Shown piece after piece: positions 1 through 64,000 of a stretch of DNA of 64,000 nt. This DNA is from a virus (lineage: Duplodnaviria; Caudoviricetes). Where the stretch lies: positions 47,991 through 111,990 of the IMG/VR virus record IMGVR_UViG_2908764845_000006, one strand, 5' to 3'. The notes under the pieces were generated by a model, which saw nothing but the letters and a program-made list of their open reading frames with translations, had not been told where the DNA came from and did no database searches. Made by a program: the position numbers and the translations under genes. The stretch's first letter is position 1. The number at the start of each line of letters is the position of its first letter.

Positions 1-360
1 CCGGGCCGGGTGACGGCGGCGTCGGGCGCGGCGCGTAGGCCGCGCCGCTCCACGGGTCGCCCCACGGGCCGCGCTGGGCCGTCGGACGCGCCTCGCTCCA
101 GCGACGGCGCTCGCTGTTCTGCTCGCGCAGGGCCAGGATGAACCAGCCGAGGCCGAACAGCAGCGCCATGATGGCGAAAACGATCAGGAGCACGGCAAAG
201 CCGGAGATGTGCAGGTGGTGCATGGCGTGGGGAGCCTATGGTTGGGGGACGGAGGTGGTTGGTCAGAGCCGCGATGCGAGCAGCAGCACCAGCAGCAGGA
301 TCAGGACGGCGTTCACCGCGTGGTCGAGCGCGAGAAGCCAGAAGATGGAGCGGCGCCGCA

Positions 361-552
361 TCAGAGCATCGCCTGCACTGCGGTCACCAGCGTGTGGACC
401 GAGGAGATCAGCATCGCGACCAGGCCGACGAGCAGCGAGGTCTCCATGATGGGGTCCTTCGAGAAAGCCTTGTCATGCCACCATGCCGAGATCAGGCACA
501 CCAGCAGGCAGCCCGAAGCAAGGGTCGCTACAACGCCGACGAAGATCATCAC
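361..552 (-). CDS. small membrane protein
   Basis: Two hydrophobic segments; overlaps neighbouring genes at start/stop. Confidence 0.55.
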   Translation of the reverse strand: MMIFVGVVATLASGCLLVCLISAWWHDKAFSKDPIMETSLLVGLVAMLISSVHTLVTAVQAML

Positions 553-734
553 TGCCTCTGGAACATCCGGAATACATCGAGCCGGGTCACGCCGATCTCG
601 TCGGCGACTTCCTGCATTGTCTTGCCACGGGCGCGCAGCTGCAGCGCCTTCTTGATGAGTGCATCTTGGACGGCGTGGCTGACAGTCTGCATGGACACCT
701 TCGGTTCAAGGTCGCGGGGGATGGGGCGGCTCAT
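549..734 (-). CDS. small HTH DNA-binding protein
   Basis: LRARGKTMQEVADEIGVTRLDV HTH pattern; ATG overlaps upstream stop. Confidence 0.6.
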   Translation of the reverse strand: MSRPIPRDLEPKVSMQTVSHAVQDALIKKALQLRARGKTMQEVADEIGVTRLDVFRMFQRQ

Positions 735-1471
735 GCCGGAGCGTCCGGGCTGGTGAGCCGCTGGTTGATCTCGCAACGGAGCAGCTCCGCGCGAGCGAGC
801 GGGAGCCAGTCGCAGATGCGCTCGAAGTCGCGCGGGAAACGCTCCTTGAGCGGGATCAGGTAGAGGTAGGAGAAGCCGTCCAGCGAGCGCGGCAGGAAGG
901 TGTAATCGGGAGGCAGCGAGACGCCGCTCTTCTCGATCTCGTCCATCAGGCGGCCCTTGGTCCAGTCCCATATGGGCGCCCAGTTGCCGACGGTCGGGCG
1001 GATCGCGCCATGCTTTCGGATCGACATGAAGCGGATCGCGTTGTCGAGCGCGCGGATGCCGGTGGCCGAGAGGATCGTGCCCTCGATGCCCTCCTGCTGC
1101 TTGACCATCTCGACCACGTCCTTGTGGTCGAGGCGCGGGATGGAGGCCGCGGCCAGGATCTGCGCGCGGCGCATCGGCTGGAACAGGCCGTTGGAGAAGT
1201 GCTTGTAGAACACCGGGTGCGGCAGGCGCAGGATTTTGCGGCCGAACAGCTTGCGCTCGTAGTAGTCGAGGCTCTCGTCGATAAACTCGAGCCCGGGGAT
1301 GTCGTCGTAGTAGAACGGGATCATCTCGATCTTGTCGCGCAGGCCCAAGGCCACCGCGATCGAGTCCTTGCCACGCGAGAAAGCGATCAAGGTCTTGTCG
1401 CCGTATCGCTCCTTGTATTCGGCGATCAGCGCGTCACCGCGGGAGTGAGGGATCTTGTCGAGGCCGCTCAC
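731..1471 (-). CDS. PAPS reductase-like (PP-loop) phage protein
   Basis: IAFSRGKDS PP-loop, GIRALD..R and PIWDW motifs. Confidence 0.75.
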   Translation of the reverse strand: MSGLDKIPHSRGDALIAEYKERYGDKTLIAFSRGKDSIAVALGLRDKIEMIPFYYDDIPGLEFIDESLDYYERKLFGRKILRLPHPVFYKHFSNGLFQPMRRAQILAAASIPRLDHKDVVEMVKQQEGIEGTILSATGIRALDNAIRFMSIRKHGAIRPTVGNWAPIWDWTKGRLMDEIEKSGVSLPPDYTFLPRSLDGFSYLYLIPLKERFPRDFERICDWLPLARAELLRCEINQRLTSPDAPA

Positions 1472-1929
1472 TGCCGGGGCCTCCGAAGTGTCAGCTTGGC
1501 GTGCATCCGGTTCGGATCATCGGGGTCGCGCCAGCACTCGATCTCCGGCTTGGGCATCAGGATGTCCATGAACGGCCGAATGACCTCGGAGAGCTGGGCG
1601 CGGGTGAGGACGCCGTCCCCTGCCCGTTCCATGATCTCGGCGTGGATGATCTCGCCGACGAGGTCGAGCTTCGGAAGCTGCGCTGTCACTTCTTGCGACC
1701 CCCTCAGTTCACGATAGGCGAAGGCGATGTCCCTGACCTCGATGTCGAGCTTCTTGATGTGCGCGTCGCGCAACTCGAGCTCGCGCGTGGCGGAGCGGCG
1801 AAGGTCCGCCAGCGCCGATTTGAGGAAATCGTTCTCGTCCTTCAGCGCGCGGACCTGCCGGCGCAGCTTGACGAACGAGTTGTCCGGGGCGGAGCCCGTG
1901 CTGACCTTGACGATGTAGGGCTGCTTCAC
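1468..1929 (-). CDS. hypothetical coiled-coil protein
   Basis: GTG start overlapping upstream stop; heptad-rich N-terminal half. Confidence 0.55.
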   Translation of the reverse strand: MKQPYIVKVSTGSAPDNSFVKLRRQVRALKDENDFLKSALADLRRSATRELELRDAHIKKLDIEVRDIAFAYRELRGSQEVTAQLPKLDLVGEIIHAEIMERAGDGVLTRAQLSEVIRPFMDILMPKPEIECWRDPDDPNRMHAKLTLRRPRQ

Positions 1930-2360
1930 GAGGCGAGCGCCCGCAGATACTCGAGCACCTGGCTCGACGTGCCTTGGAAGTGGCCCATTGCGGTGGCGCG
2001 CTCCTGATAGGTGCGCTGCCGGGTGAGGTGCCCGGCAGGGAGCTCCCTCCCCTCGCGCGCCCAGTAGCGCTGGCGGATCACCTCGGGGTGCTCCTGAATG
2101 AACACCGGCGTGACGTGGAAGCCGACATGCTCCAGCGGCGCGACGATCTGCGACATCGAGAACGGCGTCTCGATCAGCAGCGGCCGTTTCGCGGTGTGCG
2201 ACTGCCGGCAAATCTCGGCGGTGTAGGAGGCGCCCGGCGCTGCCTTGAACTGATCGTGCGGCACGTAGTGGTAGAGGCCGGCGAGCTGGCCGCAGACCCA
2301 CGACTTGCCCGAGCCCGGGCAGCCGACGACCAAGAAGGCGGTGAGGTTCGCCGGGATCAT
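1926..2360 (-). CDS. P-loop NTPase / nucleotide kinase-like protein
   Basis: Walker A GCPGSGKS near N-terminus, small kinase-sized ORF. Confidence 0.7.
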   Translation of the reverse strand: MIPANLTAFLVVGCPGSGKSWVCGQLAGLYHYVPHDQFKAAPGASYTAEICRQSHTAKRPLLIETPFSMSQIVAPLEHVGFHVTPVFIQEHPEVIRQRYWAREGRELPAGHLTRQRTYQERATAMGHFQGTSSQVLEYLRALAS

Positions 2361-2707
2361 CAGGCGACCCCGCTCAGCAGCGCGCAGAACCAGATCAGCT
2401 TGCATACGACGTGGAGCGACTGGTCGGTGTTGTAGCCGATGCGGTTGCGGCACTTGGTGAAGTCGATCACCGCGTGGGCGACGAGCTCGGCGACTGCGAG
2501 GAGCCACGAACCGGTGGCGAGCTTGACGGCTCCGGCGTGGATCGCGGCGTGCGCGAGCAGCGCGCCCGGCCAGATCGTCTCGGCCGGAACGAGGACGGGT
2601 GACCAGCCCGGGTTCTTGGCCTTCGACAGCCAGTCGCCCTGCAGCGGATAGTCCGCTACCGCGTGGCCGATCAGCATCCAGAACAGGGGGCCGAGAGCAT
2701 CCAGCAT
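2360..2707 (-). CDS. DUF3307-like membrane protein
   Basis: GHAVADYPLQ...HAVID..K...DQSLH motifs. Confidence 0.75.
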   Translation of the reverse strand: MLDALGPLFWMLIGHAVADYPLQGDWLSKAKNPGWSPVLVPAETIWPGALLAHAAIHAGAVKLATGSWLLAVAELVAHAVIDFTKCRNRIGYNTDQSLHVVCKLIWFCALLSGVA

Positions 2708-2708
2708 G

Positions 2709-2918
2709 TCAGGCGGCCTTCTGCTCGCGCGTGCCGAGCTGGCACTTCCAGCCGGCGAGGCGCTCGGCGGGATGCTGCTTCATCCACTCGGCGATCGCCG
2801 GCAGACCGACCATGCACTGGGTCATGGTCATCGGCTGGAAGTCGGAGTTGGTCACGGTGACCTCGTGGCAGTCCGCGGGGGCCGCGAGGCTGCACAGGGT
2901 CGCGATGATCTTGATCAT
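2709..2918 (-). CDS. hypothetical Cys-containing protein
   Basis: MIKIIATLC... ORF coupled to neighbours. Confidence 0.55.
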   Translation of the reverse strand: MIKIIATLCSLAAPADCHEVTVTNSDFQPMTMTQCMVGLPAIAEWMKQHPAERLAGWKCQLGTREQKAA

Positions 2919-3145
2919 TGGGGGCGGCCTTCCGGAAATTCCCAGCGATCGCAGGTCCTGTGATGGTCCTCGATCGGGATGTGCGTGTAGATCGGCATGG
3001 TGCAGCCATTGCCGCACGAGATGCTGCCGGTCTGGACCGGCATCATCCACGTGGACGTCTCCTCGTGATCGGCGAGGCACTGGCCGCGGTCGATGCCGCA
3101 GCCGGCGAGCAGCAGCGCGCCGAGCAGCATGAAGGTCCGTGTCAT
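2915..3145 (-). CDS. putative lipoprotein
   Basis: Signal peptide ending in lipobox LAGC. Confidence 0.55.
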   Translation of the reverse strand: MTRTFMLLGALLLAGCGIDRGQCLADHEETSTWMMPVQTGSISCGNGCTMPIYTHIPIEDHHRTCDRWEFPEGRPQ

Positions 3146-3316
3146 CGGGGGTCCTTGCGGTGCGCCGCGAGTAGCGCGTCGATGAATGGTCTCGACTTCG
3201 CCGCCATCTCGGCGGAGAGCTTCTTCTTCCAGTCGGGGCCGTACTTGGCCTTCTGGATCGCGACGAACTCGCGGAGGATCGCCTTCACCTCGTCGGAGGG
3301 CTCCGGACGGGGAGCC

Positions 3317-3688
3317 TCACTCATCGGCGTGGCCGTGGCAGACGATGTGCCCACACCGGGGACACGTCGAGCGCAGCTCCGGCTGACCTTGGTCGATCAC
3401 CGGAAACTCGATGCCGTGAAGCTCCGCGGCGCGCAGCTCGAACTTGATGAGCGCGACCCGCAACGCGGAGAGGATCAGGCTGTTGTGGCGGCTCGGGACC
3501 TGGCCGTTGAGATACTTCACCCGGTCGATCAGGACGCGCAGCACCTCCTGACTGTTGGTACCGCCGTGAGGCCGGCCCTCGTTGCCGGGATAGCCCTCGC
3601 CGACCCGCTTCATGAACTGGATCAGGGACTGGGGCGCGCCGTCGTAGCCGTCGACGGCGTAGAGGTGGCCCTTCTCGACGACTTCCAT
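3317..3688 (-). CDS. Tad1/Acb2-like putative anti-defence nucleotide sponge with C-terminal Cys/His tail
   Basis: HLY...IQFMK...GTNSQEVLRVLIDRVKYLN..PSRHN pattern resembles the Tad1-like family. Confidence 0.5.
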   Translation of the reverse strand: MEVVEKGHLYAVDGYDGAPQSLIQFMKRVGEGYPGNEGRPHGGTNSQEVLRVLIDRVKYLNGQVPSRHNSLILSALRVALIKFELRAAELHGIEFPVIDQGQPELRSTCPRCGHIVCHGHADE

Positions 3689-3882
3689 CACGGCGCCTCG
3701 CCGAACTTGGTCACGCGCGCCTTGGCGATGTACCAGCCGTCGAAGGTGCCGACGAGCACGGCGACGTAGCCCGTGATCCAGGCTAGGTAGTAGTAGCCGT
3801 GCTCCGCCAGCGCGACGCAGATGCAGATCAGGATCTCGGCGACCGTCAGGAGGCCGACGATGATGTTGGTCTCGTTGATCAT
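3688..3882 (-). CDS. small membrane protein
   Basis: Two hydrophobic helices. Confidence 0.5.
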   Translation of the reverse strand: MINETNIIVGLLTVAEILICICVALAEHGYYYLAWITGYVAVLVGTFDGWYIAKARVTKFGEAP

Positions 3883-4208
3883 CACGCCACCGGCGCCGCG
3901 AGGCGAGCCATGTGGGTGCGACCGACCTTGGTCGGGCCCCGGTAGGGCTCCGGGTTCTCGACGGGCTCGCAGAGTGCCGGGCACTTGCCGTGGCGCCCGA
4001 GCGGGGCACTGCAGTTCGAGCAGCGCCCGGCCGCCTTGAGGTCGGCCGGGCCAGCCTCGACGAACCGCGTGATGCTGAAGGGCCGCTCGAAACCGGTCAG
4101 GTGATAGTTGCCGTCGCGGTGGTTGGCGATCCAGACCTCGTAGAGGCGACCAACGGTGAGTTCGTCACGCACAAGCGTGTTGTCGATGCACTTCACGAAG
4201 AGGGGCAT
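3882..4208 (-). CDS. hypothetical protein with Cys cluster
   Basis: GGAGACC upstream; CSNC...CPALC. Confidence 0.55.
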   Translation of the reverse strand: MPLFVKCIDNTLVRDELTVGRLYEVWIANHRDGNYHLTGFERPFSITRFVEAGPADLKAAGRCSNCSAPLGRHGKCPALCEPVENPEPYRGPTKVGRTHMARLAAPVA

Positions 4209-4269
4209 GGTGGATGGTCTCCGGGGTGTGACCCGCGTCGATGGTCAGTCGGTGCGGGAGGTCAGGCGA

Positions 4270-4647
4270 TCAGAGCAGCGGCACCAGCACGTTCACCTCG
4301 TCGACCTGCAACAGACCGGCGCGTGATGGATGCGGGTCATGGGCGAGCTTGCCGCCGCGATAGACCACTGCGTGGAGCACGCCCCGCTCGGCGGGGCCGT
4401 AGGCGAGATAGTGGACGCCCGAGGTGCGCAGCCAGTAGTCGAAGTCGCCGTTGCGCAGGGCCAGGATCGCCATGCCGCGCGAACGCACGAAGTTGTTGAA
4501 GCCGGCCCAGAAGCCCTCTTCGCAATCGTGGAAGTTTGGTACCTGATGGAGCGGCAGCTCCAAGATCGAGGCGACGGCGGCCTGCTGGCAGTTGCCGCGA
4601 GCGCCGGTCTCCCTGTCGTGGAATTTGTCTTGGTCGACGGGCTTCAT
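4270..4647 (-). CDS. conserved phage protein (papain/C39-like Cys...His pattern)
   Basis: GNCQQAAVASIL...HAVV...HDP. Confidence 0.55.
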   Translation of the reverse strand: MKPVDQDKFHDRETGARGNCQQAAVASILELPLHQVPNFHDCEEGFWAGFNNFVRSRGMAILALRNGDFDYWLRTSGVHYLAYGPAERGVLHAVVYRGGKLAHDPHPSRAGLLQVDEVNVLVPLL

Positions 4648-4725
4648 CGCGATCCTGATCTGTGGTTAACGCGCGTCCGTCGCCATGTGGGTCGACGCGA
4701 CACGACCGCCCCCTGAACTAGCAGT

Positions 4726-4947
4726 GTGAAGATGGACCACCTGAAAACGATACACGCCAAGGCTGGCGAGGACGCGCGACCGACCGGCATGGTCCGCTTC
4801 AAACACATCACGCGAACGTCGGGCCGCCTCCAATACCAATTCCGCGGATCGAAGGGCCTGATCTGGATCGACGTTCCCCACGTGGACGCCAAGGGCCGCG
4901 AGATCGGGGCGTTCGACCTCATGCCCGTCTCGGGCCGGGCGAACTGA
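4726..4947 (+). CDS. hypothetical protein
   Basis: ORF fills a gap on the opposite strand, plausible composition. Confidence 0.4.
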   Translation: MKMDHLKTIHAKAGEDARPTGMVRFKHITRTSGRLQYQFRGSKGLIWIDVPHVDAKGREIGAFDLMPVSGRAN

Positions 4948-5311
4948 AGCTCAGCGCGTCACGGCTCCGACGACGCGCTCGCATGCGTCGCACATGAAGT
5001 ACGGCTCATCGAAGCGACAGAGCTTGCCGCAGGTCGTGCATTCGACCGCCGGCAGGAACGTGATGTGCGTCGGCTTGACCGTGATCGGCCGGTTGATCTG
5101 CTTGAGGAGCTGCAGCAGGCTCTCCTCGGTGAGCGGCTTGGCCTCGTCGGCCGGATTGCGCAGCGGCCCGATGTCGATCTTCACAGCTCGACGCCTCGCC
5201 GTTCGAGCTCGTCCTCGACCGCGGTGAAGGCGCCCTCGAGGGGCGCGAGCATCATCGCCATCGTCGCGATCATGGCGTTGCGCCATGCGAGCAGGAACAG
5301 GGTCGGGATCA

Positions 5312-5710
5312 TCACAGCTCCTGCAATGCGGGCTTGGATCGCGGCGGGATGACCGAGAGGTCGATCTCGCCGATGAAGCCGCCATGCACCAGCGTGTAGG
5401 CGACGCGGCCGTGGGGCTTCCTGCCGAAGTTCTCGTCCGAGCTGGCCTTGCCGAGGATGTGGCAGCGGCCGAGCAGGCCGTCTGCCGAGAGCGCCTCGCA
5501 GATCGCCATGACGAGATCGCCGTGCGAGGACGCCTCCTCGGTCCACGCCACCGCGATCAGGTCGATGTCGCGGGCGAGGCTGCCGTGCACGGCGACCGCG
5601 TAACCGCGGTCGCGCGCCACCGTCCGGATCGTCGGCAGCATGCTGTCGAGCAGCGACTGGCAGAACGCGCCGGTCGCGAAGCGGACGGCTACGGGCTGGG
5701 TGTCTTTCAC
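5312..5710 (-). CDS. minimal nucleotidyltransferase-like protein
   Basis: VHGSLARDIDL (hGS..xDhD) plus distal IDLS acidic residue. Confidence 0.55.
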   Translation of the reverse strand: MKDTQPVAVRFATGAFCQSLLDSMLPTIRTVARDRGYAVAVHGSLARDIDLIAVAWTEEASSHGDLVMAICEALSADGLLGRCHILGKASSDENFGRKPHGRVAYTLVHGGFIGEIDLSVIPPRSKPALQEL

Positions 5711-5857
5711 AGGATCAGCACTCGATGAGGAAGATCAGGAACAGACACCAGCCCCAGCCGTCATGACCGGAATAGCCGATGGCGCCTGCGGCGATGGCAA
5801 GCGCCACCGACACCCAGTGCACGTTGACGGGCGCGAACCGGCGGATCAGTTGCTCTT

Positions 5858-6274
5858 TCACTTGCTCTTGCCCGGCGCCGGCGGGAACAGCGACGCTGCC
5901 ACCTTGATCTCGAAGGTGCTGTCGTCGATCTTGCGGACCACGCCGCGCTCGTCGTCGAACATATCGTCACCCAGCCGGGGGACGTAGCCGAACGAGAACA
6001 CGAAGGCGTGCATCAGCTCGCGCGGCTTGATCGCGGCCTCCGACGTGGAGCCGGTGATGCGGATCTTGCCGAGGTCGTCGCCGGTCCCGAGCTGGAGCAC
6101 GTATCGCTCCGCCTTGGCGGCGCCGCAGACCGTGGTCGGGATCGAGACCATCAGCTGGGGCTCGGTGCCCGGCTTGGACTGCCCGGTGCCGCGCACCTTG
6201 GGACGCATGTAGGTCAGCTTCGCCATCGGCGGCTGATTGGTCTTGGTGACCGTCTCGATCTCTTCAAAGGCCAT
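5858..6274 (-). CDS. hypothetical protein
   Basis: AAGGACCAGACC upstream of ATG; phage-like codon usage. Confidence 0.6.
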   Translation of the reverse strand: MAFEEIETVTKTNQPPMAKLTYMRPKVRGTGQSKPGTEPQLMVSIPTTVCGAAKAERYVLQLGTGDDLGKIRITGSTSEAAIKPRELMHAFVFSFGYVPRLGDDMFDDERGVVRKIDDSTFEIKVAASLFPPAPGKSK

Positions 6275-6543
6275 TGGTCTGGTCCTTGGGGTGATGCAGT
6301 GGGGGACTGCGTGGAGCACCCAGCCATATGCGCGTCAGTGAGAGGCGGGCCGGGTCAATGAGGCGCCGCGTTAGCGGCTGAAGTCGAAGGTCTCGTCGCG
6401 TACCGGCTGGGGGCGCGAGAGCATCCACGACCATTCGGTGAACGACATCGAGAGCAGCAGCTTGCCGTCCTTCTCGATGTAGATCCGCTCGTGCTTGGCG
6501 GACTGGTAGATCTGGTGCGGGTTGGAGGGCACTGCCGGGGCGC

Positions 6544-6750
6544 TCATGCTAACGAGGTCACCTTGTGCAGCGTCTTGAAGTGCAGCTCGGCGCGCTGGAT
6601 TTGCCGCTTGAGGTCGAGCCACATCACCTTGATGTGGTTGTCGCCAGCGCCGATGACTGTCATCGGCGTGTACGGCTGACCCTTCATGGCGACAACGTCG
6701 CCAATCGCGACGTCGCTCGCGCTCTCGATGTCAACGCGAACCTCGGCCAT
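6544..6750 (-). CDS. YodC/DUF2158-like small protein
   Basis: IGDVVAMKG..PMTV...VMW pattern. Confidence 0.6.
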   Translation of the reverse strand: MAEVRVDIESASDVAIGDVVAMKGQPYTPMTVIGAGDNHIKVMWLDLKRQIQRAELHFKTLHKVTSLA

Positions 6751-6879
6751 CAGCGCGACGCCTTCGCTCGTCGGCGAACTCGGCGGTGGTGATCGAGCCG
6801 GCGCTGTGCGCCGACCCGACGTACATCAGTGCGATCAGGATGTAGGCAGGCATGGGGGACCGTGGGGATTGTTGTGGAG

Positions 6880-7270
6880 GCTTGCAGACCCCCGACGATG
6901 TTTCGCCCCATCGCCTTACAGCGGGCTGGTTTGGTCGCCGATTTCTTTGCCTTCAGTCGGGACGCGCCTTTCTCCGACATCCGCTGTGGAGGGCATCTCT
7001 CCCCCGCTCCGGGCACGTGGCTCCCCGGTCAGCGCGGCTTGCATGGCGGGGTCCGTTGACCGAGCCGTTGCCACGGCAGTCTCGGGCGGATACCCCTGGG
7101 TGTGTGAAGTGAAACGCGACAGCCCGCCCTATACGGCGTCCCGACCGCGCACGGGCGCGGCGGGCGAGCTATGTGGGCGAGAGAGCCAGGCGGTGTCGCT
7201 TGGCGTCAACGAAGCGAAACGGGCCGGGACGCCCGGCTCTCTCGTGAGGTCGGGGCTACGCGATACAAGC
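6880..7270 (-). ncRNA. candidate large structured RNA
   Basis: No convincing ORF; several 7-10 bp long-range complementarities; lies directly 3' of tRNA-Met. Confidence 0.5.
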
Positions 7271-7279
7271 GCCCCTATC

Positions 7280-7356
<77 letters not shown>

Positions 7357-7363
7357 GAAAACT

Positions 7364-7630
7364 CTAGCAGTTGAAGTGCTCGATCGTTGCGATCAGCAGG
7401 TTCGAGCGGCAGATGTCTTGGTTCATGTTGAACCAAACGACCGCCGCGATGTGACCCTCGATGTGCTCGATGGTGACCGGCACGTCGTCGCCCTTGGTCG
7501 TGACGACGTCGCCGACGTTGAAGTCGTGCTCGGGCACCGTCCGCGGATCGGCTTCGACGCGCTTGCTGGTGTTGGTGCCGGACTCGATGATGGTCTCGAC
7601 GACATCGTCGCCGGTGGCCTGATGGGTCAC
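7364..7630 (-). CDS. YodC/DUF2158-like small protein
   Basis: FNVGDVVTTKG..VTI...VWF; AAAGAGACC upstream. Confidence 0.6.
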   Translation of the reverse strand: MTHQATGDDVVETIIESGTNTSKRVEADPRTVPEHDFNVGDVVTTKGDDVPVTIEHIEGHIAAVVWFNMNQDICRSNLLIATIEHFNC

Positions 7631-7865
7631 TGGTGGGGTCTCTTTCTACTGTGGGGGAAAGGTGTCCAACGAGGGCCGCTTGCGGTACCTGAAACGCTGA
7701 CTTGACCAGCGGCCCGTAGCGCCCACCCTCGTTGAACTGCGCCAGTCCGCGAACAGGGCTGCTGGCGAATTGATGCGGCGGTGTTTTTCGGCCGAAGCCT
7801 CTGCCTACCATTAAGCGCCCCGCAAACGGCGCACCGCGAGAGGGCCCATCGTGGGGCCCTTTGAA

Positions 7866-8171
7866 CTAGATGACCTTGAAGTACTCGCGCCCGAAGAACA
7901 CCGGGTGGCGACCGCGCCATGTCGAGCCGCGGCGAAGCCATCGCCTCAGATGCTGCGGGCTGCGGAAGCGGTAGACGATCCTGGCCGTCCAGTTGCCGTA
8001 TCCGTAAATGCGCTTGATGCCATCGAGCAGCGCGAGCCGGCTGGCCTCAGCCTCTTCGCCGCCGCGCGCGATATGCGGCGTGGTCTGGTCGACCACGATG
8101 TCACCGTACTCCGCGTCCTCGTCGACGTTGAAGCACTCGATCACGACCAGCTCGTTGCGGCGGCGCTTCAT
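7866..8171 (-). CDS. hypothetical protein
   Basis: MKRRRNELVVIECF... frame with plausible composition. Confidence 0.5.
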   Translation of the reverse strand: MKRRRNELVVIECFNVDEDAEYGDIVVDQTTPHIARGGEEAEASRLALLDGIKRIYGYGNWTARIVYRFRSPQHLRRWLRRGSTWRGRHPVFFGREYFKVI

Positions 8172-8179
8172 GAGGACCT

Positions 8180-8680
8180 TCAGAATGGGAGCGCGGCTGC
8201 CGGGCAGATGCCGGCCAAGTAGCGCAGCGCCCGGACAGCCAGGTCGAGCTCGGTCGGCGCCTGCGCGTCGACGAACAGCGTCATCGCGAGCTGGTCGGAG
8301 CAGCGCTTGGTCGAGCCCCTGATCTCGCACACGGCGCCGGCGCGACCCGGGACGGTGAGAGCGGCGTACTTGGCGCCGCGCGAGGCGCGATACTCGTCGG
8401 ACAGCTTGTCGAACGAGATCGTCTCGACGATGGGCCCGTCCCGGTGCCGCAGCGTGAACGTGCACTTCTCGCCGGGAGCGTGGTTCACCTCGAACTTCTC
8501 GCCGATGTGCCCCTCGTCCTCGTCGTGGACGCCGATCTGGTCCTGCAGGTTGTTCTCGAGGGCGAAGATCCGCGCAGCGGCTGCGATCGGCTTCATGGCC
8601 TCGGGGATGTCGTCGGCCGCGGCCGGCACAAGGGCGGCGGCGAAAGCGATGGCGGTGATGGCGATCCTGGGCACGGTCAT
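8180..8680 (-). CDS. putative secreted protein
   Basis: Signal peptide MTVPRIAITAIAFAAALVPAAA-DD. Confidence 0.6.
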   Translation of the reverse strand: MTVPRIAITAIAFAAALVPAAADDIPEAMKPIAAAARIFALENNLQDQIGVHDEDEGHIGEKFEVNHAPGEKCTFTLRHRDGPIVETISFDKLSDEYRASRGAKYAALTVPGRAGAVCEIRGSTKRCSDQLAMTLFVDAQAPTELDLAVRALRYLAGICPAAALPF

Positions 8681-8706
8681 GGCCCGAGAACTATCACCGG
8701 CGGAAC

Positions 8707-8863
8707 TGGCTGGGAAGGGTGGGCTCGAACCACAACCCACCGAGGAATTGGAGATCCGTTAGCCGAAGGCGCGATGGTATGACCGCGGAGACTTCGACCT
8801 TTCGGCGAGGAGCTGGGGACGGATCGAGCCCCTGACGTCGCGAAAGCTCCAGATACCATCCCA
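8707..8863 (-). ncRNA. 157-nt tRNA-like RNA (acceptor stem, T-arm, CCA; no D or anticodon arm)
   Basis: 5' TGGGATG pairs with CTTCCCA-G-CCA; GTGG-TTCGAGC-CCAC T-arm; 25 nt downstream of tRNA-Phe. Confidence 0.7.
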
Positions 8864-8888
8864 GAACACCGCCAAGCCTGCCTATCTT

Positions 8889-8964
8889 TGGTGCCAAGGG
8901 ATGGGTTTGAACCACCGACGCCCGCGCCTTCAACGCGGCGCTCTACCGGCTGAGCTACCTTGGC
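8889..8964 (-). tRNA. tRNA-Phe (GAA)
   Basis: 76-nt cloverleaf GCCAAGG..CCGCG TT-GAA-GG CGCGG..TTCAAAC..CCTTGGC A CCA. Confidence 0.93.
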
Positions 8965-9452
8965 GAATGAGCAGCCCTGCCCCCGGCGCGACCGGGTTCA
9001 ATCGAACCGCCGCTGCGTATTGCCATGGTGCGCAGCGGCGACAAGATCGGGAGGCGTCCTGAGACGCGCAGGGCATGAAACTGACTGAGGGACCGCCTCC
9101 GACAGAGACGGCCCCTCGATAGTCGGTCACGACGAACTGACAAACAATGCGCGAAGGAGCGGTACGAGCACCTCGTTGCATCGGGGGCGCGTATAGCGCG
9201 CCCCGCCAGCACGATGGAAGAAAAATCTTGGTCTCGCGATCAGCAATTCGTGAGTGCCCGGCGTGGAGCCTCAGCGATCGAGCTCGTGCAGGAAGGCGAG
9301 GCATTCGACGCCGCAGTCGGTGCGGACCTTGGCATAGTCGACGCCGATGCGCGAGCTGTGGATCGACAGGACGGTGGCGCGCCGCGCGTCTGGGCGCGGA
9401 TCGCCAAGCCGCAGGAACTTGAGCGTCACGCGGTCGCCGACCTTGACGTCGT

Positions 9453-9749
9453 TCACCACCAAGCATCCACGATCTGGTCGTGCGGTACGAAGGCCTTGCC
9501 GCCGTCGAGTACGTAGACGCGGGCGCCCAGCTCGGGGACGATCACCTTGGTGATCACCCGCGGCGTGTTCGGGAAGCACTTGGTGCGGACCGTCATACCC
9601 TGCCGGTAACCGCGCACGCGATCGAAGGCGCGCTCAGTGACGCTGCCGAACTCGCGGTGGAAGTGGAAGCGGCCGCGGAACGTGACGCTGCCGACGAGCT
9701 TCGGCTCGTCAGAGGGCTGCGGCTGGACGGCGACCTCCACCTTGCTCAC
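9453..9749 (-). CDS. hypothetical protein
   Basis: Coupled ORF in leftward operon. Confidence 0.55.
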   Translation of the reverse strand: MSKVEVAVQPQPSDEPKLVGSVTFRGRFHFHREFGSVTERAFDRVRGYRQGMTVRTKCFPNTPRVITKVIVPELGARVYVLDGGKAFVPHDQIVDAWW

Positions 9750-10180
9750 GCGCGCACCAGACCGTTGGCCTCGGTGAGCGAGCCCGCCTCGATCTGGCGG
9801 AGCCGCCGCGCCACTGCGCGGGGACCGTTGAGACCGTTCTTGTAGTAGGCGGCGGTGCGCTGACCGCGCGTGATCCAGCGGATGTAGCGGCGCGAGCCGG
9901 TGCCGGACATGGCGAGAGCGGCCGCTTGAGCGGCGACGTGATCGAAAGCGCGTTTGAACATGGCGGGGGACCTGCGTGGGTGCTTGACATGGAAATGCCC
10001 GGGCTGGGCCCGGGCATCAGGATAGTTGCCGCTGTTCTCAAAGCCGGATGCGCCCCCACGGACATCACAGCGAGGGCCCGACGGGAGACCAATCTCGTCG
10101 GCTAGGCACGCGGCTCTCCCCATGGCCTAGAGGTGGCCCCGCCCCTGTTGGTCCAGAGGCGAGGCCGTTGTCGTGGTCGG

Positions 10181-10699
10181 TTACTGCGCGGCGGGAGCCG
10201 CAGGAGCAGCAGCGGCGGCAGGGTCAGCAGCAGGAGCAGCGGGAGCCGCAGCCGGATCGGTCGGAGCCGGAGCCGCCGCCGGCGCCTGAGTGGCGTCGGC
10301 CGGAGCAGCAGCCGGGGCCGCAGCGGCGGCAGCAGCGGGAGCCGGCTGACCAGCCAGCGCGGTCTGCGCGGCGTTGACCGCATCGCCGAGCGCCTTCACC
10401 ACGCCGTCGATGGCGTTGGCCGAGGACTCGACCACGGCCGGGTCGACACCGGGCACCTGGCTGGCGATGGCGACGATCTTGGCGGTCTCGGTCTGCATGA
10501 TCGAGACGGCGGCGGGGATCGCGGCAAGCAATGCGGCGACGGCGGTGGTGAGATGATCCTGTTCAGCGGACATATGCTGCAGCTCCAGTTCAAGGTGAGC
10601 CATCCGCTGCTCCATCGAGAGATGCGGAGGACGAGATGCGCGGCGCTGATTGCGCTTGGCGCGGTGGATGTTGATGAGGTCGAGTAGTTCAGCGAACAT
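10181..10699 (-). CDS. hypothetical protein with Ala/Pro-rich low-complexity tail
   Basis: Helical N-terminal half followed by APAAA repeats. Confidence 0.6.
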   Translation of the reverse strand: MFAELLDLINIHRAKRNQRRASRPPHLSMEQRMAHLELELQHMSAEQDHLTTAVAALLAAIPAAVSIMQTETAKIVAIASQVPGVDPAVVESSANAIDGVVKALGDAVNAAQTALAGQPAPAAAAAAAPAAAPADATQAPAAAPAPTDPAAAPAAPAADPAAAAAPAAPAAQ

Positions 10700-10883
10700 C
10701 AGGCGATCTCCGGTGGGGCGCCTTCTTTGGCGAAACCGATCAGGTCGATGAGCGCGTCGCGCTCGCGCTGCTGGCGCGAGCCGATCAGCGGCGCGGCTGG
10801 CGGGAGAGAGCGCGTGAAGCGCTCGATCTCGTGCTGCAGCCGCAGATACTGAAACGTGGTGAAGGGAACGACGTTGGACACCG

Positions 10884-11300
10884 TCAGCGCCCCGTCTGGA
10901 TCGCCGGGAAGTCGGGGTGCCCCGGATGGGGACGCGACTGGGTGGGAAGCCCGAGCTTGGCGCGAACCTTGATCTTGTTCGCGGTGTCCATCGCGTACCC
11001 GCCGTCGACCACGGTGCGGAAGGTGATGCCGTGACCCTTCAGCGTCTTGCGCAGCTTGCTGAGGTGGACGTCCACCGTCTTGTCGCACGGCAGATCGCAG
11101 TCCGGCCGGTGGCCGTACAGCATCGCGTAGAGCGCGTCGTGGGTGACGAAGGAGCGGTTGAGCAGCATGCCGAGGATCTTCGGCTGCGTGGCGCCGGTGA
11201 GGCCGAAGGCCAGGCGCAGCTGCACGAGGAACGGCTCGTCGACGCCGAGGATCGCCTCCAGCTGGGCAACGCGATCGCGCAGCGCTTCGAGCTCAGTCAT
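10884..11300 (-). CDS. OmpR/PhoB-type winged-helix DNA-binding protein lacking a receiver domain
   Basis: KTVDVHLSKLRKTL...FRTVVDGGY motif. Confidence 0.75.
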   Translation of the reverse strand: MTELEALRDRVAQLEAILGVDEPFLVQLRLAFGLTGATQPKILGMLLNRSFVTHDALYAMLYGHRPDCDLPCDKTVDVHLSKLRKTLKGHGITFRTVVDGGYAMDTANKIKVRAKLGLPTQSRPHPGHPDFPAIQTGR

Positions 11301-11646
11301 GCGTCCCCGCTTCGGCGCCGTTGAAATGCACGCATAGCGGATCGGAGCCGGCCTCGAAGGATCGGCACACGTCCGGACGGTCCTCGTAAATCGTGCAGCG
11401 GCCGTCGGCGCCGAGCTTCGGGCACGTCCACTCGAAGGTGGCGTAAGGCCGCCCGCTCTCCGGATCGACGTAGCTCGACAGCGGCGCGATGGGCTCGAAC
11501 GGCAGACCGTGCGCGCGCGCCTGCGCGCTCACGTCCTCGTCGGTCCAGACCGTCAGCGGCTCGCCGTTCTGCGACAGATGCATCACCCGGCAGCACTGAC
11601 CGGGCGCGTAGCAGCGATCACAGAGGCTCACCGCGACTTTTCCCAC
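11293..11646 (-). CDS. YkgJ-like Cys-cluster (CxxCxxCC) protein
   Basis: CDRC..PGQCC...CPKL..GRCTIYEDRPDVCRSF. Confidence 0.75.
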   Translation of the reverse strand: MGKVAVSLCDRCYAPGQCCRVMHLSQNGEPLTVWTDEDVSAQARAHGLPFEPIAPLSSYVDPESGRPYATFEWTCPKLGADGRCTIYEDRPDVCRSFEAGSDPLCVHFNGAEAGTHD

Positions 11647-12047
11647 TCTCGCTCGCGATACTCGCGCAGCTCGATGCGATAGCTGTCGGCTTCCTCATAG
11701 ACCCGGACCGGGATCACCCGGCTCTCGGTATCCTTGTGAGTGTCCTTCAGCAGTTCGACCGCCTCGGCCTTGGTCCACCGGATGGTGTCGCCCCAGATGC
11801 CTTGGCAGCCGTTGGCGAGGGCCCACGCCTCGGTGCCGCCGTGCAACTGGATGGCACAGGCCGGGCACTTCGGACCGAACTCGTCGGTGTTGAGGATGGA
11901 CGCGCGCGGGTCAGCCGCGTCGAAGAAGTACTCGCACTCCTCGCACACCAGCCGGAGGTCCGGCTGCACGGGCGCCTTGCAGCCATCCTTGATGCAGGCT
12001 GCGAGCGTGAGACAGTTTTCGGAGCAGTGCCGCGGGAAGCTCTTCAT
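11628..12047 (-). CDS. hypothetical Zn-finger protein
   Basis: CEEC...CPAC; ATG overlaps upstream stop. Confidence 0.55.
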   Translation of the reverse strand: MKSFPRHCSENCLTLAACIKDGCKAPVQPDLRLVCEECEYFFDAADPRASILNTDEFGPKCPACAIQLHGGTEAWALANGCQGIWGDTIRWTKAEAVELLKDTHKDTESRVIPVRVYEEADSYRIELREYREREWEKSR

Positions 12048-12262
12048 CAGATCGGCCTGTAGTTCGCCGGGTGCGCGAAGTAGAGCTCGAGGTCGGCGAC
12101 CTTGAAGTGCGCGACGACGAGATACTCGGGCACGCCCAGCTGATGCTTCGTAAGCGCGCATTTTACTGCACAGGCTGCGCGCGCGGCTGGCCGCGGCGTC
12201 GCGTGGCGCCGGGGCCCAGCGGGATCATCGGAACGGCTTGATTGATCCTGAGCGTTTGACGG

Positions 12263-13864
12263 TCAGCCGCTGTCGTTGTCAGCTGGCAGGTTTTTTTGAG
12301 CGGTGCAATTGAACGGCAACAGATCTTCGATATCGGCGTCTGGCGCGCGTTGGGGCAATTCGGTGAGCGCGTGACGTAGCCATGCATAGGGATCGACGCC
12401 GCATGCCCGGCATGTCAGCACCAAACTGTAGATCACGGCGCTTGCCTTGGCGCCGGCAACGGTGTCGCTGAACAGCCAACTTTTTCGTCCGGTGCAAAAC
12501 GGCCTGATGTCGCGCTCCAGAACATTGTTATCGATCGGGGCGAGACCGTCACTGGTGTAACGGGTCAGATAATCCCATTGGTTGCGTGCATAGGCGATCG
12601 CCTTGCCGGTCAAGCTTTCGGGTAGCACCTTCGGCGCCTGGTCGTCGAGCCAGGTCCGGAAGGCGGCCAATACCGGCAGGCTATGCTGCTGGCGCAGCCG
12701 CAAGGTGTATGCGGCGCGCGTTTCGCCGTCGGGCGGCGTCTGGCGCGCCACCCTCTCGACCTCGTACAACGCCTCGAAGAACTTGAGCGCCTGCAATGGC
12801 GGACCGCCAGGCTTTGTCCTGGCCTTGAGCGCATCGGTAAATTTCCTGCGCGCATGCGCCATACAGCCGAGATGGGTCGCGCCTGTCAGCGTGCGCCAGG
12901 CGTCATAGCCGTCGCTCATCAACAAGCCGCGATAGCCGGCCAGGAAGGCCTGAGGATGTTGCTGGCCGCGACCGGGCTGGTAATCGAACAGCACGACCGG
13001 CTGCGCGCAGTCCTGGCCGCTGCGATAGGCCCACATGAAGGATTTGGCCTGCGCATCACGGCCGTCCTCTTTAAGAACCTGGACCCAGGTTTCGTCGCCG
13101 TGGACCAGGGGCTGCGACATGAGCTTTTGCTGTAGCGCGTCATAGACCCGATGCAGATGCAACTCGCTCGCCCGGATCACCCAGTTGCCCAGCGTCCCGC
13201 GGCTGATGCTGACGTCGGCGCGCCCCAGCGCGTCCGCCACACGGTACAGCGGCGTGCCGTCGACGTATTTGTTGGCGAGCACCAGCGCCAGCGTCGATGG
13301 CGTGGCGACGCTACCCGGCAGCGGCTGCGCCGGCATCGGCGCGGTCACAATCGGGGTGTTCAGCGCGGTGCGCTCGCAGTGACGGCAGGCATATTTGAAC
13401 CGCACATGTTGCAGCACCGACGCCTTGACCTCGACGTGCAACTGCTCGGTGACGGTCTCGCCCATCCGATGCATCCGATTATGGCAGCACGGACAGTCCT
13501 TTTGATCCTCACCCAGATCGTGTTCGACGCGTTGGCGCGGCAGATCGTCAGGCAGCGGCTTGCGGCCGCGTGCCTTCGGCGCCGGCTTTGGAGCCTCCGG
13601 CAATCCCGTGTCCGGCACGGCGACCGCCTCGACATCGTCGTCGTCCCGGCTTTCAGCGGCGGCCTGCTCGGCTTCGTTGAAGATGCGCTCCTTGAGCTTT
13701 TCGCTCTTCGGCGCATACCGGTGCAGGCGCTCCAGGCGCAACTGCTCCTCTAGATGCAGCACGCGTTGTGCGAGTTTCTCGTTTTCGGCCTTCAGCGCCG
13801 CGATCTCGGCCGCGTGCGCCGCGATCAAGGCTTCCAGTTCGTGCGTCGTGGGCTTGCGACTCAT
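12263..13864 (-). CDS. tnpC: IS66 transposase TnpC
   Basis: Leucine zipper, zinc finger, HGDET, CMAHARRKF and IDNN..ER motifs. Confidence 0.95.
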   Translation of the reverse strand: MSRKPTTHELEALIAAHAAEIAALKAENEKLAQRVLHLEEQLRLERLHRYAPKSEKLKERIFNEAEQAAAESRDDDDVEAVAVPDTGLPEAPKPAPKARGRKPLPDDLPRQRVEHDLGEDQKDCPCCHNRMHRMGETVTEQLHVEVKASVLQHVRFKYACRHCERTALNTPIVTAPMPAQPLPGSVATPSTLALVLANKYVDGTPLYRVADALGRADVSISRGTLGNWVIRASELHLHRVYDALQQKLMSQPLVHGDETWVQVLKEDGRDAQAKSFMWAYRSGQDCAQPVVLFDYQPGRGQQHPQAFLAGYRGLLMSDGYDAWRTLTGATHLGCMAHARRKFTDALKARTKPGGPPLQALKFFEALYEVERVARQTPPDGETRAAYTLRLRQQHSLPVLAAFRTWLDDQAPKVLPESLTGKAIAYARNQWDYLTRYTSDGLAPIDNNVLERDIRPFCTGRKSWLFSDTVAGAKASAVIYSLVLTCRACGVDPYAWLRHALTELPQRAPDADIEDLLPFNCTAQKNLPADNDSG

Positions 13865-13989
13865 CGGAGTCTTGAATCGAAGTCATGCCGCCGCGTCAAC
13901 CGGGCTCCCATGTCTTCGTCATGTCTTCGGCCGCGTCATCTGAGAACGGCCATGCCGAAGCCCGATGACGCCGCCCGCATCGAACACGC

Positions 13990-14343
13990 TCAGCCCACGC
14001 TCTGATATTGCCGCACCGGATGACGACGCACCGCCGCGATGTTGATGCCGTCAAGCAGCCAGTGCAGCTCCTCCGTCGTCAGCGTCAGCACCGCCTCCTG
14101 ACTTCGGGGCCAGTGGAATCTGTCGGCCTCCAGCCGCTTCAGCAGCATCCAAAATCCTGACCGATCATAAATCAGCAGCTTGATCCGGTCGCGGCGACGA
14201 TTGCAGAACGCGAACACCGCGCGCTGGAACGGATCCAGCCCCATCGACTGCTCGACCACGATCGCCAGGCTGTTGATGCCCGCCCGGAAGTCAATCGGTT
14301 CGCGGTGAAGGTAGACCCGAAGATCAGACGCCAGTCGGAACAT
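13990..14343 (-). CDS. tnpB: IS66 accessory protein TnpB
   Basis: PIDFRAGINSL...FCNRRRDRIKLL...KRLE. Confidence 0.93.
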   Translation of the reverse strand: MFRLASDLRVYLHREPIDFRAGINSLAIVVEQSMGLDPFQRAVFAFCNRRRDRIKLLIYDRSGFWMLLKRLEADRFHWPRSQEAVLTLTTEELHWLLDGINIAAVRRHPVRQYQSVG

Positions 14344-14770
14344 CGCAACGCCCCAGCGCTTCAATCACCGCCGACAGCAACTGCGCGTCGCCGCCTTCCA
14401 GCGAAAGCGTCACGCCGTTGGGCATCGATGCCGTCAGCCGCCCTGCACAGGATCGCTCCGTCGCGCAAACCGCAATCGCGCCAGCAGATCGAGTTGGCGA
14501 CGGCGACGGCGCGCGAACCGGAATAAAGGCTGGCGCAATCGGCGCCCGCGCCTCCGGCTGGCCATCCCCGTTCTGAAGTTGTCGCTTGGCCACCCACTTG
14601 CGCAGCAGGTTCGCGTTCACGCCGTGTTGCAGCGCAAGCCCCGCCAGCGACACGCCAGACTGCAGACAGGCCTCGACCAGCCGCTGTTTGCTGGCCGGAT
14701 CATAGCGACGCCGGCCATTGCGCAACACGCCGACCGTCTCAAGTCTCAAAGGTTCTTCTGGAGTGATCAT
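14324..14770 (-). CDS. tnpA: IS66 TnpA (HTH)
   Basis: GRRRY...SLAGLALQHGVNANLLRKW. Confidence 0.9.
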   Translation of the reverse strand: MITPEEPLRLETVGVLRNGRRRYDPASKQRLVEACLQSGVSLAGLALQHGVNANLLRKWVAKRQLQNGDGQPEARAPIAPAFIPVRAPSPSPTRSAGAIAVCATERSCAGRLTASMPNGVTLSLEGGDAQLLSAVIEALGRCDVPTGV

Positions 14771-14999
14771 CGATCGTGTCCACCTCGCTCATGGTGGACA
14801 CCTCATCCCATCCCCGCGCTCAACTGCATAGGTGCGTAGAAAGGAGCGCTTACGATGCTTCAGCTCGTGCACCTTGGCGACCGCCTTCTCCCGGGTGGAG
14901 GCCGCGACGAACCAGCAGGACCGGTTGTCGTCGCAGTAGGCGACCGCCATGAACGGATTGAGCCTGATCTCGTCGAGCGTGAGGTAGCCGCTGCCGCCG

Positions 15000-15566
15000 T
15001 TACCCACGTCGGGCACGTTCCGCCAGCATCAGCGCGGCGACGTCGTAGGCGGTCGAGGCCAGGTCGCGATGGTCGACGACGCAGGAGGCCAACAGCCCGG
15101 ACATCGCATGAGCCGCGAACACGTCGCGCATGTAGGCGACGGCTTCGGGGTCCAGCTCGGGAGCTTTGGTGGTGGACCCGGGAGGGGCGACCAGAAGGTC
15201 GCTGAGGTCAGCGCCCGTGCCGGGGCCCGGCTCCGCTTGAGCTGCGCCGGTCCCGACCAGCGTCTCCACCCCGGAGGCCACGGTCTGACCGAGCACCGCC
15301 GGGTCGAGGACCTTGAACACATCCTCGGAGCGGTACCGCGAGAGCGGGTCGGGCGCCTGCCGGCCGGCGATGATGTCGGGCGGAGCGATGCCATCCAGCG
15401 GACGGTTGAAGTTGCCGAAGGGCGGAGTGTGAAAGACGACCCCGGACGGGACCTCGATGGTCGGCGTGTCCCCGAACAGGACGCGCGACAGCTCCTCGAC
15501 CGTGCGAGGCGCGTTGTTGCGAGCCGGCTCGAACACGATCGAGCCGACGGTGAGGTCTTTCGACAT
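15000..15566 (-). CDS. hypothetical protein
   Basis: C-terminal MRDVFAAHAMSGLLA...AYDVAALMLAER common phage motif. Confidence 0.6.
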   Translation of the reverse strand: MSKDLTVGSIVFEPARNNAPRTVEELSRVLFGDTPTIEVPSGVVFHTPPFGNFNRPLDGIAPPDIIAGRQAPDPLSRYRSEDVFKVLDPAVLGQTVASGVETLVGTGAAQAEPGPGTGADLSDLLVAPPGSTTKAPELDPEAVAYMRDVFAAHAMSGLLASCVVDHRDLASTAYDVAALMLAERARRG

Positions 15567-16097
15567 CGGGCGGGGTCCAACGATGGGGGCTGGGCGGAAC
15601 TGGACGTGGACGTCCAATGGTGTTTCCCCGCCTCCCCCTACCCGGCCAGGATGGGCGGTGTCGGGACGGAAGCGGGGGCGGAAAGCGACGGAGGCCAGCG
15701 TCAGCCGTGCCTAGGAGGGCTGGCGCTGACCTCACGTGACCGGCTATCGGAGGGCCGGATCGGGGGAAACTGGTTGGGGACTACGAGGGACGTCGTCTCG
15801 GGTGACGCGGGACCATCGGGACCGCGCGGTCTCCGGTCTGGGTGACCGGGCGCAGCTTCCCGTTAGGAAGTACCCTCATGGATACCTTCCCCCACAATCA
15901 ATCTGACGATGTTCCTGAGTGAACGGCACACCCTCGCTTGATGCTCGGGGTGCCTCATGACGCAGTGGTGGCCGCGCCCGGGCGTGTGTAGGCCACGGTT
16001 TTGACAGCAAAAACAAGATTAATTTGCGTTTACGACTGGGAACGGAGGGTCGATGCACCGGCTAAGCGGATTGAAGCATCGACAGGATCGGCCATGA

Positions 16098-16931
16098 TCA
16101 CGTTTTCGTGAAATGCACCATGCTGGTGCACGATGAAAGCTCGGAACCGAGGCGTTTGACCAGCCACTCGGTGTAGCTGACAGCTGATTCGTCGAGGGGG
16201 ACATCCGACGATGTCCCATTGTCCCCCGATTGTCCCGCCGAATGTCCCTGCGAATGTCCCTGCGATCCGGCGCCCTGCCCGGGCTCCTTGATGGTGGCCT
16301 TGGCGAACTTCTCCCCGAGGAAGGCCGACCACGACAGCTTGGGCGAGCCCTCCTTGCGCGACTTGTACTCGGCCTTGAGGCGGTCGCGATCTGCGCGGTC
16401 GAGCGCGTTGTAGAGCTCGGTCAGCGCGTCATAGGCCTCGCGGTTCTCATGGGTGCGGTGGACCCGGTCCTTGAGCTGGGTGTACTCGCGGTTGATCCGC
16501 TTCATGGTGCCGTCGCGCTGCCAGCGGGCGAGCGCCTCCTCCACCCTCCGGGCGACGCTGGCGAACGTCGTGGTGACGTCGCAGTCCTCGATCGGGGTGA
16601 TGCCGGCGCAGAACGCCGTGCCCCGGACCAGCTCCACCACGGCCTCGACCTCGGCCGCGACCATCAGGCCATCCCTCGACTGCTGGATCTGGCGGTTGGC
16701 CTCGAACAGCTGCTTCAGGACGGCGGCGGCCTCGCGCTCGGTCCGGAACCAGACCTTGGTGCCGCGCGCCTTCATGGCGGCGATGCGGCGGCTGACCATG
16801 CGCGTCTTGGACGCGCCCGGCAGCCGGTCGATCAGGATGCAGGTCAGACCCAGCCGCTCCAGGAAATCCTCGGCGAGACGGAGGGCGGGACCTTTGGGAG
16901 AGGAGATCGACACGCTGTGAAGCATGGACAT
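16098..16931 (-). CDS. hypothetical protein containing internal GGGACA DNA repeats
   Basis: 277-aa ORF; repeat tract at 16198-16260. Confidence 0.6.
   Translation of the reverse strand: MSMLHSVSISSPKGPALRLAEDFLERLGLTCILIDRLPGASKTRMVSRRIAAMKARGTKVWFRTEREAAAVLKQLFEANRQIQQSRDGLMVAAEVEAVVELVRGTAFCAGITPIEDCDVTTTFASVARRVEEALARWQRDGTMKRINREYTQLKDRVHRTHENREAYDALTELYNALDRADRDRLKAEYKSRKEGSPKLSWSAFLGEKFAKATIKEPGQGAGSQGHSQGHSAGQSGDNGTSSDVPLDESAVSYTEWLVKRLGSELSSCTSMVHFTKT
16114..16130. promoter_or_regulatory. operator-like palindrome TGCACC-N5-GGTGCA
   Basis: TGCACC ATGCT GGTGCA. Confidence 0.6.
16198..16260 (-). repeat. GGGACA array (left copy)
   Basis: Five GGGACA units then GGATGTCCC on the minus strand. 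Confidence 0.75.
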
Positions 16932-17030
16932 CTCGCTTATCTGCTTCGCAGAATCCTCGACAACGACCTTTCGTCTATCACCGTAATTGTACGGAACCGT
17001 AAAGCCGCGCGGGATGCCAGCACACCCGAA

Positions 17031-17080
17031 GGGACATGCTTAGGGGACATTGGTGGACAGTGGACATTGATGGATGTCCC
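17031..17080 (+). repeat. GG(G)ACA array (right, inverted copy)
   Basis: Four GGACA units then GGATGTCCC on the plus strand. Confidence 0.7.
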
Positions 17081-17090
17081 TTGTTTCACG

Positions 17091-17107
17091 TGCAACACTC
17101 TGGTGCA
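17091..17107. promoter_or_regulatory. operator-like palindrome (1 mismatch)
   Basis: TGCAAC ACTCT GGTGCA. Confidence 0.5.
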
Positions 17108-17158
17108 GAGGTGGCACGGGGTTTGATGCGGAGGCGCTCACGCGGGTATGGTTGCGAC

Positions 17159-17350
17159 ATGCCCAGACCCCGCAAGCCAGATGGCGCCGTGATCGTAAGC
17201 GTGACCCGCAGCGAGGGCCGATCGCGCACCCTCCCCGCGACGTGGACCGACGGCTCCCGCGTGCTGGCATCCGATCTCCAGCCGGGCGCGACCTACGAGC
17301 TCGACCCGGAGACCGGCGCGATCCGCCGATCCCAGCAGCCGGTCCGATAG
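17159..17350 (+). CDS. small hypothetical protein
   Basis: MPRPRKPDG... downstream of operator. Confidence 0.45.
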   Translation: MPRPRKPDGAVIVSVTRSEGRSRTLPATWTDGSRVLASDLQPGATYELDPETGAIRRSQQPVR

Positions 17351-17444
17351 CCCGCTCACGCGACGGCCAGGTTCGACGCCCCTCCCGATCTCACCGCTTC
17401 ACGTGAAGGCGACGGCTTCGCCGTCATCAGGCTGCGATGGGATG

Positions 17445-17930
17445 GGCCGGGGGGGCGGTTTTTCGGCTTTTTAGACATTTTTGGCCGTTTTCGGCCCTTT
17501 GGGGCCCGTTTTGGGGCCCTGCCCGGGCTTCCCTGCCCGTGATTCGGGGGCCCGGGGCCCGTCCATCTCTCCCGGGGGCCGGGGCCGGGCTTCCTGCCTG
17601 CCCGGGGCCCGTATGCCGGGCCATCTCCCGGGCTTTCCCTGCCCGGGCCCGATTCGGGGGCCCTTCCGGGCCCGGCTCCGGGCCCTATGCCTTTCCCGGG
17701 CTTCCGGGGCCCTGCTAGGGCCCTTCCGTTTCCGGGCTCCAAGTCCGGCCGGGGGCCGGTTCCCTAATCAGCGGCGTTGCTAGGGGCCCGATTCCCGGGC
17801 TTTAGGGGCCCGCACATTCGCGTTTCCGGCGCACCCGTAGGGGCCCTTTTGCACCAGTCAGGTGCATTACCGGCCCTGCCCGGGCCCGTTGGGGCCCTGC
17901 CCGGGGGCCCGTAGCATCCCGGTTCCGGCC
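17445..17930. repeat. GGGCCC/CCGGG-rich low-complexity block (left) with phased T-tracts
   Basis: Many GGGCCC and CCCGG words, A-poor plus strand; T-tracts about every 10 bp at 17459-17512. Confidence 0.8.
17850..17866. promoter_or_regulatory. operator TGCACC-N5-GGTGCA
   Basis: TGCACC AGTCA GGTGCA. Confidence 0.7.
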
Positions 17931-17931
17931 C

Positions 17932-17947
17932 TTAACGGCCAATTAAC
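17932..17947 (+). promoter_or_regulatory. CtrA-binding box
   Basis: TTAA-CGGCCAA-TTAAC matches TTAA-N7-TTAAC; degenerate second box at 17953-17968. Confidence 0.7.
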
Positions 17948-18003
17948 GCGCGTTTTCAACGGGTTAACCGGTGCACTTTTTCGCCTTTCCAGTGCATTTC
18001 ACC

Positions 18004-18033
18004 TTTACTATATGCACCCATTCGGTGCATTAT
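18004..18033 (+). promoter_or_regulatory. putative rightward early promoter with operator (18013-18029) in the spacer
   Basis: TTTACT-N18-CATTAT flanking TGCACC CATTC GGTGCA. Confidence 0.6.
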
Positions 18034-18570
18034 CTCCGTGGGGGCCCTCCCGGGGCCCTCCCGCTTCCAGCCTAGGCGGTATCGCCTCCTTAAATTTGGG
18101 GCATGGCTCTAAAGGCAGTCCCGACCCATGCACTTGCAAGGGCCCCGGGGTTGGATCGTCCGCCGCCACACCGCAGAGATGCAGGGGTCGCAATTGGCTG
18201 GAGGTGCCCGACCCCACCGTGGCCGTTCCCTTCCGCGCGCATCGTCGCCATAGGGGGCAGGTTTAAGGGCCGGGGCAGTTTGGAAAGTCGGGAGGGGCCA
18301 AAAGGATTAGCCTCACACATCGCGACCGGTCGCAGCCGGGAGCGCAGGTGCAACTCCTCCACATATTCCAACGCTTTTCAGTATCCCGCCCCGGCGCGCG
18401 TTGCGCGTGACCGATGCAAGGAGAGCCGAAGCGACTGGCGACCACCAGTGGCCTAGGCCGAGTAAAGCCAAGACCCCGTCGGACCTCATACAGGCCCGAC
18501 GGGGCTTTGCTTAGAGCGCCGAACCCCGACGCTCCAATCAAAGCCCCACCACCCACCAAAGGAGACCACG

Positions 18571-18864
18571 ATGACCAAGTACACCGCGACCTGCCAAGTC
18601 TGGACCCGCAACAAGCTGGTGACCTCGACCTACGCCATCCCGATGGAGAGCGAGGCCGCCTGCTACCGCACGGCCGGATCGTTCCGCTCCATGACCGACA
18701 CCGCCTTCGTCATCTTCATGTGCGATGGCGAGGAGTTCTTCCGGGTCGCTTGCGAAGGCTTCTACCAGAACAAGAAAGCGATCCAGGCCAAGTACCCCGA
18801 CGCTTGGCGCGATGCACCCAAGGGCAAGGGCGGACCCGGCGCCTTGCGTCGCCGCGCCGCCTGA
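18571..18864 (+). CDS. first gene of the cassette; hypothetical with basic C-terminus
   Basis: AAAGGAGACC upstream; followed by terminator-like hairpin. Confidence 0.7.
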   Translation: MTKYTATCQVWTRNKLVTSTYAIPMESEAACYRTAGSFRSMTDTAFVIFMCDGEEFFRVACEGFYQNKKAIQAKYPDAWRDAPKGKGGPGALRRRAA

Positions 18865-18885
18865 TCCACCCGACCCACTTCACCC

Positions 18886-18911
18886 GGCCCCGTTCGCATC
18901 GGGGCCTTTTT
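18886..18911 (+). terminator. intrinsic terminator-like hairpin with TTCGCAT loop
   Basis: GGCCCCG-TTCGCAT-CGGGGCC-TTTTT. Confidence 0.65.
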
Positions 18912-18939
18912 CATGCCTGCCAACCAAGGAGACCACCCG

Positions 18940-19188
18940 ATGTCCACAACGCTCAACACCGACCTGTCGCGCCGCGCCCACCAGCTCGCGGCGATCGCCG
19001 CCGAGAACGCCAACAAGTTCATCCGCCGCGAGATGCAGGCCGGTGGCCTGTCCCGTCAGCAGATCGTCGCCGAGTGCGGCGCCGGGATGAAGGCGATCGA
19101 CTTCCTCGCCGACATCCGCCGCGTCCTGTCCATCCGCCCGACGGCGAGCGATCGCCGCGTGCTCAAGCTCGCCAAGTGCGATTTCTGA
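18940..19188 (+). CDS. hypothetical protein
   Basis: AAGGAGACC upstream. Confidence 0.7.
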   Translation: MSTTLNTDLSRRAHQLAAIAAENANKFIRREMQAGGLSRQQIVAECGAGMKAIDFLADIRRVLSIRPTASDRRVLKLAKCDF

Positions 19189-19198
19189 GGAGGCCGCA

Positions 19199-19393
19199 AT
19201 GACCAAGCGACGCAAGCTCACCTATCACGGCAAGCGCTTCAACCTGCGCATCAGCGACACACCCTTCGGACTCTTCGTCCACCTCGATCCGAAGAGGGCG
19301 CCGAAGCGCGGCGGCTACAAGACCAAGTCGTGGCGCTTCGCCACGTTCAAGCACGCGACGATGTTCTGCCAAGACGTCGTCCAAGACATCTGA
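19199..19393 (+). CDS. hypothetical basic protein
   Basis: GAGGAGG RBS. Confidence 0.65.
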   Translation: MTKRRKLTYHGKRFNLRISDTPFGLFVHLDPKRAPKRGGYKTKSWRFATFKHATMFCQDVVQDI

Positions 19394-19423
19394 ACCGCAA
19401 CCCCCGACACAAGGAGACCACCC

Positions 19424-19642
19424 GTGATCGACTTCTGCAACATCGACAATGCCAAGAGCTACGCCACCGAAGCGAACCTGATGAAGGCCCTCGCGACCCT
19501 GGGCCTCGACCAGATGCGACCGGTCATCGTGCGCAACCGGGAGGGGCGCTTCACCGCGATCTTCGGCCTCCACCTCTCGGGCATGGCGTGCAGCGGCAAC
19601 GTGATGGCCGCTGCCAACCACGGCTTCAAGACCATCAACTGA
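19424..19642 (+). CDS. hypothetical protein
   Basis: AAGGAGACC upstream of GTG. Confidence 0.7.
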   Translation: MIDFCNIDNAKSYATEANLMKALATLGLDQMRPVIVRNREGRFTAIFGLHLSGMACSGNVMAAANHGFKTIN

Positions 19643-20007
19643 GGGCAACGAACATGAACACGAACAACCGGCGGACGCGCTTTCCCGAACTCGCCTACGC
19701 CCAGCACGCCAAGGACCTGTGGCGGATCATCGCCACCGACACCGATCAGGCGGTTGGCCCGCACTACAGGACGAAGGCCGAACTGCTCGCCGATCTCGAC
19801 CGCTACGCCAAGGAATTTGGTTGCTGAAACTCACGTCCGAGCGCCGCCGATGTGCGGCGCTCCAGCGTGCGCTTCCTGCACGACCGTTTCGCAGACGGTT
19901 CCTCAAACTCAAGGAGACCATCCCATGTCCTACCAACAGAAGCTCGAACTACTCCGCAAGCTCGCCCTCCAGCAATACCGCCACGGCAAGTGAGAGGAGC
20001 GACGCAC

Positions 20008-20310
20008 ATGGCTGGCACCAACACGCACTACACGATCCGCGAAGCCAAGGCGATCCTGGCCCAGCACGGCATGACGATCTCGTCCGACGAGGGCGAGTAT
20101 CGCGTCGCCTTCAAGATCGAGCACCACTCGGCGAGCGCAAGCCACGCCAGCGGCTACTGGACGGTCGGTCGCAAGACCTTCACCGGCGCCGGCGCCGCGA
20201 TGGACGCCCGCAACGCCGCCGAGGGATCGTCCTACTACACCACCCAGCTGGTCGACGCGATCGGCACCGGCATCGAGATGGCGCGGCACGAAGCTGGGAG
20301 GGCCGCATGA
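20008..20310 (+). CDS. hypothetical protein
   Basis: GAGGAG RBS; ATGA overlap with next gene. Confidence 0.65.
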   Translation: MAGTNTHYTIREAKAILAQHGMTISSDEGEYRVAFKIEHHSASASHASGYWTVGRKTFTGAGAAMDARNAAEGSSYYTTQLVDAIGTGIEMARHEAGRAA

Positions 20311-20501
20311 CCCTCACGCAGCTGCAACGCTACGAGCTCGCCCGCCGCAAGCTGGCCGATGGCAACATCGCCTTCATGGAGATGGTCACCCACAAGACCA
20401 ATCCGATGACCCGCGAGGATCTCACCGCGCTGATCAAACTCCGGCCGGAGCGCTACTCGCGCTTCTCCGGCTGGCTCGACGTCCTTCCCTCCCGCAACTG
20501 A
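20307..20501 (+). CDS. hypothetical protein
   Basis: Translationally coupled ORF. Confidence 0.6.
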   Translation: MTLTQLQRYELARRKLADGNIAFMEMVTHKTNPMTREDLTALIKLRPERYSRFSGWLDVLPSRN

Positions 20502-20517
20502 CAAGGAGACCCCGACC

Positions 20518-20742
20518 ATGGCTACCAAGATCAAGACCTTCCGCCTCGGCTCGTCCCCAATGGTGTCCGCGCCCGGCATGGTGCGATGGGCGATCGCCGG
20601 CGCCAAGTTTCCGCGGGATCGCAAGACCGTCGCCAACGTCATCGCTCAGACGTGGAGCGTCCCGATGGCCGCAGCGATCAAGCTCGTCACCCAGACCGTG
20701 CCCTTCACGGTCGAGGGCGAGACCGTCGTGTTCACCGCCTGA
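20518..20742 (+). CDS. hypothetical protein
   Basis: AAGGAGACC upstream. Confidence 0.7.
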   Translation: MATKIKTFRLGSSPMVSAPGMVRWAIAGAKFPRDRKTVANVIAQTWSVPMAAAIKLVTQTVPFTVEGETVVFTA

Positions 20743-20755
20743 CAGGGAGCCCACC

Positions 20756-20998
20756 ATGAAAGTCTACCTGACCCGCACCAAGGCCGTGACCGTCGCCGAC
20801 TATCCCGCCGCCTCCAAGGCGGTGCGCGCCTTCATCGAGAAGGGCGATCTCGGCGCGGGCTGCGGCTCCTCGCTGGAGGCCTTCACCGGCGGCAACATCG
20901 TCGACGGCAAGGGCAAGATGATCGCCCACGTCTCCTACAACGGCCGCGTCTGGCCCGGCACCGAGTGGAAGCCGGGCCTCAAGCCGCTGTTCGGCTGA
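20756..20998 (+). CDS. hypothetical protein
   Basis: GGGAGCCC upstream; VSYNGRVW motif. Confidence 0.7.
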   Translation: MKVYLTRTKAVTVADYPAASKAVRAFIEKGDLGAGCGSSLEAFTGGNIVDGKGKMIAHVSYNGRVWPGTEWKPGLKPLFG

Positions 20999-21072
20999 CC
21001 CTCACCTCAACCCCCGATCTTCAACCCGGGCCGCCTTCGCAGGGCGGCCCTTTGCACAAGGAGACCATCCCA

Positions 21073-21525
21073 ATGACGACCAAAGCCATTTCCGCCGTCC
21101 TCGCCGACACCCGCAGCCCGGCTGCGCAGAAGGCATTCATCAACGCCTTCGCCGACGCGCCGCTGATCCCGCTCGAAGAGCAGATCGCGGACCTCGAGGC
21201 CAGGTTGGACGCCATGGTGCTCAAGGCCGAGACCGGCGCGCAGTGGGCCGAGATTTGCCGCATCGAGCGCAACGAGATGATCCCGCTGCTGCGCCAGAAA
21301 GCGGTGCCGGTCGACCCGATGCGCAAGACCGCCTCGTCGATCGAGCACGGCACCAAGTTCTCCAAGTCGCAGGTCCAGTGGATCATGGACCACGACTGGG
21401 CGGTGCGCTCGCTGATGGGCGCCGTCGTCGTGATCGACCGCTTCACCTACAACGGATCGGCCTACGCCGAGTATTTCGTCTGGGCCGGCACCTTCAACGA
21501 GCTGCGCGACTGGGCGGGGTACTGA
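21073..21525 (+). CDS. hypothetical protein
   Basis: Hairpin and AAGGAGACC upstream; ends LRDWAGY. Confidence 0.7.
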   Translation: MTTKAISAVLADTRSPAAQKAFINAFADAPLIPLEEQIADLEARLDAMVLKAETGAQWAEICRIERNEMIPLLRQKAVPVDPMRKTASSIEHGTKFSKSQVQWIMDHDWAVRSLMGAVVVIDRFTYNGSAYAEYFVWAGTFNELRDWAGY

Positions 21526-21528
21526 GCC

Positions 21529-21747
21529 GTGGCCCTGCACACCATGGACGTCGACCGCGGCTTTAGGCGTGAGACGATTGTCACCTGCTTGGTCGATATC
21601 TCCTCCGGCGTTGCCGGTGAGATCACCTGTATCGAATGCGGTGGCGATGGTGATTGGACCAAGTTTCACCCCGAGCCAGAGACGTTGACGGCGCCGATGC
21701 GGTGCATCGAGTGCAAGGGCACCGGGCGCATCTACGTGTCGATCTAG
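21529..21747 (+). CDS. small CxxCxGxG zinc-finger protein
   Basis: CIECGGDG...CIECKGTG. Confidence 0.6.
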   Translation: MALHTMDVDRGFRRETIVTCLVDISSGVAGEITCIECGGDGDWTKFHPEPETLTAPMRCIECKGTGRIYVSI

Positions 21748-21800
21748 GTGGTCCACCCCGGACACCTCTTTTCAACTCGCAACCCCAAGGAGACCATCCA

Positions 21801-22277
21801 ATGCGAAAGCCCAAGACAATCACCGTGCAGCGCGGCCGCGTCGTCGGAGAAGGCGCAACCAAGACGCTCGCCAACGCCGACCTCGCGAGCAAGATCGACT
21901 TCCTGTGCCACGCCGAGGGCGCGCACATCGAGGTGCGCTTCGGCCTCGTGCTGATCGTCTGTTCCGGCCCGACGGCCGAATGGAGCTACCAGGTCGTCGA
22001 CCCCGCCCATGAGAGGGAGGGCAAGGTGTTCTATCAGAACGGCCTCGGCGGAAACCTCACCATGCGTCAGGCGATCTCCAGGGTCCGCCTCTACGCCGCG
22101 CAGCGCGACTGGAAACCGCAGATCGGCGACGACGAGGGCTTCATCGCCCGCGCCGAGTGCCAATCCGAGCAGGAACGCGACCTGCGCCACTGGATCAAAT
22201 GGCAGCGCAGCTACGCCGATCTGATCAAAGCAGGCAAGACGCACGCCGAGGCCCACCAGCAGGCGACGGGGTACTGA
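21801..22277 (+). CDS. hypothetical protein
   Basis: AAGGAGACC upstream. Confidence 0.7.
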   Translation: MRKPKTITVQRGRVVGEGATKTLANADLASKIDFLCHAEGAHIEVRFGLVLIVCSGPTAEWSYQVVDPAHEREGKVFYQNGLGGNLTMRQAISRVRLYAAQRDWKPQIGDDEGFIARAECQSEQERDLRHWIKWQRSYADLIKAGKTHAEAHQQATGY

Positions 22278-22280
22278 GCG

Positions 22281-22557
22281 ATGACCCATCCCAACCTCCG
22301 CAACTTCATGGACCTGTCGACCGCGCATCTCTCGCCGACGACAAAGCGAGAAAGTCTCCGGCGAGTTCGCCCTCAACCACTGGGTCGCCGCCACGCCCTA
22401 CGGCTGGTTCCTGTACTGCGACGAGGAGAACGCCGAGGACTCGATCCCGGCCGATCTGTTCGCCTGCATGACCTACGCCCGCCAGAACGGCGCCGACTAC
22501 GTGCTGTTCGATCAGGACGCCGACGCGCTCGACGATCTGCCGACCTTCGAGAACTAG
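22281..22557 (+). pseudogene. frameshifted DUF5983-like gene
   Basis: MDLSTAHL in one frame; YGWF...LFDQDA..LPTF in another; shift near 22346. Confidence 0.6.
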
Positions 22558-22559
22558 CG

Positions 22560-22739
22560 ATGGGCCGGCACAAGGGCCGCGATCCTCCGAAGTCGCACTG
22601 CATCCGAGGTCACCGCCTGCACGGCAAGAACCTCTACGTCCAACCCGACGGCGCCCGCGTGTGCCGTCGGTGTCGCGCTCTGAGCAAGATGGACTACCTC
22701 CGCCGCCTTCGCGGCACATCACCAAGGAGAAAACGATGA
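22560..22739 (+). CDS. small Cys/His zinc-binding protein (HNH-associated type)
   Basis: SHCIRGH...RVCRRC. Confidence 0.55.
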   Translation: MGRHKGRDPPKSHCIRGHRLHGKNLYVQPDGARVCRRCRALSKMDYLRRLRGTSPRRKR

Positions 22740-23041
22740 TGACCATTGCATATGACGTGACCGTCCGCCGCATCGGATACGGCGGTGGCGACATCCGGCT
22801 CCACGTGTTCGCTGCCAGCGAGCAGATGGCAATGGATCGCGCCGTCGATCAAGCCAAGCGCAAGAGCGCCATGCCACCGCGTCACCGCCGCTACGCGGTG
22901 TTCGCTGCGGTGGCGTGCGAGGTGTCGCTCGACCAGAGCCGCACCCGCCACGCCGCCCCCTTCGCCAAGACCGACCGCGGCTTCATGCGCCGCGCCGAGC
23001 GCCAGTCGAAGCAGATCGTTCGCAGCGCCTGCTTCGCCTGA
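22736..23041 (+). CDS. hypothetical protein
   Basis: AAGGAGA RBS. Confidence 0.6.
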   Translation: MMTIAYDVTVRRIGYGGGDIRLHVFAASEQMAMDRAVDQAKRKSAMPPRHRRYAVFAAVACEVSLDQSRTRHAAPFAKTDRGFMRRAERQSKQIVRSACFA

Positions 23042-23072
23042 TCCACCAACCCAAGTCAGCAAGGAGACCACC

Positions 23073-23498
23073 ATGCCGAAAAGCAACTGCAAGCACTTCC
23101 CCAACGCCGATGACCACTGCCTCGTATGCGAGACCGAGCAGCGCGCGGCGATGCGGTCCAGCGTCTACAACGACGAGCGCTCCACGTTCGCGCTGCACGC
23201 CGTGACCGCCTTCCGAGATGTCTGCCCCGGCAGCCGGAACGAAGATGGCAGCCCGCTGATCGAGGAGGCCGTCGGCGACCTGATCGCCAACCTGATGCAC
23301 CTGTGCGTCAAGCACGGCGTCGACCCGCTCAAGCAGATCAAGAACGGCGTCTGCCACTTCGCGGTCGAGACCATCGAGCCCGACGGCGTGAGCCATGAGG
23401 CGCAGTTCAACTACACCGTCTACGCCAGACCGTACGCCTCCGGCGAGAGCTGGCAGCTGTTCGACTGGCGGAACCCGCCCGCATCGAGGGAGACGTGA
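23073..23498 (+). CDS. hypothetical protein
   Basis: AAGGAGACC upstream; VGDLIANLMH motif. Confidence 0.7.
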   Translation: MPKSNCKHFPNADDHCLVCETEQRAAMRSSVYNDERSTFALHAVTAFRDVCPGSRNEDGSPLIEEAVGDLIANLMHLCVKHGVDPLKQIKNGVCHFAVETIEPDGVSHEAQFNYTVYARPYASGESWQLFDWRNPPASRET

Positions 23499-23587
23499 GC
23501 GATGCCCGTCACGACCATCGCCGCCATCGTCCTCGCCTTCATCGTCATCAGCGCGCTCTGCGCGCATCGCTACGGGAGACCGCATCC

Positions 23588-23875
23588 ATGACCAAGACGC
23601 TCACGTCCGGCGACCGGGTCGCTTACGCCGCATCGTTCCTCAAGAGCACCGGGCAACACACCGGCGCCGCGCCACAGCGGCGCGGCACCTTTGTTTCCTA
23701 TTGGGTATCCAACCCGGACTTCGCCCGCGTGCACTGGGACGATTTCGAGCAGATCGCTCCTCAGCTCGCCGAGCAGTATGGCGATGATTACGTGGCCGAC
23801 GCCCGGTCCTGCGGATCACTCGTCCATGCCAAGAACATCGCAAAGATCGGGTCGGCGCGTTTCGCGCTGACGTGA
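23588..23875 (+). CDS. hypothetical protein
   Basis: GGGAGACC upstream. Confidence 0.65.
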   Translation: MTKTLTSGDRVAYAASFLKSTGQHTGAAPQRRGTFVSYWVSNPDFARVHWDDFEQIAPQLAEQYGDDYVADARSCGSLVHAKNIAKIGSARFALT

Positions 23876-24074
23876 CCGGCGTGTTCGAGGTCGTGGCGTC
23901 ATGAGCTACCACGAGCGGGACGTGCGTCCCACCGACTGGGTGCTGACGCTCGCTGACGGCACCACCAAGACCGTCACCATCTACGACAACCGCCATCTCC
24001 GCGAGGAGATGGCACGGCTCGGCGCCAAGCGCGCCGAGCCGACCGAGGCCATCTGACATCAACAGGAGACTGCC

Positions 24075-24320
24075 ATGAATACCGAGATCAAGACGCTCGA
24101 AGATTTCGAGCGCGCCTGCAACGCGCACGACCTCACCTACGCCTACTCAGATGATGGCGAATGCTACAGGCGAGGCCGCAACAGCGAGGCGCGCATCGAG
24201 AAGGCCGCGGAGAACTTCCCCCGCGCAGACGTGGAGCGCATCTGGAATGCGATGGTCGACCGCAGGCTGGTCGACTTTGCCCGTGCCGCCTTCTATTGGC
24301 GCTGGCCCAACAAGGGCTGA
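24075..24320 (+). CDS. hypothetical phage protein
   Basis: HDLTYAYSDD motif; CAGGAGAC upstream. Confidence 0.7.
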   Translation: MNTEIKTLEDFERACNAHDLTYAYSDDGECYRRGRNSEARIEKAAENFPRADVERIWNAMVDRRLVDFARAAFYWRWPNKG

Positions 24321-24377
24321 CCATCACCCCACCACCAAACCCGCCGTTTCGCAGACGGCAATCAAGGAGACCATCCC

Positions 24378-24766
24378 ATGAAGTCCATCGTCCCGAACTA
24401 CCCGATGCCCTCGCAGTCGATCCTCGTCCCCAACGAGACCGAGGTCCGCGTCCGCCTCTGGGCGACGTCCTCCGTAACCATCTCGTGGGTCGAGATGGGC
24501 ATGATCCTGGCCGCGCACGTTGTGCTCGGCTTCCTGATCGGCCTTGCGACGACGACCCGGCGGCATTCGCCGCCGCCGTCGTTGCGATCTGCTCGCGCTC
24601 CGGCGGATCGCCGGCGGACCGAGAACACCTCCAGCAGTTCGGAGCGACGTGTCTCAACGCCAGCATGAACGGCGCCGACGCCGCCCTTCGAGCGTTCCTC
24701 GCAGCTGACTGGGAGCTCTTCACCGGGCATCCGCCCTGTCAGTACGTCGCACCTCGCGACAAGTAA
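24378..24766 (+). pseudogene. probably frameshifted hypothetical gene
   Basis: Hairpin and AAGGAGACC start; plausible C-terminus lies in another frame from about 24547. Confidence 0.45.
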
Positions 24767-25368
24767 CCCACTCACCCCCGTTCGCAGCGGGCTCAACAAG
24801 GAGACCGCCATCATGACGAACGAAGATCGCCGACAGCACGGCCGCGCCGTGCTGCAGACTTACGAGGCCCTGCCGGGCGTCGAGACCCGCGCCGATGGCG
24901 CCCGACCTCCGCCACACCGTGTCGATCGACGTGTTCGCGAAAGCGGTCAGCCTGTCGGAGACGCACTTCCATGCCGAGGCAGGCCGATGAGGAAATCCCT
25001 AATTATCCAGATGACACCACAATACACAGCATCTAGGAATATAAGCTAAACAACTGATTTTGCGGCGCTTTCCATACCATGAGTTTTCAGAAGCTTGCGA
25101 GACGCAGCAACAGACGCAGTGATTGACGCCGAACCGAATCTCTGCGCATAAACGAACATCCGCTTGCAGGCGGGGTGTTGTCTGTTCCGTATCCAAGCGG
25201 GCGGATGTTCTGCCTAGAAGTCCCGCCTCGGCTCCACACCGGGGCGGGCACGGCCCCTTAAAAGGAGAGCCGGATCGCAAGCCCGAACTTGGGAATGCGG
25301 GAAGCGCAGTCAGATGCCTCCCCTCCTAAAGACAGGCGGCGATTCGGTCAACGGGAAACTGTGACTCG

Positions 25369-26148
25369 ATGGATCGCAAAGAGACTGTCTACGAAATGCT
25401 AGAGCGTCGAGAACGCGAACTTACGCATGAACTCGCCGGGCTAAAGGGTGAGATTGATGTGCGCGAGAACGAACTTGCGCACGTTCGATCAGCTAGACGG
25501 CAGATTGATATGCTGGGCGGTAATGACGCCGCGCGATTTGGCAAACTTTCCGGCGTCGCTGCAACAGGAAATCCAATCGAAGATTCCGCCAGTGGACCGA
25601 CCCTTGAAGGCGTCGTTAATGTTGCAATTGGCGTTGGCTCACTCATAGCAAAAACATCTAGGATTATAGCGGAAGCACAAGACCGCAATCCATTTTTGCA
25701 GTTCGAGGGTCTCACGATTAAACAACTAATCGTCAAAGCCCTAGGTGACCATTTCCTGAATGGCGCTTCTGCCAGCGAGCTTCGAGATTTCATTGAAAAT
25801 GCGTATGACCGGAATATCGAGCGGTCTAGTCTGACGCCGCAGTTGTCGCGACTTAGGGACGAAGGAGTCGTCGAATATTTTCAGCCGCAGAGCGAAACCG
25901 AAACCGGACCAAAAGCCTTTGTGGTCGCCCGCCAGTTTAATTCAGCTATTCGTCGTTTCCCGCTTGGCGCTGAGCTTGTGGTTCCGGACGACGCTGATGC
26001 ACTTCGTATTCTCAAGAAAGAATTAGAGCCGCGTGAGCTTGAGGATTTGATAAAGCGCCGCTGGATCGTTCCGCATGGCGCGGGCCTTTGGAGACTCGCG
26101 CACCAGGGTTCCAACCATCCTACTTTGATTGAGGGAAAAGCAGGGTGA
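25369..26148 (+). CDS. IS passenger protein (coiled coil plus possible winged helix)
   Basis: 259-aa ORF, non-phage codon usage; IERSSLTPQLSRLRDEG. Confidence 0.65.
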   Translation: MDRKETVYEMLERRERELTHELAGLKGEIDVRENELAHVRSARRQIDMLGGNDAARFGKLSGVAATGNPIEDSASGPTLEGVVNVAIGVGSLIAKTSRIIAEAQDRNPFLQFEGLTIKQLIVKALGDHFLNGASASELRDFIENAYDRNIERSSLTPQLSRLRDEGVVEYFQPQSETETGPKAFVVARQFNSAIRRFPLGAELVVPDDADALRILKKELEPRELEDLIKRRWIVPHGAGLWRLAHQGSNHPTLIEGKAG

Positions 26149-26393
26149 ACGAAATACCGACTGCATCCGGGCCGTGGCACCGGTGCAGTGGGCAGCGAAA
26201 GGGTGGAGACCCGAGTAGCAATCTTGAGGCGCGAAACGGGGCGGTCACGGTAAGCCCCGAAGGAGGGTAACATGCAACAACGTGGTTGAGGCATGAAACG
26301 TGGCGCGTCATCGGGCTGGACCCCGGTGGCGCGTTACGCGCTTATCTACTAGATAGTCGTTAACTCTCAAGAATCGAGGCTAGACTAATATCA

Positions 26394-26564
26394 ATGGCCA
26401 ATCAACGTGACGAACCATATAGCGAACAAGAAGCGCAACGCCGTTTTCTCGTCACACTCAAGACAGCGCTGAATACCCCACCAAAGCCGCTCAAAATGAT
26501 GCCTCGCAAAGGCGTGGCTGCTCAATCCAAGAAACGCCGCAAGACGGCTAAGAAGTCCGCTTAG
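26394..26564 (+). CDS. small basic protein convergent on the IS1595 transposase
   Basis: MANQRDEPYSEQEAQRRF...ALNTPPKP. Confidence 0.5.
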   Translation: MANQRDEPYSEQEAQRRFLVTLKTALNTPPKPLKMMPRKGVAAQSKKRRKTAKKSA

Positions 26565-26617
26565 GGCGTTTCTTCCGCCAGCGCAGAAACCTGCCGGCCT
26601 GATATCTAAAGACCGGC

Positions 26618-26938
26618 TCAGTGAGTTTGATGATAGGTCAGGCGCTTGCCTTCCACGGCCTTGATTGCGGCTTTGGTGCGGTCGGTATCGCTGTAGCCAA
26701 GACCAACACGATGGTTGTAGCGGAAATCAAACTCGGCAAGGTAGCGATGCAAATGCTTTTCTTTGCAATGCTGGTAGACACCAGTCATGCCGCGCTTGAA
26801 GATCGAAAATGATCCTTCGATCGTGTTCGTGTGAACGTCTCCGCGAGCATATTCCTTGGCGCTATGTCGCACGGTTTCATGCGAAGCAAAATGCTGATCC
26901 GCGCCGCTGTAAAGTTTGCTTTCGTCCGTCATCAAGGT
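26618..26938 (-). pseudogene. truncated IS1595 (ISXO2-like) transposase
   Basis: TLMTDES...VHTNTIEG.FS..KR...HLHRYLAEFDFRYN motifs; N-terminal half missing. Confidence 0.88.
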
Positions 26939-27640
26939 CCTGATCGCCTGCGAGTACACCGGCACCGTGCGGCGCGCATTCGCCGCACGGGGCCATGCTG
27001 TCTGGTCCTGCGACCTGCTTCCCTCGCTCGATGGCAGCAACCGCCACATCGTCGACGACGTCCGCAACGTGCTCGACGGCGACTGGGACTTCCTCATGGT
27101 GGCGCACCCGCCGTGCACCCGGCTCGCGAACAGCGGCGTGCGCTGGCTCGACGAGCCGCCCGGTCGACTGACACGGCCGAGCACTACTCGACGAAGGAGA
27201 TCGCCGCCTACGCCACGATGAACCGGCGCGAGCGCCTGGACTTCATCTGGTTCAAGCTCGAGGAAGGCGCCAAGCTGTTCTCCACGCTCTGGGACGCGAA
27301 GATACCGCGCAAAGTGCTGGAGAACCCGGTGATGCACAAGCACGCCAAGAAGCGCATCCGTCGCTACCGCGAGTTCTCGCAGTCGATCCAGCCGTGGATG
27401 TTCGGCGACTTCGAGACCAAGCGGACCTGCTTCTGGACCGACTTCGAGGGCGAGGACGCGCCGCCGCTCAAGCCGACGTACCGGACGATGGAGGAGTGCC
27501 GCAGGGCACTCAACCTGCCGCGCGGCGCCAAGCCGGTCGACCGCGTCCACAAGGCAGCACCCGGCCCGAAGCGATGGGCCGAGCGCAGCAAGTTCTTCCC
27601 CAAGGTGGCGGAGCAACTCGCCATCCAATACGCCGGATAA
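26931..27640 (+). pseudogene. phage DNA cytosine methyltransferase-like gene, start lost and frameshifted
   Basis: KVLIACEYTG, AHPPCT, ENP and QPWMFG motifs; extra AC at 27171-27174 shifts the frame. Confidence 0.75.
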
Positions 27641-27683
27641 CCCGCCCCGTTTCGCAGACGGGCAACACCAGGAGACCAACCAC

Positions 27684-27941
27684 ATGAAGATTCTTTACCA
27701 ATACGTCGCCCCGAAGGTCGGCGCGAAGATCAGGCTGATCGAGGGGACGGCGTTCGTGCCGGCAACGCCGTTCCAGCCGGCGACCGAGCGCAGGGCCTTC
27801 GCCGTCACGCTCGACATCCCCGGCGAGTACGCCACGTTCGAGCGCTACCACGACGTCGAGTACGCGGCCGGCGCCTTCATCAGTACCTGTGAGATGTTCG
27901 GCGACGTCATGATGCGCAATCAGGTGGTGTTCGTCCCATGA
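27684..27941 (+). CDS. hypothetical protein
   Basis: Hairpin and CAGGAGACC upstream. Confidence 0.7.
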   Translation: MKILYQYVAPKVGAKIRLIEGTAFVPATPFQPATERRAFAVTLDIPGEYATFERYHDVEYAAGAFISTCEMFGDVMMRNQVVFVP

Positions 27942-28243
27942 GGAGGAGCAACGTCGGACCGCTGGTCGACGAGCTGGGCCTGCTGGAGGCCCAGATTGCC
28001 GACATCGAGACCAAGGCCCAGCCGCTGCGTGACCAGATCAAGGCCATGGGCGCCGGCGCCTATGAGGGCGATCTATTCCGCGCGGTCGTCTCCGAATACG
28101 AGCGCAAGAACCTCAACATGAAGGCGGTGAAGAAAAAGCTCTCCCCGCAGTTCATCCGTGCCCACACCAAATACACGCCGACCACGAGCCTCACCGTCAA
28201 CGGGCGCAATGCGATCGACGTGACCACCGAGGGCGACGATTAG
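27938..28243 (+). CDS. hypothetical coiled-coil protein
   Basis: ATGA overlap with upstream gene. Confidence 0.65.
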   Translation: MRRSNVGPLVDELGLLEAQIADIETKAQPLRDQIKAMGAGAYEGDLFRAVVSEYERKNLNMKAVKKKLSPQFIRAHTKYTPTTSLTVNGRNAIDVTTEGDD

Positions 28244-28320
28244 TCGCCTTCCACGACCCGGCACTGGGCCTTCGCAGGGCCCGGGCCGGAGACCTGCAAC
28301 CTCAAACAAGGAGACCAACC

Positions 28321-28983
28321 ATGAGAACCATCACGGTCGAGCTGTTCCAGTTCGACGAGCTGAGCGACAAGGCCAAGGAGAAGGCCCGGGACTGGTACCG
28401 CAGCGCCAGCGAGGGCGACAACACCTTCGCCGAGTTCGTGATCGAGGACGCCGTCACGGTCGCGGAGTGCTTCGGCATCGAGCTTGACCAACGCTCCTAT
28501 ACCACCGTCGGCGGCAAGACCCGGTACGAGCCGAAGATTTGGTGGCGAGGGTTCTGGAGCCAGGGTGACGGCGCGAGCTTCGAGGGGACCTTCCGCTCGC
28601 ACGAGAAGGGCTCCGCCAAGCAGCGCATCAAGGCGCACGCGCCGAAGGACGAGAAGCTACGCGAGATCGCCGCGACGATCGACGACCTGCAGCGCAAGTA
28701 CCGCAAGCGCCTCTGGGCCAAGATCACCCAGCGGGATAACCACTATGTCCACGCCTACACAATGAGCCTCGACGCGGAGGCGATCACTGCCGCCGGCAAC
28801 GTCCGCGACGTTTCTGCCGAGGACGAGGAGGCGCTGCTCACGGCCATGCGCGACTTCGCCAACTGGATCTACCGACAGCTGGAGAAGGAATACAACCACC
28901 AGAACTCGGACGAGCAGATCGACGAGACGATCCGCGCCAACGAGTACGACTTCAAGGGCGATGGACGGAGGGCCTGTGCATGA
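28321..28983 (+). CDS. conserved phage/plasmid protein (often labelled antitoxin of TA stability system)
   Basis: FDELSDKAKEKARDW, GFWSQGDGASF and ANEYDF motifs. Confidence 0.7.
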   Translation: MRTITVELFQFDELSDKAKEKARDWYRSASEGDNTFAEFVIEDAVTVAECFGIELDQRSYTTVGGKTRYEPKIWWRGFWSQGDGASFEGTFRSHEKGSAKQRIKAHAPKDEKLREIAATIDDLQRKYRKRLWAKITQRDNHYVHAYTMSLDAEAITAAGNVRDVSAEDEEALLTAMRDFANWIYRQLEKEYNHQNSDEQIDETIRANEYDFKGDGRRACA

Positions 28984-29204
28984 GCGTCCAGATCGCCCGC
29001 GATTCCTTCGCCCGTCAGGACCTGTGCCGCGAGGTCGTCGCAACCTCGCAGGACTGCGATTGGTGCGGCGGCTTCCGCTATCGCAGCGGCCGCAAGCTGC
29101 AGGCCCTGTTCCGCTACAGCACCGAGACCAACGGCGGCCGCACGCACGAGCATCGCGGCCTGTTCTGCTCGAAGGGCTGTCACGACAGCTACCACGACCA
29201 ATGA
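28980..29204 (+). CDS. small Cys-rich protein
   Basis: CDWCG...FCSKGC. Confidence 0.6.
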   Translation: MSVQIARDSFARQDLCREVVATSQDCDWCGGFRYRSGRKLQALFRYSTETNGGRTHEHRGLFCSKGCHDSYHDQ

Positions 29205-29367
29205 GCAAGCCCGTCTACATGGTGTTGCGCCGGGCGGAGCCCGGCACGCACTACGTGCTTGCGACCCATCGCAAGTTCTATCGCTACAGCGAGGCCGCCC
29301 TGTTCACCCAGAGCCTCGCTGTTTCCTGCAACCCCATCATCCTGATGATCTGACAAGGAGACCAACC

Positions 29368-29616
29368 GTGAGTGAGAAACCCGAACTCTGTTACGTCGTG
29401 GTGCCCGGCAATGAGCCGGGCAACCGCATCGGCATCGTCAAGCGCGGCGAGGCCGGCTACTACCTCACCGACTTCGATAATGACGAGGTGCCGATGTCGG
29501 CGGTGGAGGAAGCTGTCGACGAGCTGAACGATCGCCTCGGCGTCACCGCCGAGGAGGCGATGCGCATGAAGTCCGGCTCGATGTTCGGCTGGGACACTCC
29601 GGCGGCAAGGGAGTGA
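29368..29616 (+). CDS. hypothetical protein
   Basis: AAGGAGACC upstream; KRGEAGYY...GSMFGWDTP motif. Confidence 0.7.
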   Translation: MSEKPELCYVVVPGNEPGNRIGIVKRGEAGYYLTDFDNDEVPMSAVEEAVDELNDRLGVTAEEAMRMKSGSMFGWDTPAARE

Positions 29617-29619
29617 GCG

Positions 29620-30054
29620 ATGCAGCGCAACACCCCCACCTTCCGCTGGAAGCTCTCCTACATGGGCGGCGTCGAGTACGAGGTTCACGACGAGACCGGC
29701 AGCTATCTGGTCGAGATCGCGATGCGCAGTCCCAACAGCTACCACCTGTCGGTCTGCAACGGCGATGACGTCCGCTCCGAGGTCAAGTCCCGGGTCGGTA
29801 TCCTGCGCCGGTGCAGCTGCATCCGCCGCGCCGACGGCTCGTGGACCTTCGAGGTCGGCCCCGAGGTCGTCGACGCCTTCAACGAGTGGCGCATGGAGCA
29901 GCACTTCATGTGGCTCGCCCAGCTGGAGGCGCAGCCGGAACGCTACGGCGTCATCGGCCCTGACGACGAGTTCCGGCGACTGCCGCTCATGGCACGCGGC
30001 GGCGACTACCGGTTCGGAGAGCATGTCTGGGAGGTCACCCATGCCCTCGCATGA
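29620..30054 (+). CDS. hypothetical protein
   Basis: ORF in operon. Confidence 0.6.
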   Translation: MQRNTPTFRWKLSYMGGVEYEVHDETGSYLVEIAMRSPNSYHLSVCNGDDVRSEVKSRVGILRRCSCIRRADGSWTFEVGPEVVDAFNEWRMEQHFMWLAQLEAQPERYGVIGPDDEFRRLPLMARGGDYRFGEHVWEVTHALA

Positions 30055-30388
30055 CAATGACAACGTCACCCCGGTCATCTTCCGGGCGTGCACCTTCAAG
30101 GAGCCCGAGGGACGCGCGGCGGAGATCACCGCCGTGTTCCCTGCCGAGTTGGGAGCCTACGACGCCAACACCATGAGCTGCTATGCGCACCTCGGGCAGC
30201 ACGGCATCTGTGATGTCGGCTGGTACATCCGCACGAGGCCCGCCACACCGGAAGAGTATGCAGACCTCAAGCGAGAGCTGGAGGCCGCGCCCTTTGGTTA
30301 CCGGTTCAAGGTCTATGACCGGATGCAGCCGTGGATGCGGACGGCGCGTCTCGCGCAGGAGCGATCGCTCCGAGGGCGAGGCGCGTGA
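30041..30388 (+). CDS. conserved phage hypothetical protein
   Basis: VIFR...AVFP...CYAHLGQH...PATPEEY. Confidence 0.65.
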   Translation: MPSHDNDNVTPVIFRACTFKEPEGRAAEITAVFPAELGAYDANTMSCYAHLGQHGICDVGWYIRTRPATPEEYADLKRELEAAPFGYRFKVYDRMQPWMRTARLAQERSLRGRGA

Positions 30389-30705
30389 TGGCGACCGATC
30401 GCATGACCCACGACTGGCAGCCGCTCCCGGCTGCTGACGGATGCGCGACCAAGGGGAAATGGGAGCACGTCCCCGGCAAGCCGGCCTGCCTCGTGCGGAC
30501 CGAGCCGACGCCGCAGGGTTTCCTGTGGCAGCACGGCAAGCAATACGGCTTCGGCAAGACCCTTGCCGAGGCCAAGGAGTGGGCGGAGGCAGCCAGAGAG
30601 TTCTGGCCGCGTCACCTGCCCGGATAACGACGCCCCCGCGCGACCGATTTCGCAGATCGCCGCGCGAGCCCCACCCGGATCACTTCACACAAGGAGACCA
30701 TCACC

Positions 30706-31674
30706 ATGGGTTACACCCACTATTGGACGCAGAAGCGCAACTTCACCATCGCTCAGTGGCAGCAGATCATCGTCGACCTCAAGGCGATCCTGGCCCACGC
30801 CCAGCACGTCGAGGGCATCGTGCTCGCCGGCTCCATGGGCGAAGGCAAGACCTCGCCGGAGTTCACCGACGATCTGATCGCCTTTAACGGGCTCGGCGAC
30901 GACAGCCACGAGAGCTTCTACATTCAGCGGAAGCGGACGCTGGAGGAGTGGCAGAGCAAGGATCGACTCGGCTGGTCGTTCTGCAAGACGGCGCACAAGC
31001 CCTACGACCGCGTCGTCGTTGCCTGCCTGTGCTACCTCGCAACCGTGACGCGGAAGGAGGACCCCGCGACGCATGAGCCGATCATCGGCAGCGAGGCGTT
31101 CTCGGTGACCTCGGACGGTGACAGCACCGACTTCCTCGCCGGCCTCGACATGGCGCGGGTGGCGCTGCCGCAATATGGCAACGTCCTCGACCTGCCGCTC
31201 TCGCTGATGGAGGACGACCGCTGGTGCGCGCCGTGGGTCAGCCTCTGCGGCGACAGACCGAAGTACGATGTCCGCTTCTGCGTCGACGGCCACGGCTACG
31301 TGCTCAAGGGCAAGCAGAGCTACCGCTTCGACACCCACGAGTCGATGGCGCGTTGGCTGAACGGATGCAAGCGCGTCGAGTTCAAGGGCGGTCGTCACAG
31401 CGATTACACGGTGCGCTGGAATGACCGGCTGCAGGACAACTATCGCATCGAGCCGAACATCTGGAACGCGACCGGATCGTTCGACAAGGCGCGGCACGCC
31501 CGTATCCAGCCAGCGCAAGAGGCTGCGCTGTCGGCGCTGTTCCCGGCGCCCGCTGCCAACGCGCATCAGCCGCCGGCATTCGTTCGCCCCGGCCAGATGC
31601 CGGAGAACGGCGGACGCGAGTTCTGCTACAGCGTCACCGAGCTGCTCGACCGCCTGTCGGTGAAGGCGGCCTGA
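30706..31674 (+). CDS. conserved hypothetical protein
   Basis: MGYTHYW...FNG...FCKTAHKPYD motif; hairpin and AAGGAGACC upstream. Confidence 0.75.
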   Translation: MGYTHYWTQKRNFTIAQWQQIIVDLKAILAHAQHVEGIVLAGSMGEGKTSPEFTDDLIAFNGLGDDSHESFYIQRKRTLEEWQSKDRLGWSFCKTAHKPYDRVVVACLCYLATVTRKEDPATHEPIIGSEAFSVTSDGDSTDFLAGLDMARVALPQYGNVLDLPLSLMEDDRWCAPWVSLCGDRPKYDVRFCVDGHGYVLKGKQSYRFDTHESMARWLNGCKRVEFKGGRHSDYTVRWNDRLQDNYRIEPNIWNATGSFDKARHARIQPAQEAALSALFPAPAANAHQPPAFVRPGQMPENGGREFCYSVTELLDRLSVKAA

Positions 31675-31746
31675 CACCCGATACCGCGCGACGGCTTTCG
31701 CAGAGCCGCCGCGCGGCCCATCCCCATCATCATCAAGGAGACCAAC

Positions 31747-32016
31747 ATGACCCGCATTATCCTCAAGTGCTATCCCGCCTCCCGCGTTGACGGCAACGTC
31801 CAGATCGCGGTGACCTCCGACGGCCCGCACCCGCAGCGGACCGTGGAGATCGTCCGCGCGGCCGAAGCCGAGGCCGAGTTCAAGGCCTACTGCGCGGAGG
31901 TCGAGGCCACCGGCAAGGGCGCGGCCGTCTCGATGTCGCTCGGTCGCGGCGAGCGCGCCCCGAACGGCTTCCACAAGCTGCCCGGCGCCAAGACCTTCCA
32001 CCCCGTCAACATCTGA
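31747..32016 (+). CDS. hypothetical protein
   Basis: Hairpin and AAGGAGACC upstream. Confidence 0.7.
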   Translation: MTRIILKCYPASRVDGNVQIAVTSDGPHPQRTVEIVRAAEAEAEFKAYCAEVEATGKGAAVSMSLGRGERAPNGFHKLPGAKTFHPVNI

Positions 32017-32075
32017 CGATCAACGGCCCCGCTTCGCAGGCGGGGCCCCTTCCCCATCACAAGGAGACCAGACCA

Positions 32076-33434
32076 ATGAACGCTCATGTCAAGATCGGGC
32101 AAGAGATCGCCCGCCAACGCAGCCTGCCCGAGATCATCGCCGAATACGAGGCGAAGGCGCAGGCAATCTCCGACGGCCTGCGCGCCTGCGGCAAGGCGCA
32201 ACTCGACCTGCAGACGACGGCAACGCTTGCCGGCGTCTACGGCAACAGCCACCTCGACTTCAAACTGCCGTCCGAGCGAGACCTGCACCAGCACCTGCTC
32301 AGGTCCGCGTGGCTGCACGCCTACGCTGGCTGCAACATCGAACTCCTGTCGTCGCCGACCGACAAGAGCCTGTGGAAGCAGCAACTGGAGAAGCTCCCGC
32401 CCTTCACGCTGGAGAACATCCGCGAGCTGTTCGGTAAGTTCCTGATCGACCCCCGCGCCAGTATGCTGCGCGGGCTCGCCGAGGTGTTCTGTGGCCTGGA
32501 CCAAGCCTTCAAGAGCCACGACGTCGTCAAGATCGGCGTCAAGGGTCTGCCGAAGCGCATCATCATGTCGGGCTTCTCCAAGTATTCGACCTACGGTCGG
32601 GAAAAGCTGGAGACGGTCCTCAATGCGCTGGCTGCCTATCAGGGCAAGCCATTGGTCGATCACGTCGAGCTGAGCGCTATCTTCGACAACGAGGACGCGC
32701 TGCTCAAGGCAGGGACGCTGACGAAGTACGACAAGACCACGATCGACCATCCCGCCCGTGGCGTCCGCCTGCGCACATTCTCCAACGGCAACGGTCACCT
32801 GTTCTTTGAGCCCGACACGCTCAAGGACGTGAACCTGGCCCTCGCCGAGTTCTACGGCGACGTGCTGCCCGACACCCCGGACGAGAACCCGGTCAAGGCG
32901 AAGTCGACCGCGGTCTCCAAGGACCTGCAGTACTACCCGACGCCGGCGAAGGTGGTGGACGACGTGATCTATCCGATCGCTCACCTGCTCAAGGGCGCCA
33001 AGGTGCTGGAGCCGAACTGCGGCTGTGGCCGCTTCATGGTGGCGCTGCGCAAGAAAGGCGCCGACGTCTACGGCGTGGAAGTCGACGCCGGCCGCGCAGC
33101 GCTGTGCCGCGCACTGGGCCTGACGGTGTTGCACGCAAACTTCCTCGAGCTCGCGCCGCGCGCGGAGTTCAAGTTCGTGTTCATGAACCCACCGTTCTAC
33201 GGCAGGCACTACGCACTGCATGTCCGGCACGCCTTCGACTTCCTTGAGCCGGGCGGCACGTTGAAGGCGATCCTTCCGATCACCGCGCGCGACCACGGCC
33301 TACTCGATGATCTGATCGGCAAGCGAGATAGCTGGAACAGCGCGTGGAACGACCTTCCGGTCGGCTCCTTCTCGGAGAGCGGAACCAACATCAACACCAC
33401 CGTGCTCACCCTCCACAAGCCGGGCCGGAGGTGA
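32076..33434 (+). CDS. DUF4942-like domain fused to an amino (N6/N4) DNA methyltransferase
   Basis: QYYPTP, VLEPNCGCG and MNPPF motifs; FSNGNGHL. Confidence 0.85.
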   Translation: MNAHVKIGQEIARQRSLPEIIAEYEAKAQAISDGLRACGKAQLDLQTTATLAGVYGNSHLDFKLPSERDLHQHLLRSAWLHAYAGCNIELLSSPTDKSLWKQQLEKLPPFTLENIRELFGKFLIDPRASMLRGLAEVFCGLDQAFKSHDVVKIGVKGLPKRIIMSGFSKYSTYGREKLETVLNALAAYQGKPLVDHVELSAIFDNEDALLKAGTLTKYDKTTIDHPARGVRLRTFSNGNGHLFFEPDTLKDVNLALAEFYGDVLPDTPDENPVKAKSTAVSKDLQYYPTPAKVVDDVIYPIAHLLKGAKVLEPNCGCGRFMVALRKKGADVYGVEVDAGRAALCRALGLTVLHANFLELAPRAEFKFVFMNPPFYGRHYALHVRHAFDFLEPGGTLKAILPITARDHGLLDDLIGKRDSWNSAWNDLPVGSFSESGTNINTTVLTLHKPGRR

Positions 33435-33641
33435 GCTATGGCCCTGCACACTTACACCGACTACTGCAAAGGCCTTTTCGGAGTGAACGATGGCTTCACT
33501 GGCGTCGTCTACTCCGACACCGGTCGCCTCAACTACGCCGCCGTCGTCAACGGCAGAATGCTGCAAAACAAACGCGGCATGAACCGATGGTTCGGTAGCG
33601 CCGAGGCCGCCCAGAAGGCAATCGAGGCGGAGGACTGAACC

Positions 33642-33887
33642 ATGACAAACCTCGGACCACTGCAGCGCTATCGTGATGCACTGATCGACGTCGATCAGCC
33701 GGCAAGCGCATATGCGATCGCCCTCGTCAACATTCTCAAACGGATGGCGGAGATCGAGAGCCGGAGCGTCACCAAGAGCCACTACCGGGACCTCGGCCCC
33801 GATGAACAGGACGAACCGCCGACCGGCGACACCTACAATGAGCTGTGGGACGCCGTGCTCGACGAGATCAAGGCCATCACCACCTAA
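33642..33887 (+). CDS. hypothetical protein
   Basis: GGAGGA RBS. Confidence 0.6.
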   Translation: MTNLGPLQRYRDALIDVDQPASAYAIALVNILKRMAEIESRSVTKSHYRDLGPDEQDEPPTGDTYNELWDAVLDEIKAITT

Positions 33888-33930
33888 GTCCCGGGCTTTC
33901 GCAGAGCCCTCAATCCAAGGAGACCACCAC

Positions 33931-34368
33931 ATGAAGATCTTTATCGTGCAGTCCGAACACTTCCACGTGCCCGGCAACCCGATATCCCTCCACGCCACCA
34001 TGGAGGGCGCCGCGCGCGAAGCCGCCGACCTTGTCAACGATATGCTTGAATGGATCGACCAGCCGGAGGACGCCAAGCCGGAGACGTGGGAAGCGGACCT
34101 GCTCCGTGCCCGCACCCTGCGCGCCGAGCAGATGGATTGTGATCTCGACGAGCTTGGCGAGGACGACGGCGACGTCTGGATCACCGAGAAGGAGGTCGAG
34201 GTTCCGATCATCGGCAAGATGCTCGCCATGCTCGATCGCATCCACGGCACCATGGAGGAGGATCTCAAGAACGCCGATCAAGGCGAGAAGGACCTCTTCA
34301 ATGAGATTGGCTGCCTGATCGCGGAAGCGAAGGGCGAGTACGACCCGAACGCCGCCACCGGCTCTTAA
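33931..34368 (+). CDS. acidic hypothetical protein
   Basis: Hairpin and AAGGAGACC upstream; D/E-rich. Confidence 0.7.
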   Translation: MKIFIVQSEHFHVPGNPISLHATMEGAAREAADLVNDMLEWIDQPEDAKPETWEADLLRARTLRAEQMDCDLDELGEDDGDVWITEKEVEVPIIGKMLAMLDRIHGTMEEDLKNADQGEKDLFNEIGCLIAEAKGEYDPNAATGS

Positions 34369-34411
34369 CCACCCCCGGGCTTCGCAGGCCCATCACAAGG
34401 AGACCAAGACT

Positions 34412-35008
34412 ATGCCTGATACCACATGGACCACGATGCGCGTCGGCGGCGCGCTGCCGTCCGACAAGATCGAAGCGCTCCTCGAAGCAATCGAGAACGA
34501 CTTCTCCTACGAATGTCAGGAGGCGCCCGACGACGAAGAGGATCTTCGTGCGATCGTCGCCAAGGGGGAGAGCGTCAAGCTGCAGGCGCACGTCTACGGC
34601 AACCCGGATAGGGTCGTCGCCTTCTGCAAGGAGAACGGCCTGCCGTTCTGGATGCACTGCGAGGCTGGCTACGAGTGGGACGCCTTCATCTCGATCTGGG
34701 CGCCCGGCATGGCGAAGGAGGAAGAGTGCCCGGCCTCCGGGCAGGGCTACACACCGCAGGTCGATCTCTCGACCCTGCGAACGTGGGCCGGCAACGGCAT
34801 CCTGATGCTCATAAAGGATGTCGAGCGCTTCGAGAGTGAGCGCGTCCCGCCGCTCACCATCACCGAGATGGTGGAGGACGGCGAACCGTTCGGCGCCATC
34901 ACGCCGTCGGGTGATCGCCTCGATCACTGGGACGAGCGGCTGCGCGCCGCCGACTGCACCCCGATCTACCGCATGGTGCCGAAGGTGGAGAAGCCCGATG
35001 TCCGCTGA
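34412..35008 (+). CDS. acidic hypothetical protein
   Basis: Hairpin and AAGGAGACC upstream. Confidence 0.7.
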   Translation: MPDTTWTTMRVGGALPSDKIEALLEAIENDFSYECQEAPDDEEDLRAIVAKGESVKLQAHVYGNPDRVVAFCKENGLPFWMHCEAGYEWDAFISIWAPGMAKEEECPASGQGYTPQVDLSTLRTWAGNGILMLIKDVERFESERVPPLTITEMVEDGEPFGAITPSGDRLDHWDERLRAADCTPIYRMVPKVEKPDVR

Positions 35009-35378
35009 ACTCGTCGCCATCGTCATCGTCAAGGACGGCTGCGTGATCGACGCCATCGTCCCCGACGGCGTCCGCGTCATCGTCAAGGACTACGACGTGC
35101 AGGACGCTGACCCCGATCACCTGCGCGACGACCGCGGCCCTTTCACCCAAGACGAATGGACCCACCGCCGCCTCAAGACGCCCGGCTGTCAGCACCAGCA
35201 CGAGGGCGAACCGCACTGTCAGCCCGTGTTCCTCAATAGCTACCACTGCGACACATGCGACGTGTCGTGGGAGGACAGTCACTCATGCGGATGCGACGAC
35301 GAGTGTCCGGAGTGCGGGGCCGACACCAGCCCCGAGACCTCGGAGGAGACCGCACCGTGCGCTTGCGAAAGCCTCTGA
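34998..35378 (+). CDS. Cys-rich hypothetical protein
   Basis: YHCDTC..W...CDDECPECG. Confidence 0.65.
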   Translation: MSAELVAIVIVKDGCVIDAIVPDGVRVIVKDYDVQDADPDHLRDDRGPFTQDEWTHRRLKTPGCQHQHEGEPHCQPVFLNSYHCDTCDVSWEDSHSCGCDDECPECGADTSPETSEETAPCACESL

Positions 35379-35508
35379 GCACATTCGACCGAGACCTCAC
35401 GTTCTTCATGATCGGCGCCGCTGTCGGCGCCCTCATGGCGATCGGGTGGCAACTTCACTAACCAATCCCAACGGGCTTCGCAGGCCCATCATCAAGGAGA
35501 CCAAGACT

Positions 35509-36747
35509 ATGAGTCATTTCGCAGTTCTAGTGATCTCGCCGACCGAGCTCACCAAGGAAACGATCAAGCCGATGCTGCAGCCTTGGCACGAGTTCGAGTG
35601 CACCGGCTTCGATGACCAATATGTCGTCGATGTCGACAAGACTGAAGAGGTCCTCGCCGAGTATCGCGAGCAGACCCGCTCGATGATCCGTTCCCCTGAC
35701 GGCATTCAGGTCGCGGCCCACGACGATCGGTTCTACCGCAACCCGACCGAGCAGGAGCAGCAGATCATGGGCAAAGTCCCGGGCACGGGAAGTCGCGGCG
35801 ATTTGTCGTGGACGAGCAAGGACTGGGGTGACGGCCGGGGCTATCGCGGCAAGGTGCACTTCGTGCCTGACGGATATAGCAAGGTGGAAGTGCCGTGCAG
35901 CGAGGTCATGACCATCGCCGAGTTTATCGACTGGTGGCACAGCGGCAAGATCGTTCGCAGCGAGGCCGAGATCGACCGGAGCGGCGAGCACAAATACGGC
36001 TACGCGCTCATTGCCGAGAACGGCGATTTGATCCGGATGATCGACCGCACCAACCCGAACCGGAAATGGGACTGGTGGGCGGTTGGTGGCCGCTGGTCGG
36101 GCATGCTCGCCGCTCCCGGCTACGATCCCGAGAAAGACCCGGCCAATCAGGAGACCTGCACCCTGTGTGGCGGTTCCGGCAAGCGTACGTTTCGGGCGGA
36201 GGAGATCGTCTGCAACAAGTGCGATGGCAGGGGCACTGCGGTCAAGTGGCCGAGCAGCTGGGTCGACACCGGCAACCACGCCCAGCTCAAGGACATCCCG
36301 CTGGAGGCGATCCGCAACCACGCCGAGATCGAGGCGCTCAAGCGGTTCGACGAGGCGCAGGAGGTGATCGCCGGCCGGGGCTTCAAACGGTGGGACGAGG
36401 TCAAGGCCGACAATGGCGGCGACATCGACAAGACCCGCGAGGCCTACCGCGGCCAGCAAGTGCTCAAGGACCTCGAGGAAGCCAAGCTGGTCAGCTTCTT
36501 CGATGACGACGAGATCATCGGACTGTTCTGGATGTCACGCGCAGATCGGGCCACCCGCGCTCGCAACAACGCGCTTCGCACCTTCGCCGTCGTCAAGGAC
36601 GGTCAGTGGTACGAGCGCGGCGAGATGGGTTGGTTCGGGTGCGTCGCTGACGAGAAGGACTCCGAACAATGGTCGCGCGAGTTCGCGGCCCTGCTCGACG
36701 GCCTGCCGCCCGAAACCTGGCTCGCCGTCGTCGACTGCCACATCTGA
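35509..36747 (+). CDS. conserved phage protein with inserted DnaJ-type CxxCxGxG finger
   Basis: MSHFAVLV...KWDWWAVGGRW...CTLCGGSG..CNKCDGRG...VDCHI. Confidence 0.75.
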   Translation: MSHFAVLVISPTELTKETIKPMLQPWHEFECTGFDDQYVVDVDKTEEVLAEYREQTRSMIRSPDGIQVAAHDDRFYRNPTEQEQQIMGKVPGTGSRGDLSWTSKDWGDGRGYRGKVHFVPDGYSKVEVPCSEVMTIAEFIDWWHSGKIVRSEAEIDRSGEHKYGYALIAENGDLIRMIDRTNPNRKWDWWAVGGRWSGMLAAPGYDPEKDPANQETCTLCGGSGKRTFRAEEIVCNKCDGRGTAVKWPSSWVDTGNHAQLKDIPLEAIRNHAEIEALKRFDEAQEVIAGRGFKRWDEVKADNGGDIDKTREAYRGQQVLKDLEEAKLVSFFDDDEIIGLFWMSRADRATRARNNALRTFAVVKDGQWYERGEMGWFGCVADEKDSEQWSREFAALLDGLPPETWLAVVDCHI

Positions 36748-36808
36748 TCTGAAACCCCAACCGGGGCCGCTTCGCAGGCGGCCCCATCATTCCACAAGGA
36801 GACCAACT

Positions 36809-38764
36809 ATGACTGACATCACCATCAACGGCCTGACCCGCGCCGACATCAAGGCGGGCGAGACCTACGAGTTCCGCATGGGCGGCAGCGTCCAGAGTAT
36901 CGAGGTGCGCGCCGTCGGCGACGACGGCTTCATGACCCAGTTCGGCCCGATGCCGTGGAGCAACGCCGGAATGTTGACCCGGCCGACCCCGGCGACGACC
37001 ATGGACACGCCGGAGATCAGGAAGATGGTCGCGGATGCGGCCGCCGATGCCGAGGCCGCGCCCCCGAAGAGCCGCAGGACTAAGGCGAAGGCCGAAGCCG
37101 AAGCCAAGGCCGATGTTGCGGCCGAGCCGCCTGCCCCGGAGCCCGCAGCGGTCCCGGCTCCCGCCAAGAAACCGCCCCTGACCCGCAGCCAAGAGATCGC
37201 GGCCGACGTGGCGGCGCTGCTCCGCGCTCGCAATCCGCTGTTGTGGATCGTCACCCGGGAGGAGGCCCGGGCCGAGCGCTACCTCGTGAGCGCCGCCGCC
37301 GCGGCTGGCTTCGTCCCGCGCATGTGGGATTGCGGTCAGGGCGTCACCGATGTCGCGGCCAAGGCCGAGAGCATCGGCTCCGCCGACATCGGCGAGACGC
37401 TCGGCGCCATCCGCGCCCGGGCCGACGCCAAGTCCGACCGCGGCGCGTGGATCATGCGCGATCTGCCGCCGTGGCTGGCCGGGACCATTGGCATGGTGGT
37501 CTGCCGACAGGTGCGCAACCTGGCCCGCTTCCTGCCGGGCGTGGAGCGCGATGGCGCGCAGGCGCTGATCGTGCTGTCCCCGTCGGGCGATGTCCCGCCG
37601 GAGCTCGCCAACCACGCCACGGTGATCGAGTGGCCGATGCCGGATCGCGCCGAGATCGCCAGCCTGCTGGACGACACGATCAACGGCCTGCCCGACGAGA
37701 TGCGCGAGTCGGCAGCGCCCAACGGCACCCGGGAGGCGGCGATCGACTCCGCGATCGGGCTCACCGGCGAGGAAGCACAGGCCTGCTACTCGAAGTCGCT
37801 TGTGCAGCTGCGCAAGATCGACCCGACCGCCGTGTCGAGGGAGAAGAAGCGCGTCATCGCTCGCGAGAAGGTCCTCGAATGGTTCGACCCGATCCCCGGC
37901 GGCCTTGCGGCCGTCGGCGGTCTCGGCAACCTCAAGGACTGGCTGATGCAGCGTAAGCTCGCCTACTCCCCGGCCGCGCGTGCCTACGGCCTACCGGCGC
38001 CGAAGGGCTGCTTCCTCGTCGGCATCCCGGGCTGCGGAAAGTCGCTGATCTCGAAGGCGACCGCCACCGCCTTCGATGCGCCGCTGCTCAAGCTCGACTT
38101 GGGCGCGCTCAAGGGCAAGTTCGTCGGCGAGAGCGAGGCCAACATGCGCAAGGCGCTTCGCACCATCGAGGCGATTGGCCGCTGCGTGGTCTGGATCGAC
38201 GAGATCGAGAAGGCCCTGACCGGGGCCACCGCCGGCGGCTCGGACGGCGGCGTCTCGTCGGACCAGCTCGGCGCGCTGCTGCAGTGGATGCAGGAGCGCA
38301 CCAGCGAGTCGTTCGTGATCGCCACCGCCAACTCGGTGGCGACCCTGCCGCCGGAGCTGCTCCGCAAGGGCCGCTTCGACGAGTTCTGGTTCGTCGACCT
38401 GCCGAACCCGAACGAGCGCGTTGAGATCCTCAACGCAGGGCTCAAGGCGCACGGCCGCAGCTTCTCGGACATCAAGGCCGAGGAGATCGCCAACGTGGTT
38501 GCCGCGACCGACGGCTTCACCGGCTCGGAGATCGCAGCCATCGTCCCGGACGCCCTGTTCGCAGCGTTCGCCGACGGCGGCCGCCAGATCACCTGTGTCG
38601 ATCTGGTGAAGGCGGCGAAGGCCGTGACCCCGCTCTCGGTCACCGCGAAGGACAAGATCGCGGAGCTGCGCAACTGGGCAGCTGGCAAGGCCCGTCGCGC
38701 CACCGACGAGTGGACTGCGGAGACGGCAAAGGTTCGCTCTACCGGCCGCGCCCTCGACATCTGA
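36809..38764 (+). CDS. AAA+ ATPase (Ycf46-like)
   Basis: GIPGCGKS, WIDEIEK, ATAN and LPPELLRKGRFDE motifs. Confidence 0.88.
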   Translation: MTDITINGLTRADIKAGETYEFRMGGSVQSIEVRAVGDDGFMTQFGPMPWSNAGMLTRPTPATTMDTPEIRKMVADAAADAEAAPPKSRRTKAKAEAEAKADVAAEPPAPEPAAVPAPAKKPPLTRSQEIAADVAALLRARNPLLWIVTREEARAERYLVSAAAAAGFVPRMWDCGQGVTDVAAKAESIGSADIGETLGAIRARADAKSDRGAWIMRDLPPWLAGTIGMVVCRQVRNLARFLPGVERDGAQALIVLSPSGDVPPELANHATVIEWPMPDRAEIASLLDDTINGLPDEMRESAAPNGTREAAIDSAIGLTGEEAQACYSKSLVQLRKIDPTAVSREKKRVIAREKVLEWFDPIPGGLAAVGGLGNLKDWLMQRKLAYSPAARAYGLPAPKGCFLVGIPGCGKSLISKATATAFDAPLLKLDLGALKGKFVGESEANMRKALRTIEAIGRCVVWIDEIEKALTGATAGGSDGGVSSDQLGALLQWMQERTSESFVIATANSVATLPPELLRKGRFDEFWFVDLPNPNERVEILNAGLKAHGRSFSDIKAEEIANVVAATDGFTGSEIAAIVPDALFAAFADGGRQITCVDLVKAAKAVTPLSVTAKDKIAELRNWAAGKARRATDEWTAETAKVRSTGRALDI

Positions 38765-38876
38765 TCCACAAACCGCATGAGACCCGCACTGTTACGACAG
38801 TGCGGGAAGTGTCCATCCCGTGTACTATCAAACCGCGGTTTCGCAGACCGCATCATCCCGCAAGGAGACCCACACT

Positions 38877-39716
38877 ATGTCGATCATCAACACCACCATC
38901 CGTCCGGGCCGCATCGTCGTGCTGCGGACCACGATCACCGGCAACGTCAACTACACCAAGTCGGTCATCGAGGCCGAGCGCGTCGAGGCGGACGGCGCCA
39001 AGCGCGCCAAATGGGAGACCGAGCGCGTCGTCATCAACCCGGACGAATACGAGGAGGCCACCACGCTGCGCGACAAGGTCCGGCAGACCATCGCCGGCCT
39101 GTGCATCAAGACCACCTTCGGCCTGCTCTGCTCGGAGGAGAAGGTCGAGAAGCTCGAAGCCGCGTTCACCGAGGCGCGCCGGCTCGCCGACGAGTTCAAC
39201 GGCCGCGCCTCCACGACCCAGATCAACGTGTTCGTGATCGCGGGCCGGGTGGCAGCCGATGACGTCGAGGCGATGCGGGCGATCAACTCGGAGGTCCGCG
39301 AGCTGATGCAGGACATGGAGACCGGCCTGCAGAACCTCGATGCGAAGGCGGTGCGCGATGCCGCCAAGAAAGCGCGGCTGCTCGGCTCGATGCTCTCCGA
39401 CGACGCATCGGAGCGGGTCAAGCAGGCCATCGAGACCGCCCGCAAGGCGGCCAACGACATGGTCAAGGCCGCTGAGACGAGCTCGGCCGAGATCGACCTG
39501 CAGGCGATCCGCAAGATCACGGAGAGCCGCACCGCGTTCCTCGACATCACCGGCGACAACGTCGAGATCGCGGCTCCCGTGCACGGCGCCCGCGCGCTCG
39601 ACTTCGAGCCGACCGAGGGCCAGGGGCCCGCGTCCGCGCCCGAGGTCGACGAGGAGGTCGCGCCGATCGCTCCGGCCGCCCCGGCCGTCAAGGTGCCGCA
39701 GCTCGAGATGGACTAA
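38877..39716 (+). CDS. helical hypothetical protein (AAA-associated)
   Basis: Hairpin and AAGGAGACC upstream; coiled-coil character. Confidence 0.75.
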   Translation: MSIINTTIRPGRIVVLRTTITGNVNYTKSVIEAERVEADGAKRAKWETERVVINPDEYEEATTLRDKVRQTIAGLCIKTTFGLLCSEEKVEKLEAAFTEARRLADEFNGRASTTQINVFVIAGRVAADDVEAMRAINSEVRELMQDMETGLQNLDAKAVRDAAKKARLLGSMLSDDASERVKQAIETARKAANDMVKAAETSSAEIDLQAIRKITESRTAFLDITGDNVEIAAPVHGARALDFEPTEGQGPASAPEVDEEVAPIAPAAPAVKVPQLEMD

Positions 39717-39788
39717 CGACAACGACCCCGGCGGGCTTCGCAGGCCCGCCGGCTTCGCTTCAAACCCCAACATTTCAAGGAGACCAAC

Positions 39789-40133
39789 ATGGCTTGTGAC
39801 ACATGGCGTGCCAACGAGAACCAGACCCTTACCGAGCGCAAGGAAGAGATCAAGCGCGTGATCGACCTCGTCGCGCAGGAGATCGTCAAGGGCCGCGTCA
39901 AGCCCAAGGTGGGCGCGCAGGGCGCGATCACCTTCGAGGGACTGGACGCCGTCACCGACCGGCGCGGCGTCACCGACGCCTGCGTCTACCGCCGGATCAT
40001 GTCGACCGGATCGGCAATGGCGAAGCAGCAGCTCGCCCGCGCCGAGCAACTGGCCGGACGCCGCGTCGATGCGAAGGCGCTCGCCGGCGGCCACCACTCT
40101 CACGATGGAGGCAAGACATGGCACAAGCATTGA
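39789..40133 (+). CDS. hypothetical protein (AAA-associated)
   Basis: Hairpin and AAGGAGACC upstream; His-rich C-terminus. Confidence 0.7.
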   Translation: MACDTWRANENQTLTERKEEIKRVIDLVAQEIVKGRVKPKVGAQGAITFEGLDAVTDRRGVTDACVYRRIMSTGSAMAKQQLARAEQLAGRRVDAKALAGGHHSHDGGKTWHKH

Positions 40134-40283
40134 AGCGCGGTGACGCTGTCGTCTGGCGCGTGTCGCTTGGCGTCGCCTTTCCCGGAGAGGTCGACACAGT
40201 GCGGGGCAACGACGTCTACGTCCTGTTCCCAAATCGTGAGCGGCCCACGGGCGGTCACTGGCTGACCAGCGAAGAGCTGCAGC

Positions 40284-40553
40284 ATGAGCGCTGACCGAGA
40301 CGGCTTCCTCGTGCAGGACCGGCCGTGCTCGACCTGCATCTATCGCAAGGACAGCCCGCTCGATCTAAAAAAACTCGAAGCCGACGTCGCCAATAAGCAC
40401 GGCGGCTTCGAGGGCTATCGCGTCTGTCACCACTCGAACGACGCATGCTGCCGCGGCTTCTGGAACCGGCACAAGGACAAGTTCGCCATAGGGCAGATCG
40501 CCCAGCGGCTTGGCTTCGTGCGGTTCGTCCGCGACGACACTCTCAAAGACTGA
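40284..40553 (+). CDS. Cys/His-rich small protein
   Basis: PCSTCIYR...CHH...CRGF. Confidence 0.6.
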   Translation: MSADRDGFLVQDRPCSTCIYRKDSPLDLKKLEADVANKHGGFEGYRVCHHSNDACCRGFWNRHKDKFAIGQIAQRLGFVRFVRDDTLKD

Positions 40554-40598
40554 CACCCCACCGCCTGTTCGCAGCAGGCGCATTCAAGGAGACCATCA

Positions 40599-40799
40599 AT
40601 GTCTGACGTAAGCTACGGCCCTTCACGGGCACAACGAGTGCTGGACCGTCACCGAGCCGACACCGGCCTCGAAGGCGATCAGGAGATCATGCTTACCCAC
40701 CTGCTCGGCGACATCATCGAGTGGTGCGATGCTCACAAGGTCGACTTCGACCTCGTCGTGCAGAGCACCCGCGAGATGCTGAGGGATGCCGCATCATGA
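40599..40799 (+). CDS. hypothetical protein
   Basis: Hairpin and AAGGAGACC upstream; LLGDIIEWC resembles the 23073 gene. Confidence 0.65.
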   Translation: MSDVSYGPSRAQRVLDRHRADTGLEGDQEIMLTHLLGDIIEWCDAHKVDFDLVVQSTREMLRDAAS

Positions 40800-40993
40800 G
40801 CGAGAAGAGCGTCATCGAGGACATCATCGAAGCCGCAGCCAAGCACGGCCGCGAGAGTGAGCCCGACCACGAGGTGGGCGACCTGCAGGACCTGCTGCGG
40901 GTGGCGTGGAAGATCATGGAGCCGCGGCAGCGCATCCGGTTCTGGAACCACGACACGACGACAGAGCTGCTCAAAGAGTGGGGAGGCATGTGA
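40796..40993 (+). CDS. hypothetical protein
   Basis: ATGA overlap; EPDHEVGDLQD. Confidence 0.6.
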   Translation: MSEKSVIEDIIEAAAKHGRESEPDHEVGDLQDLLRVAWKIMEPRQRIRFWNHDTTTELLKEWGGM

Positions 40994-41390
40994 TGGCCTT
41001 CCAGTACAACGGCGACAAGTGCCCGAAGTGCCGGCGCTACATGATCGTGGCTCCGCCCATCCCGGCGAACTCGAACGATCAGGTCAAGTGCCAGGTCTGC
41101 GGCCATCAAGGCACGCTCGACGAGTTCGCCGAGGCATACGACCGCGACTTCCCGGAGGACGAATGACCAAGTCCCCCGAGCAGTGGCTCGCTTTTGGCGC
41201 TGGCGGCCAACTTCCTCAGCGCCGCGCGTCTCAGCGGCGAAGAGCGGCGGCAAGCCCAGTCGATTGCCGCCGGCCTGCAGGAGCGCGCCCAGCACAGTCG
41301 CGAGCGTGCCGCGCAGGCCCCCAAGACGGAGGGCGTCATCGGCATCGCTGACGCCCTCAAGCGAAGCGCGAAGTAACAGAGGAGATCATC

Positions 41391-41606
41391 GTGCGCTTCT
41401 ATCAAGTCCACCGTCTCGCCGAAGGCGGCCAGAGCGCCGGCTACGAATACTTCACCAGTAAGCGGGCCGCCGATCGGGCCGTCTCGGATTGGAGGGACGA
41501 CGATCTCGAACAGATCGCCAACGTTGAGCCGATCGACATCACGCCGACGAGGGCCGGCATCCTGCTGGCCCTCAATACCTACGCCAACCACGCCGACAAC
41601 GGCTGA
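41391..41606 (+). CDS. hypothetical protein
   Basis: GAGGAGA RBS. Confidence 0.6.
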   Translation: MRFYQVHRLAEGGQSAGYEYFTSKRAADRAVSDWRDDDLEQIANVEPIDITPTRAGILLALNTYANHADNG

Positions 41607-41650
41607 CCCCGGCCCGTTCGCAGCGGGCTTCAACAAGGAGACCAAAGACC

Positions 41651-42196
41651 ATGACGACACGTAAGCAGATGCTCGGTCGCGATCTCGCGACCACCCTCGA
41701 CGGGATCACCCCTCCGCAGGAGCAGTTCATCGGGGCGGAGCAGAAGCGGCTCTACGAGCAGGAGGAGAAGCGCAACGACGCCATCAACGCCTGCGCCAAG
41801 GAGTGGGCTCGCATCTTCAAGGTCGACGGCGCCGACCTGTGGACCCGGACGATGCCGCAGGCGCTGTTCGACACGCTGGAGGGCTTCTCGCCGCAATGCG
41901 CCATCGTGGCGGCCGAGGCGTTCCTCAAGCAGTTCGGATGGAAGATCGAGCGGCCGGGCGACGAGACGCGCGCCGACGCCGTGCACGAGGCCCTCACCGG
42001 CCTCGTCGACGAGGTGGAGAAGCTCTACCACCGCGCACCGCGTGAGAGCGACCTGCCCCATGAGCCCGGCGTCTACGCCGCCAACATGCCGGACAGTCAA
42101 CGGTGGTCCTGCCCGTACCACCCGAACGAGATCGCCGAGCACATCCGCTCGAAGATCGACGGCATCGTCGAGATCGCGGTCAATCCCGCTCGCTGA
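41651..42196 (+). CDS. hypothetical protein
   Basis: Hairpin and AAGGAGACC upstream. Confidence 0.7.
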   Translation: MTTRKQMLGRDLATTLDGITPPQEQFIGAEQKRLYEQEEKRNDAINACAKEWARIFKVDGADLWTRTMPQALFDTLEGFSPQCAIVAAEAFLKQFGWKIERPGDETRADAVHEALTGLVDEVEKLYHRAPRESDLPHEPGVYAANMPDSQRWSCPYHPNEIAEHIRSKIDGIVEIAVNPAR

Positions 42197-42325
42197 AATA
42201 AAGGTGGGGCTGGAGTTCGCAGCTCCAGCCCCGGCTCAAGGGAGGTAAACCGCCAAGGAGACCATCCACGGGGTCCATCAACCAAGAGCATCCACATCAC
42301 CTAACACAAACAAGGAGACCTTCAA

Positions 42326-42609
42326 GTGACCAACACCGAAACGGTGCAAGAACAGCTGGGGATACTGTCTGGGTCCTCGTCATTGACACCCGGCACGGAA
42401 CCGACGTGGAGACCTTCAAGACAAGGGAGGCCGCGGACAAGCACCTCTACGACTATTGCGACGAGTGGTGGGATCGCGAGTTCGGCGCCGCCAGCCGGCC
42501 ATCGGACGACAATCTGGTCGAAGCCTACTGGAATCGCATGAGCGACGAGGGCGAGGAGTGGTACGTGCTGGAGGAATGTAAAGTGAAGAGCCTCGAGGTC
42601 ACCGAGTAG
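42326..42609 (+). pseudogene. frameshifted acidic hypothetical gene
   Basis: AAGGAGACC start; the plausible protein continues in another frame after the G-run at 42358-42361. Confidence 0.55.
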
Positions 42610-42759
42610 GACCTCGCAAAGGAATTGGGCGCGGCGACTTCGCAGGTCGCCACGCCCAATCATAAGCGCCTGCCGATCCCAAGGAGACCATCCCCACGAC
42701 CGGCGTCGCTTTCAAATGCAACATAAGGAGGAGCAATTGAGATTGCTATACGCGAAACG

Positions 42760-43140
42760 ATGACAGTTCGGTCCTACACGATCCTGGAAATGCTGGGCGC
42801 CGTGCGACGGCTCCCAGCGCAGATGCCCGAGTCGGACACCCTTCCGACCGGCGGTTATCAGACCCACCAGCAGCACTGGGTCACATGGCTAAGCGAGTAC
42901 GACGGTCCCGGTGGATACGGCCGGAACAGCTGGGATGTTGACGCGAGGTCGGTCTACGCGCGCCTCTGCAACGCCTACATGATCGTCTATCTCAACGAGG
43001 CGGCCGGCGCCGATCCGGCCGCGATCCGGCAGACGATCCGGGAGATATTCGCGAAGGGCAACAATCGCGCCCAGACCGAAGCCAAGATCGCCCGCGAGCG
43101 CCATCCATGGGACGGGCTGACCAAACTACTGTTCCGATAG
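42760..43140 (+). CDS. hypothetical protein
   Basis: QHWVTWLSEYDGPGGYGR. Confidence 0.65.
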   Translation: MTVRSYTILEMLGAVRRLPAQMPESDTLPTGGYQTHQQHWVTWLSEYDGPGGYGRNSWDVDARSVYARLCNAYMIVYLNEAAGADPAAIRQTIREIFAKGNNRAQTEAKIARERHPWDGLTKLLFR

Positions 43141-43187
43141 CATTCCGAAAAAGGCCAAGGGCCCCGGCGGGTTAGTCCCTGCCGGGG

Positions 43188-43580
43188 TCACTCCCGACCG
43201 GTGACGGCGTCCAGCCAGTGCCAGTCGCGACACGGAACCACCTTCCTTGAGGCGGCTGGGTCCGCCGTCTTTCGCCTCCTCACCATCAGACCCCGCGGAC
43301 GCCGCCCGCTCGGCTTCGCGTTTAGCTCCGGAACGATCTCGCGGATCAGTTCCGCCTCGCGCTCCCTCAGCTCTGACGGATCGCATTCGAGCAGGATTTC
43401 CAACGTCGGATACCCCCATTCATCGAAGGCCCGCTGAACGTCGCGCGTATGCCGACCTTCGCGCATGTCCTTACGATGCAGTGAGAATCTCGTCCCGACG
43501 TTCGTAGAACATCCAATGTACCGCGCCCCTCCCCTGAACCGCAGCAAGTAGACCCCGCAAACGACCGTCTCGCGCGCCAT
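43188..43580 (-). CDS. GIY-YIG nuclease family protein
   Basis: GVY...YIG.S...R...H...E...LN motifs. Confidence 0.8.
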   Translation of the reverse strand: MARETVVCGVYLLRFRGGARYIGCSTNVGTRFSLHRKDMREGRHTRDVQRAFDEWGYPTLEILLECDPSELREREAELIREIVPELNAKPSGRRPRGLMVRRRKTADPAASRKVVPCRDWHWLDAVTGRE

Positions 43581-43632
43581 GTTTTTTTGCTCTTCCGTAG
43601 GTATTTAGGTATTCCAAAAAGAGGTATCTCGG

Positions 43633-43657
43633 TATAGGTAAGCATTGCTTACCTATA
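43633..43657. repeat. AT-rich 25-bp palindrome
   Basis: TATAGGTAAGCA-T-TGCTTACCTATA. Confidence 0.85.
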
Positions 43658-43667
43658 TGGCCGTTTT

Positions 43668-43930
43668 AAGGGCCGTACAGGGCCCCGGGGCCGGGCCCGG
43701 CCCCTTGGTAGCACCGGGCCTGTTTTAACGCGCCCTTGCCTGCCCTCCCGGCCACGGTTCCGGGGCCCTAAAGTAAGGCTAGCTGCCATTCCGGGGCCCG
43801 GCCCCCGGGGCCGGTTCCTGCCCGGTTCCATAGGGGCCCGGGGGCCGGTTCCCTGCCCGTTTCCGGGCCCTGCCCGGGCCCCCTACGGGGGCCGGGGGCC
43901 GGTCCGGTTCTGCCAATGCTTCCCGGCCCT
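43668..43930. repeat. GGGCCC/CCGGG-rich low-complexity block (right)
   Basis: Same words and strand bias as the 17.5-kb block (GGGGGCCGGTTCCCT, TTAACGCGC and CCCTGCCCGGGC shared). Confidence 0.8.
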
Positions 43931-44328
43931 GTACCGTGATTCCATACCGCCGATATTTGGCGATGTGCACCAATCCCCGACGACACAGGTCCGAGCCGAC
44001 GCGAAGGCCCATCGCGATGGTGGCGCCTTCCGGCAGCAACAGCGTGAGGAAGCGACGCTCGCGCGGTGTCAGCTTCATCCGATCCCTCCCGCCGCTTCGA
44101 TTGCACTCCGCTTGAGACGATCCCAGACGCGCCACCAACGCGCGTCGAAGTGGACGCCGGCCTCGGGGCCGTATCGCCGCCACTGACGACGCAGCCGGCC
44201 CCAGACGCGGCGCTGGGCCAGCGGGACCGCCTTCCAGTGTTTGCCGCAGATCCACTGCACGTCGACACCGTTTCGACCTGGCTTCGTTGTGCGCCGGCAG
44301 AACGGCACAAGGCATCGCACCCGATCCG

Positions 44329-44583
44329 TCATGGCACGATGCCCTCCGCGATCAGCCGCTCGCGCACCTGCGGCCAGGACCAACCCTGCGGATGGCCGCG
44401 CCGGTGCCAGTTCGCGTAGGAGAGCTGCAGCTCCCGGTTGACGCGGACGCCGTACCAGCGCCGCTTCTGCTCCTTGACGCAGGTCTTGCAGCGGAGGCGG
44501 ATGCCGCCGCGGGTCTCGCGGCAGCGTTCCTCGCGAACGTGGTCACCGATCAGCGGATGGCCCTTGCGACACATTGCCGGCAT
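44329..44583 (-). CDS. small Cys/His zinc-binding protein
   Basis: CRKGH...RCKTC. Confidence 0.55.
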   Translation of the reverse strand: MPAMCRKGHPLIGDHVREERCRETRGGIRLRCKTCVKEQKRRWYGVRVNRELQLSYANWHRRGHPQGWSWPQVRERLIAEGIVP

Positions 44584-44821
44584 CAGCTGATGACCCATTC
44601 CGCGCCGGTCCAGATGATGCGGACCATCTCGGTCGGCAGCATCGCGCCCGGGTCGCCCGGCAATGGCCCCCACCCGATGATGTAGCGCCACTCGCCGACA
44701 ACCGGGATGCGAGCCATGTCGACTGACCGCATCTCGTAGGTCACGGCGCGCTCACCGCTGTTGAGCGCCTTGATCTGATCGGCTGCGGTGATGGCGTCGC
44801 CGACACGCTCCAACAGCGTTG

Positions 44822-45535
44822 TCATGCCACGCTCTCCTTCCACGCCTTCACGCACTCCGGCACGATCGGCTCGATCAGCTGCAGCATCGCCTCGGCATAG
44901 ACCCGGATCTCGTATTGAGAATGCGAGTGATGGCGCAGCGTGAGGAACTTCATCAGGTTCAGCAGGTCAACGCTCGCGAACTGGTGCGAGTATGTCGCGA
45001 ACGGGAGAATGATCCGCGCGAGCTCGCGCGGCATCCCCTCGGCCAGGTGCTTGCGGTAGAGCGCGAAGCCTTGCTCCATGTAGGAGCGCTGCTCATCCTC
45101 CCAGCGCAGAAATTTTTGCCACTCCTCCGCCGAATACCCGTCGACGCCACCGATGTCGCGGACCTGCTTGTTCACCTTGCTCTGCGTGCCGTAATGCTCC
45201 GGCTTCGGCACATAGAACTCCTCGGGGAGCTCGGTGTACCGGGCGGACACTTCGTTGTATGCCCACGTGCGATGCCGGTGCCATTGCCGGAACACGAAGA
45301 TCGGCGCCTTCACCTCGAAGGTGAACGTCACCGCCTCGAACGGCGAGGTGTGGTGGTTGCGCCAGAGATAGCGGATCAGCCGATGGTCACTGCCGGTGTC
45401 CTCGCCGGCGCGCCATGCCGCGTCGTAAGACACGCGGGCGGCGCGGACCACGGACAGGTCGCTGCCCATGCTGTCGACCAGGCGCGCGTAGCCATGGTCG
45501 AGGACGTCGATCTTATTGGACGGATTGTCGTTCAC
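44822..45535 (-). CDS. thyX: FAD-dependent thymidylate synthase
   Basis: HTSPFE and PIFVFRQWHRHR...NEVSARY signature; AAGGAGACC before GTG. Confidence 0.93.
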   Translation of the reverse strand: MNDNPSNKIDVLDHGYARLVDSMGSDLSVVRAARVSYDAAWRAGEDTGSDHRLIRYLWRNHHTSPFEAVTFTFEVKAPIFVFRQWHRHRTWAYNEVSARYTELPEEFYVPKPEHYGTQSKVNKQVRDIGGVDGYSAEEWQKFLRWEDEQRSYMEQGFALYRKHLAEGMPRELARIILPFATYSHQFASVDLLNLMKFLTLRHHSHSQYEIRVYAEAMLQLIEPIVPECVKAWKESVA

Positions 45536-45791
45536 TGTTGGTCTCCTTGGTTTTGGTCTTGCCAAACTGGCCGTGCGAAGCGCCCCGTTTGGCAGGTTCT
45601 GCGTATTCGAGAGTGGTCCAGCGGAAGCCGCAGCCGAGACATTCCCGGCGGCGGCGCATCGTGCGGGTCCGCGTCGAGCGTCCATTGACGAGGACGTGCG
45701 AATGGATCACGCGAGATTCGATGACGCGGGACGGGACCAGCTTGCGCGGTCCCGGCTTGCTCGGCTTGCAGCGCATGCAGATGATCGACAT
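45513..45791 (-). CDS. NrdR N-terminal zinc-ribbon-like protein (no ATP cone)
   Basis: SRVIESR...RRRRECLGCGFRWTTLE. Confidence 0.7.
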   Translation of the reverse strand: MSIICMRCKPSKPGPRKLVPSRVIESRVIHSHVLVNGRSTRTRTMRRRRECLGCGFRWTTLEYAEPAKRGASHGQFGKTKTKETNSERQSVQ

Positions 45792-46156
45792 CAGAAGTCG
45801 CTCTGCTCCGCCTCCTCGGCCTCAATCCGAGTGATCGCCCACTTGAGATAGTTGGCGAGGTCGAGCGCCTCCTCGTAGGCGTGCTGCAGCCGGCCGCGGA
45901 GCGAGAAGTTCGGCTGCTCGCCGAGCGTCTTGCCGTACTTGGCGATGCCGAGCTGGGAGCGCTGCAGCAGGTCGGTGCGGACCGCGTCGATGACGCTGTC
46001 GCGCCGCGCCTCGACGTGACCGCACTCGTTGCGAACCAGCACGCCGTCGACGACGATGGTGAGCGGGAGATTGTAGGAGTTCTCACGCTCTTTGATGATG
46101 CGGCCGTTCTCGATGACGAGGTCGGCGCTGTTGTATAGTTGGGTATTGCCTCTCAT
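45791..46156 (-). CDS. all-alpha NTP pyrophosphatase-like phage protein
   Basis: GIAKYGKTL...HAYEEALDLANY. Confidence 0.55.
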   Translation of the reverse strand: MRGNTQLYNSADLVIENGRIIKERENSYNLPLTIVVDGVLVRNECGHVEARRDSVIDAVRTDLLQRSQLGIAKYGKTLGEQPNFSLRGRLQHAYEEALDLANYLKWAITRIEAEEAEQSDF

Positions 46157-46172
46157 TCTGGTCTCCTTGGGG

Positions 46173-46427
46173 TTAGACGTTGATCGGGCCGTTCGCGATC
46201 GCCCGGGCCCATCTCGGGTCGGTGTCGCGACAGCTGGGCCGCCCGCGCTTCTCGGGCCTGCGAAGCCCGAGGACGGAGGCGGAGGTGGCGGCATAGCGGG
46301 GGTGCAATCCCTCCGCCCTGCATGCTTCAGCGGAGGCCGCTGGCCCCTGCTCCATGTGGATCGCGACGAGCTCGAGCTCGCGCTTGAGCGAGACCTTGCG
46401 GCGTCGATTGTGTCCGGTCTGGACCAT
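46173..46427 (-). CDS. small basic, possibly HTH protein
   Basis: Hairpin and AAGGAGACC upstream. Confidence 0.5.
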   Translation of the reverse strand: MVQTGHNRRRKVSLKRELELVAIHMEQGPAASAEACRAEGLHPRYAATSASVLGLRRPEKRGRPSCRDTDPRWARAIANGPINV

Positions 46428-46477
46428 GATCGGTCTCCTTGTGCTGCCCTGCTGCGAACAGGGGGTTGGGTGAGGCG

Positions 46478-47164
46478 TTAGCGGGGATCTCCCTTGATCT
46501 CGATGGCGCCAATCGGCCCACCTGGCTGGTCGTCATCGAATACGCCGACGACCAGCCGGCCAGTGTGATAGGCGCGGGTGTCGAGGTTGGTGCGGCCCTT
46601 GAAGAGCTTGGGGCCGTCCTCGAAGTAATCGTGGCCGTGCACGACGTGGAGGTCGCGATAGCCGTCCTCGGCGCCAACCGGATAGCGCGACCAGAGCAGC
46701 AACTCGGTGCCCTGCTGCTCCAGCGGCACGCCCTGCTTGACGTAGGCGTGCACGAACACGCGGTGCGCGTCGACGTGATACAGCGGCAGCTGGTCCATCC
46801 AGTCGATGTGCGCCTCCGGTACGACGGTCGGGTCGTAGTCGCCGTACCTCACATGACCGTACGACATCAGCGTGGTGCCGCCGCCATTGGTGATCCACCA
46901 GTTGTGATCCAGCGGCTTGCGCAGGGTCTGGACCATCATGTCCTCGTGGTTGCCCTTGAGGCAGATGAATGGCAGGCCGCGCGCCTGCGCCTCCATCAGC
47001 GTCTCGATGATGCCTTTGCTCTGCGGGCCACGGTCGATGTAGTCGCCGAGCGTGATGATCTTGTGCTTCACGCCCTTGGCGTGGGCCTTGATGGACCACA
47101 GGGCGCGCTCGAGAAGATCGTAGCGGCCGTGCAGGTCCGCGATTGCATAGGTCCTTGACGTCAT
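46478..47164 (-). CDS. metallophosphoesterase (NinI-like Ser/Thr phosphatase)
   Basis: DLHG, GDYIDRG, GNHE and VHGH motifs. Confidence 0.9.
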   Translation of the reverse strand: MTSRTYAIADLHGRYDLLERALWSIKAHAKGVKHKIITLGDYIDRGPQSKGIIETLMEAQARGLPFICLKGNHEDMMVQTLRKPLDHNWWITNGGGTTLMSYGHVRYGDYDPTVVPEAHIDWMDQLPLYHVDAHRVFVHAYVKQGVPLEQQGTELLLWSRYPVGAEDGYRDLHVVHGHDYFEDGPKLFKGRTNLDTRAYHTGRLVVGVFDDDQPGGPIGAIEIKGDPR

Positions 47165-47165
47165 T

Positions 47166-47618
47166 TCAACCCCTCACCCGAACACGATCGCGGCGCAGGC
47201 CGCGCGAGATGATCTTGAGGCCGTACAGCACCCATTGCGGGATTTCAGCCTCGTCGATGGAATAGGTCTTGGCGGCCCAGAAGCCGACGGACTGGGCCAC
47301 GTCGTCCGGCTCGTGCTTGAAGTAGCGCGGCATCCAGCCGAGCGCCTCCTCGCACAACTCGATCTCGATGCCGGACGGCGGGATGCGCTGGCGGTTCTGC
47401 TCGCGCTCCCATGCCTCCAGCTGCCCAGCCTCCTGCAGCTCGCGCTTGAACGCGAACAGCTCCGCCGCCGTCATCGCCTCGAAGCGCGGCCAGGCCGTGC
47501 CGAACTGCTTCGGCCAGATCCGCATCGGCGTGCGGCGCACGACCGAGGCGGCCTCGATCAACCGGCTGCCAACCAGACCATAATGCCAGACCCGCTCATG
47601 AAGGTTCAGGTTCACCAT
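47166..47618 (-). CDS. hypothetical protein
   Basis: ATG overlaps the primase-helicase stop. Confidence 0.6.
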   Translation of the reverse strand: MVNLNLHERVWHYGLVGSRLIEAASVVRRTPMRIWPKQFGTAWPRFEAMTAAELFAFKRELQEAGQLEAWEREQNRQRIPPSGIEIELCEEALGWMPRYFKHEPDDVAQSVGFWAAKTYSIDEAEIPQWVLYGLKIISRGLRRDRVRVRG

Positions 47619-50008
47619 CACTCGCTCGCTCCCTCCAGCTCCGGCTCGCCGACGCTCTGCCCGGTCTCCTGCCCGGGCACGGGCTCCATCAGCTCCATCT
47701 CCGGCTCGACCAGCGGCGCATCGTCGCCGTCGAACTGCTCCCAATTGGTTTCGTTCTGATCGACCGGATCGCCCTCGTCGACCGGCGCCGCCTGCGGCGC
47801 GGTCTCCTGCTCGGGTGCCGCGATCATGCGCGCCTCGCCGCGAACCCGCTTGCCGGTGATCCAGACCCACGGATTGTCGCGACCGATCACGCCGGAGCGG
47901 ATCAGGAAGTCGTTGGCGCGCTGCAGCGCCTTCTTGACGGCGTCCTCGCTGTCATCCTCGGCATAGTATTTCCGGTAGGCGGCGAACCAATAGCTGCGGT
48001 TGACGACGCGGGTGATCGCCTTGGGCAGCCGCAGGCTCGGCGGCGCCGCGATGCCGCTCTCCTCCATCGCCCGGAGCAGCGCGCGATAGACGTTGGCGCG
48101 CTGGTCGGTGAGCTGCACACCGCTCTCTTGCACGGTCTTGTCGGCCTCGCGGCTCTTCGGCGTGTCGATCCATTCGACCACGGCGCCCGGGATGATCTCG
48201 TTGTCCTCGTCGTAGCCGCAGATCACGCCGCGCAGGTAGAAGTCCGTGACTTCGCCATCCTCGCCCTCGCGCTGCTTGGACATCCGGGTGAAGCGACGGT
48301 CGCGCAGGTTGTTGCCGTCCTTGATCCTGGGCGGCGCGTCCTTCTCGGTGTGGTCGTAGCGGCCGACATGGATGGCAGTCTCGAAGGCGGCGTAGAGTGA
48401 GGTGTGGCCGCGCGGCCCGGTGCCGGATGCGTTCATGTGATGGACGAGCCACAGCCCGGTGTTCAGCTCCTCGCGGATGCGGTCGAGCCGCGACATCACG
48501 AGGCCGACCTCCTTGCCGTTGATCTCGTCCATCGCGGGCGTGACCTTGTTCAGCGTGTCGATCACGACCGCTTCGAGCTCGACCTGATCGTTCGGATAGG
48601 TCGCGTTCCACCACGCGACCCAGTATTTGCACTCGGCGATCAGCTCGGTGACCTGCTGGTCGTTGCCGAATAGGTCGAACTTCTTGGTCAGGCAGATGAA
48701 CGGCAGATACACATCGTCAGGCAGACCCTTGCCCGCCGCATAGCCCGCGAACCGCTTGTAGACGAAGCCGGAGCCCGCCTCCGCCGCGCAATAGATCACG
48801 AGCCCGCGACGCACCTTGCGGCCGAGGTATTCCCCGCCCTGCGAGACCGCCATCGCCATGTCCTGGGTGAAGAAGCTCTTGCCCGACTGCGACGCGCCGT
48901 AGATCAGCACGGTCTCCCGGCGGGGGATCAGACCCTTGATGATGTATTCATACTTCTGCTGCGCGGTGCGCGGCTCGCCCCACACCACGGCGCCGAACTT
49001 CGACTTGAAGTTCTTGCTGAGCCACGCGAGGTCGAGCGCGGCGGTGTATTCGGCCGCCGTGCACGACTTCTCGTCGACCAGCCGGTAGAGCGCCTCCGAG
49101 GTGCCGCCGGCGGCGATCCAGTCCGAGGTGTCGCCCTTCTCCGGCAGGTCGGGCAGCGACAGGATGCGAATGCTTTCGGCGGCGCCCTCCAGCTTGGAGG
49201 CGACCAGCTTGACGTGATCCTGGCCGGGCAACACCGGGCGTCCATCGGGATGGAAGCGCGGTTCACCGGTGCGCGGGTTCTTGGCCTGCGGATCGTTGTC
49301 GGGCGGGATAACGACGTTGGCGCCCCTGAAATACTGCGTCAGCTCCTCGGGCCACTTCCCGGCGCCGCCTGCGTTGCAGGTCGCGGGAACGCCCATGGCC
49401 CACAGATTGTCGACGTCCTTCTCGCCCTCGACGACGAAGATGGTGCGCTCGTCGGCGATCGCCTCCAACAGCTCGGGCAGCCGGTACGGGACCTGCGGCT
49501 TGACGTCCTGCTTCCAGACCCAGCCGTTCTTGATGTCGTTCGGGTCGTCATCCTTGCGCGGCTTGCGGCGCTGCAGGAAATTCTTCGGCTCCATACGGAC
49601 GACCTGAAACAGGAACTCGCCGCTGGCGTCGACATAGTCGTAGGTCTTGACGATCTTGGGCTTCGGACCGTCCTGCTTTGGCTTCGCCGGCGCCGGAGCC
49701 GGACGCTCGCGCTGATCGCGCTGATCGCGTCGCTCAGACCGCTGCTCGGGTGCGCGATCCTCGATCTCCAGCTTCAGCTCGGTCCGCATCCACTCGATGG
49801 CGTCCTTGCCCTCGAGTCCCATCTCGCGCTTGATCAGCGCGAGCGTGCCGCCGCCCTCGCCGGATTCGAAGTCATCCCAGAAGCCGGTGTCGGTGTTGAC
49901 GCGGAGCGAGCCGCGCTTGCCGTAGCGCAACTCGTCCTTCTTGCTGGACGTCGGCTTGCCGAACAGAGCGTCGGCGACCGCTTCGATATTTTTACCCCAG
50001 TCGTCCAT
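47618..50008 (-). CDS. primase-helicase (TOPRIM plus RepA/AAA_25-like helicase)
   Basis: VVEGEKD and PDND TOPRIM motifs; GASQSGKS Walker A, VVIDTL and LVHH. Confidence 0.9.
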   Translation of the reverse strand: MDDWGKNIEAVADALFGKPTSSKKDELRYGKRGSLRVNTDTGFWDDFESGEGGGTLALIKREMGLEGKDAIEWMRTELKLEIEDRAPEQRSERRDQRDQRERPAPAPAKPKQDGPKPKIVKTYDYVDASGEFLFQVVRMEPKNFLQRRKPRKDDDPNDIKNGWVWKQDVKPQVPYRLPELLEAIADERTIFVVEGEKDVDNLWAMGVPATCNAGGAGKWPEELTQYFRGANVVIPPDNDPQAKNPRTGEPRFHPDGRPVLPGQDHVKLVASKLEGAAESIRILSLPDLPEKGDTSDWIAAGGTSEALYRLVDEKSCTAAEYTAALDLAWLSKNFKSKFGAVVWGEPRTAQQKYEYIIKGLIPRRETVLIYGASQSGKSFFTQDMAMAVSQGGEYLGRKVRRGLVIYCAAEAGSGFVYKRFAGYAAGKGLPDDVYLPFICLTKKFDLFGNDQQVTELIAECKYWVAWWNATYPNDQVELEAVVIDTLNKVTPAMDEINGKEVGLVMSRLDRIREELNTGLWLVHHMNASGTGPRGHTSLYAAFETAIHVGRYDHTEKDAPPRIKDGNNLRDRRFTRMSKQREGEDGEVTDFYLRGVICGYDEDNEIIPGAVVEWIDTPKSREADKTVQESGVQLTDQRANVYRALLRAMEESGIAAPPSLRLPKAITRVVNRSYWFAAYRKYYAEDDSEDAVKKALQRANDFLIRSGVIGRDNPWVWITGKRVRGEARMIAAPEQETAPQAAPVDEGDPVDQNETNWEQFDGDDAPLVEPEMELMEPVPGQETGQSVGEPELEGASE

Positions 50009-50227
50009 CTCTCAAATATCCAGTACGGCAGCGTAAAGGCCGTGGTTCGCAACAGCGTCGAGGATGGAGGCCGCGAACTCGTCGTATTCGACACCGCGCC
50101 TCTTTGCCTCTGCCCTCAAATCAACCGAGACGTTCGGCGTAACTCGCACCGTCAACGTCGATTTCCGCGCCTCGTCCGGCGCGACCTTCCTGCACATTCC
50201 CAAGCCCCCGCTCCTTGTGATGCTCGA

Positions 50228-50566
50228 TCAGGCGTGTCCGGACACCTGGCCGTCGTATCCACCGGATGGACGCCCCAAGGCCTCCCACCCGGCGTTCAGT
50301 CGTTCGCAGAACTCGATCTGCTCCTCGATCAACCCCGCCATGGCGAGGGCGTCGTCGCTGCCCTTGCCATCTGCACGGAATGCCTTGGCGATGGAGCGCG
50401 CCGCGTCTGTCGTCAGGGCATTCCACTTCCGCGAGGTCGAAAACTTTAGGACCACGCAGTAACCGCGAAGTTCATCGAACACGCGGCCGCAAACGAGTTC
50501 CTGTCCCGGCTCGATATGGATGACCCAGCCTGCGTCACCCCACTTGATTGGCGCCTCCGATGTCAT
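50228..50566 (-). CDS. hypothetical protein
   Basis: Coupled ORF. Confidence 0.55.
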   Translation of the reverse strand: MTSEAPIKWGDAGWVIHIEPGQELVCGRVFDELRGYCVVLKFSTSRKWNALTTDAARSIAKAFRADGKGSDDALAMAGLIEEQIEFCERLNAGWEALGRPSGGYDGQVSGHA

Positions 50567-50847
50567 GGCGCTTTCTTCCGCGTTTTCGCGTCGATGACGG
50601 CGTCCACGTCCTCCTTGTTGGTGATCAGGAAATTCAGCGCGTTGCAGATCGCCTTGCGCGCGCGCACGTCGCTCTCGCGCCGCGCGATGTCGGCCGGCGT
50701 CGCGTCGGGATTGGTGCGCGTCGCATGCAGCATGGTCTCCGCGTAGACGAAATCGTTGTAGGCAATCTCCCAGAGACCCTGCGAGGTATGCGGGACGACC
50801 TTCTGCCGGGTCGCGCTGTCGAAGTTCACTGAGTGGGTACTCACCAT
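50563..50847 (-). CDS. hypothetical protein
   Basis: Coupled ORF. Confidence 0.55.
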   Translation of the reverse strand: MVSTHSVNFDSATRQKVVPHTSQGLWEIAYNDFVYAETMLHATRTNPDATPADIARRESDVRARKAICNALNFLITNKEDVDAVIDAKTRKKAP

Positions 50848-51377
50848 GCGAGGACCCCCGCGGTGAACGCATCGCGTGGGACCTGGCCGTAGGGCGCGAA
50901 GGTCGAGCAGCCCCAGATCCACATGCCGCCAGCATCGGCGGCGTTGTCGTCGACGGCGACCCAGCCGACGTTCTTGCAGTAGGCAAGCATCGCCTGCTTG
51001 GCCCCGTCGCGGCCGTGAAACTTGGCGGTGCCGAGCGCCATCGCGCGCCACGTCTGGACCGCGACCGACCAGCATTGCACGTTGCGACTGCGTGCCATGC
51101 CGCAGATGCATCCATACAATCCATGCAAGAGCTGCGTGGTGCCGTAGTTGCTCTCGCCCTTGATGTAGAAGGGCTGCTCGACCACGATCAGCGCAGGCTG
51201 ATGCTTCACGATCAGATCGTCGACCGCGCGCGCGCACCGGCCGTACACCTCGATGTCCGGGGTGTTGTCGTTGCCGAGCGTGACCGTGCCGAGTTCGGGC
51301 GTGCCCCCAATGGGGCCCGCGCCGTAGCCGAGCTTACGCGACGGGTCGAATGTCAGGATGGACGGCTTGGTCGTCAT
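50841..51377 (-). CDS. RuvC-like Holliday junction resolvase
   Basis: ILTFDPS..GYG, IVVEQP and DNAADA acidic motifs. Confidence 0.75.
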   Translation of the reverse strand: MTTKPSILTFDPSRKLGYGAGPIGGTPELGTVTLGNDNTPDIEVYGRCARAVDDLIVKHQPALIVVEQPFYIKGESNYGTTQLLHGLYGCICGMARSRNVQCWSVAVQTWRAMALGTAKFHGRDGAKQAMLAYCKNVGWVAVDDNAADAGGMWIWGCSTFAPYGQVPRDAFTAGVLAW

Positions 51378-51416
51378 CGCACACCGTCGGAACGAAGTGC
51401 GGTATGCGACTGATAC

Positions 51417-51977
51417 TCACGCTTCAACACCAACGGCGGCATGACTGGTCCCCTTGGAAAATCTGATCGTTCTGTCGTGGGCGATCCGGTGGTGCTGCGA
51501 ACACCACGAACAGCCTTCTCCAACTACCGGCGCGCCGCAGTAGAAATACGGGGGCGTGTCGTGAAAATTGCCGAGCGGCCAATGACATTGGTCGTTGCGC
51601 AGCTCGAGCAGCGTCGGCGAACGCGGCTCGCCGCTTTCGGCGTCGACCGCGCGCTCCGTGACGGGCACGGCGGATTTCTTGTTGACTATAATCGCAGGCT
51701 CCGGCGTGGAGCCCTTGCGTGCGGCGATGACCTTGGCGACCCTTGGCGCGGTATTGACTGCACCCGGCGTAGCCGGACTCGGCCTGCGCGCCTTGGCGAC
51801 GTTGGAGGGCTTGCGCCAGAACGAAAGCCCCAGCCTGTGCACCTTGCCGATGACGGCGTTGCGCGACAGCGTGTAGCCATCCGCCTTCATCGCAGCCTCC
51901 GCCTCGCCGGCGGACATCTTCTCCACCATCACGTAGTGGCGGAGCTTCTCGATCATGGTGTCGGACCAATCACCCAC
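51417..51977 (-). CDS. gcrA: GcrA-family cell-cycle transcription regulator homologue
   Basis: SRNAVIGKVHRLGL...LLEL...CHWPLG...YCG...WC..H. Confidence 0.88.
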   Translation of the reverse strand: MGDWSDTMIEKLRHYVMVEKMSAGEAEAAMKADGYTLSRNAVIGKVHRLGLSFWRKPSNVAKARRPSPATPGAVNTAPRVAKVIAARKGSTPEPAIIVNKKSAVPVTERAVDAESGEPRSPTLLELRNDQCHWPLGNFHDTPPYFYCGAPVVGEGCSWCSQHHRIAHDRTIRFSKGTSHAAVGVEA

Positions 51978-51988
51978 GATTGGTCTCC

Positions 51989-52426
51989 TCAGACTTCGCT
52001 GGTCGTCTGCGCGCCGCCAGCGTCGCCGCCCAGGATGCGAAGCACTTCGTCAAGCGAAGCAAGAGCTTCACGGCAATGCGGCGCGGAAGAGCCCTCCAGC
52101 TTTCGGCGTGCCATCGCGACCCCGTCGAGGGCGATGCGCCACTCGGCGGCGTCGGCTGCTTCCCGCAGCACGTCCATTTCCCATGCATCAATTCTTCGTG
52201 CTTCCCCATACCAAATGTCCCTCGCTCGCCCGTAAGCGATGCCCGTGCGTTCTGATGTTCGTGTGATTGCTGCCTTGACGTAGTCCCCCGCAGGGCATGG
52301 CTCGCTTGCGCGCTTCGCGAGATGCGCGGCGATCTCGGACGTTTTTTCCGAGCGGGAGGACGGCTTTTCTGTGCGCAAGGACTTGACGGCGCTCGAATCA
52401 ACCAGCGCAATGGTTAGGTTACTCAT
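51989..52426 (-). CDS. putative phage regulatory protein (cII position)
   Basis: RARDIWYGEARRIDAWEMD motif; downstream of cro-like gene. Confidence 0.55.
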   Translation of the reverse strand: MSNLTIALVDSSAVKSLRTEKPSSRSEKTSEIAAHLAKRASEPCPAGDYVKAAITRTSERTGIAYGRARDIWYGEARRIDAWEMDVLREAADAAEWRIALDGVAMARRKLEGSSAPHCREALASLDEVLRILGGDAGGAQTTSEV

Positions 52427-52883
52427 GCGCGCACCTGCTGAAGCGAGTACGCGCCACCACGATCGTTTAGATCGCTGCGACCGTCGTTTAGATCATTAAG
52501 ACTAAAACTATAGGCCTGTGACGCCCGCACCTTTTTTTGAGTACGAGAGTTTTTGCATGACCCAAGTTCTAAGGAAATGCTTGCGCTGGAACAGCGCAAC
52601 CAGTCATAGAATTGCCGCAACTGGCGAGAAGGCCGAAAGAGCCGAGAATGGTTACAGATGCTTTGGAAGTGCGTACCCTCGACAAGGATCTGCTTCAGCC
52701 GATCGAGGTGAAATACATCGACGCCGACCGCTTCGAGTTCACGTTCCGCACCCGGAACGGCACGCTTGTGAAAAGCGTGTTGAACGCAGTGGGCATGGTC
52801 CACTGCATCAACCTCGCGATGAAGGCACTCAACGAGTACCCCACGCAGGCACTGCACGATCTGCTGTCGCTGTAGCCTGCCCA

Positions 52884-53177
52884 TCAGCGCTTTGCCCGTT
52901 TTTTAACCGCAGCCTTGCCTCGCTTTTGAGCGGGCTTGGAGCGTGCGGCCATGGCGGGCTGGGTCTTGGCGATCGCGGGCAGATGATCGTCCGCGGTCAC
53001 GAGACCCTTGGTGGCGTGCTTGATGCGCGCCCAGACGGTGGGCGTCGGGTAGTGCAGGAATTTTCGGTATCTGGTGACGGACCAGCGCGCGACGCCGATC
53101 TTGTCGGCGAACTGCTGGTCGGCACCCGACGGCGAAACGTCGGGATACGCAACCGCGTAGTATTCTGCGAGCGTCAT
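52884..53177 (-). CDS. Cro-like HTH protein
   Basis: MTLAEY...FADKIGVARWSVTRY...TKGLVTADD; divergent from the repressor. Confidence 0.75.
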   Translation of the reverse strand: MTLAEYYAVAYPDVSPSGADQQFADKIGVARWSVTRYRKFLHYPTPTVWARIKHATKGLVTADDHLPAIAKTQPAMAARSKPAQKRGKAAVKKRAKR

Positions 53178-53220
53178 TGGCTTTCCGGTGATGGAGGTGG
53201 GCGCGTCCGTCACCGACAAG

Positions 53221-53246
53221 TGCACCAGATAGGTGCACTGGTCAAG
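53221..53246 (-). promoter_or_regulatory. leftward (cro) promoter with operator at 53221-53237
   Basis: CTTGACC -35 followed by TGCACC TATCT GGTGCA. Confidence 0.7.
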
Positions 53247-53417
53247 ACGTCACACGCGGCTCCCTACACCTTTTCGGTGAAATGACACATGGCAGTACGT
53301 TTGGTACCGAACAGCGTGACTCAAAAAATACTTCAAGCGCACGGAATAGTCCCCTGCCCGGGCGACTCTGTTACGACGGTTCACTCCCGGTTGAGCGAAA
53401 CTTTGACTAGTACAGAG

Positions 53418-54092
53418 ATGGACATGATTGCGGACGGCCGCAGGCGGACAGGCAGCAGTCGCCTGAAGAACCCGCCGCCGGAAAACTCGATTCGCTACTA
53501 CAGACAGCGCAAGGGATTGACGCTGAAGGAGGTTGCGACTCTCCTCGGCACCACCCACCAGACCATCCAGCGACTCGAGGAGCTCAATCAGGTTCTTACC
53601 CCGGACTGGGCAATGCGAATCGGTTCGGTGCTTGGCGGTATTCCCGGCGCCCTGATCGCCTATTCAGACGACGAGGACGCCTACCCGTGGGCCGCGAGGC
53701 CCATCCCGGTGATGGGGGTGATCGACGAGCGCCGGCAAATCGAGCTCCAGCAGGAGCCGCTTTACCGCGTAGGTCTGACCAACAGGCCGACCGGCACGGT
53801 TGCGATCGAGGTGCGCGACAGGACCATGCTGCTCGATGGCTGGCTCCTCCTCTACGACGACACCCAGGCCGAGCCGATCACCGATGACATCATCGCGCTG
53901 CAGGCCAACAACGAACGATTCGTCTGCCGCCTGACCGACGGCACCGTCTGGGTGCGCCGAATCGTGCCTGCTGCGAACGGTCTGCACCACCTCGAAACCG
54001 ACCACGCGCCGCCGATCTACGACGCGCACGTCAAATCAGTTGCGTTGGTGCTGGGCTTCGAGAGACCGGGGCAGGACCTGCCTCCGAGATAG
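53418..54092 (+). CDS. CI-like XRE-family repressor with degenerate S24-like C-terminal domain (start uncertain)
   Basis: IRYYRQRKGLTLKEVATLLGTTHQTIQRLE HTH. Confidence 0.8.
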   Translation: MDMIADGRRRTGSSRLKNPPPENSIRYYRQRKGLTLKEVATLLGTTHQTIQRLEELNQVLTPDWAMRIGSVLGGIPGALIAYSDDEDAYPWAARPIPVMGVIDERRQIELQQEPLYRVGLTNRPTGTVAIEVRDRTMLLDGWLLLYDDTQAEPITDDIIALQANNERFVCRLTDGTVWVRRIVPAANGLHHLETDHAPPIYDAHVKSVALVLGFERPGQDLPPR

Positions 54093-54265
54093 GGCGCGGC
54101 GATTCGCCACACAATTCCGGATTACTACGGATGACGCCCACGCGCGGTGCAGTCAGGGCTTCGTCATGGTCGGGACAAAGGGGACATCGCCCAACTGGCA
54201 CACGGCTTGCAATATATCCAATAACTAAGATTCTTAGATCAAGTATATCCAAGAACTCAGAACAA

Positions 54266-54296
54266 GGGGGCCCCTATAGGGCCCCCGTTTTGTTTC
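54266..54296 (+). terminator. intrinsic terminator after the repressor gene
   Basis: GGGGGCCC-CTATA-GGGCCCCC-GTTTTGTTT. Confidence 0.65.
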
Positions 54297-54402
54297 TGAT
54301 TTGAGAGCATTTCTAAAGACTGAGAATTTAATGTTGTGCAATGCGTGCCAGCGCGCGTAGACGAAATGCACCAGATTTTTTCGATTCGGTGCATTTGCAC
54401 CC

Positions 54403-54430
54403 TTGACGATGCACCTTTCCGGTGCAATAT
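54403..54430 (+). promoter_or_regulatory. rightward early promoter with operator at 54410-54426
   Basis: TTGACG...CAATAT flanking TGCACC TTTCC GGTGCA; extra half-sites upstream. Confidence 0.75.
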
Positions 54431-54563
54431 CGGATGCACACCGGGAGACCAACCCACCATCCATCGTCAACAAGCCCGGTTCCGAGGGTGACTGTCAGGC
54501 CGCGCCGCACTTCGCAGGTGCACGCGGACTGACACTCGAGGGACCGGGTGGGAGCACCCAATC

Positions 54564-55577
54564 GTGACCGACACCGACACGTTCCAACCCGTGGGCGCGT
54601 TCGCCCAAGCCGTCGTCGACAAGATCCAGCTCGGCGCCGTCGATAGCCACCCCGTCACCGACCGCGCGTCGTGGCTCGCCATGCGGACCCGCGACATCAC
54701 CGCCTCCGACATCGCGTCGATCTGCGGCGTCGGCTACCGCTCGGCGCTCGCAGTCTGGGCCGAAAAGACCGGCAAGACCCAGCCGCAGGCGGATAGCCCC
54801 ATCCTGCAGCGCGGCCGCTGGCTCGAGCCCGCGATCTGGCGCGCCATCGAGGACCGCGAGCCCAGCTGGCAGCTGCGTCCTGCCAAGGTCTATCTGCGCT
54901 CGCCGTCGCTGCGCGTTGGAGCGACACCGGATGCACTGGCAGTGGACCCCGAACGCAAGGGCCTCGTGCTCATTCAGGGCAAGGTCGTTGCCCGGCCGAC
55001 GTTCATCAACGACTGGCTCGGCGGCGATAAGCATCGCGGCACCCCCGAGGTGCCGCTCGGCTATCAGCTGCAGACGTTGACCGAGACCATGCTCGCCGAG
55101 GCGCGCTTCCAGATCGAAATCCATCCGGTCCTGGCCGCGCTTGTGGTCGGCGACTTCACCGCCGACCTGCACATGATCCCGGTGCAGCGCCACGAAGGCG
55201 CTGAACAGCGGGCGCTCGCCACCGTCAAGAGCTTCTGGGAGATGATCGCCAACGGCCAGCAGCCGGCGCTGGACCCGAGCCGCGACCACGACGTGGTGCG
55301 CAAGCTGTACCCTGTCGCGGACGGCACCACGATCGACCTCTCCGGCGACAACGAGATTCCCGAGATGGTTGACGAGCGCCTCGAGCTCGGCCGCCAGATC
55401 AAGGAACGCGAGGATCGTCGCGACGAGATCACCACGACGATCATGCACAAGATTGGCGATGCGTCGTTCGCAGTCATCGCAGGCGGACGCAGGCTCTCGG
55501 CCAAGGTCACCAACGTCAAGGAGAAGGTCGTCGCACCCTACTCCTTCCGCAGCCTGCGCGAAGTCAAGGCGCTCTGA
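54564..55577 (+). CDS. YqaJ-like viral recombinase/exonuclease
   Basis: WL..R...ITASD, GRWLEP, ATPDAL, IQGK and YQLQ motifs. Confidence 0.85.
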   Translation: MTDTDTFQPVGAFAQAVVDKIQLGAVDSHPVTDRASWLAMRTRDITASDIASICGVGYRSALAVWAEKTGKTQPQADSPILQRGRWLEPAIWRAIEDREPSWQLRPAKVYLRSPSLRVGATPDALAVDPERKGLVLIQGKVVARPTFINDWLGGDKHRGTPEVPLGYQLQTLTETMLAEARFQIEIHPVLAALVVGDFTADLHMIPVQRHEGAEQRALATVKSFWEMIANGQQPALDPSRDHDVVRKLYPVADGTTIDLSGDNEIPEMVDERLELGRQIKEREDRRDEITTTIMHKIGDASFAVIAGGRRLSAKVTNVKEKVVAPYSFRSLREVKAL

Positions 55578-55624
55578 CGAGCGCCTTCCTCCCCTCCCAT
55601 TCCCACTATTCGGAGACCATCCAC

Positions 55625-56860
55625 ATGACGACGATCATCGACAATGACGATATCCGGGTGCGCACGCTGGAGGCGTTTGCCGGTGTTGCCGGCCCTGCCC
55701 CGTCCAACCTTCCTGCGACCCAGCCGCAGAGCTTCCTGCCCCCGGTGGATCGCGTTCACGGCGCCCAACAGGTGGCCGTCCGTCGCCACGAGCCGGACGT
55801 GCTGCGCAAGATCAAGGAGCTGGCGGCGGCTGCGGGTGAATATTTCTACTACCGCTTTCCCGTGAAAAATAAGGGCAAGACGGAATACATCGAAGGCCCG
55901 ACGATCAAGTGCGCCAACGCGGTCGCGCGTTTGTTCGGCAACTGCGATGTCGATTGCCGCTCGGTCGACATCGGCACCCACTGGGTGTTCCACGCGCGCT
56001 TCATGGACTTGGAGACCGGCTACTCGCTGACGCGGCCGCTGCAGCAACGCAAGACCCAGGCCACCGTGCGCGGCGATGCGGGGCGCGCCGAGGACATCGC
56101 GTACCAGATCGGCACATCGAAGGCGATCCGCAACGTCGTGACCAACGCGCTCGACACCTTCACCACCTTCGCGTGGCAAGAGGCGAAGATGTCGGTCGTC
56201 GAGACCGTCGGCAAGCAGATCGAGAAGTACAAGACCCGGGTCCAGATCCGATTGGACGAGATGGAGGTCGACCTCCATCGCGTCGAGGCTGTACGCGGTC
56301 GACCGTTGAAGGATTGGCTTGCCACCGATGTCGCGCGCACCATCGCCGAAATTCAGGCCGTCAACGACGGCATGGCGACGGCGGACGAAACCTGGCCGAA
56401 GAAGGATGACCAGAAGGCCGATGGCGACGGCAAGCTGTCGCAGTTCGCGAGCGACGCCAACAAGGCGGACGGCAACGCGGAGACCGTCGACCCCAAGACC
56501 GGCGAGGTCACCGACGGGGTCGCCAGCACCAACAACAGCGCGCAGGGCGATCAGCCCGCGCAGGGTTCGCAGACCGCCGAGGATGGCCCCCAGCCATCGG
56601 CATCTGCGACGGAGGACGGCGCGGCAGCGTCCGAAACCGCGGCGTCCTCCGCCAATTCCGAGCCGGAAGGCCCGGCCACCGAGGCCGAGTACAGCGACTA
56701 TGCGGTGGCGTGGTTCGCTGAGGCGAACAACGTCGAGGAAGTGCGCGCCCGCTGGGCTCGCGAAAAGTCGATGCGTGCGAAGGCCGGCGTCAAGCCGGAC
56801 ACCCTCACCAAGCTGGAAGGCCTGATGAAGGACACCGTCGCCCGGATCAAGAAGGGGTAG
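55625..56860 (+). CDS. putative single-strand annealing/recombination protein
   Basis: Follows YqaJ; EGPTIKCA...FGN, SKAIRN and VDPKTGEV motifs. Confidence 0.55.
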   Translation: MTTIIDNDDIRVRTLEAFAGVAGPAPSNLPATQPQSFLPPVDRVHGAQQVAVRRHEPDVLRKIKELAAAAGEYFYYRFPVKNKGKTEYIEGPTIKCANAVARLFGNCDVDCRSVDIGTHWVFHARFMDLETGYSLTRPLQQRKTQATVRGDAGRAEDIAYQIGTSKAIRNVVTNALDTFTTFAWQEAKMSVVETVGKQIEKYKTRVQIRLDEMEVDLHRVEAVRGRPLKDWLATDVARTIAEIQAVNDGMATADETWPKKDDQKADGDGKLSQFASDANKADGNAETVDPKTGEVTDGVASTNNSAQGDQPAQGSQTAEDGPQPSASATEDGAAASETAASSANSEPEGPATEAEYSDYAVAWFAEANNVEEVRARWAREKSMRAKAGVKPDTLTKLEGLMKDTVARIKKG

Positions 56861-57030
56861 CGCAGGGAGCAGAGCCAAACTCCCAAGAGGGGCACTGCGT
56901 GCGGCTCCGTAAACGGGAAGGCACCTCCGGGGTTCGTCAGTCTCTCTGCGTGGGTCGGACCACGGGCCGGTCAAGGTGACCAACGCGCGCAAACTACCGT
57001 GGGCGGGAAGCCGCACTTCTCGCCCACGGA
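56861..57030 (+). ncRNA. candidate structured RNA with pseudoknot
   Basis: Two stems plus an 8-nt complementarity between them. Confidence 0.45.
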
Positions 57031-57084
57031 CATCTCAATCGCCGGGCTTCGCAGGCCCGCATGGATTTTAGTCGGGGAACCAGC

Positions 57085-58059
57085 ATGGCGACGATCATCA
57101 ACTTGAAGGGGACCAAAGAGGCCCCGAAAAACTCTCGCTCCAGCATGGGGACACGGATCATCTCCATCGCCGGCGTCCAGCAGTGGAAGGTCCCGCCGTT
57201 CCAGCGTCCGGTGCGGGTCAATGCGAAGGTGCAGGAGGCCGCGCAGTCGACACGGGAAAACGAAGCCATCGAGGGCGTCATCACGCTGGGCCAGGTCAGG
57301 GGAGACCTCGCCTACTACATCGTTGACGGCCAGCACCGCATCGAGGGCTTTAAAATCTCCGGCATCGAGGAGGCGCTGGTCGACGTTCGCGTCGTCACCT
57401 TCGAGGACTTCGCCGAGATGGCGAACGAGTTCGTTAAGCTGAACTCGTCATTGGTTCGGATGCGACCGGACGACCTACTGCGCGGCATGGAGGACGCGAC
57501 CATCTCGCTGCAGCTTATCCGCAAGCATTGTCCTTTCGTCGGCTATGACCAGATCCGGCGCGCCTCGACCGGGGCGCCGATTGTGGGCATGTCCGTCATC
57601 CTCCGCTGTTGGGCCGGGTCGGCCGGTGAGACGCCGACATCAACGATGGCTGGTCAGTCAGTCTCGTCGCTCGCCAAGACCACGGACGAAACCAGCGCTC
57701 GGCAGTTGATCCAATTCCTCGGCAACGCCCATCAGGCATGGGGACGAGACCCTGAATATTACCGGCTGTGGGGCGCCCTGAACCTTTCGCTTTGCATGTG
57801 GCTGTACCGTCGCCTCGTTATCGACCGCGACCGGATGGGCAACAAGCGCGTCGTGGTGCTGAACCAGAACGAGTTCAAGCAGTGTTTGATGTCGGTCTCG
57901 GCGAGCGGCGATTACCTGCAGTGGCTAGTCGGCCGCAACATGACCGAACGGGATCGCAGCCCCGCCTACATGCGCCTCAAGGCCATCTTCCAGAAGCGCC
58001 TGCAAGAGATCACCCAGACCAAGTCGGCGCTGCCAGCTCCGGCGTGGTCGTCGCGCTGA
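57085..58059 (+). CDS. ParB/Srx-like (DGQHR) domain protein
   Basis: FQRP...YIVDGQHR...F.KLN. Confidence 0.75.
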
Positions 58060-58120
58060 CAATCTACCCTATGGCGGGGCTTCGCAGGCCGCGCCCAGCA
58101 CCATCAAGGAGACCATCTAC

Positions 58121-58627
58121 GTGGCTGGATCAGTGAATAAGGTAATTTTGGTCGGCAATCTCGGGAAGGACCCCGAGGTGCGCCGCACCCAGGATGGCAG
58201 GCCGATTGCGAACCTGTCGATCGCGACGAGCGAGAGTTGGCGCGACAAGGGCACCGGCGAGCGTCGCGAAAAGACCGAGTGGCACCGCGTTGTAATTTTT
58301 AACGAGGGCCTCGCCAAGGTCGCCGAGCAGTATCTCAAGAAGGGCGCCAAGGTCTACATCGAGGGCCAGCTGCAAACGCGCAAGTGGACCGACCAGAGCG
58401 GCGTCGAGAAGTATTCGACCGAGGTCGTGCTGCAGGGCTTCAACTCGACGATGACCATGCTCTCGGATGGTGGCGGTGGCCGTGGTGGTGGCGGCGGAGA
58501 TGACCGCGGCTCCGGTGGCGGCAACTACGGTGGTGGTGTCGGTGGCGCCGCGCCGCGTCGCGGCGGCCAGGACAACGGCGGCCAGAGCTCGCGGTTCGAC
58601 AACATGGACGACGATATTCCGTTCTAG
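58121..58627 (+). CDS. ssb: single-stranded DNA-binding protein
   Basis: [14 protein letters not shown]...TEWHRV...DDDIPF. Confidence 0.97.
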
Positions 58628-58809
58628 GACTCAGCAAACCCCGCTTCGCAGGCGGGGTCCTACACGGAGTCCGCGGCGCTGCGGATCAGTCTGACCTGCA
58701 CGCGAGAAGGTTTGCTGCGCTCAGCCCGCCAGCGCGACGCGACGGACGTGGCCCTTCTCTGCCGAATTGACTACCTGCTCGAAGTGATCGGAAGGACCCC
58801 GGTGGGAGC

Positions 58810-59205
58810 ATGAGCGGGATCGTGATCGCCAACGAGGAGGATCGCATCTTCCTGTGCCGCATGGTGATGGGCGCCAAGCCGGGCACCCTGATCGAGATGC
58901 ATGTCGATCTCGCCTCCGACGCCCAGCGCAAGAAGATGTGGGCGATGCTCGGCGAGGTGTCCAAGCAGGTGCCGCACGTCGACATGAACGGCAACGCCAA
59001 GTTCTACGCGCCCGAGCAGTGGAAAATTCTCTTCATGCACGCCTGCGGCCAGGAGGTGGAGATGATGCCATCGCTCGATGGCTCGACCTTCCTGCCCTAC
59101 GAGGGTCGGTCCTCGAAGATGAAGTCTCGAGATATGGGCGAACTTCTGTCCTGCATCGAGGCGTGGGGCGTGCAGAACGGCGTCACCTTCAAGGAGATCA
59201 GTTGA
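58810..59205 (+). CDS. NinB-family recombination protein
   Basis: QRKKMWAML.EVSKQV...WK..F...SSKM...IEAWG. Confidence 0.8.
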   Translation: MSGIVIANEEDRIFLCRMVMGAKPGTLIEMHVDLASDAQRKKMWAMLGEVSKQVPHVDMNGNAKFYAPEQWKILFMHACGQEVEMMPSLDGSTFLPYEGRSSKMKSRDMGELLSCIEAWGVQNGVTFKEIS

Positions 59206-59368
59206 TGTTTGACATGCGTGTGGAATTGGCCGCTCAAGCCATTCACAAGCTCGTCTGCGATCGGTCTGGTCGCGGCCGTGAGTGGAAGGCCATTCCGGAA
59301 AGCCTGAAGGCATCCTTTCGCGAAGAAGCTAGAGCAGCTCTTGCGGCGGCCGACACTATGGAGGTCCG

Positions 59369-59677
59369 ATGAAGCCCGAGCAGCTGAAGATGTTCGACCT
59401 GCCGGATGTCGAGGATCGCGTCATCGACGTGCCGGCCGAGAAGCAGCCCGCGCCAAAGCGCGCGGGCCAGCGCAACCGGCAGCCATCGCTCGCGGTCCGC
59501 CAGTACGAGGTCAAGAGCGGCGGAGACTGCTTCCGCGTGCAGGCGGCCTCGCCGTCGGCGGCGAAGTACATCGCATTCAGGTTTGCGCGGAGCATGGGCC
59601 AGTACCTCTACGAGGGCGGCTTCATGGCGTTCGTCTCCGGCGGCCTGCAGGTCAGGGAAGAGAGGAGATCGAAGTGA
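59369..59677 (+). CDS. hypothetical protein
   Basis: Coupled ORF. Confidence 0.55.
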   Translation: MKPEQLKMFDLPDVEDRVIDVPAEKQPAPKRAGQRNRQPSLAVRQYEVKSGGDCFRVQAASPSAAKYIAFRFARSMGQYLYEGGFMAFVSGGLQVREERRSK

Positions 59678-59750
59678 GCGTTGAACAGATCGTCGTTGTC
59701 CTGATGGCCCTCTCGGTCGTCAGCGTCTTTTTCTACTTGGGATTTGGCAA

Positions 59751-60968
59751 ATGAGCATCATCGCAACCGAGCGACTGCAACAGATCGAACAGCTCGACAC
59801 CAACGGCCGATACGGCCGCCTCGCGCGCGAGGCGCTGGAGGCCCTGCCCGTGACTTTTCAGGGTCGCGTCGCGGAATGGATGAAGGCGTGCTTCTCCATC
59901 GACGTCTGTCGCGACGGCATCGAGCGCAATCACCGCTTCCTCGAAGAGTCGCTGGAACTCGTCCAATCGCTCGGCTGCACGGCGAGCGAGGCGCATCAGC
60001 TCGTCGACTACGTGTTCGGTCGCCCGGTCGGGGAGCCCAAGCAGGAGATGGGCGGCGTCATGGTCACGCTCGCGGCCCTCGCCTGCGCGCACGACCTTGA
60101 CATGATGCCGGCGGCCGAGACCGAGCTGGTGCGCGTCTGGACCCGGATCGACCAGATCCGCGCGAAGCAGGCCACCAAGCCGAAGCACTCGCCACTGCCC
60201 CAGCATGTCGAGGCAGATGCTGGGACGGCTCAGGCGGCTCTGCAGGAAATCATCAAGTCAGCGTCCCACAAGGACGCAATCAATATCGCGATCGAAGCAA
60301 GGAGAGAGTACAAAACGTCCCCAGCCGCGCCAGTCGTCACCGTCGATATGTCCGCGGAGCTGATGGATGCGGCGCAGCGGACGAGCAAGCTGCGCGATAG
60401 CATCGTCGAAGCCTGCGACCTGCTGGCCGAACGGAAATACGGGAGCCCTGCCCGGTCACCCGGTCACAACGCCCGACTCCTGCTGGAGCGGGCACTGGAG
60501 AACGTGCCGAAGGCGCCGGCCACACCCGGCGCAGACGCCGCGCGCACCATCTCTGAGCTTCGCGCGGGCCTGCAGGCGGCAATTCGCGCCGCCAAGCTCG
60601 CCCTGTTCGTGGTCCGTAAGCAGAATGTGATGCCCAACGGCAGCTGGGCCAACGGCTTCGACCGCGATCTCGAAGCAGCCGATGCAGCGCTCGCAGGGAC
60701 GCCACAACATCCGGATCTGCGCGTGGCCGTCGCCCGCGCCATCGTCGAGGTGACCAACCGCTGGATCAAGCCGAACTTCCCGGCTGATCACGTGCTGCCG
60801 ACCTTCGACCAGCTGCGCAAGCAGGAGAAGCGGCTCAATCTGGAGTTTGCTGACGCCGCGATCGCGACGGTGAAGAACGCCGGGGCCGAGCCAAAGCCGG
60901 AGCGCCAGTGGACCGGTCCCGGTCACCTCGAGCAGACCGGCTACATTGATCCGGAGCCCGGCCGATGA
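59751..60968 (+). CDS. mosaic protein with MazG-like N-terminal domain
   Basis: RFLEESLELVQ...QEMGGVMVTL. Confidence 0.6.
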   Translation: MSIIATERLQQIEQLDTNGRYGRLAREALEALPVTFQGRVAEWMKACFSIDVCRDGIERNHRFLEESLELVQSLGCTASEAHQLVDYVFGRPVGEPKQEMGGVMVTLAALACAHDLDMMPAAETELVRVWTRIDQIRAKQATKPKHSPLPQHVEADAGTAQAALQEIIKSASHKDAINIAIEARREYKTSPAAPVVTVDMSAELMDAAQRTSKLRDSIVEACDLLAERKYGSPARSPGHNARLLLERALENVPKAPATPGADAARTISELRAGLQAAIRAAKLALFVVRKQNVMPNGSWANGFDRDLEAADAALAGTPQHPDLRVAVARAIVEVTNRWIKPNFPADHVLPTFDQLRKQEKRLNLEFADAAIATVKNAGAEPKPERQWTGPGHLEQTGYIDPEPGR

Positions 60969-61128
60969 ACCTCCGCATCCTCAAGAAGCTGTCCGCGCGC
61001 GCCGCTCTACAAGAAGCGTGCGTATCACCTGGGTCTGAAAGACAAGCCGTCGCGGCTGAAGAGCCGCGGCTTCGAGGGCGTCAAGCCGCAGCGTACCGCG
61101 TCGACACCCATCAACAAATGGAGAGGGT

Positions 61129-61689
61129 ATGACTGAGATCGAGCGTTACATCATCCGGCCCGAGGCGCACCGCGGCGAATGGGCCTTCATCTATGTCGAC
61201 GAGGAGAAGAGCATGTTCATGGCCTACTCGTCGTTCGGAACCTACGCATATTGCTGGCCTCACCGGGGGCCCGAGACCTTGAAGGAGTTCCTGCTCGACC
61301 TCGAGTTCGACTACTTCATGGGAAAGACGCGTGGGCTCGAGAGCAAGCAGTTTGATTTCAACGGCACCATCGAGGGCATGAGAAAGCACGTCCGCGAAGC
61401 GCAACGCCGCAAGATGCTGAGCAAGGACAAGGCTCGCGACGCCTTGGTCGCCATCGACGACCTGAAGTGGATGGATAACCATCAGAGCGTCGACGTGTTC
61501 GTCGATCGCGTCTATGCGGACAAGGCGATCTGCGAGGCCTATCGTCACGACTTCGAGGACGTCATCAAGAACCGCCCTGACCCTCAGTGCGTTGGCTTCT
61601 GGCAGAAGATCTGGCCGGAGTTCGTCAAGGCGATCACGCCCAAGCCGGTCGCGGCGGTGGTCGAGCAGCCGGTCGAGGTGATGGCATGA
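61129..61689 (+). CDS. hypothetical protein
   Basis: GGAGAGG RBS; FGTYAYCW...DYFMGK. Confidence 0.65.
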   Translation: MTEIERYIIRPEAHRGEWAFIYVDEEKSMFMAYSSFGTYAYCWPHRGPETLKEFLLDLEFDYFMGKTRGLESKQFDFNGTIEGMRKHVREAQRRKMLSKDKARDALVAIDDLKWMDNHQSVDVFVDRVYADKAICEAYRHDFEDVIKNRPDPQCVGFWQKIWPEFVKAITPKPVAAVVEQPVEVMA

Positions 61690-62186
61690 CAACGCGCCGC
61701 GATCTGTTCAAGGTCGGCGCGGCTGCGGCCGCCGCCGTCGCACTGCCCTCCTCGGGCCCCGTCGTTGCGGGCGAGCTGGTCGAGCCCGCGGTCGCTGTAG
61801 CCCCGGCGACGCCCTACGCGACCTATCCGTGGCGCTGGTGGATCAGCCTCGACGGCGAGTCCTTCATCGAAGAGTTCGATACCGAGGCCGAGGCCATCAA
61901 GGCGGCCAAGGGTTACGGAGAGAAGGCCATTGTGGCTGAGTGCCAGCAGCAGGACTTCAGCCTTCATGTCTACGGCAGCGACGTCATCGAGATGCTCTAC
62001 CAGAACAACGAGGAGGACATCGGCGATGGCGAGTTCTTCGACTGCACCAAGGAGCAGTCGGACGAGCTCGGCCAGGTCGTGACCGCCGCGATCGAGGCGT
62101 GGGCCGCGAAGCACAAGCTCAATCTGACGGCATGGACGTTCGGTCAGACCCGCAACCGCACCGAGATCCCAGAGGAGGTCGCCTGA
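61686..62186 (+). CDS. acidic protein with twin-arginine-like N-terminus
   Basis: MTTRRDLFKVGAAAAAAVAL. Confidence 0.6.
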   Translation: MTTRRDLFKVGAAAAAAVALPSSGPVVAGELVEPAVAVAPATPYATYPWRWWISLDGESFIEEFDTEAEAIKAAKGYGEKAIVAECQQQDFSLHVYGSDVIEMLYQNNEEDIGDGEFFDCTKEQSDELGQVVTAAIEAWAAKHKLNLTAWTFGQTRNRTEIPEEVA

Positions 62187-62632
62187 TGGACCTGCCGCAG
62201 ATCCCCGACGACGACGCCGACTTCACGCCCGATCTGGCGCGCGAGATCATCGCCAAGTACCAGAAGATCATCACCGACCTGACCGACCCCACTCTGAGGA
62301 GCATGCGGCTCGATGATGGCGGCTTCAACATGGAGCTGGGCGGCGAGGTCGTGAAGCGGATGGCGATCATGATGACGACGTGGTTCCGCGAGAGCGGCGC
62401 CAAGAACTACGTCGAGATCGCCATCAACGCCATCGACCCGCCCTTCGAGAAGTTCCTGTTCTATGTGCAGAAGCGCGGCGACGGTGCGTTGACGCCGGGT
62501 GAGGCTTTGAGCGAGGCGAAGGCCGAGATCGCCCGCTACGCCAGCCAGGTCGCGGACCTCGAAGAGGAGTGCGATCGCCGCTACCAAGAAACCGAGAAGC
62601 TGCGTGAGCAGCTTGCAGTAAGTGTAAAATAG
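62186..62632 (+). CDS. hypothetical protein
   Basis: GAGGAGG RBS; coupled ORF. Confidence 0.6.
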   Translation: MDLPQIPDDDADFTPDLAREIIAKYQKIITDLTDPTLRSMRLDDGGFNMELGGEVVKRMAIMMTTWFRESGAKNYVEIAINAIDPPFEKFLFYVQKRGDGALTPGEALSEAKAEIARYASQVADLEEECDRRYQETEKLREQLAVSVK

Positions 62633-62687
62633 ACCCCGGCCGGGGCCCGCTTCGCAGGCGGGCCCCTTGCTGGCAAGGAGACCGATC

Positions 62688-62876
62688 ATGAGCCGCCGTG
62701 CTGCCCGCTTCACTGAGGCTGACGCCTACCGTGCGATCCGCGCGGCGCAGCGCGCTGGCGCAGGAACCGTGGAAATCAAGCCTGATGGCACGATCTGGGT
62801 CCGGATTTCCCCGCCATCCACACCGGAAGAGCTACCCCCGGAGCCTCCTCGGAAGCGCACCCCAGTGGTGCTTTAA
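62688..62876 (+). CDS. excisionase-like small protein
   Basis: ARFTEAD..RAIRAA...VEIKPDGTI; TAATG overlap with the integrase. Confidence 0.6.
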   Translation: MSRRAARFTEADAYRAIRAAQRAGAGTVEIKPDGTIWVRISPPSTPEELPPEPPRKRTPVVL

Positions 62877-64000
62877 TGGAGGACATGCCCCGACCCCGTC
62901 CCCCTTATTTGCAGCGCGGCAAGAGCCGCCACGGCAAGCCGTACTGGTTTGTGAAGGTCGGTCGCAGCGGGCCGAAGATCACCATCCGTGCCGAATACGG
63001 CACCAAGGAGTTCGACGAGGAATACCGGGCGGCGGTGAATGGCGGCGCCACTGTCAAGCGCAAGCCACGGGCCAGCAAGGGAACGTTGGAGTGGGCGTGG
63101 CAGCTCTACAAGGCGTCGAGCGCGTGGAACAACGAGATCAGCGAATCGACCCGCCGCCAGCGTAGCAACATCATGAAGCACGTCCTCAAGACCGGAGGGG
63201 CAAGCCCGCTGGAGGACATCGACGCCGATGCGATCGCGGCTGGCATCGAACGGCGCGCCGCAACGCCGTCGCAAGCGAAGAACTTCAAGCAGACCATGCG
63301 TCAGTTCTTCGCCTGGCTGAAGCGTCAGAAGATCGTGGCGGTCAATCCGGCCGAGGACGCCGAGCTGCCGAAGCGCCCCAAGACCGGCGGCTTCAAGGAG
63401 TGGACTGAGGCCGACGTCGTGAAGTACGAGGAGCGCTGGCCGCGCGGCACCCGGCAGCGGGTTATGCTGGATGTGTATATGTATACCGGCCTACGCCGTG
63501 GCGACGCCGCCGAGGTCGGACCCAAGCACGTTTACGACCAGCCGGCCATCGTGCGGGACGAGGTCACGGGCGAGAGGAAACCGATCGTCAAGAAGGTCAT
63601 CTCACTGTCGACCGAGAAGAGCCAGCGCCAGACGGCGGTTCACCTGCCCATGCTCCCTCCGTTGGCTGAAACGCTGGAGGCGGGCCCCACCGGGGAAACC
63701 TTCATCGTCACCGAGACCGGCGACGCCTACGTCAAGGAGAGCCTCGGCAATGCCTTCAAGGATGCCTGCGTCGCGGCCGGCATCATGGACAAGTCGGCGC
63801 ACGGCCTCCGCAAGGCGGCCGCCACCCGGGCGGCCGACAACGGCGCCACCGCCCACGAACTGATGGCGATCTTCGGCTGGAAGGACATCAAAGAAGCGGA
63901 GATCTACACCAAGGCGGCGGACCGGAAGCGGCTGGCGCTGCGGGCGATGGGGATGCTCGACAATACGGCCGCGGCGAACCGCGACACGCTCAGATCGTGA
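62876..64000 (+). CDS. int: tyrosine recombinase / phage integrase
   Basis: YTGLRRGD, HGLRK and FGW...Y catalytic motifs. Confidence 0.93.
   Translation: MEDMPRPRPPYLQRGKSRHGKPYWFVKVGRSGPKITIRAEYGTKEFDEEYRAAVNGGATVKRKPRASKGTLEWAWQLYKASSAWNNEISESTRRQRSNIMKHVLKTGGASPLEDIDADAIAAGIERRAATPSQAKNFKQTMRQFFAWLKRQKIVAVNPAEDAELPKRPKTGGFKEWTEADVVKYEERWPRGTRQRVMLDVYMYTGLRRGDAAEVGPKHVYDQPAIVRDEVTGERKPIVKKVISLSTEKSQRQTAVHLPMLPPLAETLEAGPTGETFIVTETGDAYVKESLGNAFKDACVAAGIMDKSAHGLRKAAATRAADNGATAHELMAIFGWKDIKEAEIYTKAADRKRLALRAMGMLDNTAAANRDTLRS

What the first reader, a model, noticed from the sequence alone, without database searches (positions are those of the whole stretch)
8707..8863. 157-nt tRNA mimic: Gln-like acceptor end, T-arm and CCA around a pseudoknotted core
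Seen on the minus strand: 5' UGGGAUG pairs with CUUCCCA (one U-U mismatch), followed by discriminator G and an encoded CCA, with T-arm GUGG-UUCGAGC-CCAC. The D and anticodon arms are replaced by about 115 nt containing stems GGAGCU/AGCUCC, GGGG/CCCC and GCCGAA(A)GG/CCUUCGGC. A 7-bp GAUCCGU/ACGGAUC pairing could form a pseudoknot, and an internal AUACCAUC can pair with the 5' GAUGGUAU in competition with the acceptor stem. Established: U1-A72, G2-C71, G3-C70 and G73 are tRNA-Gln features; tmRNA needs G3-U70, which is absent; T4 encodes stable RNAs of unknown function in its tRNA cluster. Inference: an RNase P-processed tRNA-like ncRNA, possibly a decoy for tRNA-targeting defence or a conformational switch.
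Basis: partly seen in the sequence, partly recalled or inferred. Interest (0 to 1): 0.75.

Follow-up and report, generated by a model that had tools for sequence, protein, structure and literature searches.

The report
Broken tRNA relic in prophage
This 157-base stretch in a Bradyrhizobium prophage keeps the two ends of a phage tRNA gene but has lost its decoding core, so it is most likely a wrecked tRNA gene left over from a shrinking tRNA gene cluster rather than a new kind of tRNA mimic.

Summary
Only the ends are tRNA-derived. The last 48 nt (window 8754-8707) match phage tRNAs from the anticodon loop to GCCA. The first 7 nt are a known 5' acceptor strand of the same tRNA family.

That acceptor end is not Gln-specific. 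In 73 viral contigs it belongs to 42 tRNA-Gln, 28 tRNA-Asn and 2 tRNA-Trp, and one copy is uncalled. The surviving anticodon loop reads Trp (CCA).

The 102-nt interior resembles nothing searched and folds no better than shuffles (z -0.26). No single deletion restores a tRNA (0 of 1,520; positive controls 103-641 of 1,520). ARAGORN and Rfam find nothing.

The element lies in the middle of a ~119-kb prophage integrated at tRNA-Leu. Relatives carry 10 or 23 tRNA genes at this position; this phage keeps two. It was found whole in 1 of 401 genus genomes (the host itself) and in 0 of 401 family genomes. A sister strain's contig skips it.

Best reading (0.6): a rearranged tRNA pseudogene. A processed, functional tRNA-like RNA is not excluded (~0.15). 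No RNA data could be obtained.

The parts
8707..8863 (-). It lies 25 nt after tRNA-Phe and 26 nt before the ATG of the next ORF.
   Evidence: A sister-strain contig skips 8628-8887 with 74 letters between. The net difference of 186 nt is about the element plus one spacer.
8857..8863 (-). 5' acceptor-strand relic TGGGATG (element nt 1-7).
   Evidence: It forms 6 of 7 Watson-Crick pairs with 8711-8717. It is identical to the 5' strand of 3 of 72 phage tRNAs that share the 3' end. Chance expectation in 130 nt is 0.017.
8755..8856 (-). 102-nt interior of unknown origin (element nt 8-109).
   Evidence: Fold z -0.26. Single copy in the host genome. No significant tRNA similarity: P 0.05 forward and 0.20 reverse. 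No profile hit.
8707..8754 (-). tRNA 3' half (element nt 110-157): anticodon loop CTCCAAT (8747-8753), 3' anticodon-stem strand TCCTC (8742-8746), T arm (8718-8734), 3' acceptor strand CTTCCCA (8711-8717), G73 (8710) and CCA (8707-8709).
   Evidence: 14 of 15 identical to phage tRNA-Trp across the anticodon loop and stem, and 34 of 38 columns identical to phage tRNA-Gln across the T arm and acceptor. Score 54 against a null of 21.7+-2.0. Profile hit to nt 123-157, E 5e-05. It is the only match in host genome G139 to a phage tRNA-Trp.
8889..8964 (-). Intact phage tRNA-Phe (GAA) with encoded CCA, directly upstream.
   Evidence: 88% identical to the tRNA-Phe of the related prophage L007.
8180..8680 (-). 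166-aa ORF with a signal-peptide-like N-terminus, directly downstream. In relatives it also follows a tRNA gene.
   Evidence: GC3 0.93.
7280..7356 (-). Intact phage tRNA-Met (CAT), the other surviving member of the cluster.

Best explanation
The element is a rearranged, non-decoding relic of one or more phage tRNA genes, left in a strongly reduced tRNA array of a ~119-kb temperate myovirus-like prophage of a Bradyrhizobium strain.

Shown: its first 7 nt and last 48 nt come from the phage tRNA family that shares the acceptor stem TGGGNNG/CTTCCCA, G73 and an encoded CCA. That family includes Gln, Asn and Trp isoacceptors, and the surviving anticodon loop is Trp (CCA). The D arm and the 5' strand of the anticodon stem are gone. 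About 102 nt of unrelated sequence stand in their place, so it cannot act as an adaptor in translation.

Inferred: it arose by insertion and deletion within a tRNA gene, or by a deletion that fused the 5' end of one array member to the 3' half of another member with the same acceptor stem. The many internal complementarities are incidental. It may still be co-transcribed with tRNA-Phe and trimmed at its tRNA-like ends, because an acceptor/T-arm minihelix is a known RNase P substrate (recalled, not tested here). No function of its own is needed to explain it.
For: 1. Detectors. ARAGORN calls only tRNA-Met and tRNA-Phe in the window. With introns allowed up to 200 nt, and with the threshold lowered to 90%, it calls nothing at the element. 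Rfam gives nothing at gathering scores or at E<=10.

2. tRNA similarity is confined to the ends. The 3' part scores 37 against a null of 17.8+-2.0, with 0 of 300 shuffles as good. The 5' 35 nt score 14 against 17.6 (P 0.993). The interior has P 0.10. A profile of 331 phage tRNAs hits only nt 123-157.

3. The anticodon stem cannot form. From reading the sequence, no G-R-G-G-R partner for UCCUC lies upstream.

4. It is not a tRNA with a single insertion. 0 of 1,520 single-deletion variants are called as tRNA. The same scan on tRNA-Phe carrying an 81-nt mock insert gives 103-641 of 1,520.

5. Locus context. The phage structural genes and both tRNAs lie on the same strand. Related phages carry large arrays at the matching place. 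L006 has 23 called tRNAs upstream of the phrog_5845 homologue. L007 has 10 around the homologue of the 166-aa ORF, with a tRNA-Gln directly upstream of it. This phage keeps 2 tRNAs, and an IS66 element lies nearby.

6. No conservation.
- The full-length element is in 1 of 401 genus genomes, and that one is the host itself at 100% identity.
- It is in 0 of 401 family genomes; the single hit is a marginal 29-nt match with no tRNA nearby.
- There are 0 matches in the phage collection.
- There are 0 exact 25-mers in viral contigs and 0 exact 21-mers in one genome each of 185,579 species.

7. Sister strain. One 3,640-nt contig of run X3 (same species label, other sample) matches 8500-8627 with 3 differences, 8888-8968 with 2, and 8963-9100 with 0. 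It skips 8628-8887 and has 74 other letters there. The matching protein variant P0002 has a different signal peptide. That leaves about 24 nt between tRNA-Phe and the ORF, by my arithmetic.

8. Folding. Interior z is -0.26. The proposed T arm and inner arms have ensemble probability of 0.004 or less.

9. Precedent. tRNA arrays are known to hold pseudogenes. [quoted passage not shown]
Against: 1. The 3' half is little decayed. It matches an unrelated phage tRNA-Gln in 34 of 38 columns, with an intact T-loop consensus and CCA. It has only one stem-breaking change (U49-C65). The acceptor helix is predicted to form with probability 0.47-0.995. This fits a recent event, but it also fits selection on a minihelix.

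2. Perfect inverted repeats are in excess. There are 7 of 6 nt or more against 2.56+-1.56 (P 0.0145), and 2 of 8 nt or more against 0.16 (P 0.013). The whole element folds somewhat better than shuffles (z -1.88).

3. The net 186-nt difference from the sister strain equals the element plus one spacer.

4. The origin of the 102-nt interior is unexplained. The 'fused array members' idea has only a borderline hint: nt 28-55 resemble a T arm plus acceptor strand, score 28 against 23.4+-2.1, P 0.05 from 60 shuffles. The profile search gave no hit to the interior, but it also gave none to any of 100 shuffles, so it had no power there.

5. No RNA data were obtained, so expression and processing are unknown.

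6. Contigs of closer ORF relatives could not be fetched. One is P0003, 79% identical, with an N-terminus like this one's. It might hold a homologue.
Confidence: 0.6

Rival explanations
1. It is a functional phage tRNA-like non-coding RNA. It would be transcribed with tRNA-Phe, cut by RNase P and 3' processing at its acceptor/T-arm minihelix, and CCA-ended. It would act as a decoy for tRNA-targeting host nucleases or tRNA-binding enzymes, or as a conformational switch.
For: The acceptor helix, T-loop consensus, G73 and CCA are retained. The terminal helix is predicted to be stable. Perfect complementarities are in excess, some mutually exclusive. The indel against the sister strain has cassette-like boundaries. 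Other uncalled tRNA-like genes sit in related or similar phage arrays: L006:6086-6166 and L048:3969-4120.
Against: There is no homologue anywhere searched. It is missing from a contig of a sister strain that is otherwise 97-100% identical over the flanks. The interior folds like shuffled sequence. The proposed T arm and inner arms are disfavoured in the ensemble, because the T-arm sequence pairs better with nt 33-40. The L048 element shares no interior similarity: local score 14 against 14.5+-2.3, P 0.67. There are no expression data.
Confidence: 0.15
2. It is the leftover att core of an integrative element, that is, a tRNA 3' fragment running from the anticodon loop to CCA. The upstream heptamer would then be a coincidence.
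For: tRNA similarity starts at the anticodon loop. From memory, this is one of the crossover positions used by tRNA-targeting integrases. The record is a prophage with a tyrosine integrase.
Against: The prophage's own att is elsewhere. tRNA-Leu(GAG) lies 79 nt beyond the record's right end, next to the integrase, and a 17-nt repeat of its 3' end lies about 119.4 kb to the left. The element is in the middle of that span. No genome among 185,579 species holds the 21-mer of this 3' end. In the host genome the only match to a phage tRNA-Trp is the element itself. No intact partner tRNA-Trp was called in the record or in the 16-kb stretches fetched at each end. The 5' heptamer is expected only 0.017 times by chance.
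Confidence: 0.05
3. It is a structured 5' leader that regulates the downstream 166-aa ORF, or a small protein-coding gene. The candidate gene is the 60-aa ORF at 8677-8859, whose TGA overlaps the next ATG.
For: The element ends 26 nt before the ORF's ATG. The 60-aa ORF starts at the ATG inside TGGGATG and ends in an ATGA overlap with the next gene.
Against: GC3 of the 60-aa ORF is 0.51, against 0.93 and 0.90 for the neighbouring genes. Homologues of the 166-aa ORF do without such a leader. L007 has 44 nt after a tRNA-Gln. The sister strain has about 24 nt (my arithmetic). Five metagenome loci have unrelated upstream DNA with no Rfam family upstream of the ORF. Rfam gives no riboswitch or leader match.
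Confidence: 0.07

Closest known systems
tRNA pseudogenes and degenerate members of tRNA gene arrays (bacterial and phage arrays)
   Same: It lies in a phage tRNA array locus. Part of it is clearly tRNA-derived. Essential arms are lost, standard detectors do not recognise it, and it is not conserved. Arrays with non-expressed members are in print (PMC8421152, passages seen).
   Different: It is twice the length of a tRNA. The damage is a ~102-nt replacement between an intact-looking acceptor 5' strand and an almost intact 3' half, not scattered point decay. The two ends still pair.
Phage tRNA-Gln/Asn/Trp genes that share the acceptor stem TGGGNNG/CTTCCCA-G-CCA
   Same: The 3' acceptor strand plus GCCA is identical. 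The T arm is nearly identical: 34 of 38 columns to the tRNA-Gln of L076/L079/L096. The anticodon loop and 3' stem are 14 of 15 identical to the tRNA-Trp of L056/L105. The 5' strand equals that of 3 tRNA-Asn, including the U6-U67 mismatch.
   Different: There is no D arm and no 5' anticodon-stem strand. 102 nt of foreign sequence are present. ARAGORN calls all 72 of those genes but not this one.
tmRNA (ssrA), including phage-borne and two-piece forms
   Same: It has a tRNA-like acceptor/T-arm end with CCA around a larger inserted domain.
   Different: Position 3-70 is G-C, not G-U. ARAGORN's tmRNA mode finds nothing at default settings, and only junk permuted calls at a 60% threshold. The in-frame reading up to the only TAA ends ...AFG, which is unlike a tag (my reading). 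At 157 nt it is well short of the ~360 nt I recall for tmRNA.
T4 stable RNAs of the tRNA cluster (species 1 and 2, rnaC/rnaD).
   Same: It is a non-tRNA segment lying inside a phage tRNA cluster. It could be released by the same processing enzymes.
   Different: No sequence or model was available for comparison. The T4 RNAs are conserved among T4-like phages (recalled). This element has no homologue in any collection searched.
Other uncalled tRNA-like genes seen here: L048:3969-4120 (152 nt) and L006:6086-6166 (81 nt)
   Same: They lie in phage tRNA arrays. Each has a 7-bp acceptor stem, a T arm, G73 and CCA. ARAGORN does not call them at default settings.
   Different: The L048 interior has no similarity to this one. 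The L006 example has normal tRNA length and an anticodon-like arm. Neither was studied further.

Membership tests
canonical tRNA | Cloverleaf recognised by tRNA detectors (D arm, anticodon arm, T arm, acceptor stem) | tested here: not met
   ARAGORN default, with introns up to 200 nt, and at a 90% threshold: nothing at the element. Rfam tRNA model: no match at gathering score or at E<=10, including a run on the 3' half alone.
canonical tRNA | Acceptor stem of 7 pairs, discriminator, CCA, and a T arm with the T-loop consensus | tested here: met
   6 of 7 Watson-Crick pairs plus U-U. G73 and CCA are present. The T stem has 4 of 5 pairs with loop TTCGAGC. The same U6-U67 mismatch occurs in 3 called phage tRNA-Asn.
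tRNA gene interrupted by one insertion or intron | Removing one contiguous segment restores a detectable tRNA | tested here: not met
   0 of 1,520 deletion variants (60-91 nt removed) are called. Positive controls give 103-641 of 1,520.
tRNA pseudogene / array relic | Significant sequence similarity to tRNA genes over part of its length, with essential parts lost | tested here: met
   The 3' half scores 54 against a null of 21.7+-2.0. Profile hit to nt 123-157. The 5' 35 nt and the interior are not tRNA-like.
tRNA pseudogene / array relic | Lies where relatives have functional tRNA genes, and is not conserved itself | tested here: met
   Arrays of 23 and 10 tRNAs in L006 and L007. The element is in 1 of 401 genus genomes (the host itself) and 0 of 401 family genomes. 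A sister-strain contig skips it.
tRNA pseudogene / array relic | Not expressed as a stable, aminoacylated RNA | not testable with these tools
   No RNA run held more than 0.05 of the sampled words, and none was laid.
tmRNA | G3-U70 alanine identity pair, and a tag reading frame with resume codon | tested here: not met
   Position 3-70 is G-C. ARAGORN's tmRNA search finds nothing at default settings.
att-site tRNA fragment | Identical to the 3' end of a host tRNA gene, and located at an end of the integrated element | tested here: not met
   0 exact 21-mers in genome contigs. The host's only match to a phage tRNA-Trp is the element itself. The prophage ends lie at tRNA-Leu and at a 17-nt repeat about 119 kb away.
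conserved structured ncRNA (any Rfam family, or a new one) | Homologues with covarying base pairs, or a fold markedly more stable than shuffles | tested here: not met
   No homologues were found, so no covariation test was possible. z is -1.88 for the whole element and -0.26 for the interior. The excess of perfect repeats (P about 0.01) is the only positive sign.

The most novel reading that the evidence does not exclude
A temperate Bradyrhizobium phage has turned a broken array tRNA into a 157-nt CCA-ended tRNA-like RNA. The RNA would keep the acceptor/T-arm minihelix and a Trp-type anticodon loop of the Gln/Asn/Trp phage tRNA family. It would be cut out by the tRNA processing enzymes together with tRNA-Phe. 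It would act as a decoy or sponge for a tRNA-directed host enzyme or defence nuclease, or it would switch between two folds using its mutually exclusive 8-bp pairings. Elongated uncalled tRNA-like genes in other phage arrays (for example L048:3969-4120) would then be independent inventions of the same trick.
Probability: 0.12. Interest if true: 0.7.

Novelty: new member of a known kind. Interest (0 to 1): 0.27.

Why it matters
As a relic, it is a clear snapshot of how a phage tRNA array decays after lysogeny. Relatives keep 10 to 23 tRNA genes at this locus, while this prophage keeps two genes and one wreck. It also shows that Gln, Asn and Trp tRNAs of many phages share one acceptor stem.

It is a caution for sequence-only reading. 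An acceptor end with U1-A72, G2-C71, G3-C70 and G73 does not identify a Gln tRNA in phages. In DNA with about 62% G+C, a list of hand-found stems is not evidence of structure.

If the element did prove to be a stable processed RNA, it would be a rare case of a phage re-using a broken tRNA as a tRNA mimic. That is worth one Northern blot, but not more on present evidence.

Tried and rejected
- tmRNA: rejected. Position 3-70 is G-C and there is no ARAGORN tmRNA call.
- tRNA with an intron: rejected.
- Repeat or mobile element as the source of the interior: rejected. It is single copy in the host genome, with only 15-27-nt chance matches, and has no copy in the record.
- att remnant of this prophage: rejected.
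- Copy of a host tRNA 3' end: rejected.
- Small protein gene: rejected on GC3.
- Array of several decayed tRNAs inside the interior: only a borderline hint (P 0.05). The profile search had no power there.
- Promoter and terminator scan of 7000-10500: 0 promoter-like sites, and 2 terminator-like sites against 1.7 expected, none at the element.

Searches for homologues that found none:
- Phage collection, blastn.
- Viral contigs 25-mer.
- Genome contigs 21-mer.
- 401 genus genomes and 401 family genomes.
- The neighbouring ORF's relatives brought 2 genome loci, 5 metagenome loci and 1 viral locus. Only L007 (and L111, the same prophage) has tRNAs there. BLAST and nhmmer of the element against L006-L013 gave only T-arm-sized matches.

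Sequencing runs:
- X5 (a soil metagenome) gave only short pieces under 90% alike over the tRNA and the ORF. It says nothing about habitat.
- In X3 and X4 the stretch 8647-8877 has no cover. I rely only on the one X3 contig that joins across it.
- The 74 letters, and about 230 extra letters just upstream of tRNA-Phe in that contig, could not be read.

Literature: two searches and two passage look-ups turned up no description of such an element. This is not a claim that none is in print. Supplementary files were not consulted.

Full report
WHAT IS THERE

It starts with UGGGAUG and ends with CUUCCCA-G-CCA. A T-arm-like GUGG-UUCGAGC-CCAC precedes the 3' strand. All the named inner complementarities are present.

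The element lies 25 nt after an intact tRNA-Phe (8964-8889). It lies 26 nt before the ATG (8680) of a 166-aa ORF with a signal-peptide-like start. An intact tRNA-Met lies at 7356-7280.

ARAGORN and Rfam see only the two tRNAs. The following also give nothing at the element:
- Rfam at E<=10 over 8600-9000, and over the 3' half alone.
- ARAGORN with introns up to 200 nt.
- ARAGORN at a 90% threshold.

At thresholds of 80% and below ARAGORN makes calls with other ends, which I take as noise.

WHERE IT IS

The window is the right-hand 64 kb of a 111,990-bp provirus record. The record is GC 0.648.

Terminase, portal, tail sheath, tape measure and baseplate genes lie on the minus strand at record positions 13-46 kb. 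The small genes, the two tRNAs and the element follow upstream on the same strand. An IS66 transposase pair lies at window 12263-14364.

The host genome is held as G139, where the element matches at 100%. A tyrosine integrase sits at the right end of the record. A tRNA-Leu(GAG) lies 79 nt beyond that end. A 17-nt repeat of its 3' end lies about 119.4 kb to the left, 7.3 kb outside the record. The element is therefore in the middle of one ~119-kb prophage integrated at tRNA-Leu. It is not that prophage's att site.

WHAT THE ENDS ARE

The pattern G-TTCRA-15N-CCA occurs 5 times in the window against 0.88 expected. None of 100 shuffles reached 5. Three of the five are tRNA-Met, tRNA-Phe and the element.

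A related prophage in Bradyrhizobium sp. Tv2a-2 (L007) has a tRNA-Asn whose 3' acceptor strand plus GCCA is identical to the element's. Its 5' strand differs at one base.

I searched viral contigs for the T loop followed by CCTTCCCAGCCA and found 73 contigs. ARAGORN calls the gene as:
- tRNA-Gln in 42 (39 UUG, 3 CUG);
- tRNA-Asn in 28;
- tRNA-Trp in 2;
- not called in 1.

So this acceptor end is shared by three isoacceptor families in phages and is not a Gln mark. Among the 72 called genes, the 5' strand is TGGGAAG in 53, TGGGTTG in 8, TGGGGAG in 8 and TGGGATG in 3. The last is the element's heptamer, and all three genes are tRNA-Asn with the same U6-U67 mismatch. These four heptamers occur 29 times in the 223,980 positions of the record. 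That gives 0.017 expected in 130 nt. The 5' heptamer is therefore very probably a real tRNA 5' end. This test is post hoc.

Element nt 110-124 (TCTCCAATTCCTCGG) are 14 of 15 identical to the anticodon loop, 3' anticodon-stem strand and start of the variable loop of two phage tRNA-Trp (CCA). Nt 121-157 match three phage tRNA-Gln in 34 of 38 columns. Against 463 unique tRNAs the 3' half scores 54, with a shuffle maximum of 21.7+-2.0.

In the 10.4-Mb host genome, the only match to that phage tRNA-Trp is the element itself. The host's own tRNA-Gln and tRNA-Asn differ from it.

WHAT THE MIDDLE IS NOT

The 5' 35 nt score 14 against tRNAs, with a null of 17.6+-2.2. The interior scores 28 against 23.4+-2.1 (P 0.05, from 60 shuffles) on the forward strand, and 24 against 22.6 (P 0.20) on the reverse strand.

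A profile of 331 phage tRNAs hits only nt 123-157. It gave no hit to the interior, but none to shuffles either, so it is uninformative there.

No upstream segment can pair with the surviving UCCUC strand, so the anticodon stem cannot form (my reading).

No single deletion of 60-91 nt restores a detectable tRNA: 0 of 1,520. The same scan recovers tRNA-Phe from four mock constructs in 103-641 of 1,520 variants.

The interior is single copy in the host. Its fold is ordinary: -33.9 kcal/mol against -33.04+-3.37 for shuffles, z -0.26. The whole element has z -1.88.

In the ensemble the terminal helix forms with probability 0.47-0.995. The proposed T arm and the two inner arms have probability 0.004 or less. 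The reason is that the T-arm sequence pairs with nt 33-40 in a perfect 8-mer.

The one sign of unusual structure is the count of perfect inverted repeats. There are 7 of 6 nt or more against 2.56+-1.56 (P 0.0145), and 2 of 8 nt or more against 0.16 (P 0.013).

A 60-aa ORF covers the element and ends in an ATGA overlap with the next gene. Its GC3 is 0.51, against 0.93 and 0.90 next door.

RELATIVES

L006 is a viral contig that shares the phrog_5845 gene at 56% identity. It has 23 called tRNAs upstream of that gene, plus two more CCA-ended units.

L007 has 10 tRNAs around the homologue of the 166-aa ORF, with tRNA-Gln 44 nt upstream of its start. Its tRNA-Phe is 88% identical and its tRNA-Met 78% identical to those here.

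This prophage has only two tRNAs in 112 kb. The locus is therefore a reduced array.

The ORF family is rare, found in 3 of 401 genus genomes. Its five metagenome relatives have no tRNAs upstream.

CONSERVATION

The element was found full length in 1 of 401 genus genomes, and that one is the host itself. The two other hits there are 32-34-nt marginal matches. In 401 family genomes there is no full-length match, only one 29-nt marginal match with no tRNA nearby.

It was not found in the phage collection. No exact 25-mer was found in viral contigs. No exact 21-mer was found in one genome each of 185,579 species. These collections may leave out records very near the window's own.

Sequencing runs give the most telling result. 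X1 may be the source of this DNA and holds the whole stretch. X3 carries the same species label but comes from another sample. One 3,640-nt contig of X3 matches the following:
- 8500-8627, with 3 differences;
- 8888-8968, with 2 differences;
- 8963-9100, with 0 differences.

That contig skips 8628-8887 and has 74 other letters there. It also has about 230 extra letters just upstream of tRNA-Phe.

The protein variant P0002 is 97% identical over 86% of its length and has a different signal peptide, which fits this contig. By my arithmetic, about 50 of the 74 letters encode that N-terminus. That leaves about 24 nt between tRNA-Phe and the ORF, with no room for the element. The net difference of 186 nt equals the element plus a spacer.

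INTERPRETATION

The best-supported reading is a rearranged tRNA relic in a decaying array (confidence 0.6).

Shown:
- the ends are tRNA-derived;
- the decoding core is lost;
- the interior is foreign and unremarkable;
- there is no conservation;
- relatives have intact arrays.

Inferred: how it arose. This could be insertion and deletion in one gene. It could also be fusion of two array members that share the acceptor stem, which the Gln/Asn/Trp family makes easy. It is also inferred that the complementarities are incidental.

Points against this reading:
- the 3' half is well preserved;
- the terminal helix is stable;
- perfect repeats are in excess;
- the indel is cassette-like.

These keep a functional tRNA-like RNA alive at about 0.15. 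The att-remnant reading (0.05) and the leader or small-gene reading (0.07) are weaker, for the reasons given under the rival explanations. The remaining probability covers causes I have not thought of.

COMPARISON WITH WHAT IS KNOWN

It fails membership of canonical tRNA, of intron-bearing tRNA and of tmRNA on features tested here. It meets the tested features of a tRNA pseudogene or array relic. Expression could not be tested.

tRNA arrays with silent members are in print. I saw passages of PMC8421152, where the authors considered 3 of 26 array tRNAs pseudogenes.

None was tested here.

VERDICT

Novelty: a new member of a known kind. Interest is 0.27.

Noticed in passing
L048:3969-4120 (minus strand), contig IMGVR_UViG_3300001398_000002: A 152-nt unit in another phage's tRNA array. 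It has a 7-bp acceptor stem (one G-U), a D-arm-like start, a T arm and GCCA, and ARAGORN does not call it. It sits in a tandem run of CCA-ended units about 30 nt apart. The 3' acceptor strand of each of two successive units is perfectly complementary to the first 7 nt of the unit after it. Its interior is unrelated to the element studied (P 0.67).
   Followed up: partly
L006:6086-6166, contig IMGVR_UViG_3300047388_000429: An 81-nt tRNA-like gene in the 23-tRNA array. It has an acceptor stem, a T arm, G73 and CCA, plus an anticodon-like arm with loop CTACGAA (ACG). It has no recognisable D arm. ARAGORN misses it at default settings and at the 95% and 85% thresholds. A second uncalled unit at L006:6247-6334 becomes tRNA-Ser(TGA) at a 95% threshold.
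   Followed up: partly
G139:C1:8452129-8452145 and 8571540-8571556 (L037:6130-6146 and L036:3541-3557); tRNA-Leu at L036:3543-3627: The prophage is integrated at tRNA-Leu(GAG), with a 17-nt direct repeat about 119.4 kb apart. The IMG/VR record starts 7.3 kb inside the left repeat and ends 79 nt short of the tRNA.
   Followed up: yes
window 8180-8680 (-): A 166-aa secreted-looking protein family with conserved cysteines and no Pfam or PHROG family. It is rare (3 of 401 genus genomes). In prophages it sits directly after a tRNA gene: Gln in L007, Phe or the relic here. Its signal-peptide region differs between two strains of one species.
   Followed up: partly
window 8963-8968, against the X3 contig: The sister-strain contig carries about 230 extra letters immediately upstream of tRNA-Phe. 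This is the size of about three tRNA genes. The letters could not be read, and they do not match the element at 80% or more.
   Followed up: no
window 12263-14364 (-): An IS66-family transposase (533 aa) and its TnpB-like Orf2 (124 aa) are inserted about 3.4 kb upstream of the tRNA region inside the prophage.
   Followed up: no
L007:5283-5358: The related prophage's tRNA-Asn has two U-U mismatches (5-68 and 6-67) in its acceptor stem. The 5' strand TGGGTTG recurs in 8 of 72 phage tRNAs that share the same 3' strand, so the mismatch is a recurrent natural form.
   Followed up: partly
L013:2329-2404 (-): A group II intron catalytic-domain match (50.7 bits) lies about 600 nt upstream of a homologue of the 166-aa ORF in a metagenome contig.
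   Followed up: no

Follow-up and report, generated by a model that had tools for sequence, protein, structure and literature searches.

Gene organization around the cassette

The window analysed here, 64,000 nucleotides of a 111,990-bp provirus record (G000), contains a rightward gene cassette (18571..43140, + strand) set between a divergent strand switch at 16931/17036 and a convergent one at 43140/43188. A crude GC3-based call of plus-strand ORFs in 18100-43150 yields 39 genes rather than the approximately 60 of the original prediction. The description of these genes as tiny fits their median of 97 aa but not the whole set, which includes proteins of 783, 452 and 433 aa. Their products include an HNH protein (22281-22736), two methyltransferase entries, namely a fragment (27236-27629) and a DUF4942 protein (32076-33431), and an AAA ATPase (36413-38761), which is accompanied by its three partner families. 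For comparison, we used two further proviruses, G001 and G002, together with two strain sets. G001 and G002 are syntenic with this record and their proteins have diverged (the major capsid protein is 85% and 81% identical, respectively); tblastn matches were obtained for 20 of the 39 cassette ORFs in G001 and for 12 in G002.

Two compositionally unusual blocks, arrays A and B, lie near the strand switches, as had been noted before, but in each case a gene intervenes. On the left, array A is preceded by a small plus-strand ORF (17036..17350, start at 17036 or 17159) with coding signal only from about 17140; it contains a one-mismatch operator (17091-17107), and no counterpart of it was found in G001 or G002. 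On the right, a GIY-YIG homing-endonuclease-like gene (43188..43580, - strand), for which tblastn gave no match in G001 or G002, separates the cassette end from the GGTAT repeats of an AT-rich element (43598..43657). This element consists of AGGTAT at 43599, 43607 and 43622 and the perfect palindrome TATAGGTAAGCA-T-TGCTTACCTATA, and its GGTATTTAGG is present at the same spot in both relatives. Array B comes next and separates the end of the cassette from the convergent replication operon. The only coding sequence in either array is the tail of one small ORF entering array B, that of a winged-helix protein (43782..44078, - strand) with a Gly/Pro/Arg-rich tail.

Array A lies just upstream of repressor operators and a likely early promoter. 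The perfect operator-like palindrome TGCACC-N5-GGTGCA occurs at five places in 112 kb. One copy, TGCACCAGTCAGGTGCA (17850..17866, 0 mismatches), is inside array A, and a second, TGCACCCATTCGGTGCA (18013..18029), precedes GCATTATCTCC, a sequence with counterparts in both relatives. A third, TGCACCAGATAGGTGCA (53221..53237), lies between a cI-like HTH gene (53289-54092) and a divergent gene (52884-53225), while the remaining two are upstream of the next rightward operon, which encodes a YqaJ exonuclease (54410..54426), and at the 3' end of a leftward 277-aa gene (16114..16130). The palindrome is also found after array A in G001 and G002. Because array A is just upstream of two palindromes of the kind that also flank the cI-like gene, it is probable that a repressor controls the cassette as an early operon. 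Its proposed role as an early accessory or anti-defence region is plausible, given the palindromes at its head, the methyltransferase, HNH and AAA-ATPase genes, and its mosaic character among relatives. At 17932..17946 there is also a TTAA-N7-TTAA sequence, the sole perfect copy in the record, which we take to be a CtrA-box-like pattern.

Composition and shared words of the arrays

The arrays are lineage-conserved, non-coding and strand-oriented, and are built of GC-only palindromic words (GGGCCC, CCCGGG and GCCCGGGC) with T-rich spacers in which T runs are mostly of 1-3 bases. The core of array A spans 17445..17930 (+ strand) and is A-poor on that strand; array B (43668..43930, + strand) has the same word style and orientation. 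The left edge of array A carries six phased tracts of 3-5 T (17459..17512, + strand) with start spacings of 9, 10, 10, 10 and 11 bp. The style of array A runs on to about 18063, with a tail of two GGGGCCCTCCC units (18041..18063, + strand) and a further GGGCCC at 18140.

The window contains 49 copies of GGGCCC, compared with a mean of 32.7 and a largest value of 47 in 100 shuffles. Twenty of these fall in 17502-18145 and seven in 43680-43881, which leaves 22 for the remaining ~63 kb; the two blocks as first delimited hold 24, and 27 when the tail of array A to 18145 is included. Adenine makes up 6.0% of block A and 8.0% of block B versus 18.7% of the window, and in a scan of the entire 111,990-bp record by 250-bp windows the two lowest A/T values were those of the blocks. 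Thus, the two GGGCCC-built blocks first noticed in the sequence are real.

A k-mer comparison bore out the claim that they share words in the same orientation: 46 10-mers are common to A and B in direct and 15 in inverted orientation, whereas 2000 random 706-bp control segments averaged 0.36 and never exceeded 5. The longest common words reach 17 bases; GGGGGCCGGTTCCCT occurs only at 17751 and 43840, and TTAACGCGC at 17943 (13 bases past the end of the array A core), at 43725 and once elsewhere. Nevertheless, we found no alignable repeat between the blocks, and the best repeat family comprises four copies of 17 nt at at least 81% identity, so that the units are degenerate. GATC and TCGA, at ~9 per kb in the window, are absent from both blocks, as had been stated, but base composition alone predicts only 0.8 and 0.5 copies; their absence follows from the lack of A and is no independent oddity. 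We detected no codon-position GC (GC3) periodicity across 17350-18550, indicating that array A is non-coding, and an Rfam search over the window returned two tRNAs only.

Conservation of the arrays in related proviruses and strains

Arrays of the same style are present at both positions in G001 (64800-64480, 59970-59710 and 37640-37480) and G002 (48760-48400 and 23810-23580), in agreement with the expectation that related phages would carry them. In all three proviruses they occupy syntenic positions at the two ends of the cassette, head and foot, in the same orientation, with A-to-B distances of 26.2, 27.2 and 25.0 kb. On the sense strand of the cassette, each of the seven arrays is poor in A, at 5-11%. 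The vocabulary varies from phage to phage, and blastn across the arrays gave no alignment between this record and its relatives. The third array of G001 lies mid-cassette, between genes of one operon and directly before a ribosome-binding site. Among the strains, run X3 and the X4/X5 sample have contigs that cover array A; about 3-5% of positions are substituted and indels are numerous, with 19 and 64 gaps, respectively, over array A and 1.4-2 kb to its left. This conservation rests on a small clade, namely the three proviruses and two strain sets.

Helical phasing of the arrays

In six of the seven arrays, the strongest A/T periodicity is at 10.25-11.5 bp; the W/S period peaks at 10.25 bp in array A and at 11.5 bp in array B. 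The A/T power summed over the arrays is 47.1 versus 21.4 +/- 4.6 in token shuffles, none of 300 of which reached the observed value. Only the middle array of G001 had no 11-bp peak. The minimum folding energy of all seven arrays is within about 2 sd of the token shuffles and is not consistently lower.

An A/T spacing of ~11 bp points to DNA that is wrapped or bent on protein. Together with the conserved place and orientation at either end of the cassette, this leads us to favor, tentatively and at rather less than even confidence, a reading in which the blocks are helically phased protein-binding boundary arrays and not genome ends. The arrays would work as double-stranded DNA, each a multi-site platform that would bend around, or be coated with, a DNA-binding protein, and as architectural boundary or insulator elements they may set the repressor-controlled early accessory operon apart from the late and replication modules. 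The degenerate units and the change of vocabulary from phage to phage count against such a platform. Furthermore, for the middle array of G001, which is unphased and precedes a ribosome-binding site, an RNA-level or terminator role fits at least as well.

The binder could be the winged-helix protein beside array B, an OmpR-type winged-helix protein of the phage, or a host protein. The first has a 55-aa N-terminal domain that is kept adjoining array B in all three proviruses; its structure was modelled with only moderate confidence (pLDDT 67), and even the best matches to known folds are weak (E at least 0.05). The second is a stand-alone protein (10887..11300, - strand) that matches Trans_reg_C just under Pfam's cut-off and is conserved in G001 (47%) and G002 (36%); as an array binder it is a purely inferred candidate. 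PhoB/OmpR boxes are head-to-tail winged-helix sites, in which 7-bp words, each paired with a 4-bp A/T spacer, recur every ~11 bp. The arrays resemble them in period, in direct orientation and in the pairing of a GC word with a short T-rich spacer, and this phage encodes a stand-alone OmpR-type winged helix; however, the arrays are far longer (160-490 bp), no consensus box emerges from them, and binding is only predicted.

Alternative explanations for the arrays

A role at the RNA level is unlikely, although it is the least unlikely of the alternatives. Neighbouring GGGCCC words could pair into 6-8-bp GC hairpins followed by T, giving stacked terminators or RNA 3'-end stabilisers of a REP/BIME-like kind. 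Array A would then block rightward read-through into the repressed cassette, array B would halt transcripts leaving the cassette toward the convergent replication genes, and the middle array of G001, between genes of one operon, would split that operon; the arrays could also protect mRNA 3' ends. Ordinary terminators of this genome do use array words (GGGGGCCCCTATAGGGCCCCCGTTTT at 54268 and GGGGCCCGCTTCGCAGGCGGGCCCCTT at 62643), and a GGGCCG-TTT-CGGCCC hairpin stands at the start or end of several arrays. Lenient hairpin-plus-T sites over the seven arrays number 36 on the top strand versus 6 on the bottom, as a one-way terminator stack would show, but token shuffles give about 30 on the top strand, and composition alone explains the excess. 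A strict terminator scan found three sites in 16800-18700 (1.9 expected) and two in 43000-44400 (0.8 expected). The short T runs, a folding energy not below that of the shuffles, and the ~11-bp phasing, which has no RNA role, likewise argue against it. REP/BIME elements are clusters of GC-rich imperfect palindromes in enterobacterial chromosomes; they are intergenic, and many of them lie where a transcription unit ends (3'). Binding of gyrase and of architectural proteins has been reported for them, as has stabilisation of mRNA. REPs form families found throughout the host, whose 35-40-bp units alternate in orientation and are linked to RAYT transposases. The arrays are likewise GC-rich imperfect palindrome clusters in intergenic DNA, but they occupy two or three loci per phage genome and consist of 6-8-bp words with T spacers in one orientation at about 11-bp phasing. 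No array match was found among 72,556 plasmids.

It is decidedly unlikely that array B, with the adjacent AT-rich GGTAT repeats and palindrome where the primase-helicase operon ends, is the lytic replication origin and array A a second cis site, by analogy with the ori/crr pair of phage P4. Consistent with an origin, three AGGTAT copies lie beside a palindrome with perfect 12-bp arms (43598-43657) in a genome of 65% GC, GGTATTTAGG is kept at the equivalent spot in G001 and G002, a primase-helicase gene (47621-50008) is 3.7 kb away, and a gene for a DNA-binding winged helix adjoins. In plasmid and phage origins, iterons are well conserved; each unit is 17-22 bp long, and neighbours are spaced by about two turns of the helix. 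The arrays share with them and with P4 ori/crr the direct short repeats, the two clusters kilobases apart near a primase-helicase gene and, at array B, an AT-rich element, but their units are degenerate rather than well-conserved iterons, with no excess power at 20-23 bp. GC skew shows no turn at array B; its cumulative maximum is near array A in all three genomes, where it coincides with the switch in gene direction. The third array of G001, inside the cassette, also speaks against an origin.

We consider it improbable that the arrays are word-rich microhomology linkers at module boundaries that serve cassette swapping, with any other function secondary or absent. Contigs of the two related strains match through array A and then diverge, at 18058 in X4 (958 further letters) and at 18060 in X3 (whose contig ends 119 letters after the break), and X3 and X4 contigs bridge replacements or skips within the cassette, for example at 28433/28854, 33397/33636 and 33886/34381. 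Cassette genes turn over among relatives (20 of 39 and 12 of 39 in common) while the arms stay syntenic, and the phage encodes a YqaJ-type exonuclease. However, the break points in X3 and X4/X5 may go back to one event and so are not necessarily independent; similarity to G001 at the nucleotide level returns at 18502-18938, immediately right of the array region; and linkers alone leave the helical phasing and conserved orientation unexplained.

There is also little likelihood that the arrays are dense loading pads for the host FtsK translocase that keep the prophage in chromosome polarity or recruit FtsK to phage DNA. The commonest oriented 8-mer of the arrays, CCCTGCCC (20 copies, 0 reverse complements), is the exact complement of the KOPS/FRS word GGGCAGGG. 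PMC3384302 describes GGGCAGGG as a polar architecture word in most Proteobacteria, and two bioRxiv preprints describe it as polar also in Azospirillum and Sinorhizobium; KOPS/FRS is the FtsK-orienting polar sequence GGGNAGGG (PMC3384302 and PMC3603311). With the arrays masked, CCCTGCCC is the top 8-mer among 1394 words with the same polarity in + and - gene regions (11:1 and 14:0 in the two gene orientations of the three proviruses), CCTGCCC is the top 7-mer of 1272 (26:4 and 33:11), and 27 of 29 dispersed CCCTGCCC copies in this record are inside ORFs. The word is thus polar genome-wide in the three proviruses whatever the gene direction, as PMC3603311 reports for the lambdoid prophages of E. 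coli (86% co-oriented). On the other hand, both G002 arrays have 0 copies of CCCTGCCC, and the foot array of G002 carries the 7-mer core GGCAGGG in both directions. In this record, the word is at seven sites in the blocks versus 24 GGGCCC (27 with the tail to 18145), and the scarcity of A could account for its one-way orientation there. A search of the three proviruses found no gene for an FtsK_gamma domain. Known KOPS are scattered, about 1 per 10 kb, and the literature searched yielded no natural clusters of 2-6 per 160-490 bp.

As a separate observation, the oriented core word of the arrays is the complement of the host's FtsK-orienting GGGCAGGG and is polar across all three genomes.

The original prediction that the blocks are virion termini or packaging signals, with the 26-kb cassette as a first-injected region or a long direct terminal repeat, has not been refuted but lacks support, and we regard it as extremely improbable. 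Two same-orientation blocks do bracket mostly small early genes at a similar spacing (25-27 kb) in three relatives. Against this, the provirus carries a tyrosine integrase gene, its terminase genes lie at a distance (about 19 kb to the left of block A and about 45 kb from block B), TerL matches Terminase_3/6N profiles, the blocks share no alignable repeat, the cassette lies under repressor-type operators, and G001 has a third array inside it. Phased bends occur at some pac sites too. The long terminal repeats and injection-stop region of T5, the terminal redundancy of SPO1 and the terminal short-repeat arrays of T7 belong to virulent phages with fixed ends; as in those phages, repeat- and palindrome-rich DNA here bounds small early host-takeover genes, but it does so in an integrase provirus, with repressor operators at the cassette head, a distant terminase and a third array in one relative.

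Genome organization

The 111,990-base record, of which the window forms the final 64,000 bases, is classed as a provirus with an estimated completeness of 100%. We derived the gene layout from a crude third-position-GC gene call together with Pfam and PHROG scans. A leftward late module with terminase genes (genome 43975-46216), portal, capsid, sheath, tape measure and baseplate genes is followed by leftward small genes, which reach window position 16931 and are interrupted by an IS66 element. Beyond these lie a rightward block (~18.1-43.1 kb), a leftward replication module encoding ThyX, a phosphatase, a primase-helicase, RuvC and a GcrA-like protein (51420-51977), and a rightward arm, in which a cI-like HTH gene (53289-54092) comes first and a tyrosine integrase last, at the record's end. 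The GcrA homologue suggests an alphaproteobacterial host. The capsid protein is 64% identical to the capsids of two Brevundimonas phages. An Rfam scan of the window at the gathering score returned two minus-strand tRNAs, tRNA-Met (7280-7356) and tRNA-Phe (8889-8964), and nothing else, with no family at 17350-18550.

The IS66 element (12263-14770), inserted among the leftward small genes, looks complete, with HTH_Tnp_1, IS66 Orf2 and IS66 transposase ORFs. The left end of the genome (L001, genome 704-7900), which lies left of the window, is lower in GC (57-62%) and cargo-like, encoding DDE transposase, HD-domain, TIR-domain and HicA-toxin-domain proteins and an ATP-dependent ligase fragment. 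A 332-aa protein (57061-58056) with weak DGQHR (ParB/DndB-like) matches has no counterpart in two related proviruses, G001 and G002.

Two non-coding arrays flank a probably repressor-controlled cassette

Two blocks rich in GGGCCC, array A (17445-17930) and array B (43668-43930), stand at the head and foot of the rightward block, which we refer to as the cassette. Their unusual composition, on which the original prediction was built, was borne out: of 49 GGGCCC words in the window, 20 lie in 17502-18145, 7 in 43680-43881 and 22 elsewhere, and no other 250-bp windows in the record contain as little A as the blocks do (2.8% and 7.2%). Between them, the blocks have 46 direct and 15 inverted 10-mers in common, compared to a mean of 0.36 and a maximum of 5 for random control segments. 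The shared words that had been quoted were found at their reported positions, although TTAACGCGC falls just outside block A. GATC and TCGA are indeed absent from the blocks, but the lack of A accounts for this, since only 0.8 and 0.5 copies would be expected.

Codon periodicity was not found across 17350-18550. Block B is partly overlapped by the 3' tail of a small minus-strand ORF, which simply continues through the block because the T-poor strand has no stop codons. As in REP/BIME elements, GC-rich imperfect palindromes with hairpin potential are clustered between genes; examples in array A are GGGCCC-TTCC-GGGCCC at 17658-17673 and GGGCCCGG-CT-CCGGGCCC at 17668-17685. However, REP/BIME elements occur in hundreds of copies across the host chromosome in alternating orientation, whereas the phage arrays are all in one orientation.

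We also observed the GANTC word GATTC at 17541, 17651, 17790 and 43938. Three of these lie within block A, two of them in a CCCG(T)GATTCGGGGGCCC context and one as CCCGATTCCCGGGC, giving ~4 per kb versus 0.85 per kb genome-wide in a phage that has a GcrA-like protein.

A 17-bp palindrome, TGCACC-N5-GGTGCA, has five perfect copies in 112 kb. Two (17850 and 18013) flank the right end of block A, one (53221) lies between the cI-like gene and its divergent neighbour, one (54410) precedes the next rightward operon, and one is at 16114; a copy with one mismatch is at 17091. This is the distribution of a repressor operator, and from the sequence the rightward block is thus most likely an early operon that is silent in the lysogen. 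The sole perfect copy of TTAA-N7-TTAA in the record lies between the operators at 17850 and 18013. To the left of block B, an AT-rich element combines three AGGTAT words with a perfect palindrome whose arms are 12 bp long.

A GIY-YIG homing-endonuclease-like gene (43188-43580), between the cassette end and the GGTAT repeats, has no counterpart at the same place in G001 or G002 and so seems to have been inserted recently. Within the cassette, a stretch of low GC (53-55%, ~24996-26932) contains a minus-strand IS1595-type transposase fragment and adjoins a methyltransferase fragment (27236-27629); contigs of related strains switch to unlike sequence, those of X4 at 24995 and 26933 and those of X3 at 24806 and 27696. 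In a four-gene module (35446-40130), genes for a DnaJ-type zinc-finger protein and a 783-aa AAA ATPase are joined by members of two unknown families that match PHROGs strongly. The ATPase is 46% identical to gp96 of Corndog-group mycobacteriophages over 65% of the ATPase length.

The arrays are conserved in position in related proviruses

A capsid search of IMG/VR gave 256 relatives. Among the best 80 of these, which we used, are two large proviruses, G001 (125.5 kb) and G002 (136.3 kb), with capsid identities of 85% and 81%. Both are syntenic with the present provirus (G000), in reverse orientation, from the baseplate genes (in G001, a ligase gene) to genes just left of the integrase. Conservation of the blocks in relatives was one of the checks proposed with the original prediction, and arrays are present at both of the same positions in each. 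In G002, GGGCCC arrays lie at 48760-48400, separating the cassette from the homologue of the 277-aa gene, and at 23810-23580, just past the homologue of the last cassette gene. In G001, the head (64800-64480) and foot (37640-37480) arrays have more CTGCCC, GGTTCC and CCCGGG words, and a third array (59970-59710) lies inside the cassette, directly ahead of a ribosome-binding site. Both relatives also carry the same operator palindrome after the head array and GGTATTTAGG before the foot array.

Nevertheless, blastn across the arrays of G000 and its relatives yielded no alignment. All seven arrays are A-poor on the cassette sense strand and share a single orientation, and the head-to-foot distance is 26.2, 27.2 and 25.0 kb, yet only 20 of 39 cassette ORFs have a match in G001 and 12 of 39 in G002. 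Closer strains are known as contigs only; those from run X3 and from sample X4/X5 span block A and differ from it at a few per cent of bases and by many indels. These contigs depart from the reference at 18060 and 18058, respectively, and bridge several replacements within the cassette; gaps in contig cover (e.g., 18.4-23.8 kb and 25.1-26.4 kb) were left out of the evidence.

Searches with the proteins neighbouring the blocks retrieved no close relatives: the 277-aa protein found none in viral, genome or metagenome contigs, a 120-aa protein none in viral contigs, and the primase-helicase none in genome contigs. An exact 17-mer had no matches in viral contigs, and blastn of the block regions found nothing relevant in phages and nothing in plasmids. 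The pattern CTGCCC..CTGCCC..CTGCCCGGGC occurs at 52 loci in viral contigs, with G001 alone having an array of this kind. A scan of viral contigs for three GGGGCCC words gave at least 118 loci; among the matches listed, many are Gly-Pro-type coding or tandem repeats, as judged by eye. In Brevundimonas phage Polewnik, whose major capsid protein is 64% identical, GGGCCC words do not cluster anywhere in bases 1-50,000 of the 61,859-base genome.

Array words are oriented and helically phased

The palindromic words differ by phage, with GGGCCC in G000 and G002 and CCCGGG/GGCC in G001, while CCCTGCC is present in all seven arrays. Other words run one way only, with 33 copies of CCTGCCC and 13 of CCGGTTC over the arrays and no reverse complement of either. 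The positions of A and T gave a top spectral peak at 10.25-11.5 bp in six of seven arrays, and the summed A/T power exceeded by more than 5 standard deviations that of shuffles keeping every GC run and spacer, none of 300 reaching the observed value. Six T-tracts at the left edge of block A are 9-11 bp apart. Phased A/T and T-tracts have the look of DNA that may be bent around a protein or bound by one along one face.

We conclude that the blocks are real, conserved, oriented, helically phased and non-coding, and that they stand at either end of an early cassette that changes fast and is probably under repressor control. That arrays which cannot be aligned nevertheless share style and phasing is the signature of selection for shape or multi-site protein binding rather than for sequence. 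As a function, we tentatively favor protein-binding architectural or boundary DNA, a reading we hold at somewhat less than even odds. Some of the rival readings are compatible with one another.

Two winged-helix proteins are candidates for the binding protein, tied to the arrays by no more than position or presence. The 43782-44078 ORF, next to block B, encodes a 55-residue N-terminal domain that is conserved at the foot array of both relatives as well (51% and 48% identity). Its product was assigned a winged helix at moderate confidence, with weak fold matches to MarR, DtxR and PhiH1-repressor-like proteins. A search with the winged-helix alignment found only G001 and G002 in viral contigs and nothing in metagenome contigs, and the small proteins flanking the arrays had no Pfam or NCBIfam matches. 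The second candidate, an OmpR-type winged-helix protein (10887-11300), is also conserved.

Alternative functions

The arrays could instead be stacks of one-way terminators or RNA ends. Hairpin-plus-T sites are strongly biased, 36 on the top strand versus 6 on the bottom, but token shuffles (which keep each GC run and spacer) give ~30 on top, so the top-strand sites are no commoner than shuffling produces. Similarly, the minimum folding energy was not below that of the token shuffles, and nothing RNA-specific emerged. We consider this reading unlikely.

An origin region around block B is a distinctly weaker prospect. Iteron origins have well-conserved 17-22-bp direct repeats spaced by ~22 bp, but no such iterons were seen: the best family consists of four 17-nt copies that are ≥81% identical and spaced by 357, 21 and 150, and A/T-indicator power at 20-23 bp is below the shuffle mean. 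GC skew was uninformative as an origin or terminus marker, since it peaks near array A, where gene direction also switches.

Clusters of FtsK-orienting words were also considered. In E. coli, Vibrio and Pseudomonas, FtsK is oriented by GGGCAGGG; words of this kind (KOPS) run towards the dif site of the host and are recognised by the gamma domain of FtsK. The KOPS octamer GGGNAGGG is matched in five of the seven arrays, 20 times as CCCTGCCC (that is, GGGCAGGG on the other strand) and never as the other three N variants. GGGCAGGG is reported as a polar architecture word in most Proteobacteria (PMC3384302) and, in two preprints, also in Azospirillum and Sinorhizobium. With the arrays masked, GGGCAGGG is almost confined to the bottom strand in all three proviruses, whatever the gene direction. 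All 7-mers and 8-mers were ranked by whether their absolute polarity agrees between plus-gene and minus-gene regions, with the three proviruses pooled and arrays masked. CCCTGCCC came first of 1394 same-polarity words (11:1 in plus-gene and 14:0 in minus-gene regions, 25:1 pooled), and CCTGCCC first of 1272 words (26:4 and 33:11). In G000, 27 of the 29 dispersed copies lie inside ORFs. Polar KOPS at chromosomal density are described for lambdoid prophages in PMC3603311, making the genome-wide part a known kind of adaptation; we found no description of dense KOPS clusters in the literature searched. Against the clusters as the function of the arrays, which would need the word in every array, both G002 arrays (G2_A and G2_B) contain no copy of CCCTGCCC, and the proteins of all three proviruses lack an FtsK gamma domain. 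We judge this reading improbable.

Strand counts were made for two other kinds of word. The Chi site of Caulobacter, given as GCGGTGGT in PMC5443536, is not consistently polar, with top:bottom counts of 9:3, 3:9 and 1:9 for the respective proviruses, and its listed positions do not cluster at the arrays; being a Caulobacter word, it may not be the host's. Ribosome-binding words of the CAAGGAGACCA type are strongly one-sided in G000, G001 and G002, where AAGGAGAC counts are 28:3, 44:4 and 44:7 with arrays masked, and by eye the rightward early genes use a CAAGGAGACCA-type Shine-Dalgarno context.

We regard a role for the arrays as recombination linkers as improbable too.

Finally, the suggestion that the blocks mark virion termini is very hard to credit. 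A pac or cos site would be expected within or next to the gene for the small terminase subunit, TerS, which binds it. The genes for the TerS candidate and for TerL are at genome 43975-46216, but the arrays are at 65.4 kb and 91.7 kb, which speaks against the packaging site originally proposed. TerL matches Terminase_3, Terminase_6N and Terminase_6C, and the nearest phage TerL proteins are ≤42% identical. A long direct terminal repeat would stand at both extremities of virion DNA, giving fixed ends and 2x coverage; the sequencing runs covering the stretch are contigs, for which no starts or stops of molecules are recorded. Such a repeat likewise finds no support in the genome anatomy, and virion DNA sequencing alone could close the question. 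Taking the blocks for genome ends is tempting but probably a misreading.

A possible model of paired boundary elements

Returning to architectural or boundary DNA, we can picture a specific form of it, to which we assign a low probability. The helically phased words of both arrays would be covered by a winged-helix protein of the phage, which would also link one array to the other. The early accessory cassette would then form an insulated loop, kept at 25-27 kb despite gene turnover, and the FtsK-orienting words packed in the arrays might let the element engage the host translocase as well.

To our knowledge, accessory and anti-defence-type phage cassettes turn over fast in mosaic genomes, and little is understood of how they are marked and insulated. 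In the present case, both cassette ends carry helically phased arrays that are identical in style but cannot be aligned, and these are maintained in a small clade of large temperate alphaproteobacterial phages. If the binding protein is found, the arrays would offer a tractable model for domain boundaries in a prophage; if they engage FtsK, they would represent a phage concentrating the chromosome-polarity word of its host.

Related repeats

Apparent non-coding GGGCCC-rich arrays were also seen by eye at IMG/VR loci L239, L225/L217 and L162, whose kinship to these phages is not established. Examples are GGGCCCGGGCCC units flanking palindromes and a series of GGGGCCC-TCA-GGGCCCC hairpins. Arrays of this sort may be more widespread among high-GC phages than has been realised. 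Immediately upstream of the head array, (T)GGGACAT direct repeats are present in G001 (64960-64880; seven, by eye) and G002 (49000-48740; ~ten, in both orientations), and a 12-bp tandem repeat containing TGTCCC lies inside the 277-aa gene of G000 (16220-16265). These repeats may be sites for another regulator.

What the first reader, a model, noticed from the sequence alone, without database searches (positions are those of the whole stretch)
18886..62666. Family of 28 coding-strand hairpins with a near-invariant TTCGCAG loop and freely varying stems
Seen: 28 hairpins, 26 with the exact loop TTCGCAG, one TTCGCAT and one TTCGCAC. Stems of about 4-15 bp differ in sequence but keep their pairing, e.g. 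GGCCCCGC/GCGGGGCC (loop 32033), GCGGT/ACCGC (38840), CGCCTG/CAGGCG (40568), GGGGCTGGAG/CTCCAGCCCC (42216). They flip to the minus strand where genes do (45573, 46258, 46452), nearly all sit between a stop codon and the next RBS, and most lack a U-tract. I found none in the 1-16 kb leftward arm. Established: lambda boxB/nut sites and HK022 put are phage RNA hairpins that drive antitermination, but occur only about twice per genome. Inference: a fixed loop, variable stem and strand polarity indicate a protein-recognised RNA (or ssDNA) element reiterated before many early genes. It could reload an antiterminator, direct mRNA processing or stabilisation, or control translation. I do not recognise it as a described motif.
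Basis: partly seen in the sequence, partly recalled or inferred. Interest (0 to 1): 0.9.

Follow-up and report, generated by a model that had tools for sequence, protein, structure and literature searches.

The report
Prophage early-gene leader hairpin tag
A large prophage puts the same small RNA hairpin, always with the loop UUCGCAG, followed by the same ribosome-binding box in front of most blocks of its non-structural genes, which looks like an undescribed shared control tag whose reader is still unknown.

Summary
The window has 27 hairpins of 4 or more pairs with loop TTCGCAG (26) or TTCGCAT (1), plus one 3-pair copy. No other 7-base loop recurs more than twice. All lie on the coding strand, in gaps between gene blocks of the non-structural arm. 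Most sit 5-7 bases ahead of a fixed ribosome-binding box, CAAGGAGACCA, which is absent from the structural arm.

The same two-part module occurs in four other viral records and five metagenome contigs. Some of these share no detectable early protein with this phage. Loop variants are essentially absent among about 115 copies.

Only 3 of 100 copies have a U-tract, so they are not terminators. Rfam has no match.

New here: every carrier has one "startless" master copy, a long hairpin followed by the box with no start codon.

Best reading: an RNA leader tag that one conserved partner reads to co-regulate translation or stability of these genes. The partner is unknown. An antisense RNA from the master copy is possible but unproven.

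The closest described thing is the SAS/ESAS signal of Cluster K mycobacteriophages, also unexplained. The scan noted this same loop family earlier on another genome (e1-6205557).

The parts
18886..18906 (+). First hairpin of the rightward operon: 7 pairs, loop TTCGCAT, followed by TTTTT. The only terminator-like copy in the window. Orthologues in G001 and G002 have TTCGCAG and a T-run.
19882..19900 (+). Leader hairpin, 6 pairs, loop TTCGCAG, then box and ATG
21028..21050 (+). Leader hairpin, 8 pairs, then box and ATG
24343..24359 (+). Leader hairpin, 5 pairs, then box and ATG
24777..24791 (+). Leader hairpin, 4 pairs, then box and ATG
27646..27662 (+). Leader hairpin, 5 pairs, then CAGGAGACC and ATG
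28264..28284 (+). Leader hairpin, 7 pairs, box 23 bases downstream
30645..30659 (+). Leader hairpin, 4 inner pairs plus an outer extension, ahead of the 322-aa gene
31692..31708 (+). Leader hairpin, 5 inner pairs plus an outer extension
32025..32047 (+). Leader hairpin, 8 pairs, ahead of the DUF4942/methyltransferase gene. The G001 orthologue has a different stem and the same loop.
33893..33909 (+). Leader hairpin, 5 pairs
34377..34391 (+). Leader hairpin, 4 pairs
35473..35487 (+). Leader hairpin, 4 pairs
36763..36785 (+). Leader hairpin, 8 pairs, ahead of the AAA ATPase gene. Orthologues in G001 and G002 have other stems.
38835..38851 (+). Leader hairpin, 5 pairs
39728..39752 (+). Leader hairpin, 9 pairs, box 24 bases downstream
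40562..40580 (+). Leader hairpin, 6 pairs
41611..41629 (+). Leader hairpin, 6 pairs
42205..42233 (+). Master copy, hairpin part: the longest stem in the window (11 pairs), preceded by an A-run. Read on the minus strand it scores as an intrinsic terminator whose loop is the complement, CTGCGAA.
42254..42267 (+). Master copy, startless box CAAGGAGACCATCC. No start codon follows. It is identical in all 11 master elements aligned and sits inside a second small hairpin.
42633..42651 (+). Second startless copy, hairpin part (6 inner pairs plus an outer extension); seen only in this genome
42680..42693 (+). Second startless box, CAAGGAGACCATCC
46251..46271 (-). Hairpin, 7 pairs, on the minus strand in the leftward operon. 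It lies inside the ORF 46173-46427 as I called it, and no box follows.
46447..46463 (-). Leader hairpin, 5 pairs, minus strand, then box and ATG of a leftward gene
51489..51507 (-). Hairpin, 6 pairs with an atypical stem, inside the 3' part of the GcrA-like ORF. Membership is doubtful.
54507..54521 (+). Hairpin, 4 inner pairs plus an outer extension, ahead of the YqaJ-like exonuclease gene; no consensus box
57043..57059 (+). Hairpin, 5 pairs; weak Shine-Dalgarno downstream
58078..58090 (+). 3-pair copy, then box and GTG of the SSB gene. Orthologues in G001 and G002 have 5- and 6-pair stems.
58638..58658 (+). Hairpin, 7 pairs, directly after the SSB stop codon, with no box after it
62642..62666 (+). 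Leader hairpin, 9 pairs, then box and ATG of a small ORF ahead of the integrase
18560..62683 (.). Span that holds the ribosome-binding box. AAGGAGACC occurs 31 times here (28 on +, 3 on -) and 0 times in the first 66 kb of the record. Consensus CAAGGAGACCA, with the start codon 6-10 bases after GGAG.

Best explanation
The hairpins are the first half of a two-part RNA leader tag: a stem of free sequence presenting the loop (U)UCGCAG, then, usually 5-7 bases later, the extended Shine-Dalgarno box CAAGGAGACCA and a start codon. The tag is written in front of most translationally independent gene blocks of the non-structural (early, replication, recombination, accessory) arm of a roughly 110-kb temperate phage of an alphaproteobacterium. 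It is absent from the structural arm.

I read it as an operator that lets one conserved trans-acting partner recognise the loop on the polycistronic mRNA. The partner would set, for the whole gene class together, how well the adjacent ribosome-binding site is used and hence how long the message lives.

Shown: the family, its strand, its position, its restriction to one gene class, its invariance and its spread to other phages.

Inferred: that RNA is the active form, that a single partner reads it, and that the output is translation or stability. The partner, whether host protein, host RNA, phage RNA or a small phage protein, is not identified.
For: - **Strand.** The loop word lies on the coding strand wherever a box and start codon follow, in five genomes.
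- **Coupling to the box.** 87 of 100 copies have AAGGAG within 45 bases. In 42 of those 87 the gap is 5-7 bases, which puts the stem 17-24 bases before the start codon.
- **Position in gaps.** 26 of 41 same-strand gaps of 35 bases or more hold a copy, against 0 of 30 shorter gaps (my own rough gene calls).
- **Restriction of the box.** AAGGAGACC occurs 31 of 31 times in the non-structural arm and 0 times in 66 kb of the structural arm.
- **Box flanks.** The conserved flanks (C at -2; CC then A after AGGAGA) are not complementary to the 16S 3' end read from an alphaproteobacterium. More than ribosome pairing therefore constrains the box.
- **Loop invariance.** 97 copies have TTCGCAG, 15 have TCGCAG and 3 have TTCGCAT. 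Other one-letter variants occur at background (5 or fewer each, mostly without a box).
- **Orthologous junctions.** The same loop sits on different stems ahead of the methyltransferase, AAA ATPase, 279-aa protein and SSB genes.
- **Folding.** In the folding model 90% of 86 modules form the stem with probability above 0.5, and the loop centre stays open (0.92).
- **Not terminators.** Only 3 of 100 have a U-tract.
- **Spread.** The module is the only nucleotide similarity between this phage group and G003/G004, apart from one ParA-like gene. No early protein is shared at the sensitivities used. This argues for a conserved reader.
Against: - No RNA data: no RNA run is listed for this DNA, so transcription, ends and processing are unseen.
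- No candidate RNA-binding protein emerged from 58 window ORFs (plus 8 from G003) scanned against Pfam and 10 window ORFs, most of them already in the Pfam set, scanned against PHROGs.
- The G-U versus A-C test for the active strand was inconclusive.
- Predicted accessibility of the Shine-Dalgarno is only 0.49 on average.
- A few copies do not fit a pure leader role: 58638 follows a stop codon with no box, and 46251 and 51489 fall inside ORFs as I called them.
- 15 of 41 large gaps have no copy.
Confidence: 0.5

Rival explanations
1. Self-contained RNA-against-RNA control. The opposite strand of the startless master copy gives a small antisense RNA. Its terminator loop, CUGCGAA, can kiss every UUCGCAG loop. 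Its segment GGAUGGUCUCCUUG can mask every box. This would shut down, or time, the whole gene class in trans, like the C4 RNA of phage P1 but with about 30 targets.
For: - Every carrier has a master copy: the 5 viral records and 5 further metagenome contigs.
- Its box is 14 of 14 identical in all 11 aligned elements and has no start codon.
- Of 118 hairpins, only the master copies of G000, G001 and G002 have 6 or more A in the 9 bases upstream. They also have the longest or near-longest stems.
- The terminator scan lists 42232-42206 on the minus strand.
- The separate terminator at 43168-43154 already ends the convergent operon.
- It would explain both the loop invariance and the box flanks that the 16S end does not explain.
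- Recalled, not checked here: the loop begins UUCG, which fits the YUNR U-turn motif described for antisense-RNA recognition loops.
- C4 as a phage antisense repressor is described in PMC8198154 (passages read).
Against: - No promoter-like site on that strand in any of the six elements scanned.
- The U-run is weak or absent in G003, L273, L283 and L294, so the terminator reading holds for one lineage only.
- With 11 sequences, the gene-sense consensus fold (-28.1) is better than the antisense fold (-23.1).
- The apparent G-U advantage of the antisense strand came from a structure predicted on that strand.
- Two conserved plus-sense genes lie between the hairpin and the convergent operon.
Confidence: 0.15
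2. mRNA punctuation. The hairpins mark sites where the long early transcripts are cut and/or where the pieces are protected. They would act as a 3' stem for the upstream block and a 5' stem for the downstream block, as RNase III sites do in T7 early mRNA. The box would be the mark for a RegB-like nuclease that later inactivates early messages.
For: - The copies lie between a stop codon and the next ribosome-binding site, in C/A-rich, G-poor linkers.
- Copy 58638 follows a stop codon with no box.
- In one G000/G002 pair, the homologous sequence runs through the upstream gene and the hairpin and diverges after it.
- T4 RegB cuts an extended Shine-Dalgarno consensus (GG*AGRAYARAA) of early genes only (PMC3014915, passages read). 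That is a precedent for a class-specific extended box.
Against: - Stems of 4-5 pairs (64 of 118) are weak barriers to exonucleases.
- Protection alone needs no invariant loop.
- No nuclease candidate was found.
- No RNA-end data.
Confidence: 0.15
3. Antitermination reloading. A lambda-N-like protein binds each loop on the nascent RNA and keeps RNA polymerase termination-resistant along the operon.
For: - Fixed loop on a short free stem resembles boxB.
- The first copy (18886) is a real terminator-like hairpin just after the first gene, conserved in three genomes.
- In this phage a terminator ahead of the terminase genes carries the same loop.
Against: - About 30 sites, each tied to a ribosome-binding site at 5-7 bases, is not what processive antitermination needs.
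- No boxA-like companion was seen; the upstream flank shows only composition bias.
- The late terminator's loop is not conserved. The G002 orthologue has loop GATGA and G001 has another hairpin.
- No shared small protein across the carriers.
Confidence: 0.07
4. DNA-level element. The hairpins form on single-stranded DNA (lagging-strand template or displaced strand). They would serve priming, nicking or cassette exchange, like integron attC sites, HUH-nuclease origins or REP elements.
For: - Conserved loop on a variable stem is the anatomy of rolling-circle origins (recalled).
- Co-orientation with genes could also reflect fork direction.
- The modules sit at the boundaries of mosaic gene blocks and are the only DNA shared between unrelated phages.
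Against: - The structural arm, which is replicated too, has only one copy.
- The copies are positioned relative to ribosome-binding sites at 5-7 bases.
- The identical stretches (7 and 11 bases) are very short for recombination.
- No HUH nuclease or integron integrase was seen among the ORFs scanned.
- None of 401 alphaproteobacterial genomes sampled carries more than a single chance match, unlike REP families.
Confidence: 0.05
5. The reader is a host tRNA. The loop is the exact complement of the anticodon loop of tRNA-Arg(ACG, read as ICG), so leaders could kiss that abundant, universally conserved tRNA.
For: - In the alphaproteobacterial genome G005 the tRNA-Arg(ACG) anticodon loop reads CTACGAA. 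With inosine at position 34 this pairs with all seven loop letters of UUCGCAG.
- A universal partner would explain identical loops in phages with no shared proteins.
Against: - Complementarity of a Y-U-N-N-N-R-N loop to some anticodon loop is not rare by chance (my estimate: about 1 in 100, and higher for loops of this type).
- The 6-base-loop copies lack the first U.
- No known function is served.
- The loop equally resembles the anticodon loop of tRNA-Ala(CGC), TTCGCAA, so this may be numerology.
Confidence: 0.03

Closest known systems
[quoted passage not shown] 2011, PMC3203893; passages read)
   Same: - A fixed asymmetric word containing AGGAG lies 3-7 bases before the start codons of 11-19 genes.
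- It is restricted to the non-structural half of the genome and is in one orientation.
- Its conserved flanks cannot pair with 16S rRNA.
- About half the sites carry an inverted repeat just upstream.
- It is attached to genes of different families.
- Its function is unknown and was still untested in 2025 (PMC12699233, passages read).
   Different: - In ESAS the two 17-bp arms are the conserved part and the spacer varies, and the authors found no support for RNA pairing.
- Here the stems are free and pair, and the loop is the conserved part.
- The words, hosts (Actinobacteria versus Alphaproteobacteria) and phages are unrelated.
- The startless master copy has at most a loose parallel: a single reverse-oriented SAS without a gene.
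Lambda-type nut boxB hairpins bound by N (recalled knowledge)
   Same: A short stem of free sequence presents a fixed loop on the nascent phage early RNA for a trans-acting partner.
   Different: - boxB occurs about twice per genome, has a 5-base GNRA-like loop and is paired with boxA.
- It acts on RNA polymerase.
- It is not tied to ribosome-binding sites.
T4 RegB and RegA targets (PMC3014915; passages read)
   Same: One phage factor acts on the translation-initiation regions of many early mRNAs at once. The RegB site is an extended Shine-Dalgarno word that early genes carry and late genes do not.
   Different: T4 targets are unstructured. No hairpin or fixed loop is involved. No RegA or RegB homologue was seen among the ORFs scanned here.
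Antisense-RNA immunity of phages P1/P7 (C4 RNA; PMC8198154, passages read) and plasmid kissing-loop control (recalled)
   Same: A short RNA pairs with short complementary words near a ribosome-binding site. Recognition loops are about 7 bases on stems whose sequence is free.
   Different: Those systems have one or two targets. Here there would be about 30, and the antisense RNA is only inferred.
Earlier notes of this scan on other DNA: e1-6205557 (same UUCGCAG family) and e1-5906304, e1-5906313, e1-6228510 (CAGCAC or CUGCCA loops with other boxes)
   Same: The same architecture: fixed loop, free stem and fixed ribosome-binding box ahead of early or replication genes of temperate phages.
   Different: These are unchecked AI notes, not literature. 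The loops and boxes differ between families.

Membership tests
Intrinsic (Rho-independent) terminators | G+C-rich hairpin directly followed by a U-tract | tested here: not met
   3 of 100 copies have 5 or more T in the next 8 bases. In the window only 18886-18906 does.
Lambda-type nut site (boxA + boxB) | 5-base GNRA-like loop on a 5-pair stem | tested here: not met
   The loop has 6-7 bases, (U)UCGCAG, and stems are 4-16 pairs.
Lambda-type nut site (boxA + boxB) | A conserved boxA word a few bases upstream, and one or two sites per operon | tested here: not met
   The upstream 12 bases show only C/A richness and no fixed word. There are about 28 sites in the window.
Lambda-type nut site (boxA + boxB) | An arginine-rich N-like protein that binds the loop | not testable with these tools
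   No family match among the small ORFs scanned. N-like proteins are too divergent for such scans.
SAS/ESAS of Cluster K mycobacteriophages | The 13-base word GGGATAGGAGCCC 3-7 bases before start codons | tested here: not met
   The box here is CAAGGAGACCA. Only the AGGAG core is common (PMC3203893).
SAS/ESAS of Cluster K mycobacteriophages | Restriction to non-structural genes, one orientation, and flanks not explained by 16S pairing | tested here: met
   This is likeness of behaviour, not homology.
SAS/ESAS of Cluster K mycobacteriophages | ESAS: conserved 17-bp inverted-repeat arms with a variable spacer | tested here: not met
   Here the arms vary freely and the 'spacer' (the loop) is invariant.
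REP / REPIN / BIME repeats | Conserved stem sequence, many copies spread over the host chromosome, often as inverted doublets | tested here: not met
   Stems are not conserved. Copies are single and co-oriented. None of 401 alphaproteobacterial genomes sampled has more than one pattern match. The true host chromosome was not available.
Any Rfam family | Match to a curated covariance model | tested here: not met
   Only two tRNAs reach gathering scores in the whole window. At E up to 1, window 30500-43300 gives one chance miRNA hit.
Integron attC sites | Imperfect hairpin with conserved R/L boxes and extrahelical bases, plus an IntI integrase | tested here: not met
   Stems are perfect, short and of free sequence. 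The only integrase seen is an ordinary phage-type tyrosine recombinase at the record's end.
Antisense-RNA kissing-loop control | A partner RNA whose exposed loop is complementary to the target loop | tested here: inconclusive
   The complement exists only as the opposite strand of the family's own copies. The master copy looks like a terminator on that strand in three genomes but not in the others, and no promoter was found.
T4 RegB/RegA regulons | RegB or RegA protein encoded by the phage | tested here: not met
   No such family among the window ORFs scanned (58 by Pfam, 10 by PHROGs). Not all small ORFs were scanned.

The most novel reading that the evidence does not exclude
The tag is a self-contained RNA-RNA regulon. 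Each phage that uses it carries one startless master copy. Its antisense transcript holds both the anti-loop (CUGCGAA, in a terminator hairpin) and the anti-box (GGAUGGUCUCCUUG). One small phage RNA could therefore dock by loop-loop kissing on about 30 leaders and mask their ribosome-binding sites. This would switch the whole non-structural gene class off in the lysogen or late in infection. It would also explain why similar 'fixed loop plus fixed box' codes keep turning up in unrelated temperate phages, Cluster K SAS perhaps included.
Probability: 0.15. Interest if true: 0.85.

Novelty: new variant of a known kind. Interest (0 to 1): 0.62.

Why it matters
Temperate phages must switch large sets of early genes on and off together. 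The textbook means are promoters, repressors and antiterminators. A tag written into the leader of each gene block would be a different layer of control, acting on the message.

Its only described counterpart, the SAS/ESAS signal of Cluster K mycobacteriophages, has stayed unexplained since 2011 (PMC3203893; PMC12699233).

This family is a cleaner case:
- The loop is invariant in about 115 copies.
- The stems co-vary, which points to RNA.
- The tag is shared by phages with no common early proteins.
- There is a distinct startless copy that can be deleted or mutated.

That makes the question "who reads it, and what happens" directly testable. It also offers a compact, portable handle for co-regulating many genes.

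Tried and rejected
1. **Known RNA families.** Rfam at gathering scores gave only two tRNAs. The E-value mode on 30500-43300 gave one chance hit.

2. **Close relatives among isolated phages.** Megablast of 20 kb found none. tblastn of the primase-helicase found only distant hits, at most 36% identity.

3. **Genome contigs pattern scan.** Only 4 of the 120 loci held any hairpin at all, none beside a box. The scan was not informative.

4. **Alphaproteobacterial genomes.** A sample of 401 gave 7 single matches and no carrier. This means not found in those searched, not absent.

5. **Singletons in IMG/VR.** 13 loci were checked and all are chance.

6. **RNA evidence.** No RNA holder is listed.

7. 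**Reader protein.** Pfam on 58 window ORFs and 8 G003 ORFs, and PHROGs on 10 window ORFs, gave no RNA-binding or nuclease candidate.
   - An ASCH-domain protein exists only in G003/G004.
   - A zinc-ribbon-like 74-aa protein exists only in G003 and G001.

8. **Pairing of the loop with 16S rRNA.** The only G-U-tolerant complement in an alphaproteobacterial 16S is CTGCGG, 8 bases before the anti-Shine-Dalgarno. About 3 such matches are expected by chance. From recall, it lies in the stem of helix 45. Rejected.

9. **G-U versus A-C test of the active strand.** Among 12 internal mismatches followed by at least 2 more pairs, 3 were G-T/T-G and 4 were C-A/A-C. Inconclusive.

10. **Promoter for an antisense RNA.** None found.

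11. **'The same loop gates the late operon' (note e1-6221231).** The loop at that terminator is not conserved in G001 or G002.

12. **A peptide read through the startless box.** My own reading of the sequences printed puts the box in different frames in different lineages. Rejected.

13. **Literature.** Searches for TTCGCAG with hairpin (280 papers, 15 listed), for UUCGCAG (92 papers, 15 listed), and for phage / intergenic / stem-loop / conserved loop / early genes (30 papers, 25 listed) showed nothing on this motif. Supplements were not seen.

14. **Rows dropped.**
    - TTCGCAA-loop hits were left out of the alignment.
    - Copies with fewer than 4 pairs were left out of the counts, except 58078.
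    - Gene calls are my own GC3-based calls with manual edits.

Full report
**What the DNA is.** The window is the last 64 kb of a 111,990-base IMG/VR provirus record.

- The left 66 kb of the record is mostly leftward and carries the structural genes. The terminase-like protein is 72-75% identical in two other large proviruses, G001 and G002.
- The right arm, window 18.5-62.7 kb, holds about 80 mostly small genes. Those with a family match are:
  - a DUF4942/methyltransferase;
  - an AAA ATPase;
  - a primase-helicase-like protein;
  - a YqaJ-like exonuclease;
  - SSB;
  - NinB;
  - a RuvC-like resolvase;
  - an HTH repressor-like protein;
  - a GcrA-like regulator;
  - an integrase at the very end.
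- GcrA is, from recall, specific to Alphaproteobacteria, so the host is probably one. I did not identify it.

**The observation.**
- TTCGCAG is three-fold over-represented in the window: 38 against 12.8 expected, and 0 of 100 shuffles reach 38. The excess is confined to the right arm.
- Among all hairpins of the record with a 7-base loop and at least 5 Watson-Crick pairs, this loop occurs 21 times. Apart from its complement, no other loop occurs more than twice.
- I count 27 copies with at least 4 pairs in the window (26 TTCGCAG, 1 TTCGCAT) and one 3-pair copy followed by the box.
- None lies in window 1-16 kb.
- One extra copy, with 16 pairs, lies ahead of the terminase genes outside the window.

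**Anatomy.** The hairpin is half of a module.
- Upstream there is usually a stop codon and 5-15 C/A-rich bases.
- Downstream, the word AAGGAG follows within 45 bases in 87 of 100 copies from five genomes.
  - The gap is 5-7 bases in 42 of those 87.
  - The start codon lies 6-10 bases after GGAG.
- The box consensus is CAAGGAGACCA.
- AAGGAGACC occurs 31 times in the record, all in the right arm on the local coding strand, and never in the 66 kb of the left arm.
- The conserved flanks of the box do not continue the complementarity to the 16S 3' end, as read in an alphaproteobacterial genome.
- By my own gene calls, 26 of 41 same-strand gaps of 35 bases or more hold a hairpin and none of 30 shorter gaps does. 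The tag therefore stands in front of blocks of tightly coupled genes.
- Only 3 of 100 copies have a U-tract.
- Stems are 4-5 pairs in 64 of 118 copies.
- The folding model forms the stem in 90% of 86 modules. It always adds a U-G and a U-A pair inside the 'loop', leaving a CGC triloop. The true loop geometry is therefore open.

**Spread and invariance.**
- A gapped pattern (loop word, 8-30 bases, box) finds multi-copy carriers in only four other IMG/VR records. These are G001 (125.5 kb) and G002 (136 kb), both proviruses, and the metagenomic contigs G003 and G004. Thirteen single-hit loci of the stricter scan were checked and are chance.
- G001 and G002 are relatives of this phage, with many early proteins 40-90% identical. 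They carry 33 and 29 copies.
- At orthologous junctions the loop is the same and the stems differ. This holds ahead of the methyltransferase, the AAA ATPase, the 279-aa protein and SSB.
- G003 and G004 are related to each other. With this phage they share only a ParA-like gene, two structural-arm proteins (a 650-aa protein of unknown function, weakly, and the 987-aa head protease-scaffold), and the 35-55-base modules themselves.
- Over the five genomes there are 97 copies with TTCGCAG, 15 with the 6-base loop TCGCAG and 3 with TTCGCAT. Every other one-letter variant is at background.
- The formal pair count gives 89.3% paired against 42.9% in shuffles and 35-42% for slid partners. The caveat is that the inner four pairs were my selection criterion.
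- None of 401 sampled alphaproteobacterial genomes carries more than one pattern match.

**The master copy (new here).**
- Each of the five genomes has one copy that stands out. It has the longest or near-longest stem (10-13 pairs). After 14-22 bases comes the box in the extended form CAAGGAGACCATCC, and no start codon follows.
- This genome has a second such copy at 42633-42693.
- A pattern built from this element found 28 metagenome loci. Twenty-two are chance matches without a hairpin. Six are real: one is G004's own contig and five are new (L273, L276, L283, L290, L294). Three of the new ones also carry ordinary leader modules.
- In all 11 aligned elements the 14-base box is identical. The long stem shows compensatory changes at 8-9 pairs, and the box contains a small GGA/UCC hairpin. 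With the first six sequences an outer stem around the box was also predicted.
- In G000, G001 and G002 the long hairpin is preceded by an A-run. They are the only 3 of 118 copies with 6 or more A in the 9 bases upstream. On the other strand the hairpin therefore scores as an intrinsic terminator whose loop is the exact complement of all other loops. The convergent leftward operon has its own terminator 900 bases away.

**The antisense idea the master copy suggests.** Against it:
- no promoter-like site on that strand;
- the U-run is weak or missing in the G003-like lineages;
- with 11 sequences the gene-sense fold is the better one.

I keep it as the most novel reading, at about 15%.

**What it most likely does.** Five features point to an RNA operator read by one conserved partner that acts on translation initiation and hence on message stability:
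- strand specificity;
- a fixed short distance to the ribosome-binding site;
- restriction to one gene class;
- weak stems;
- an absolutely fixed loop.

T4 offers precedents for class-wide control at early ribosome-binding sites. RegA represses about 30 mRNAs. RegB cuts an extended Shine-Dalgarno consensus that late genes lack (PMC3014915, passages).

Unrelated phages share the loop but no early protein. A host-encoded or RNA partner therefore fits somewhat better than a fast-evolving phage protein.

I found no candidate reader, and no RNA run exists to look at.

The rivals and their odds are:
- processing or stabilising punctuation, 0.15;
- the antisense RNA, 0.15;
- antitermination reloading, 0.07;
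- a single-stranded-DNA role, 0.05;
- kissing with tRNA-Arg, 0.03.

The late-operon terminator that carries the loop in this phage has other loops in G001 and G002, so it is not part of the conserved system.

**Comparison with what is known.**
- No Rfam family matches, and three full-text searches found nothing on the motif.
- The closest described feature is SAS/ESAS of Cluster K mycobacteriophages (PMC3203893, passages). It shares the placement, the restriction to non-structural genes and the unexplained flanks around AGGAG.
- The logic is inverted, though. In ESAS the arms are conserved and the spacer is free, and the authors favoured DNA binding. SAS/ESAS function was still untested in 2025 (PMC12699233, passages).
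- BoxB, RegA/RegB targets and the P1 C4 antisense RNA (PMC8198154, passages) are functional analogies only.
- The scan itself noted the same UUCGCAG family on another genome (e1-6205557) and similar fixed-loop, fixed-box families with other words. This suggests a wider, undescribed class in temperate phages.

**Verdict.** The feature is real and strongly non-random. It is a two-part leader tag that I did not find in print or in Rfam. Its mechanism is open but directly testable. I rate it a new variant of a known but unexplained kind, with interest 0.62.

Noticed in passing
window 24900-27690: A lower-GC stretch (0.59-0.60 against about 0.65) interrupts the rightward operon. It holds an IS1595-family (ISXO2-like) transposase ORF on the minus strand at 26618-27685 and is probably an insertion sequence. 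The match of this ORF to G001 overlaps the G001 match of the overlapping plus-strand ORF 27332-27640.
   Followed up: partly
window 51417-51917 (-): A phage-encoded GcrA-like regulator (Pfam PF07750, E 1.2e-20), conserved in G001 and G002. It points to an alphaproteobacterial host and to possible use of methylation-dependent promoters.
   Followed up: partly
window 16230-16275 (-): Three direct repeats of GGGACA(T/A)T a few bases apart, one of them overlapping a stemless TTCGCAG. They lie in the switch region between the leftward and rightward arms and are candidate operator or iteron sites.
   Followed up: no
G001 about 61556 and 62287; G002 about 47855 (loci L245, L248): A second small family of hairpins or palindromes with a conserved stem, GCGGCG-CATGT-CGCCGC, lies near the start of the early operon ahead of box-bearing genes. 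Here the arms, not the loop, are conserved, so these look like DNA operators.
   Followed up: no
window 42326-42609: The small gene after the master copy changes reading frame relative to its G001 orthologue. The N-terminus is in one frame and the conserved WVLVID...CDEWWD part in another. This could be an indel, a sequencing error or a decaying gene.
   Followed up: partly
record 46220-46258 (-), 1.7 kb before the window: A 16-pair hairpin with the UUCGCAG loop lies ahead of the terminase genes. It looks like a two-way terminator. The orthologous terminator in G002 has loop GATGA and G001 has another hairpin, so the loop there is specific to this phage.
   Followed up: yes
all copies; G005 tRNA loci L298-L327: The loop UUCGCAG is the full complement of the anticodon loop of tRNA-Arg(ACG) if position 34 is inosine (CTACGAA in G005). 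It also differs in one letter from the anticodon loop of tRNA-Ala(CGC) (TTCGCAA). This may be coincidence.
   Followed up: partly
L249 14782-15006 (+) and G001 about 39780-39930: A 74-aa cysteine-rich (zinc-ribbon-like) protein is the only small early protein shared between G003 and G001. It is not found in this window.
   Followed up: partly
L249 13015-17471 (G003), with matches in G004: The hairpin-bearing part of G003 encodes two ParB-like proteins and an ASCH-domain protein; all three have matches in G004. A ParA-like gene is seen in G003 only. These contigs may be phage-plasmids.
   Followed up: partly
window 43154-43168 (-): A terminator-like hairpin with a T-run ends the leftward primase operon. 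It sits 14 bases after the end of the last rightward gene, giving a convergent junction.
   Followed up: no
window 7280-7356 and 8889-8964 (-): Two phage-borne tRNA genes, Met (CAT) and Phe (GAA), lie in the leftward arm.
   Followed up: no
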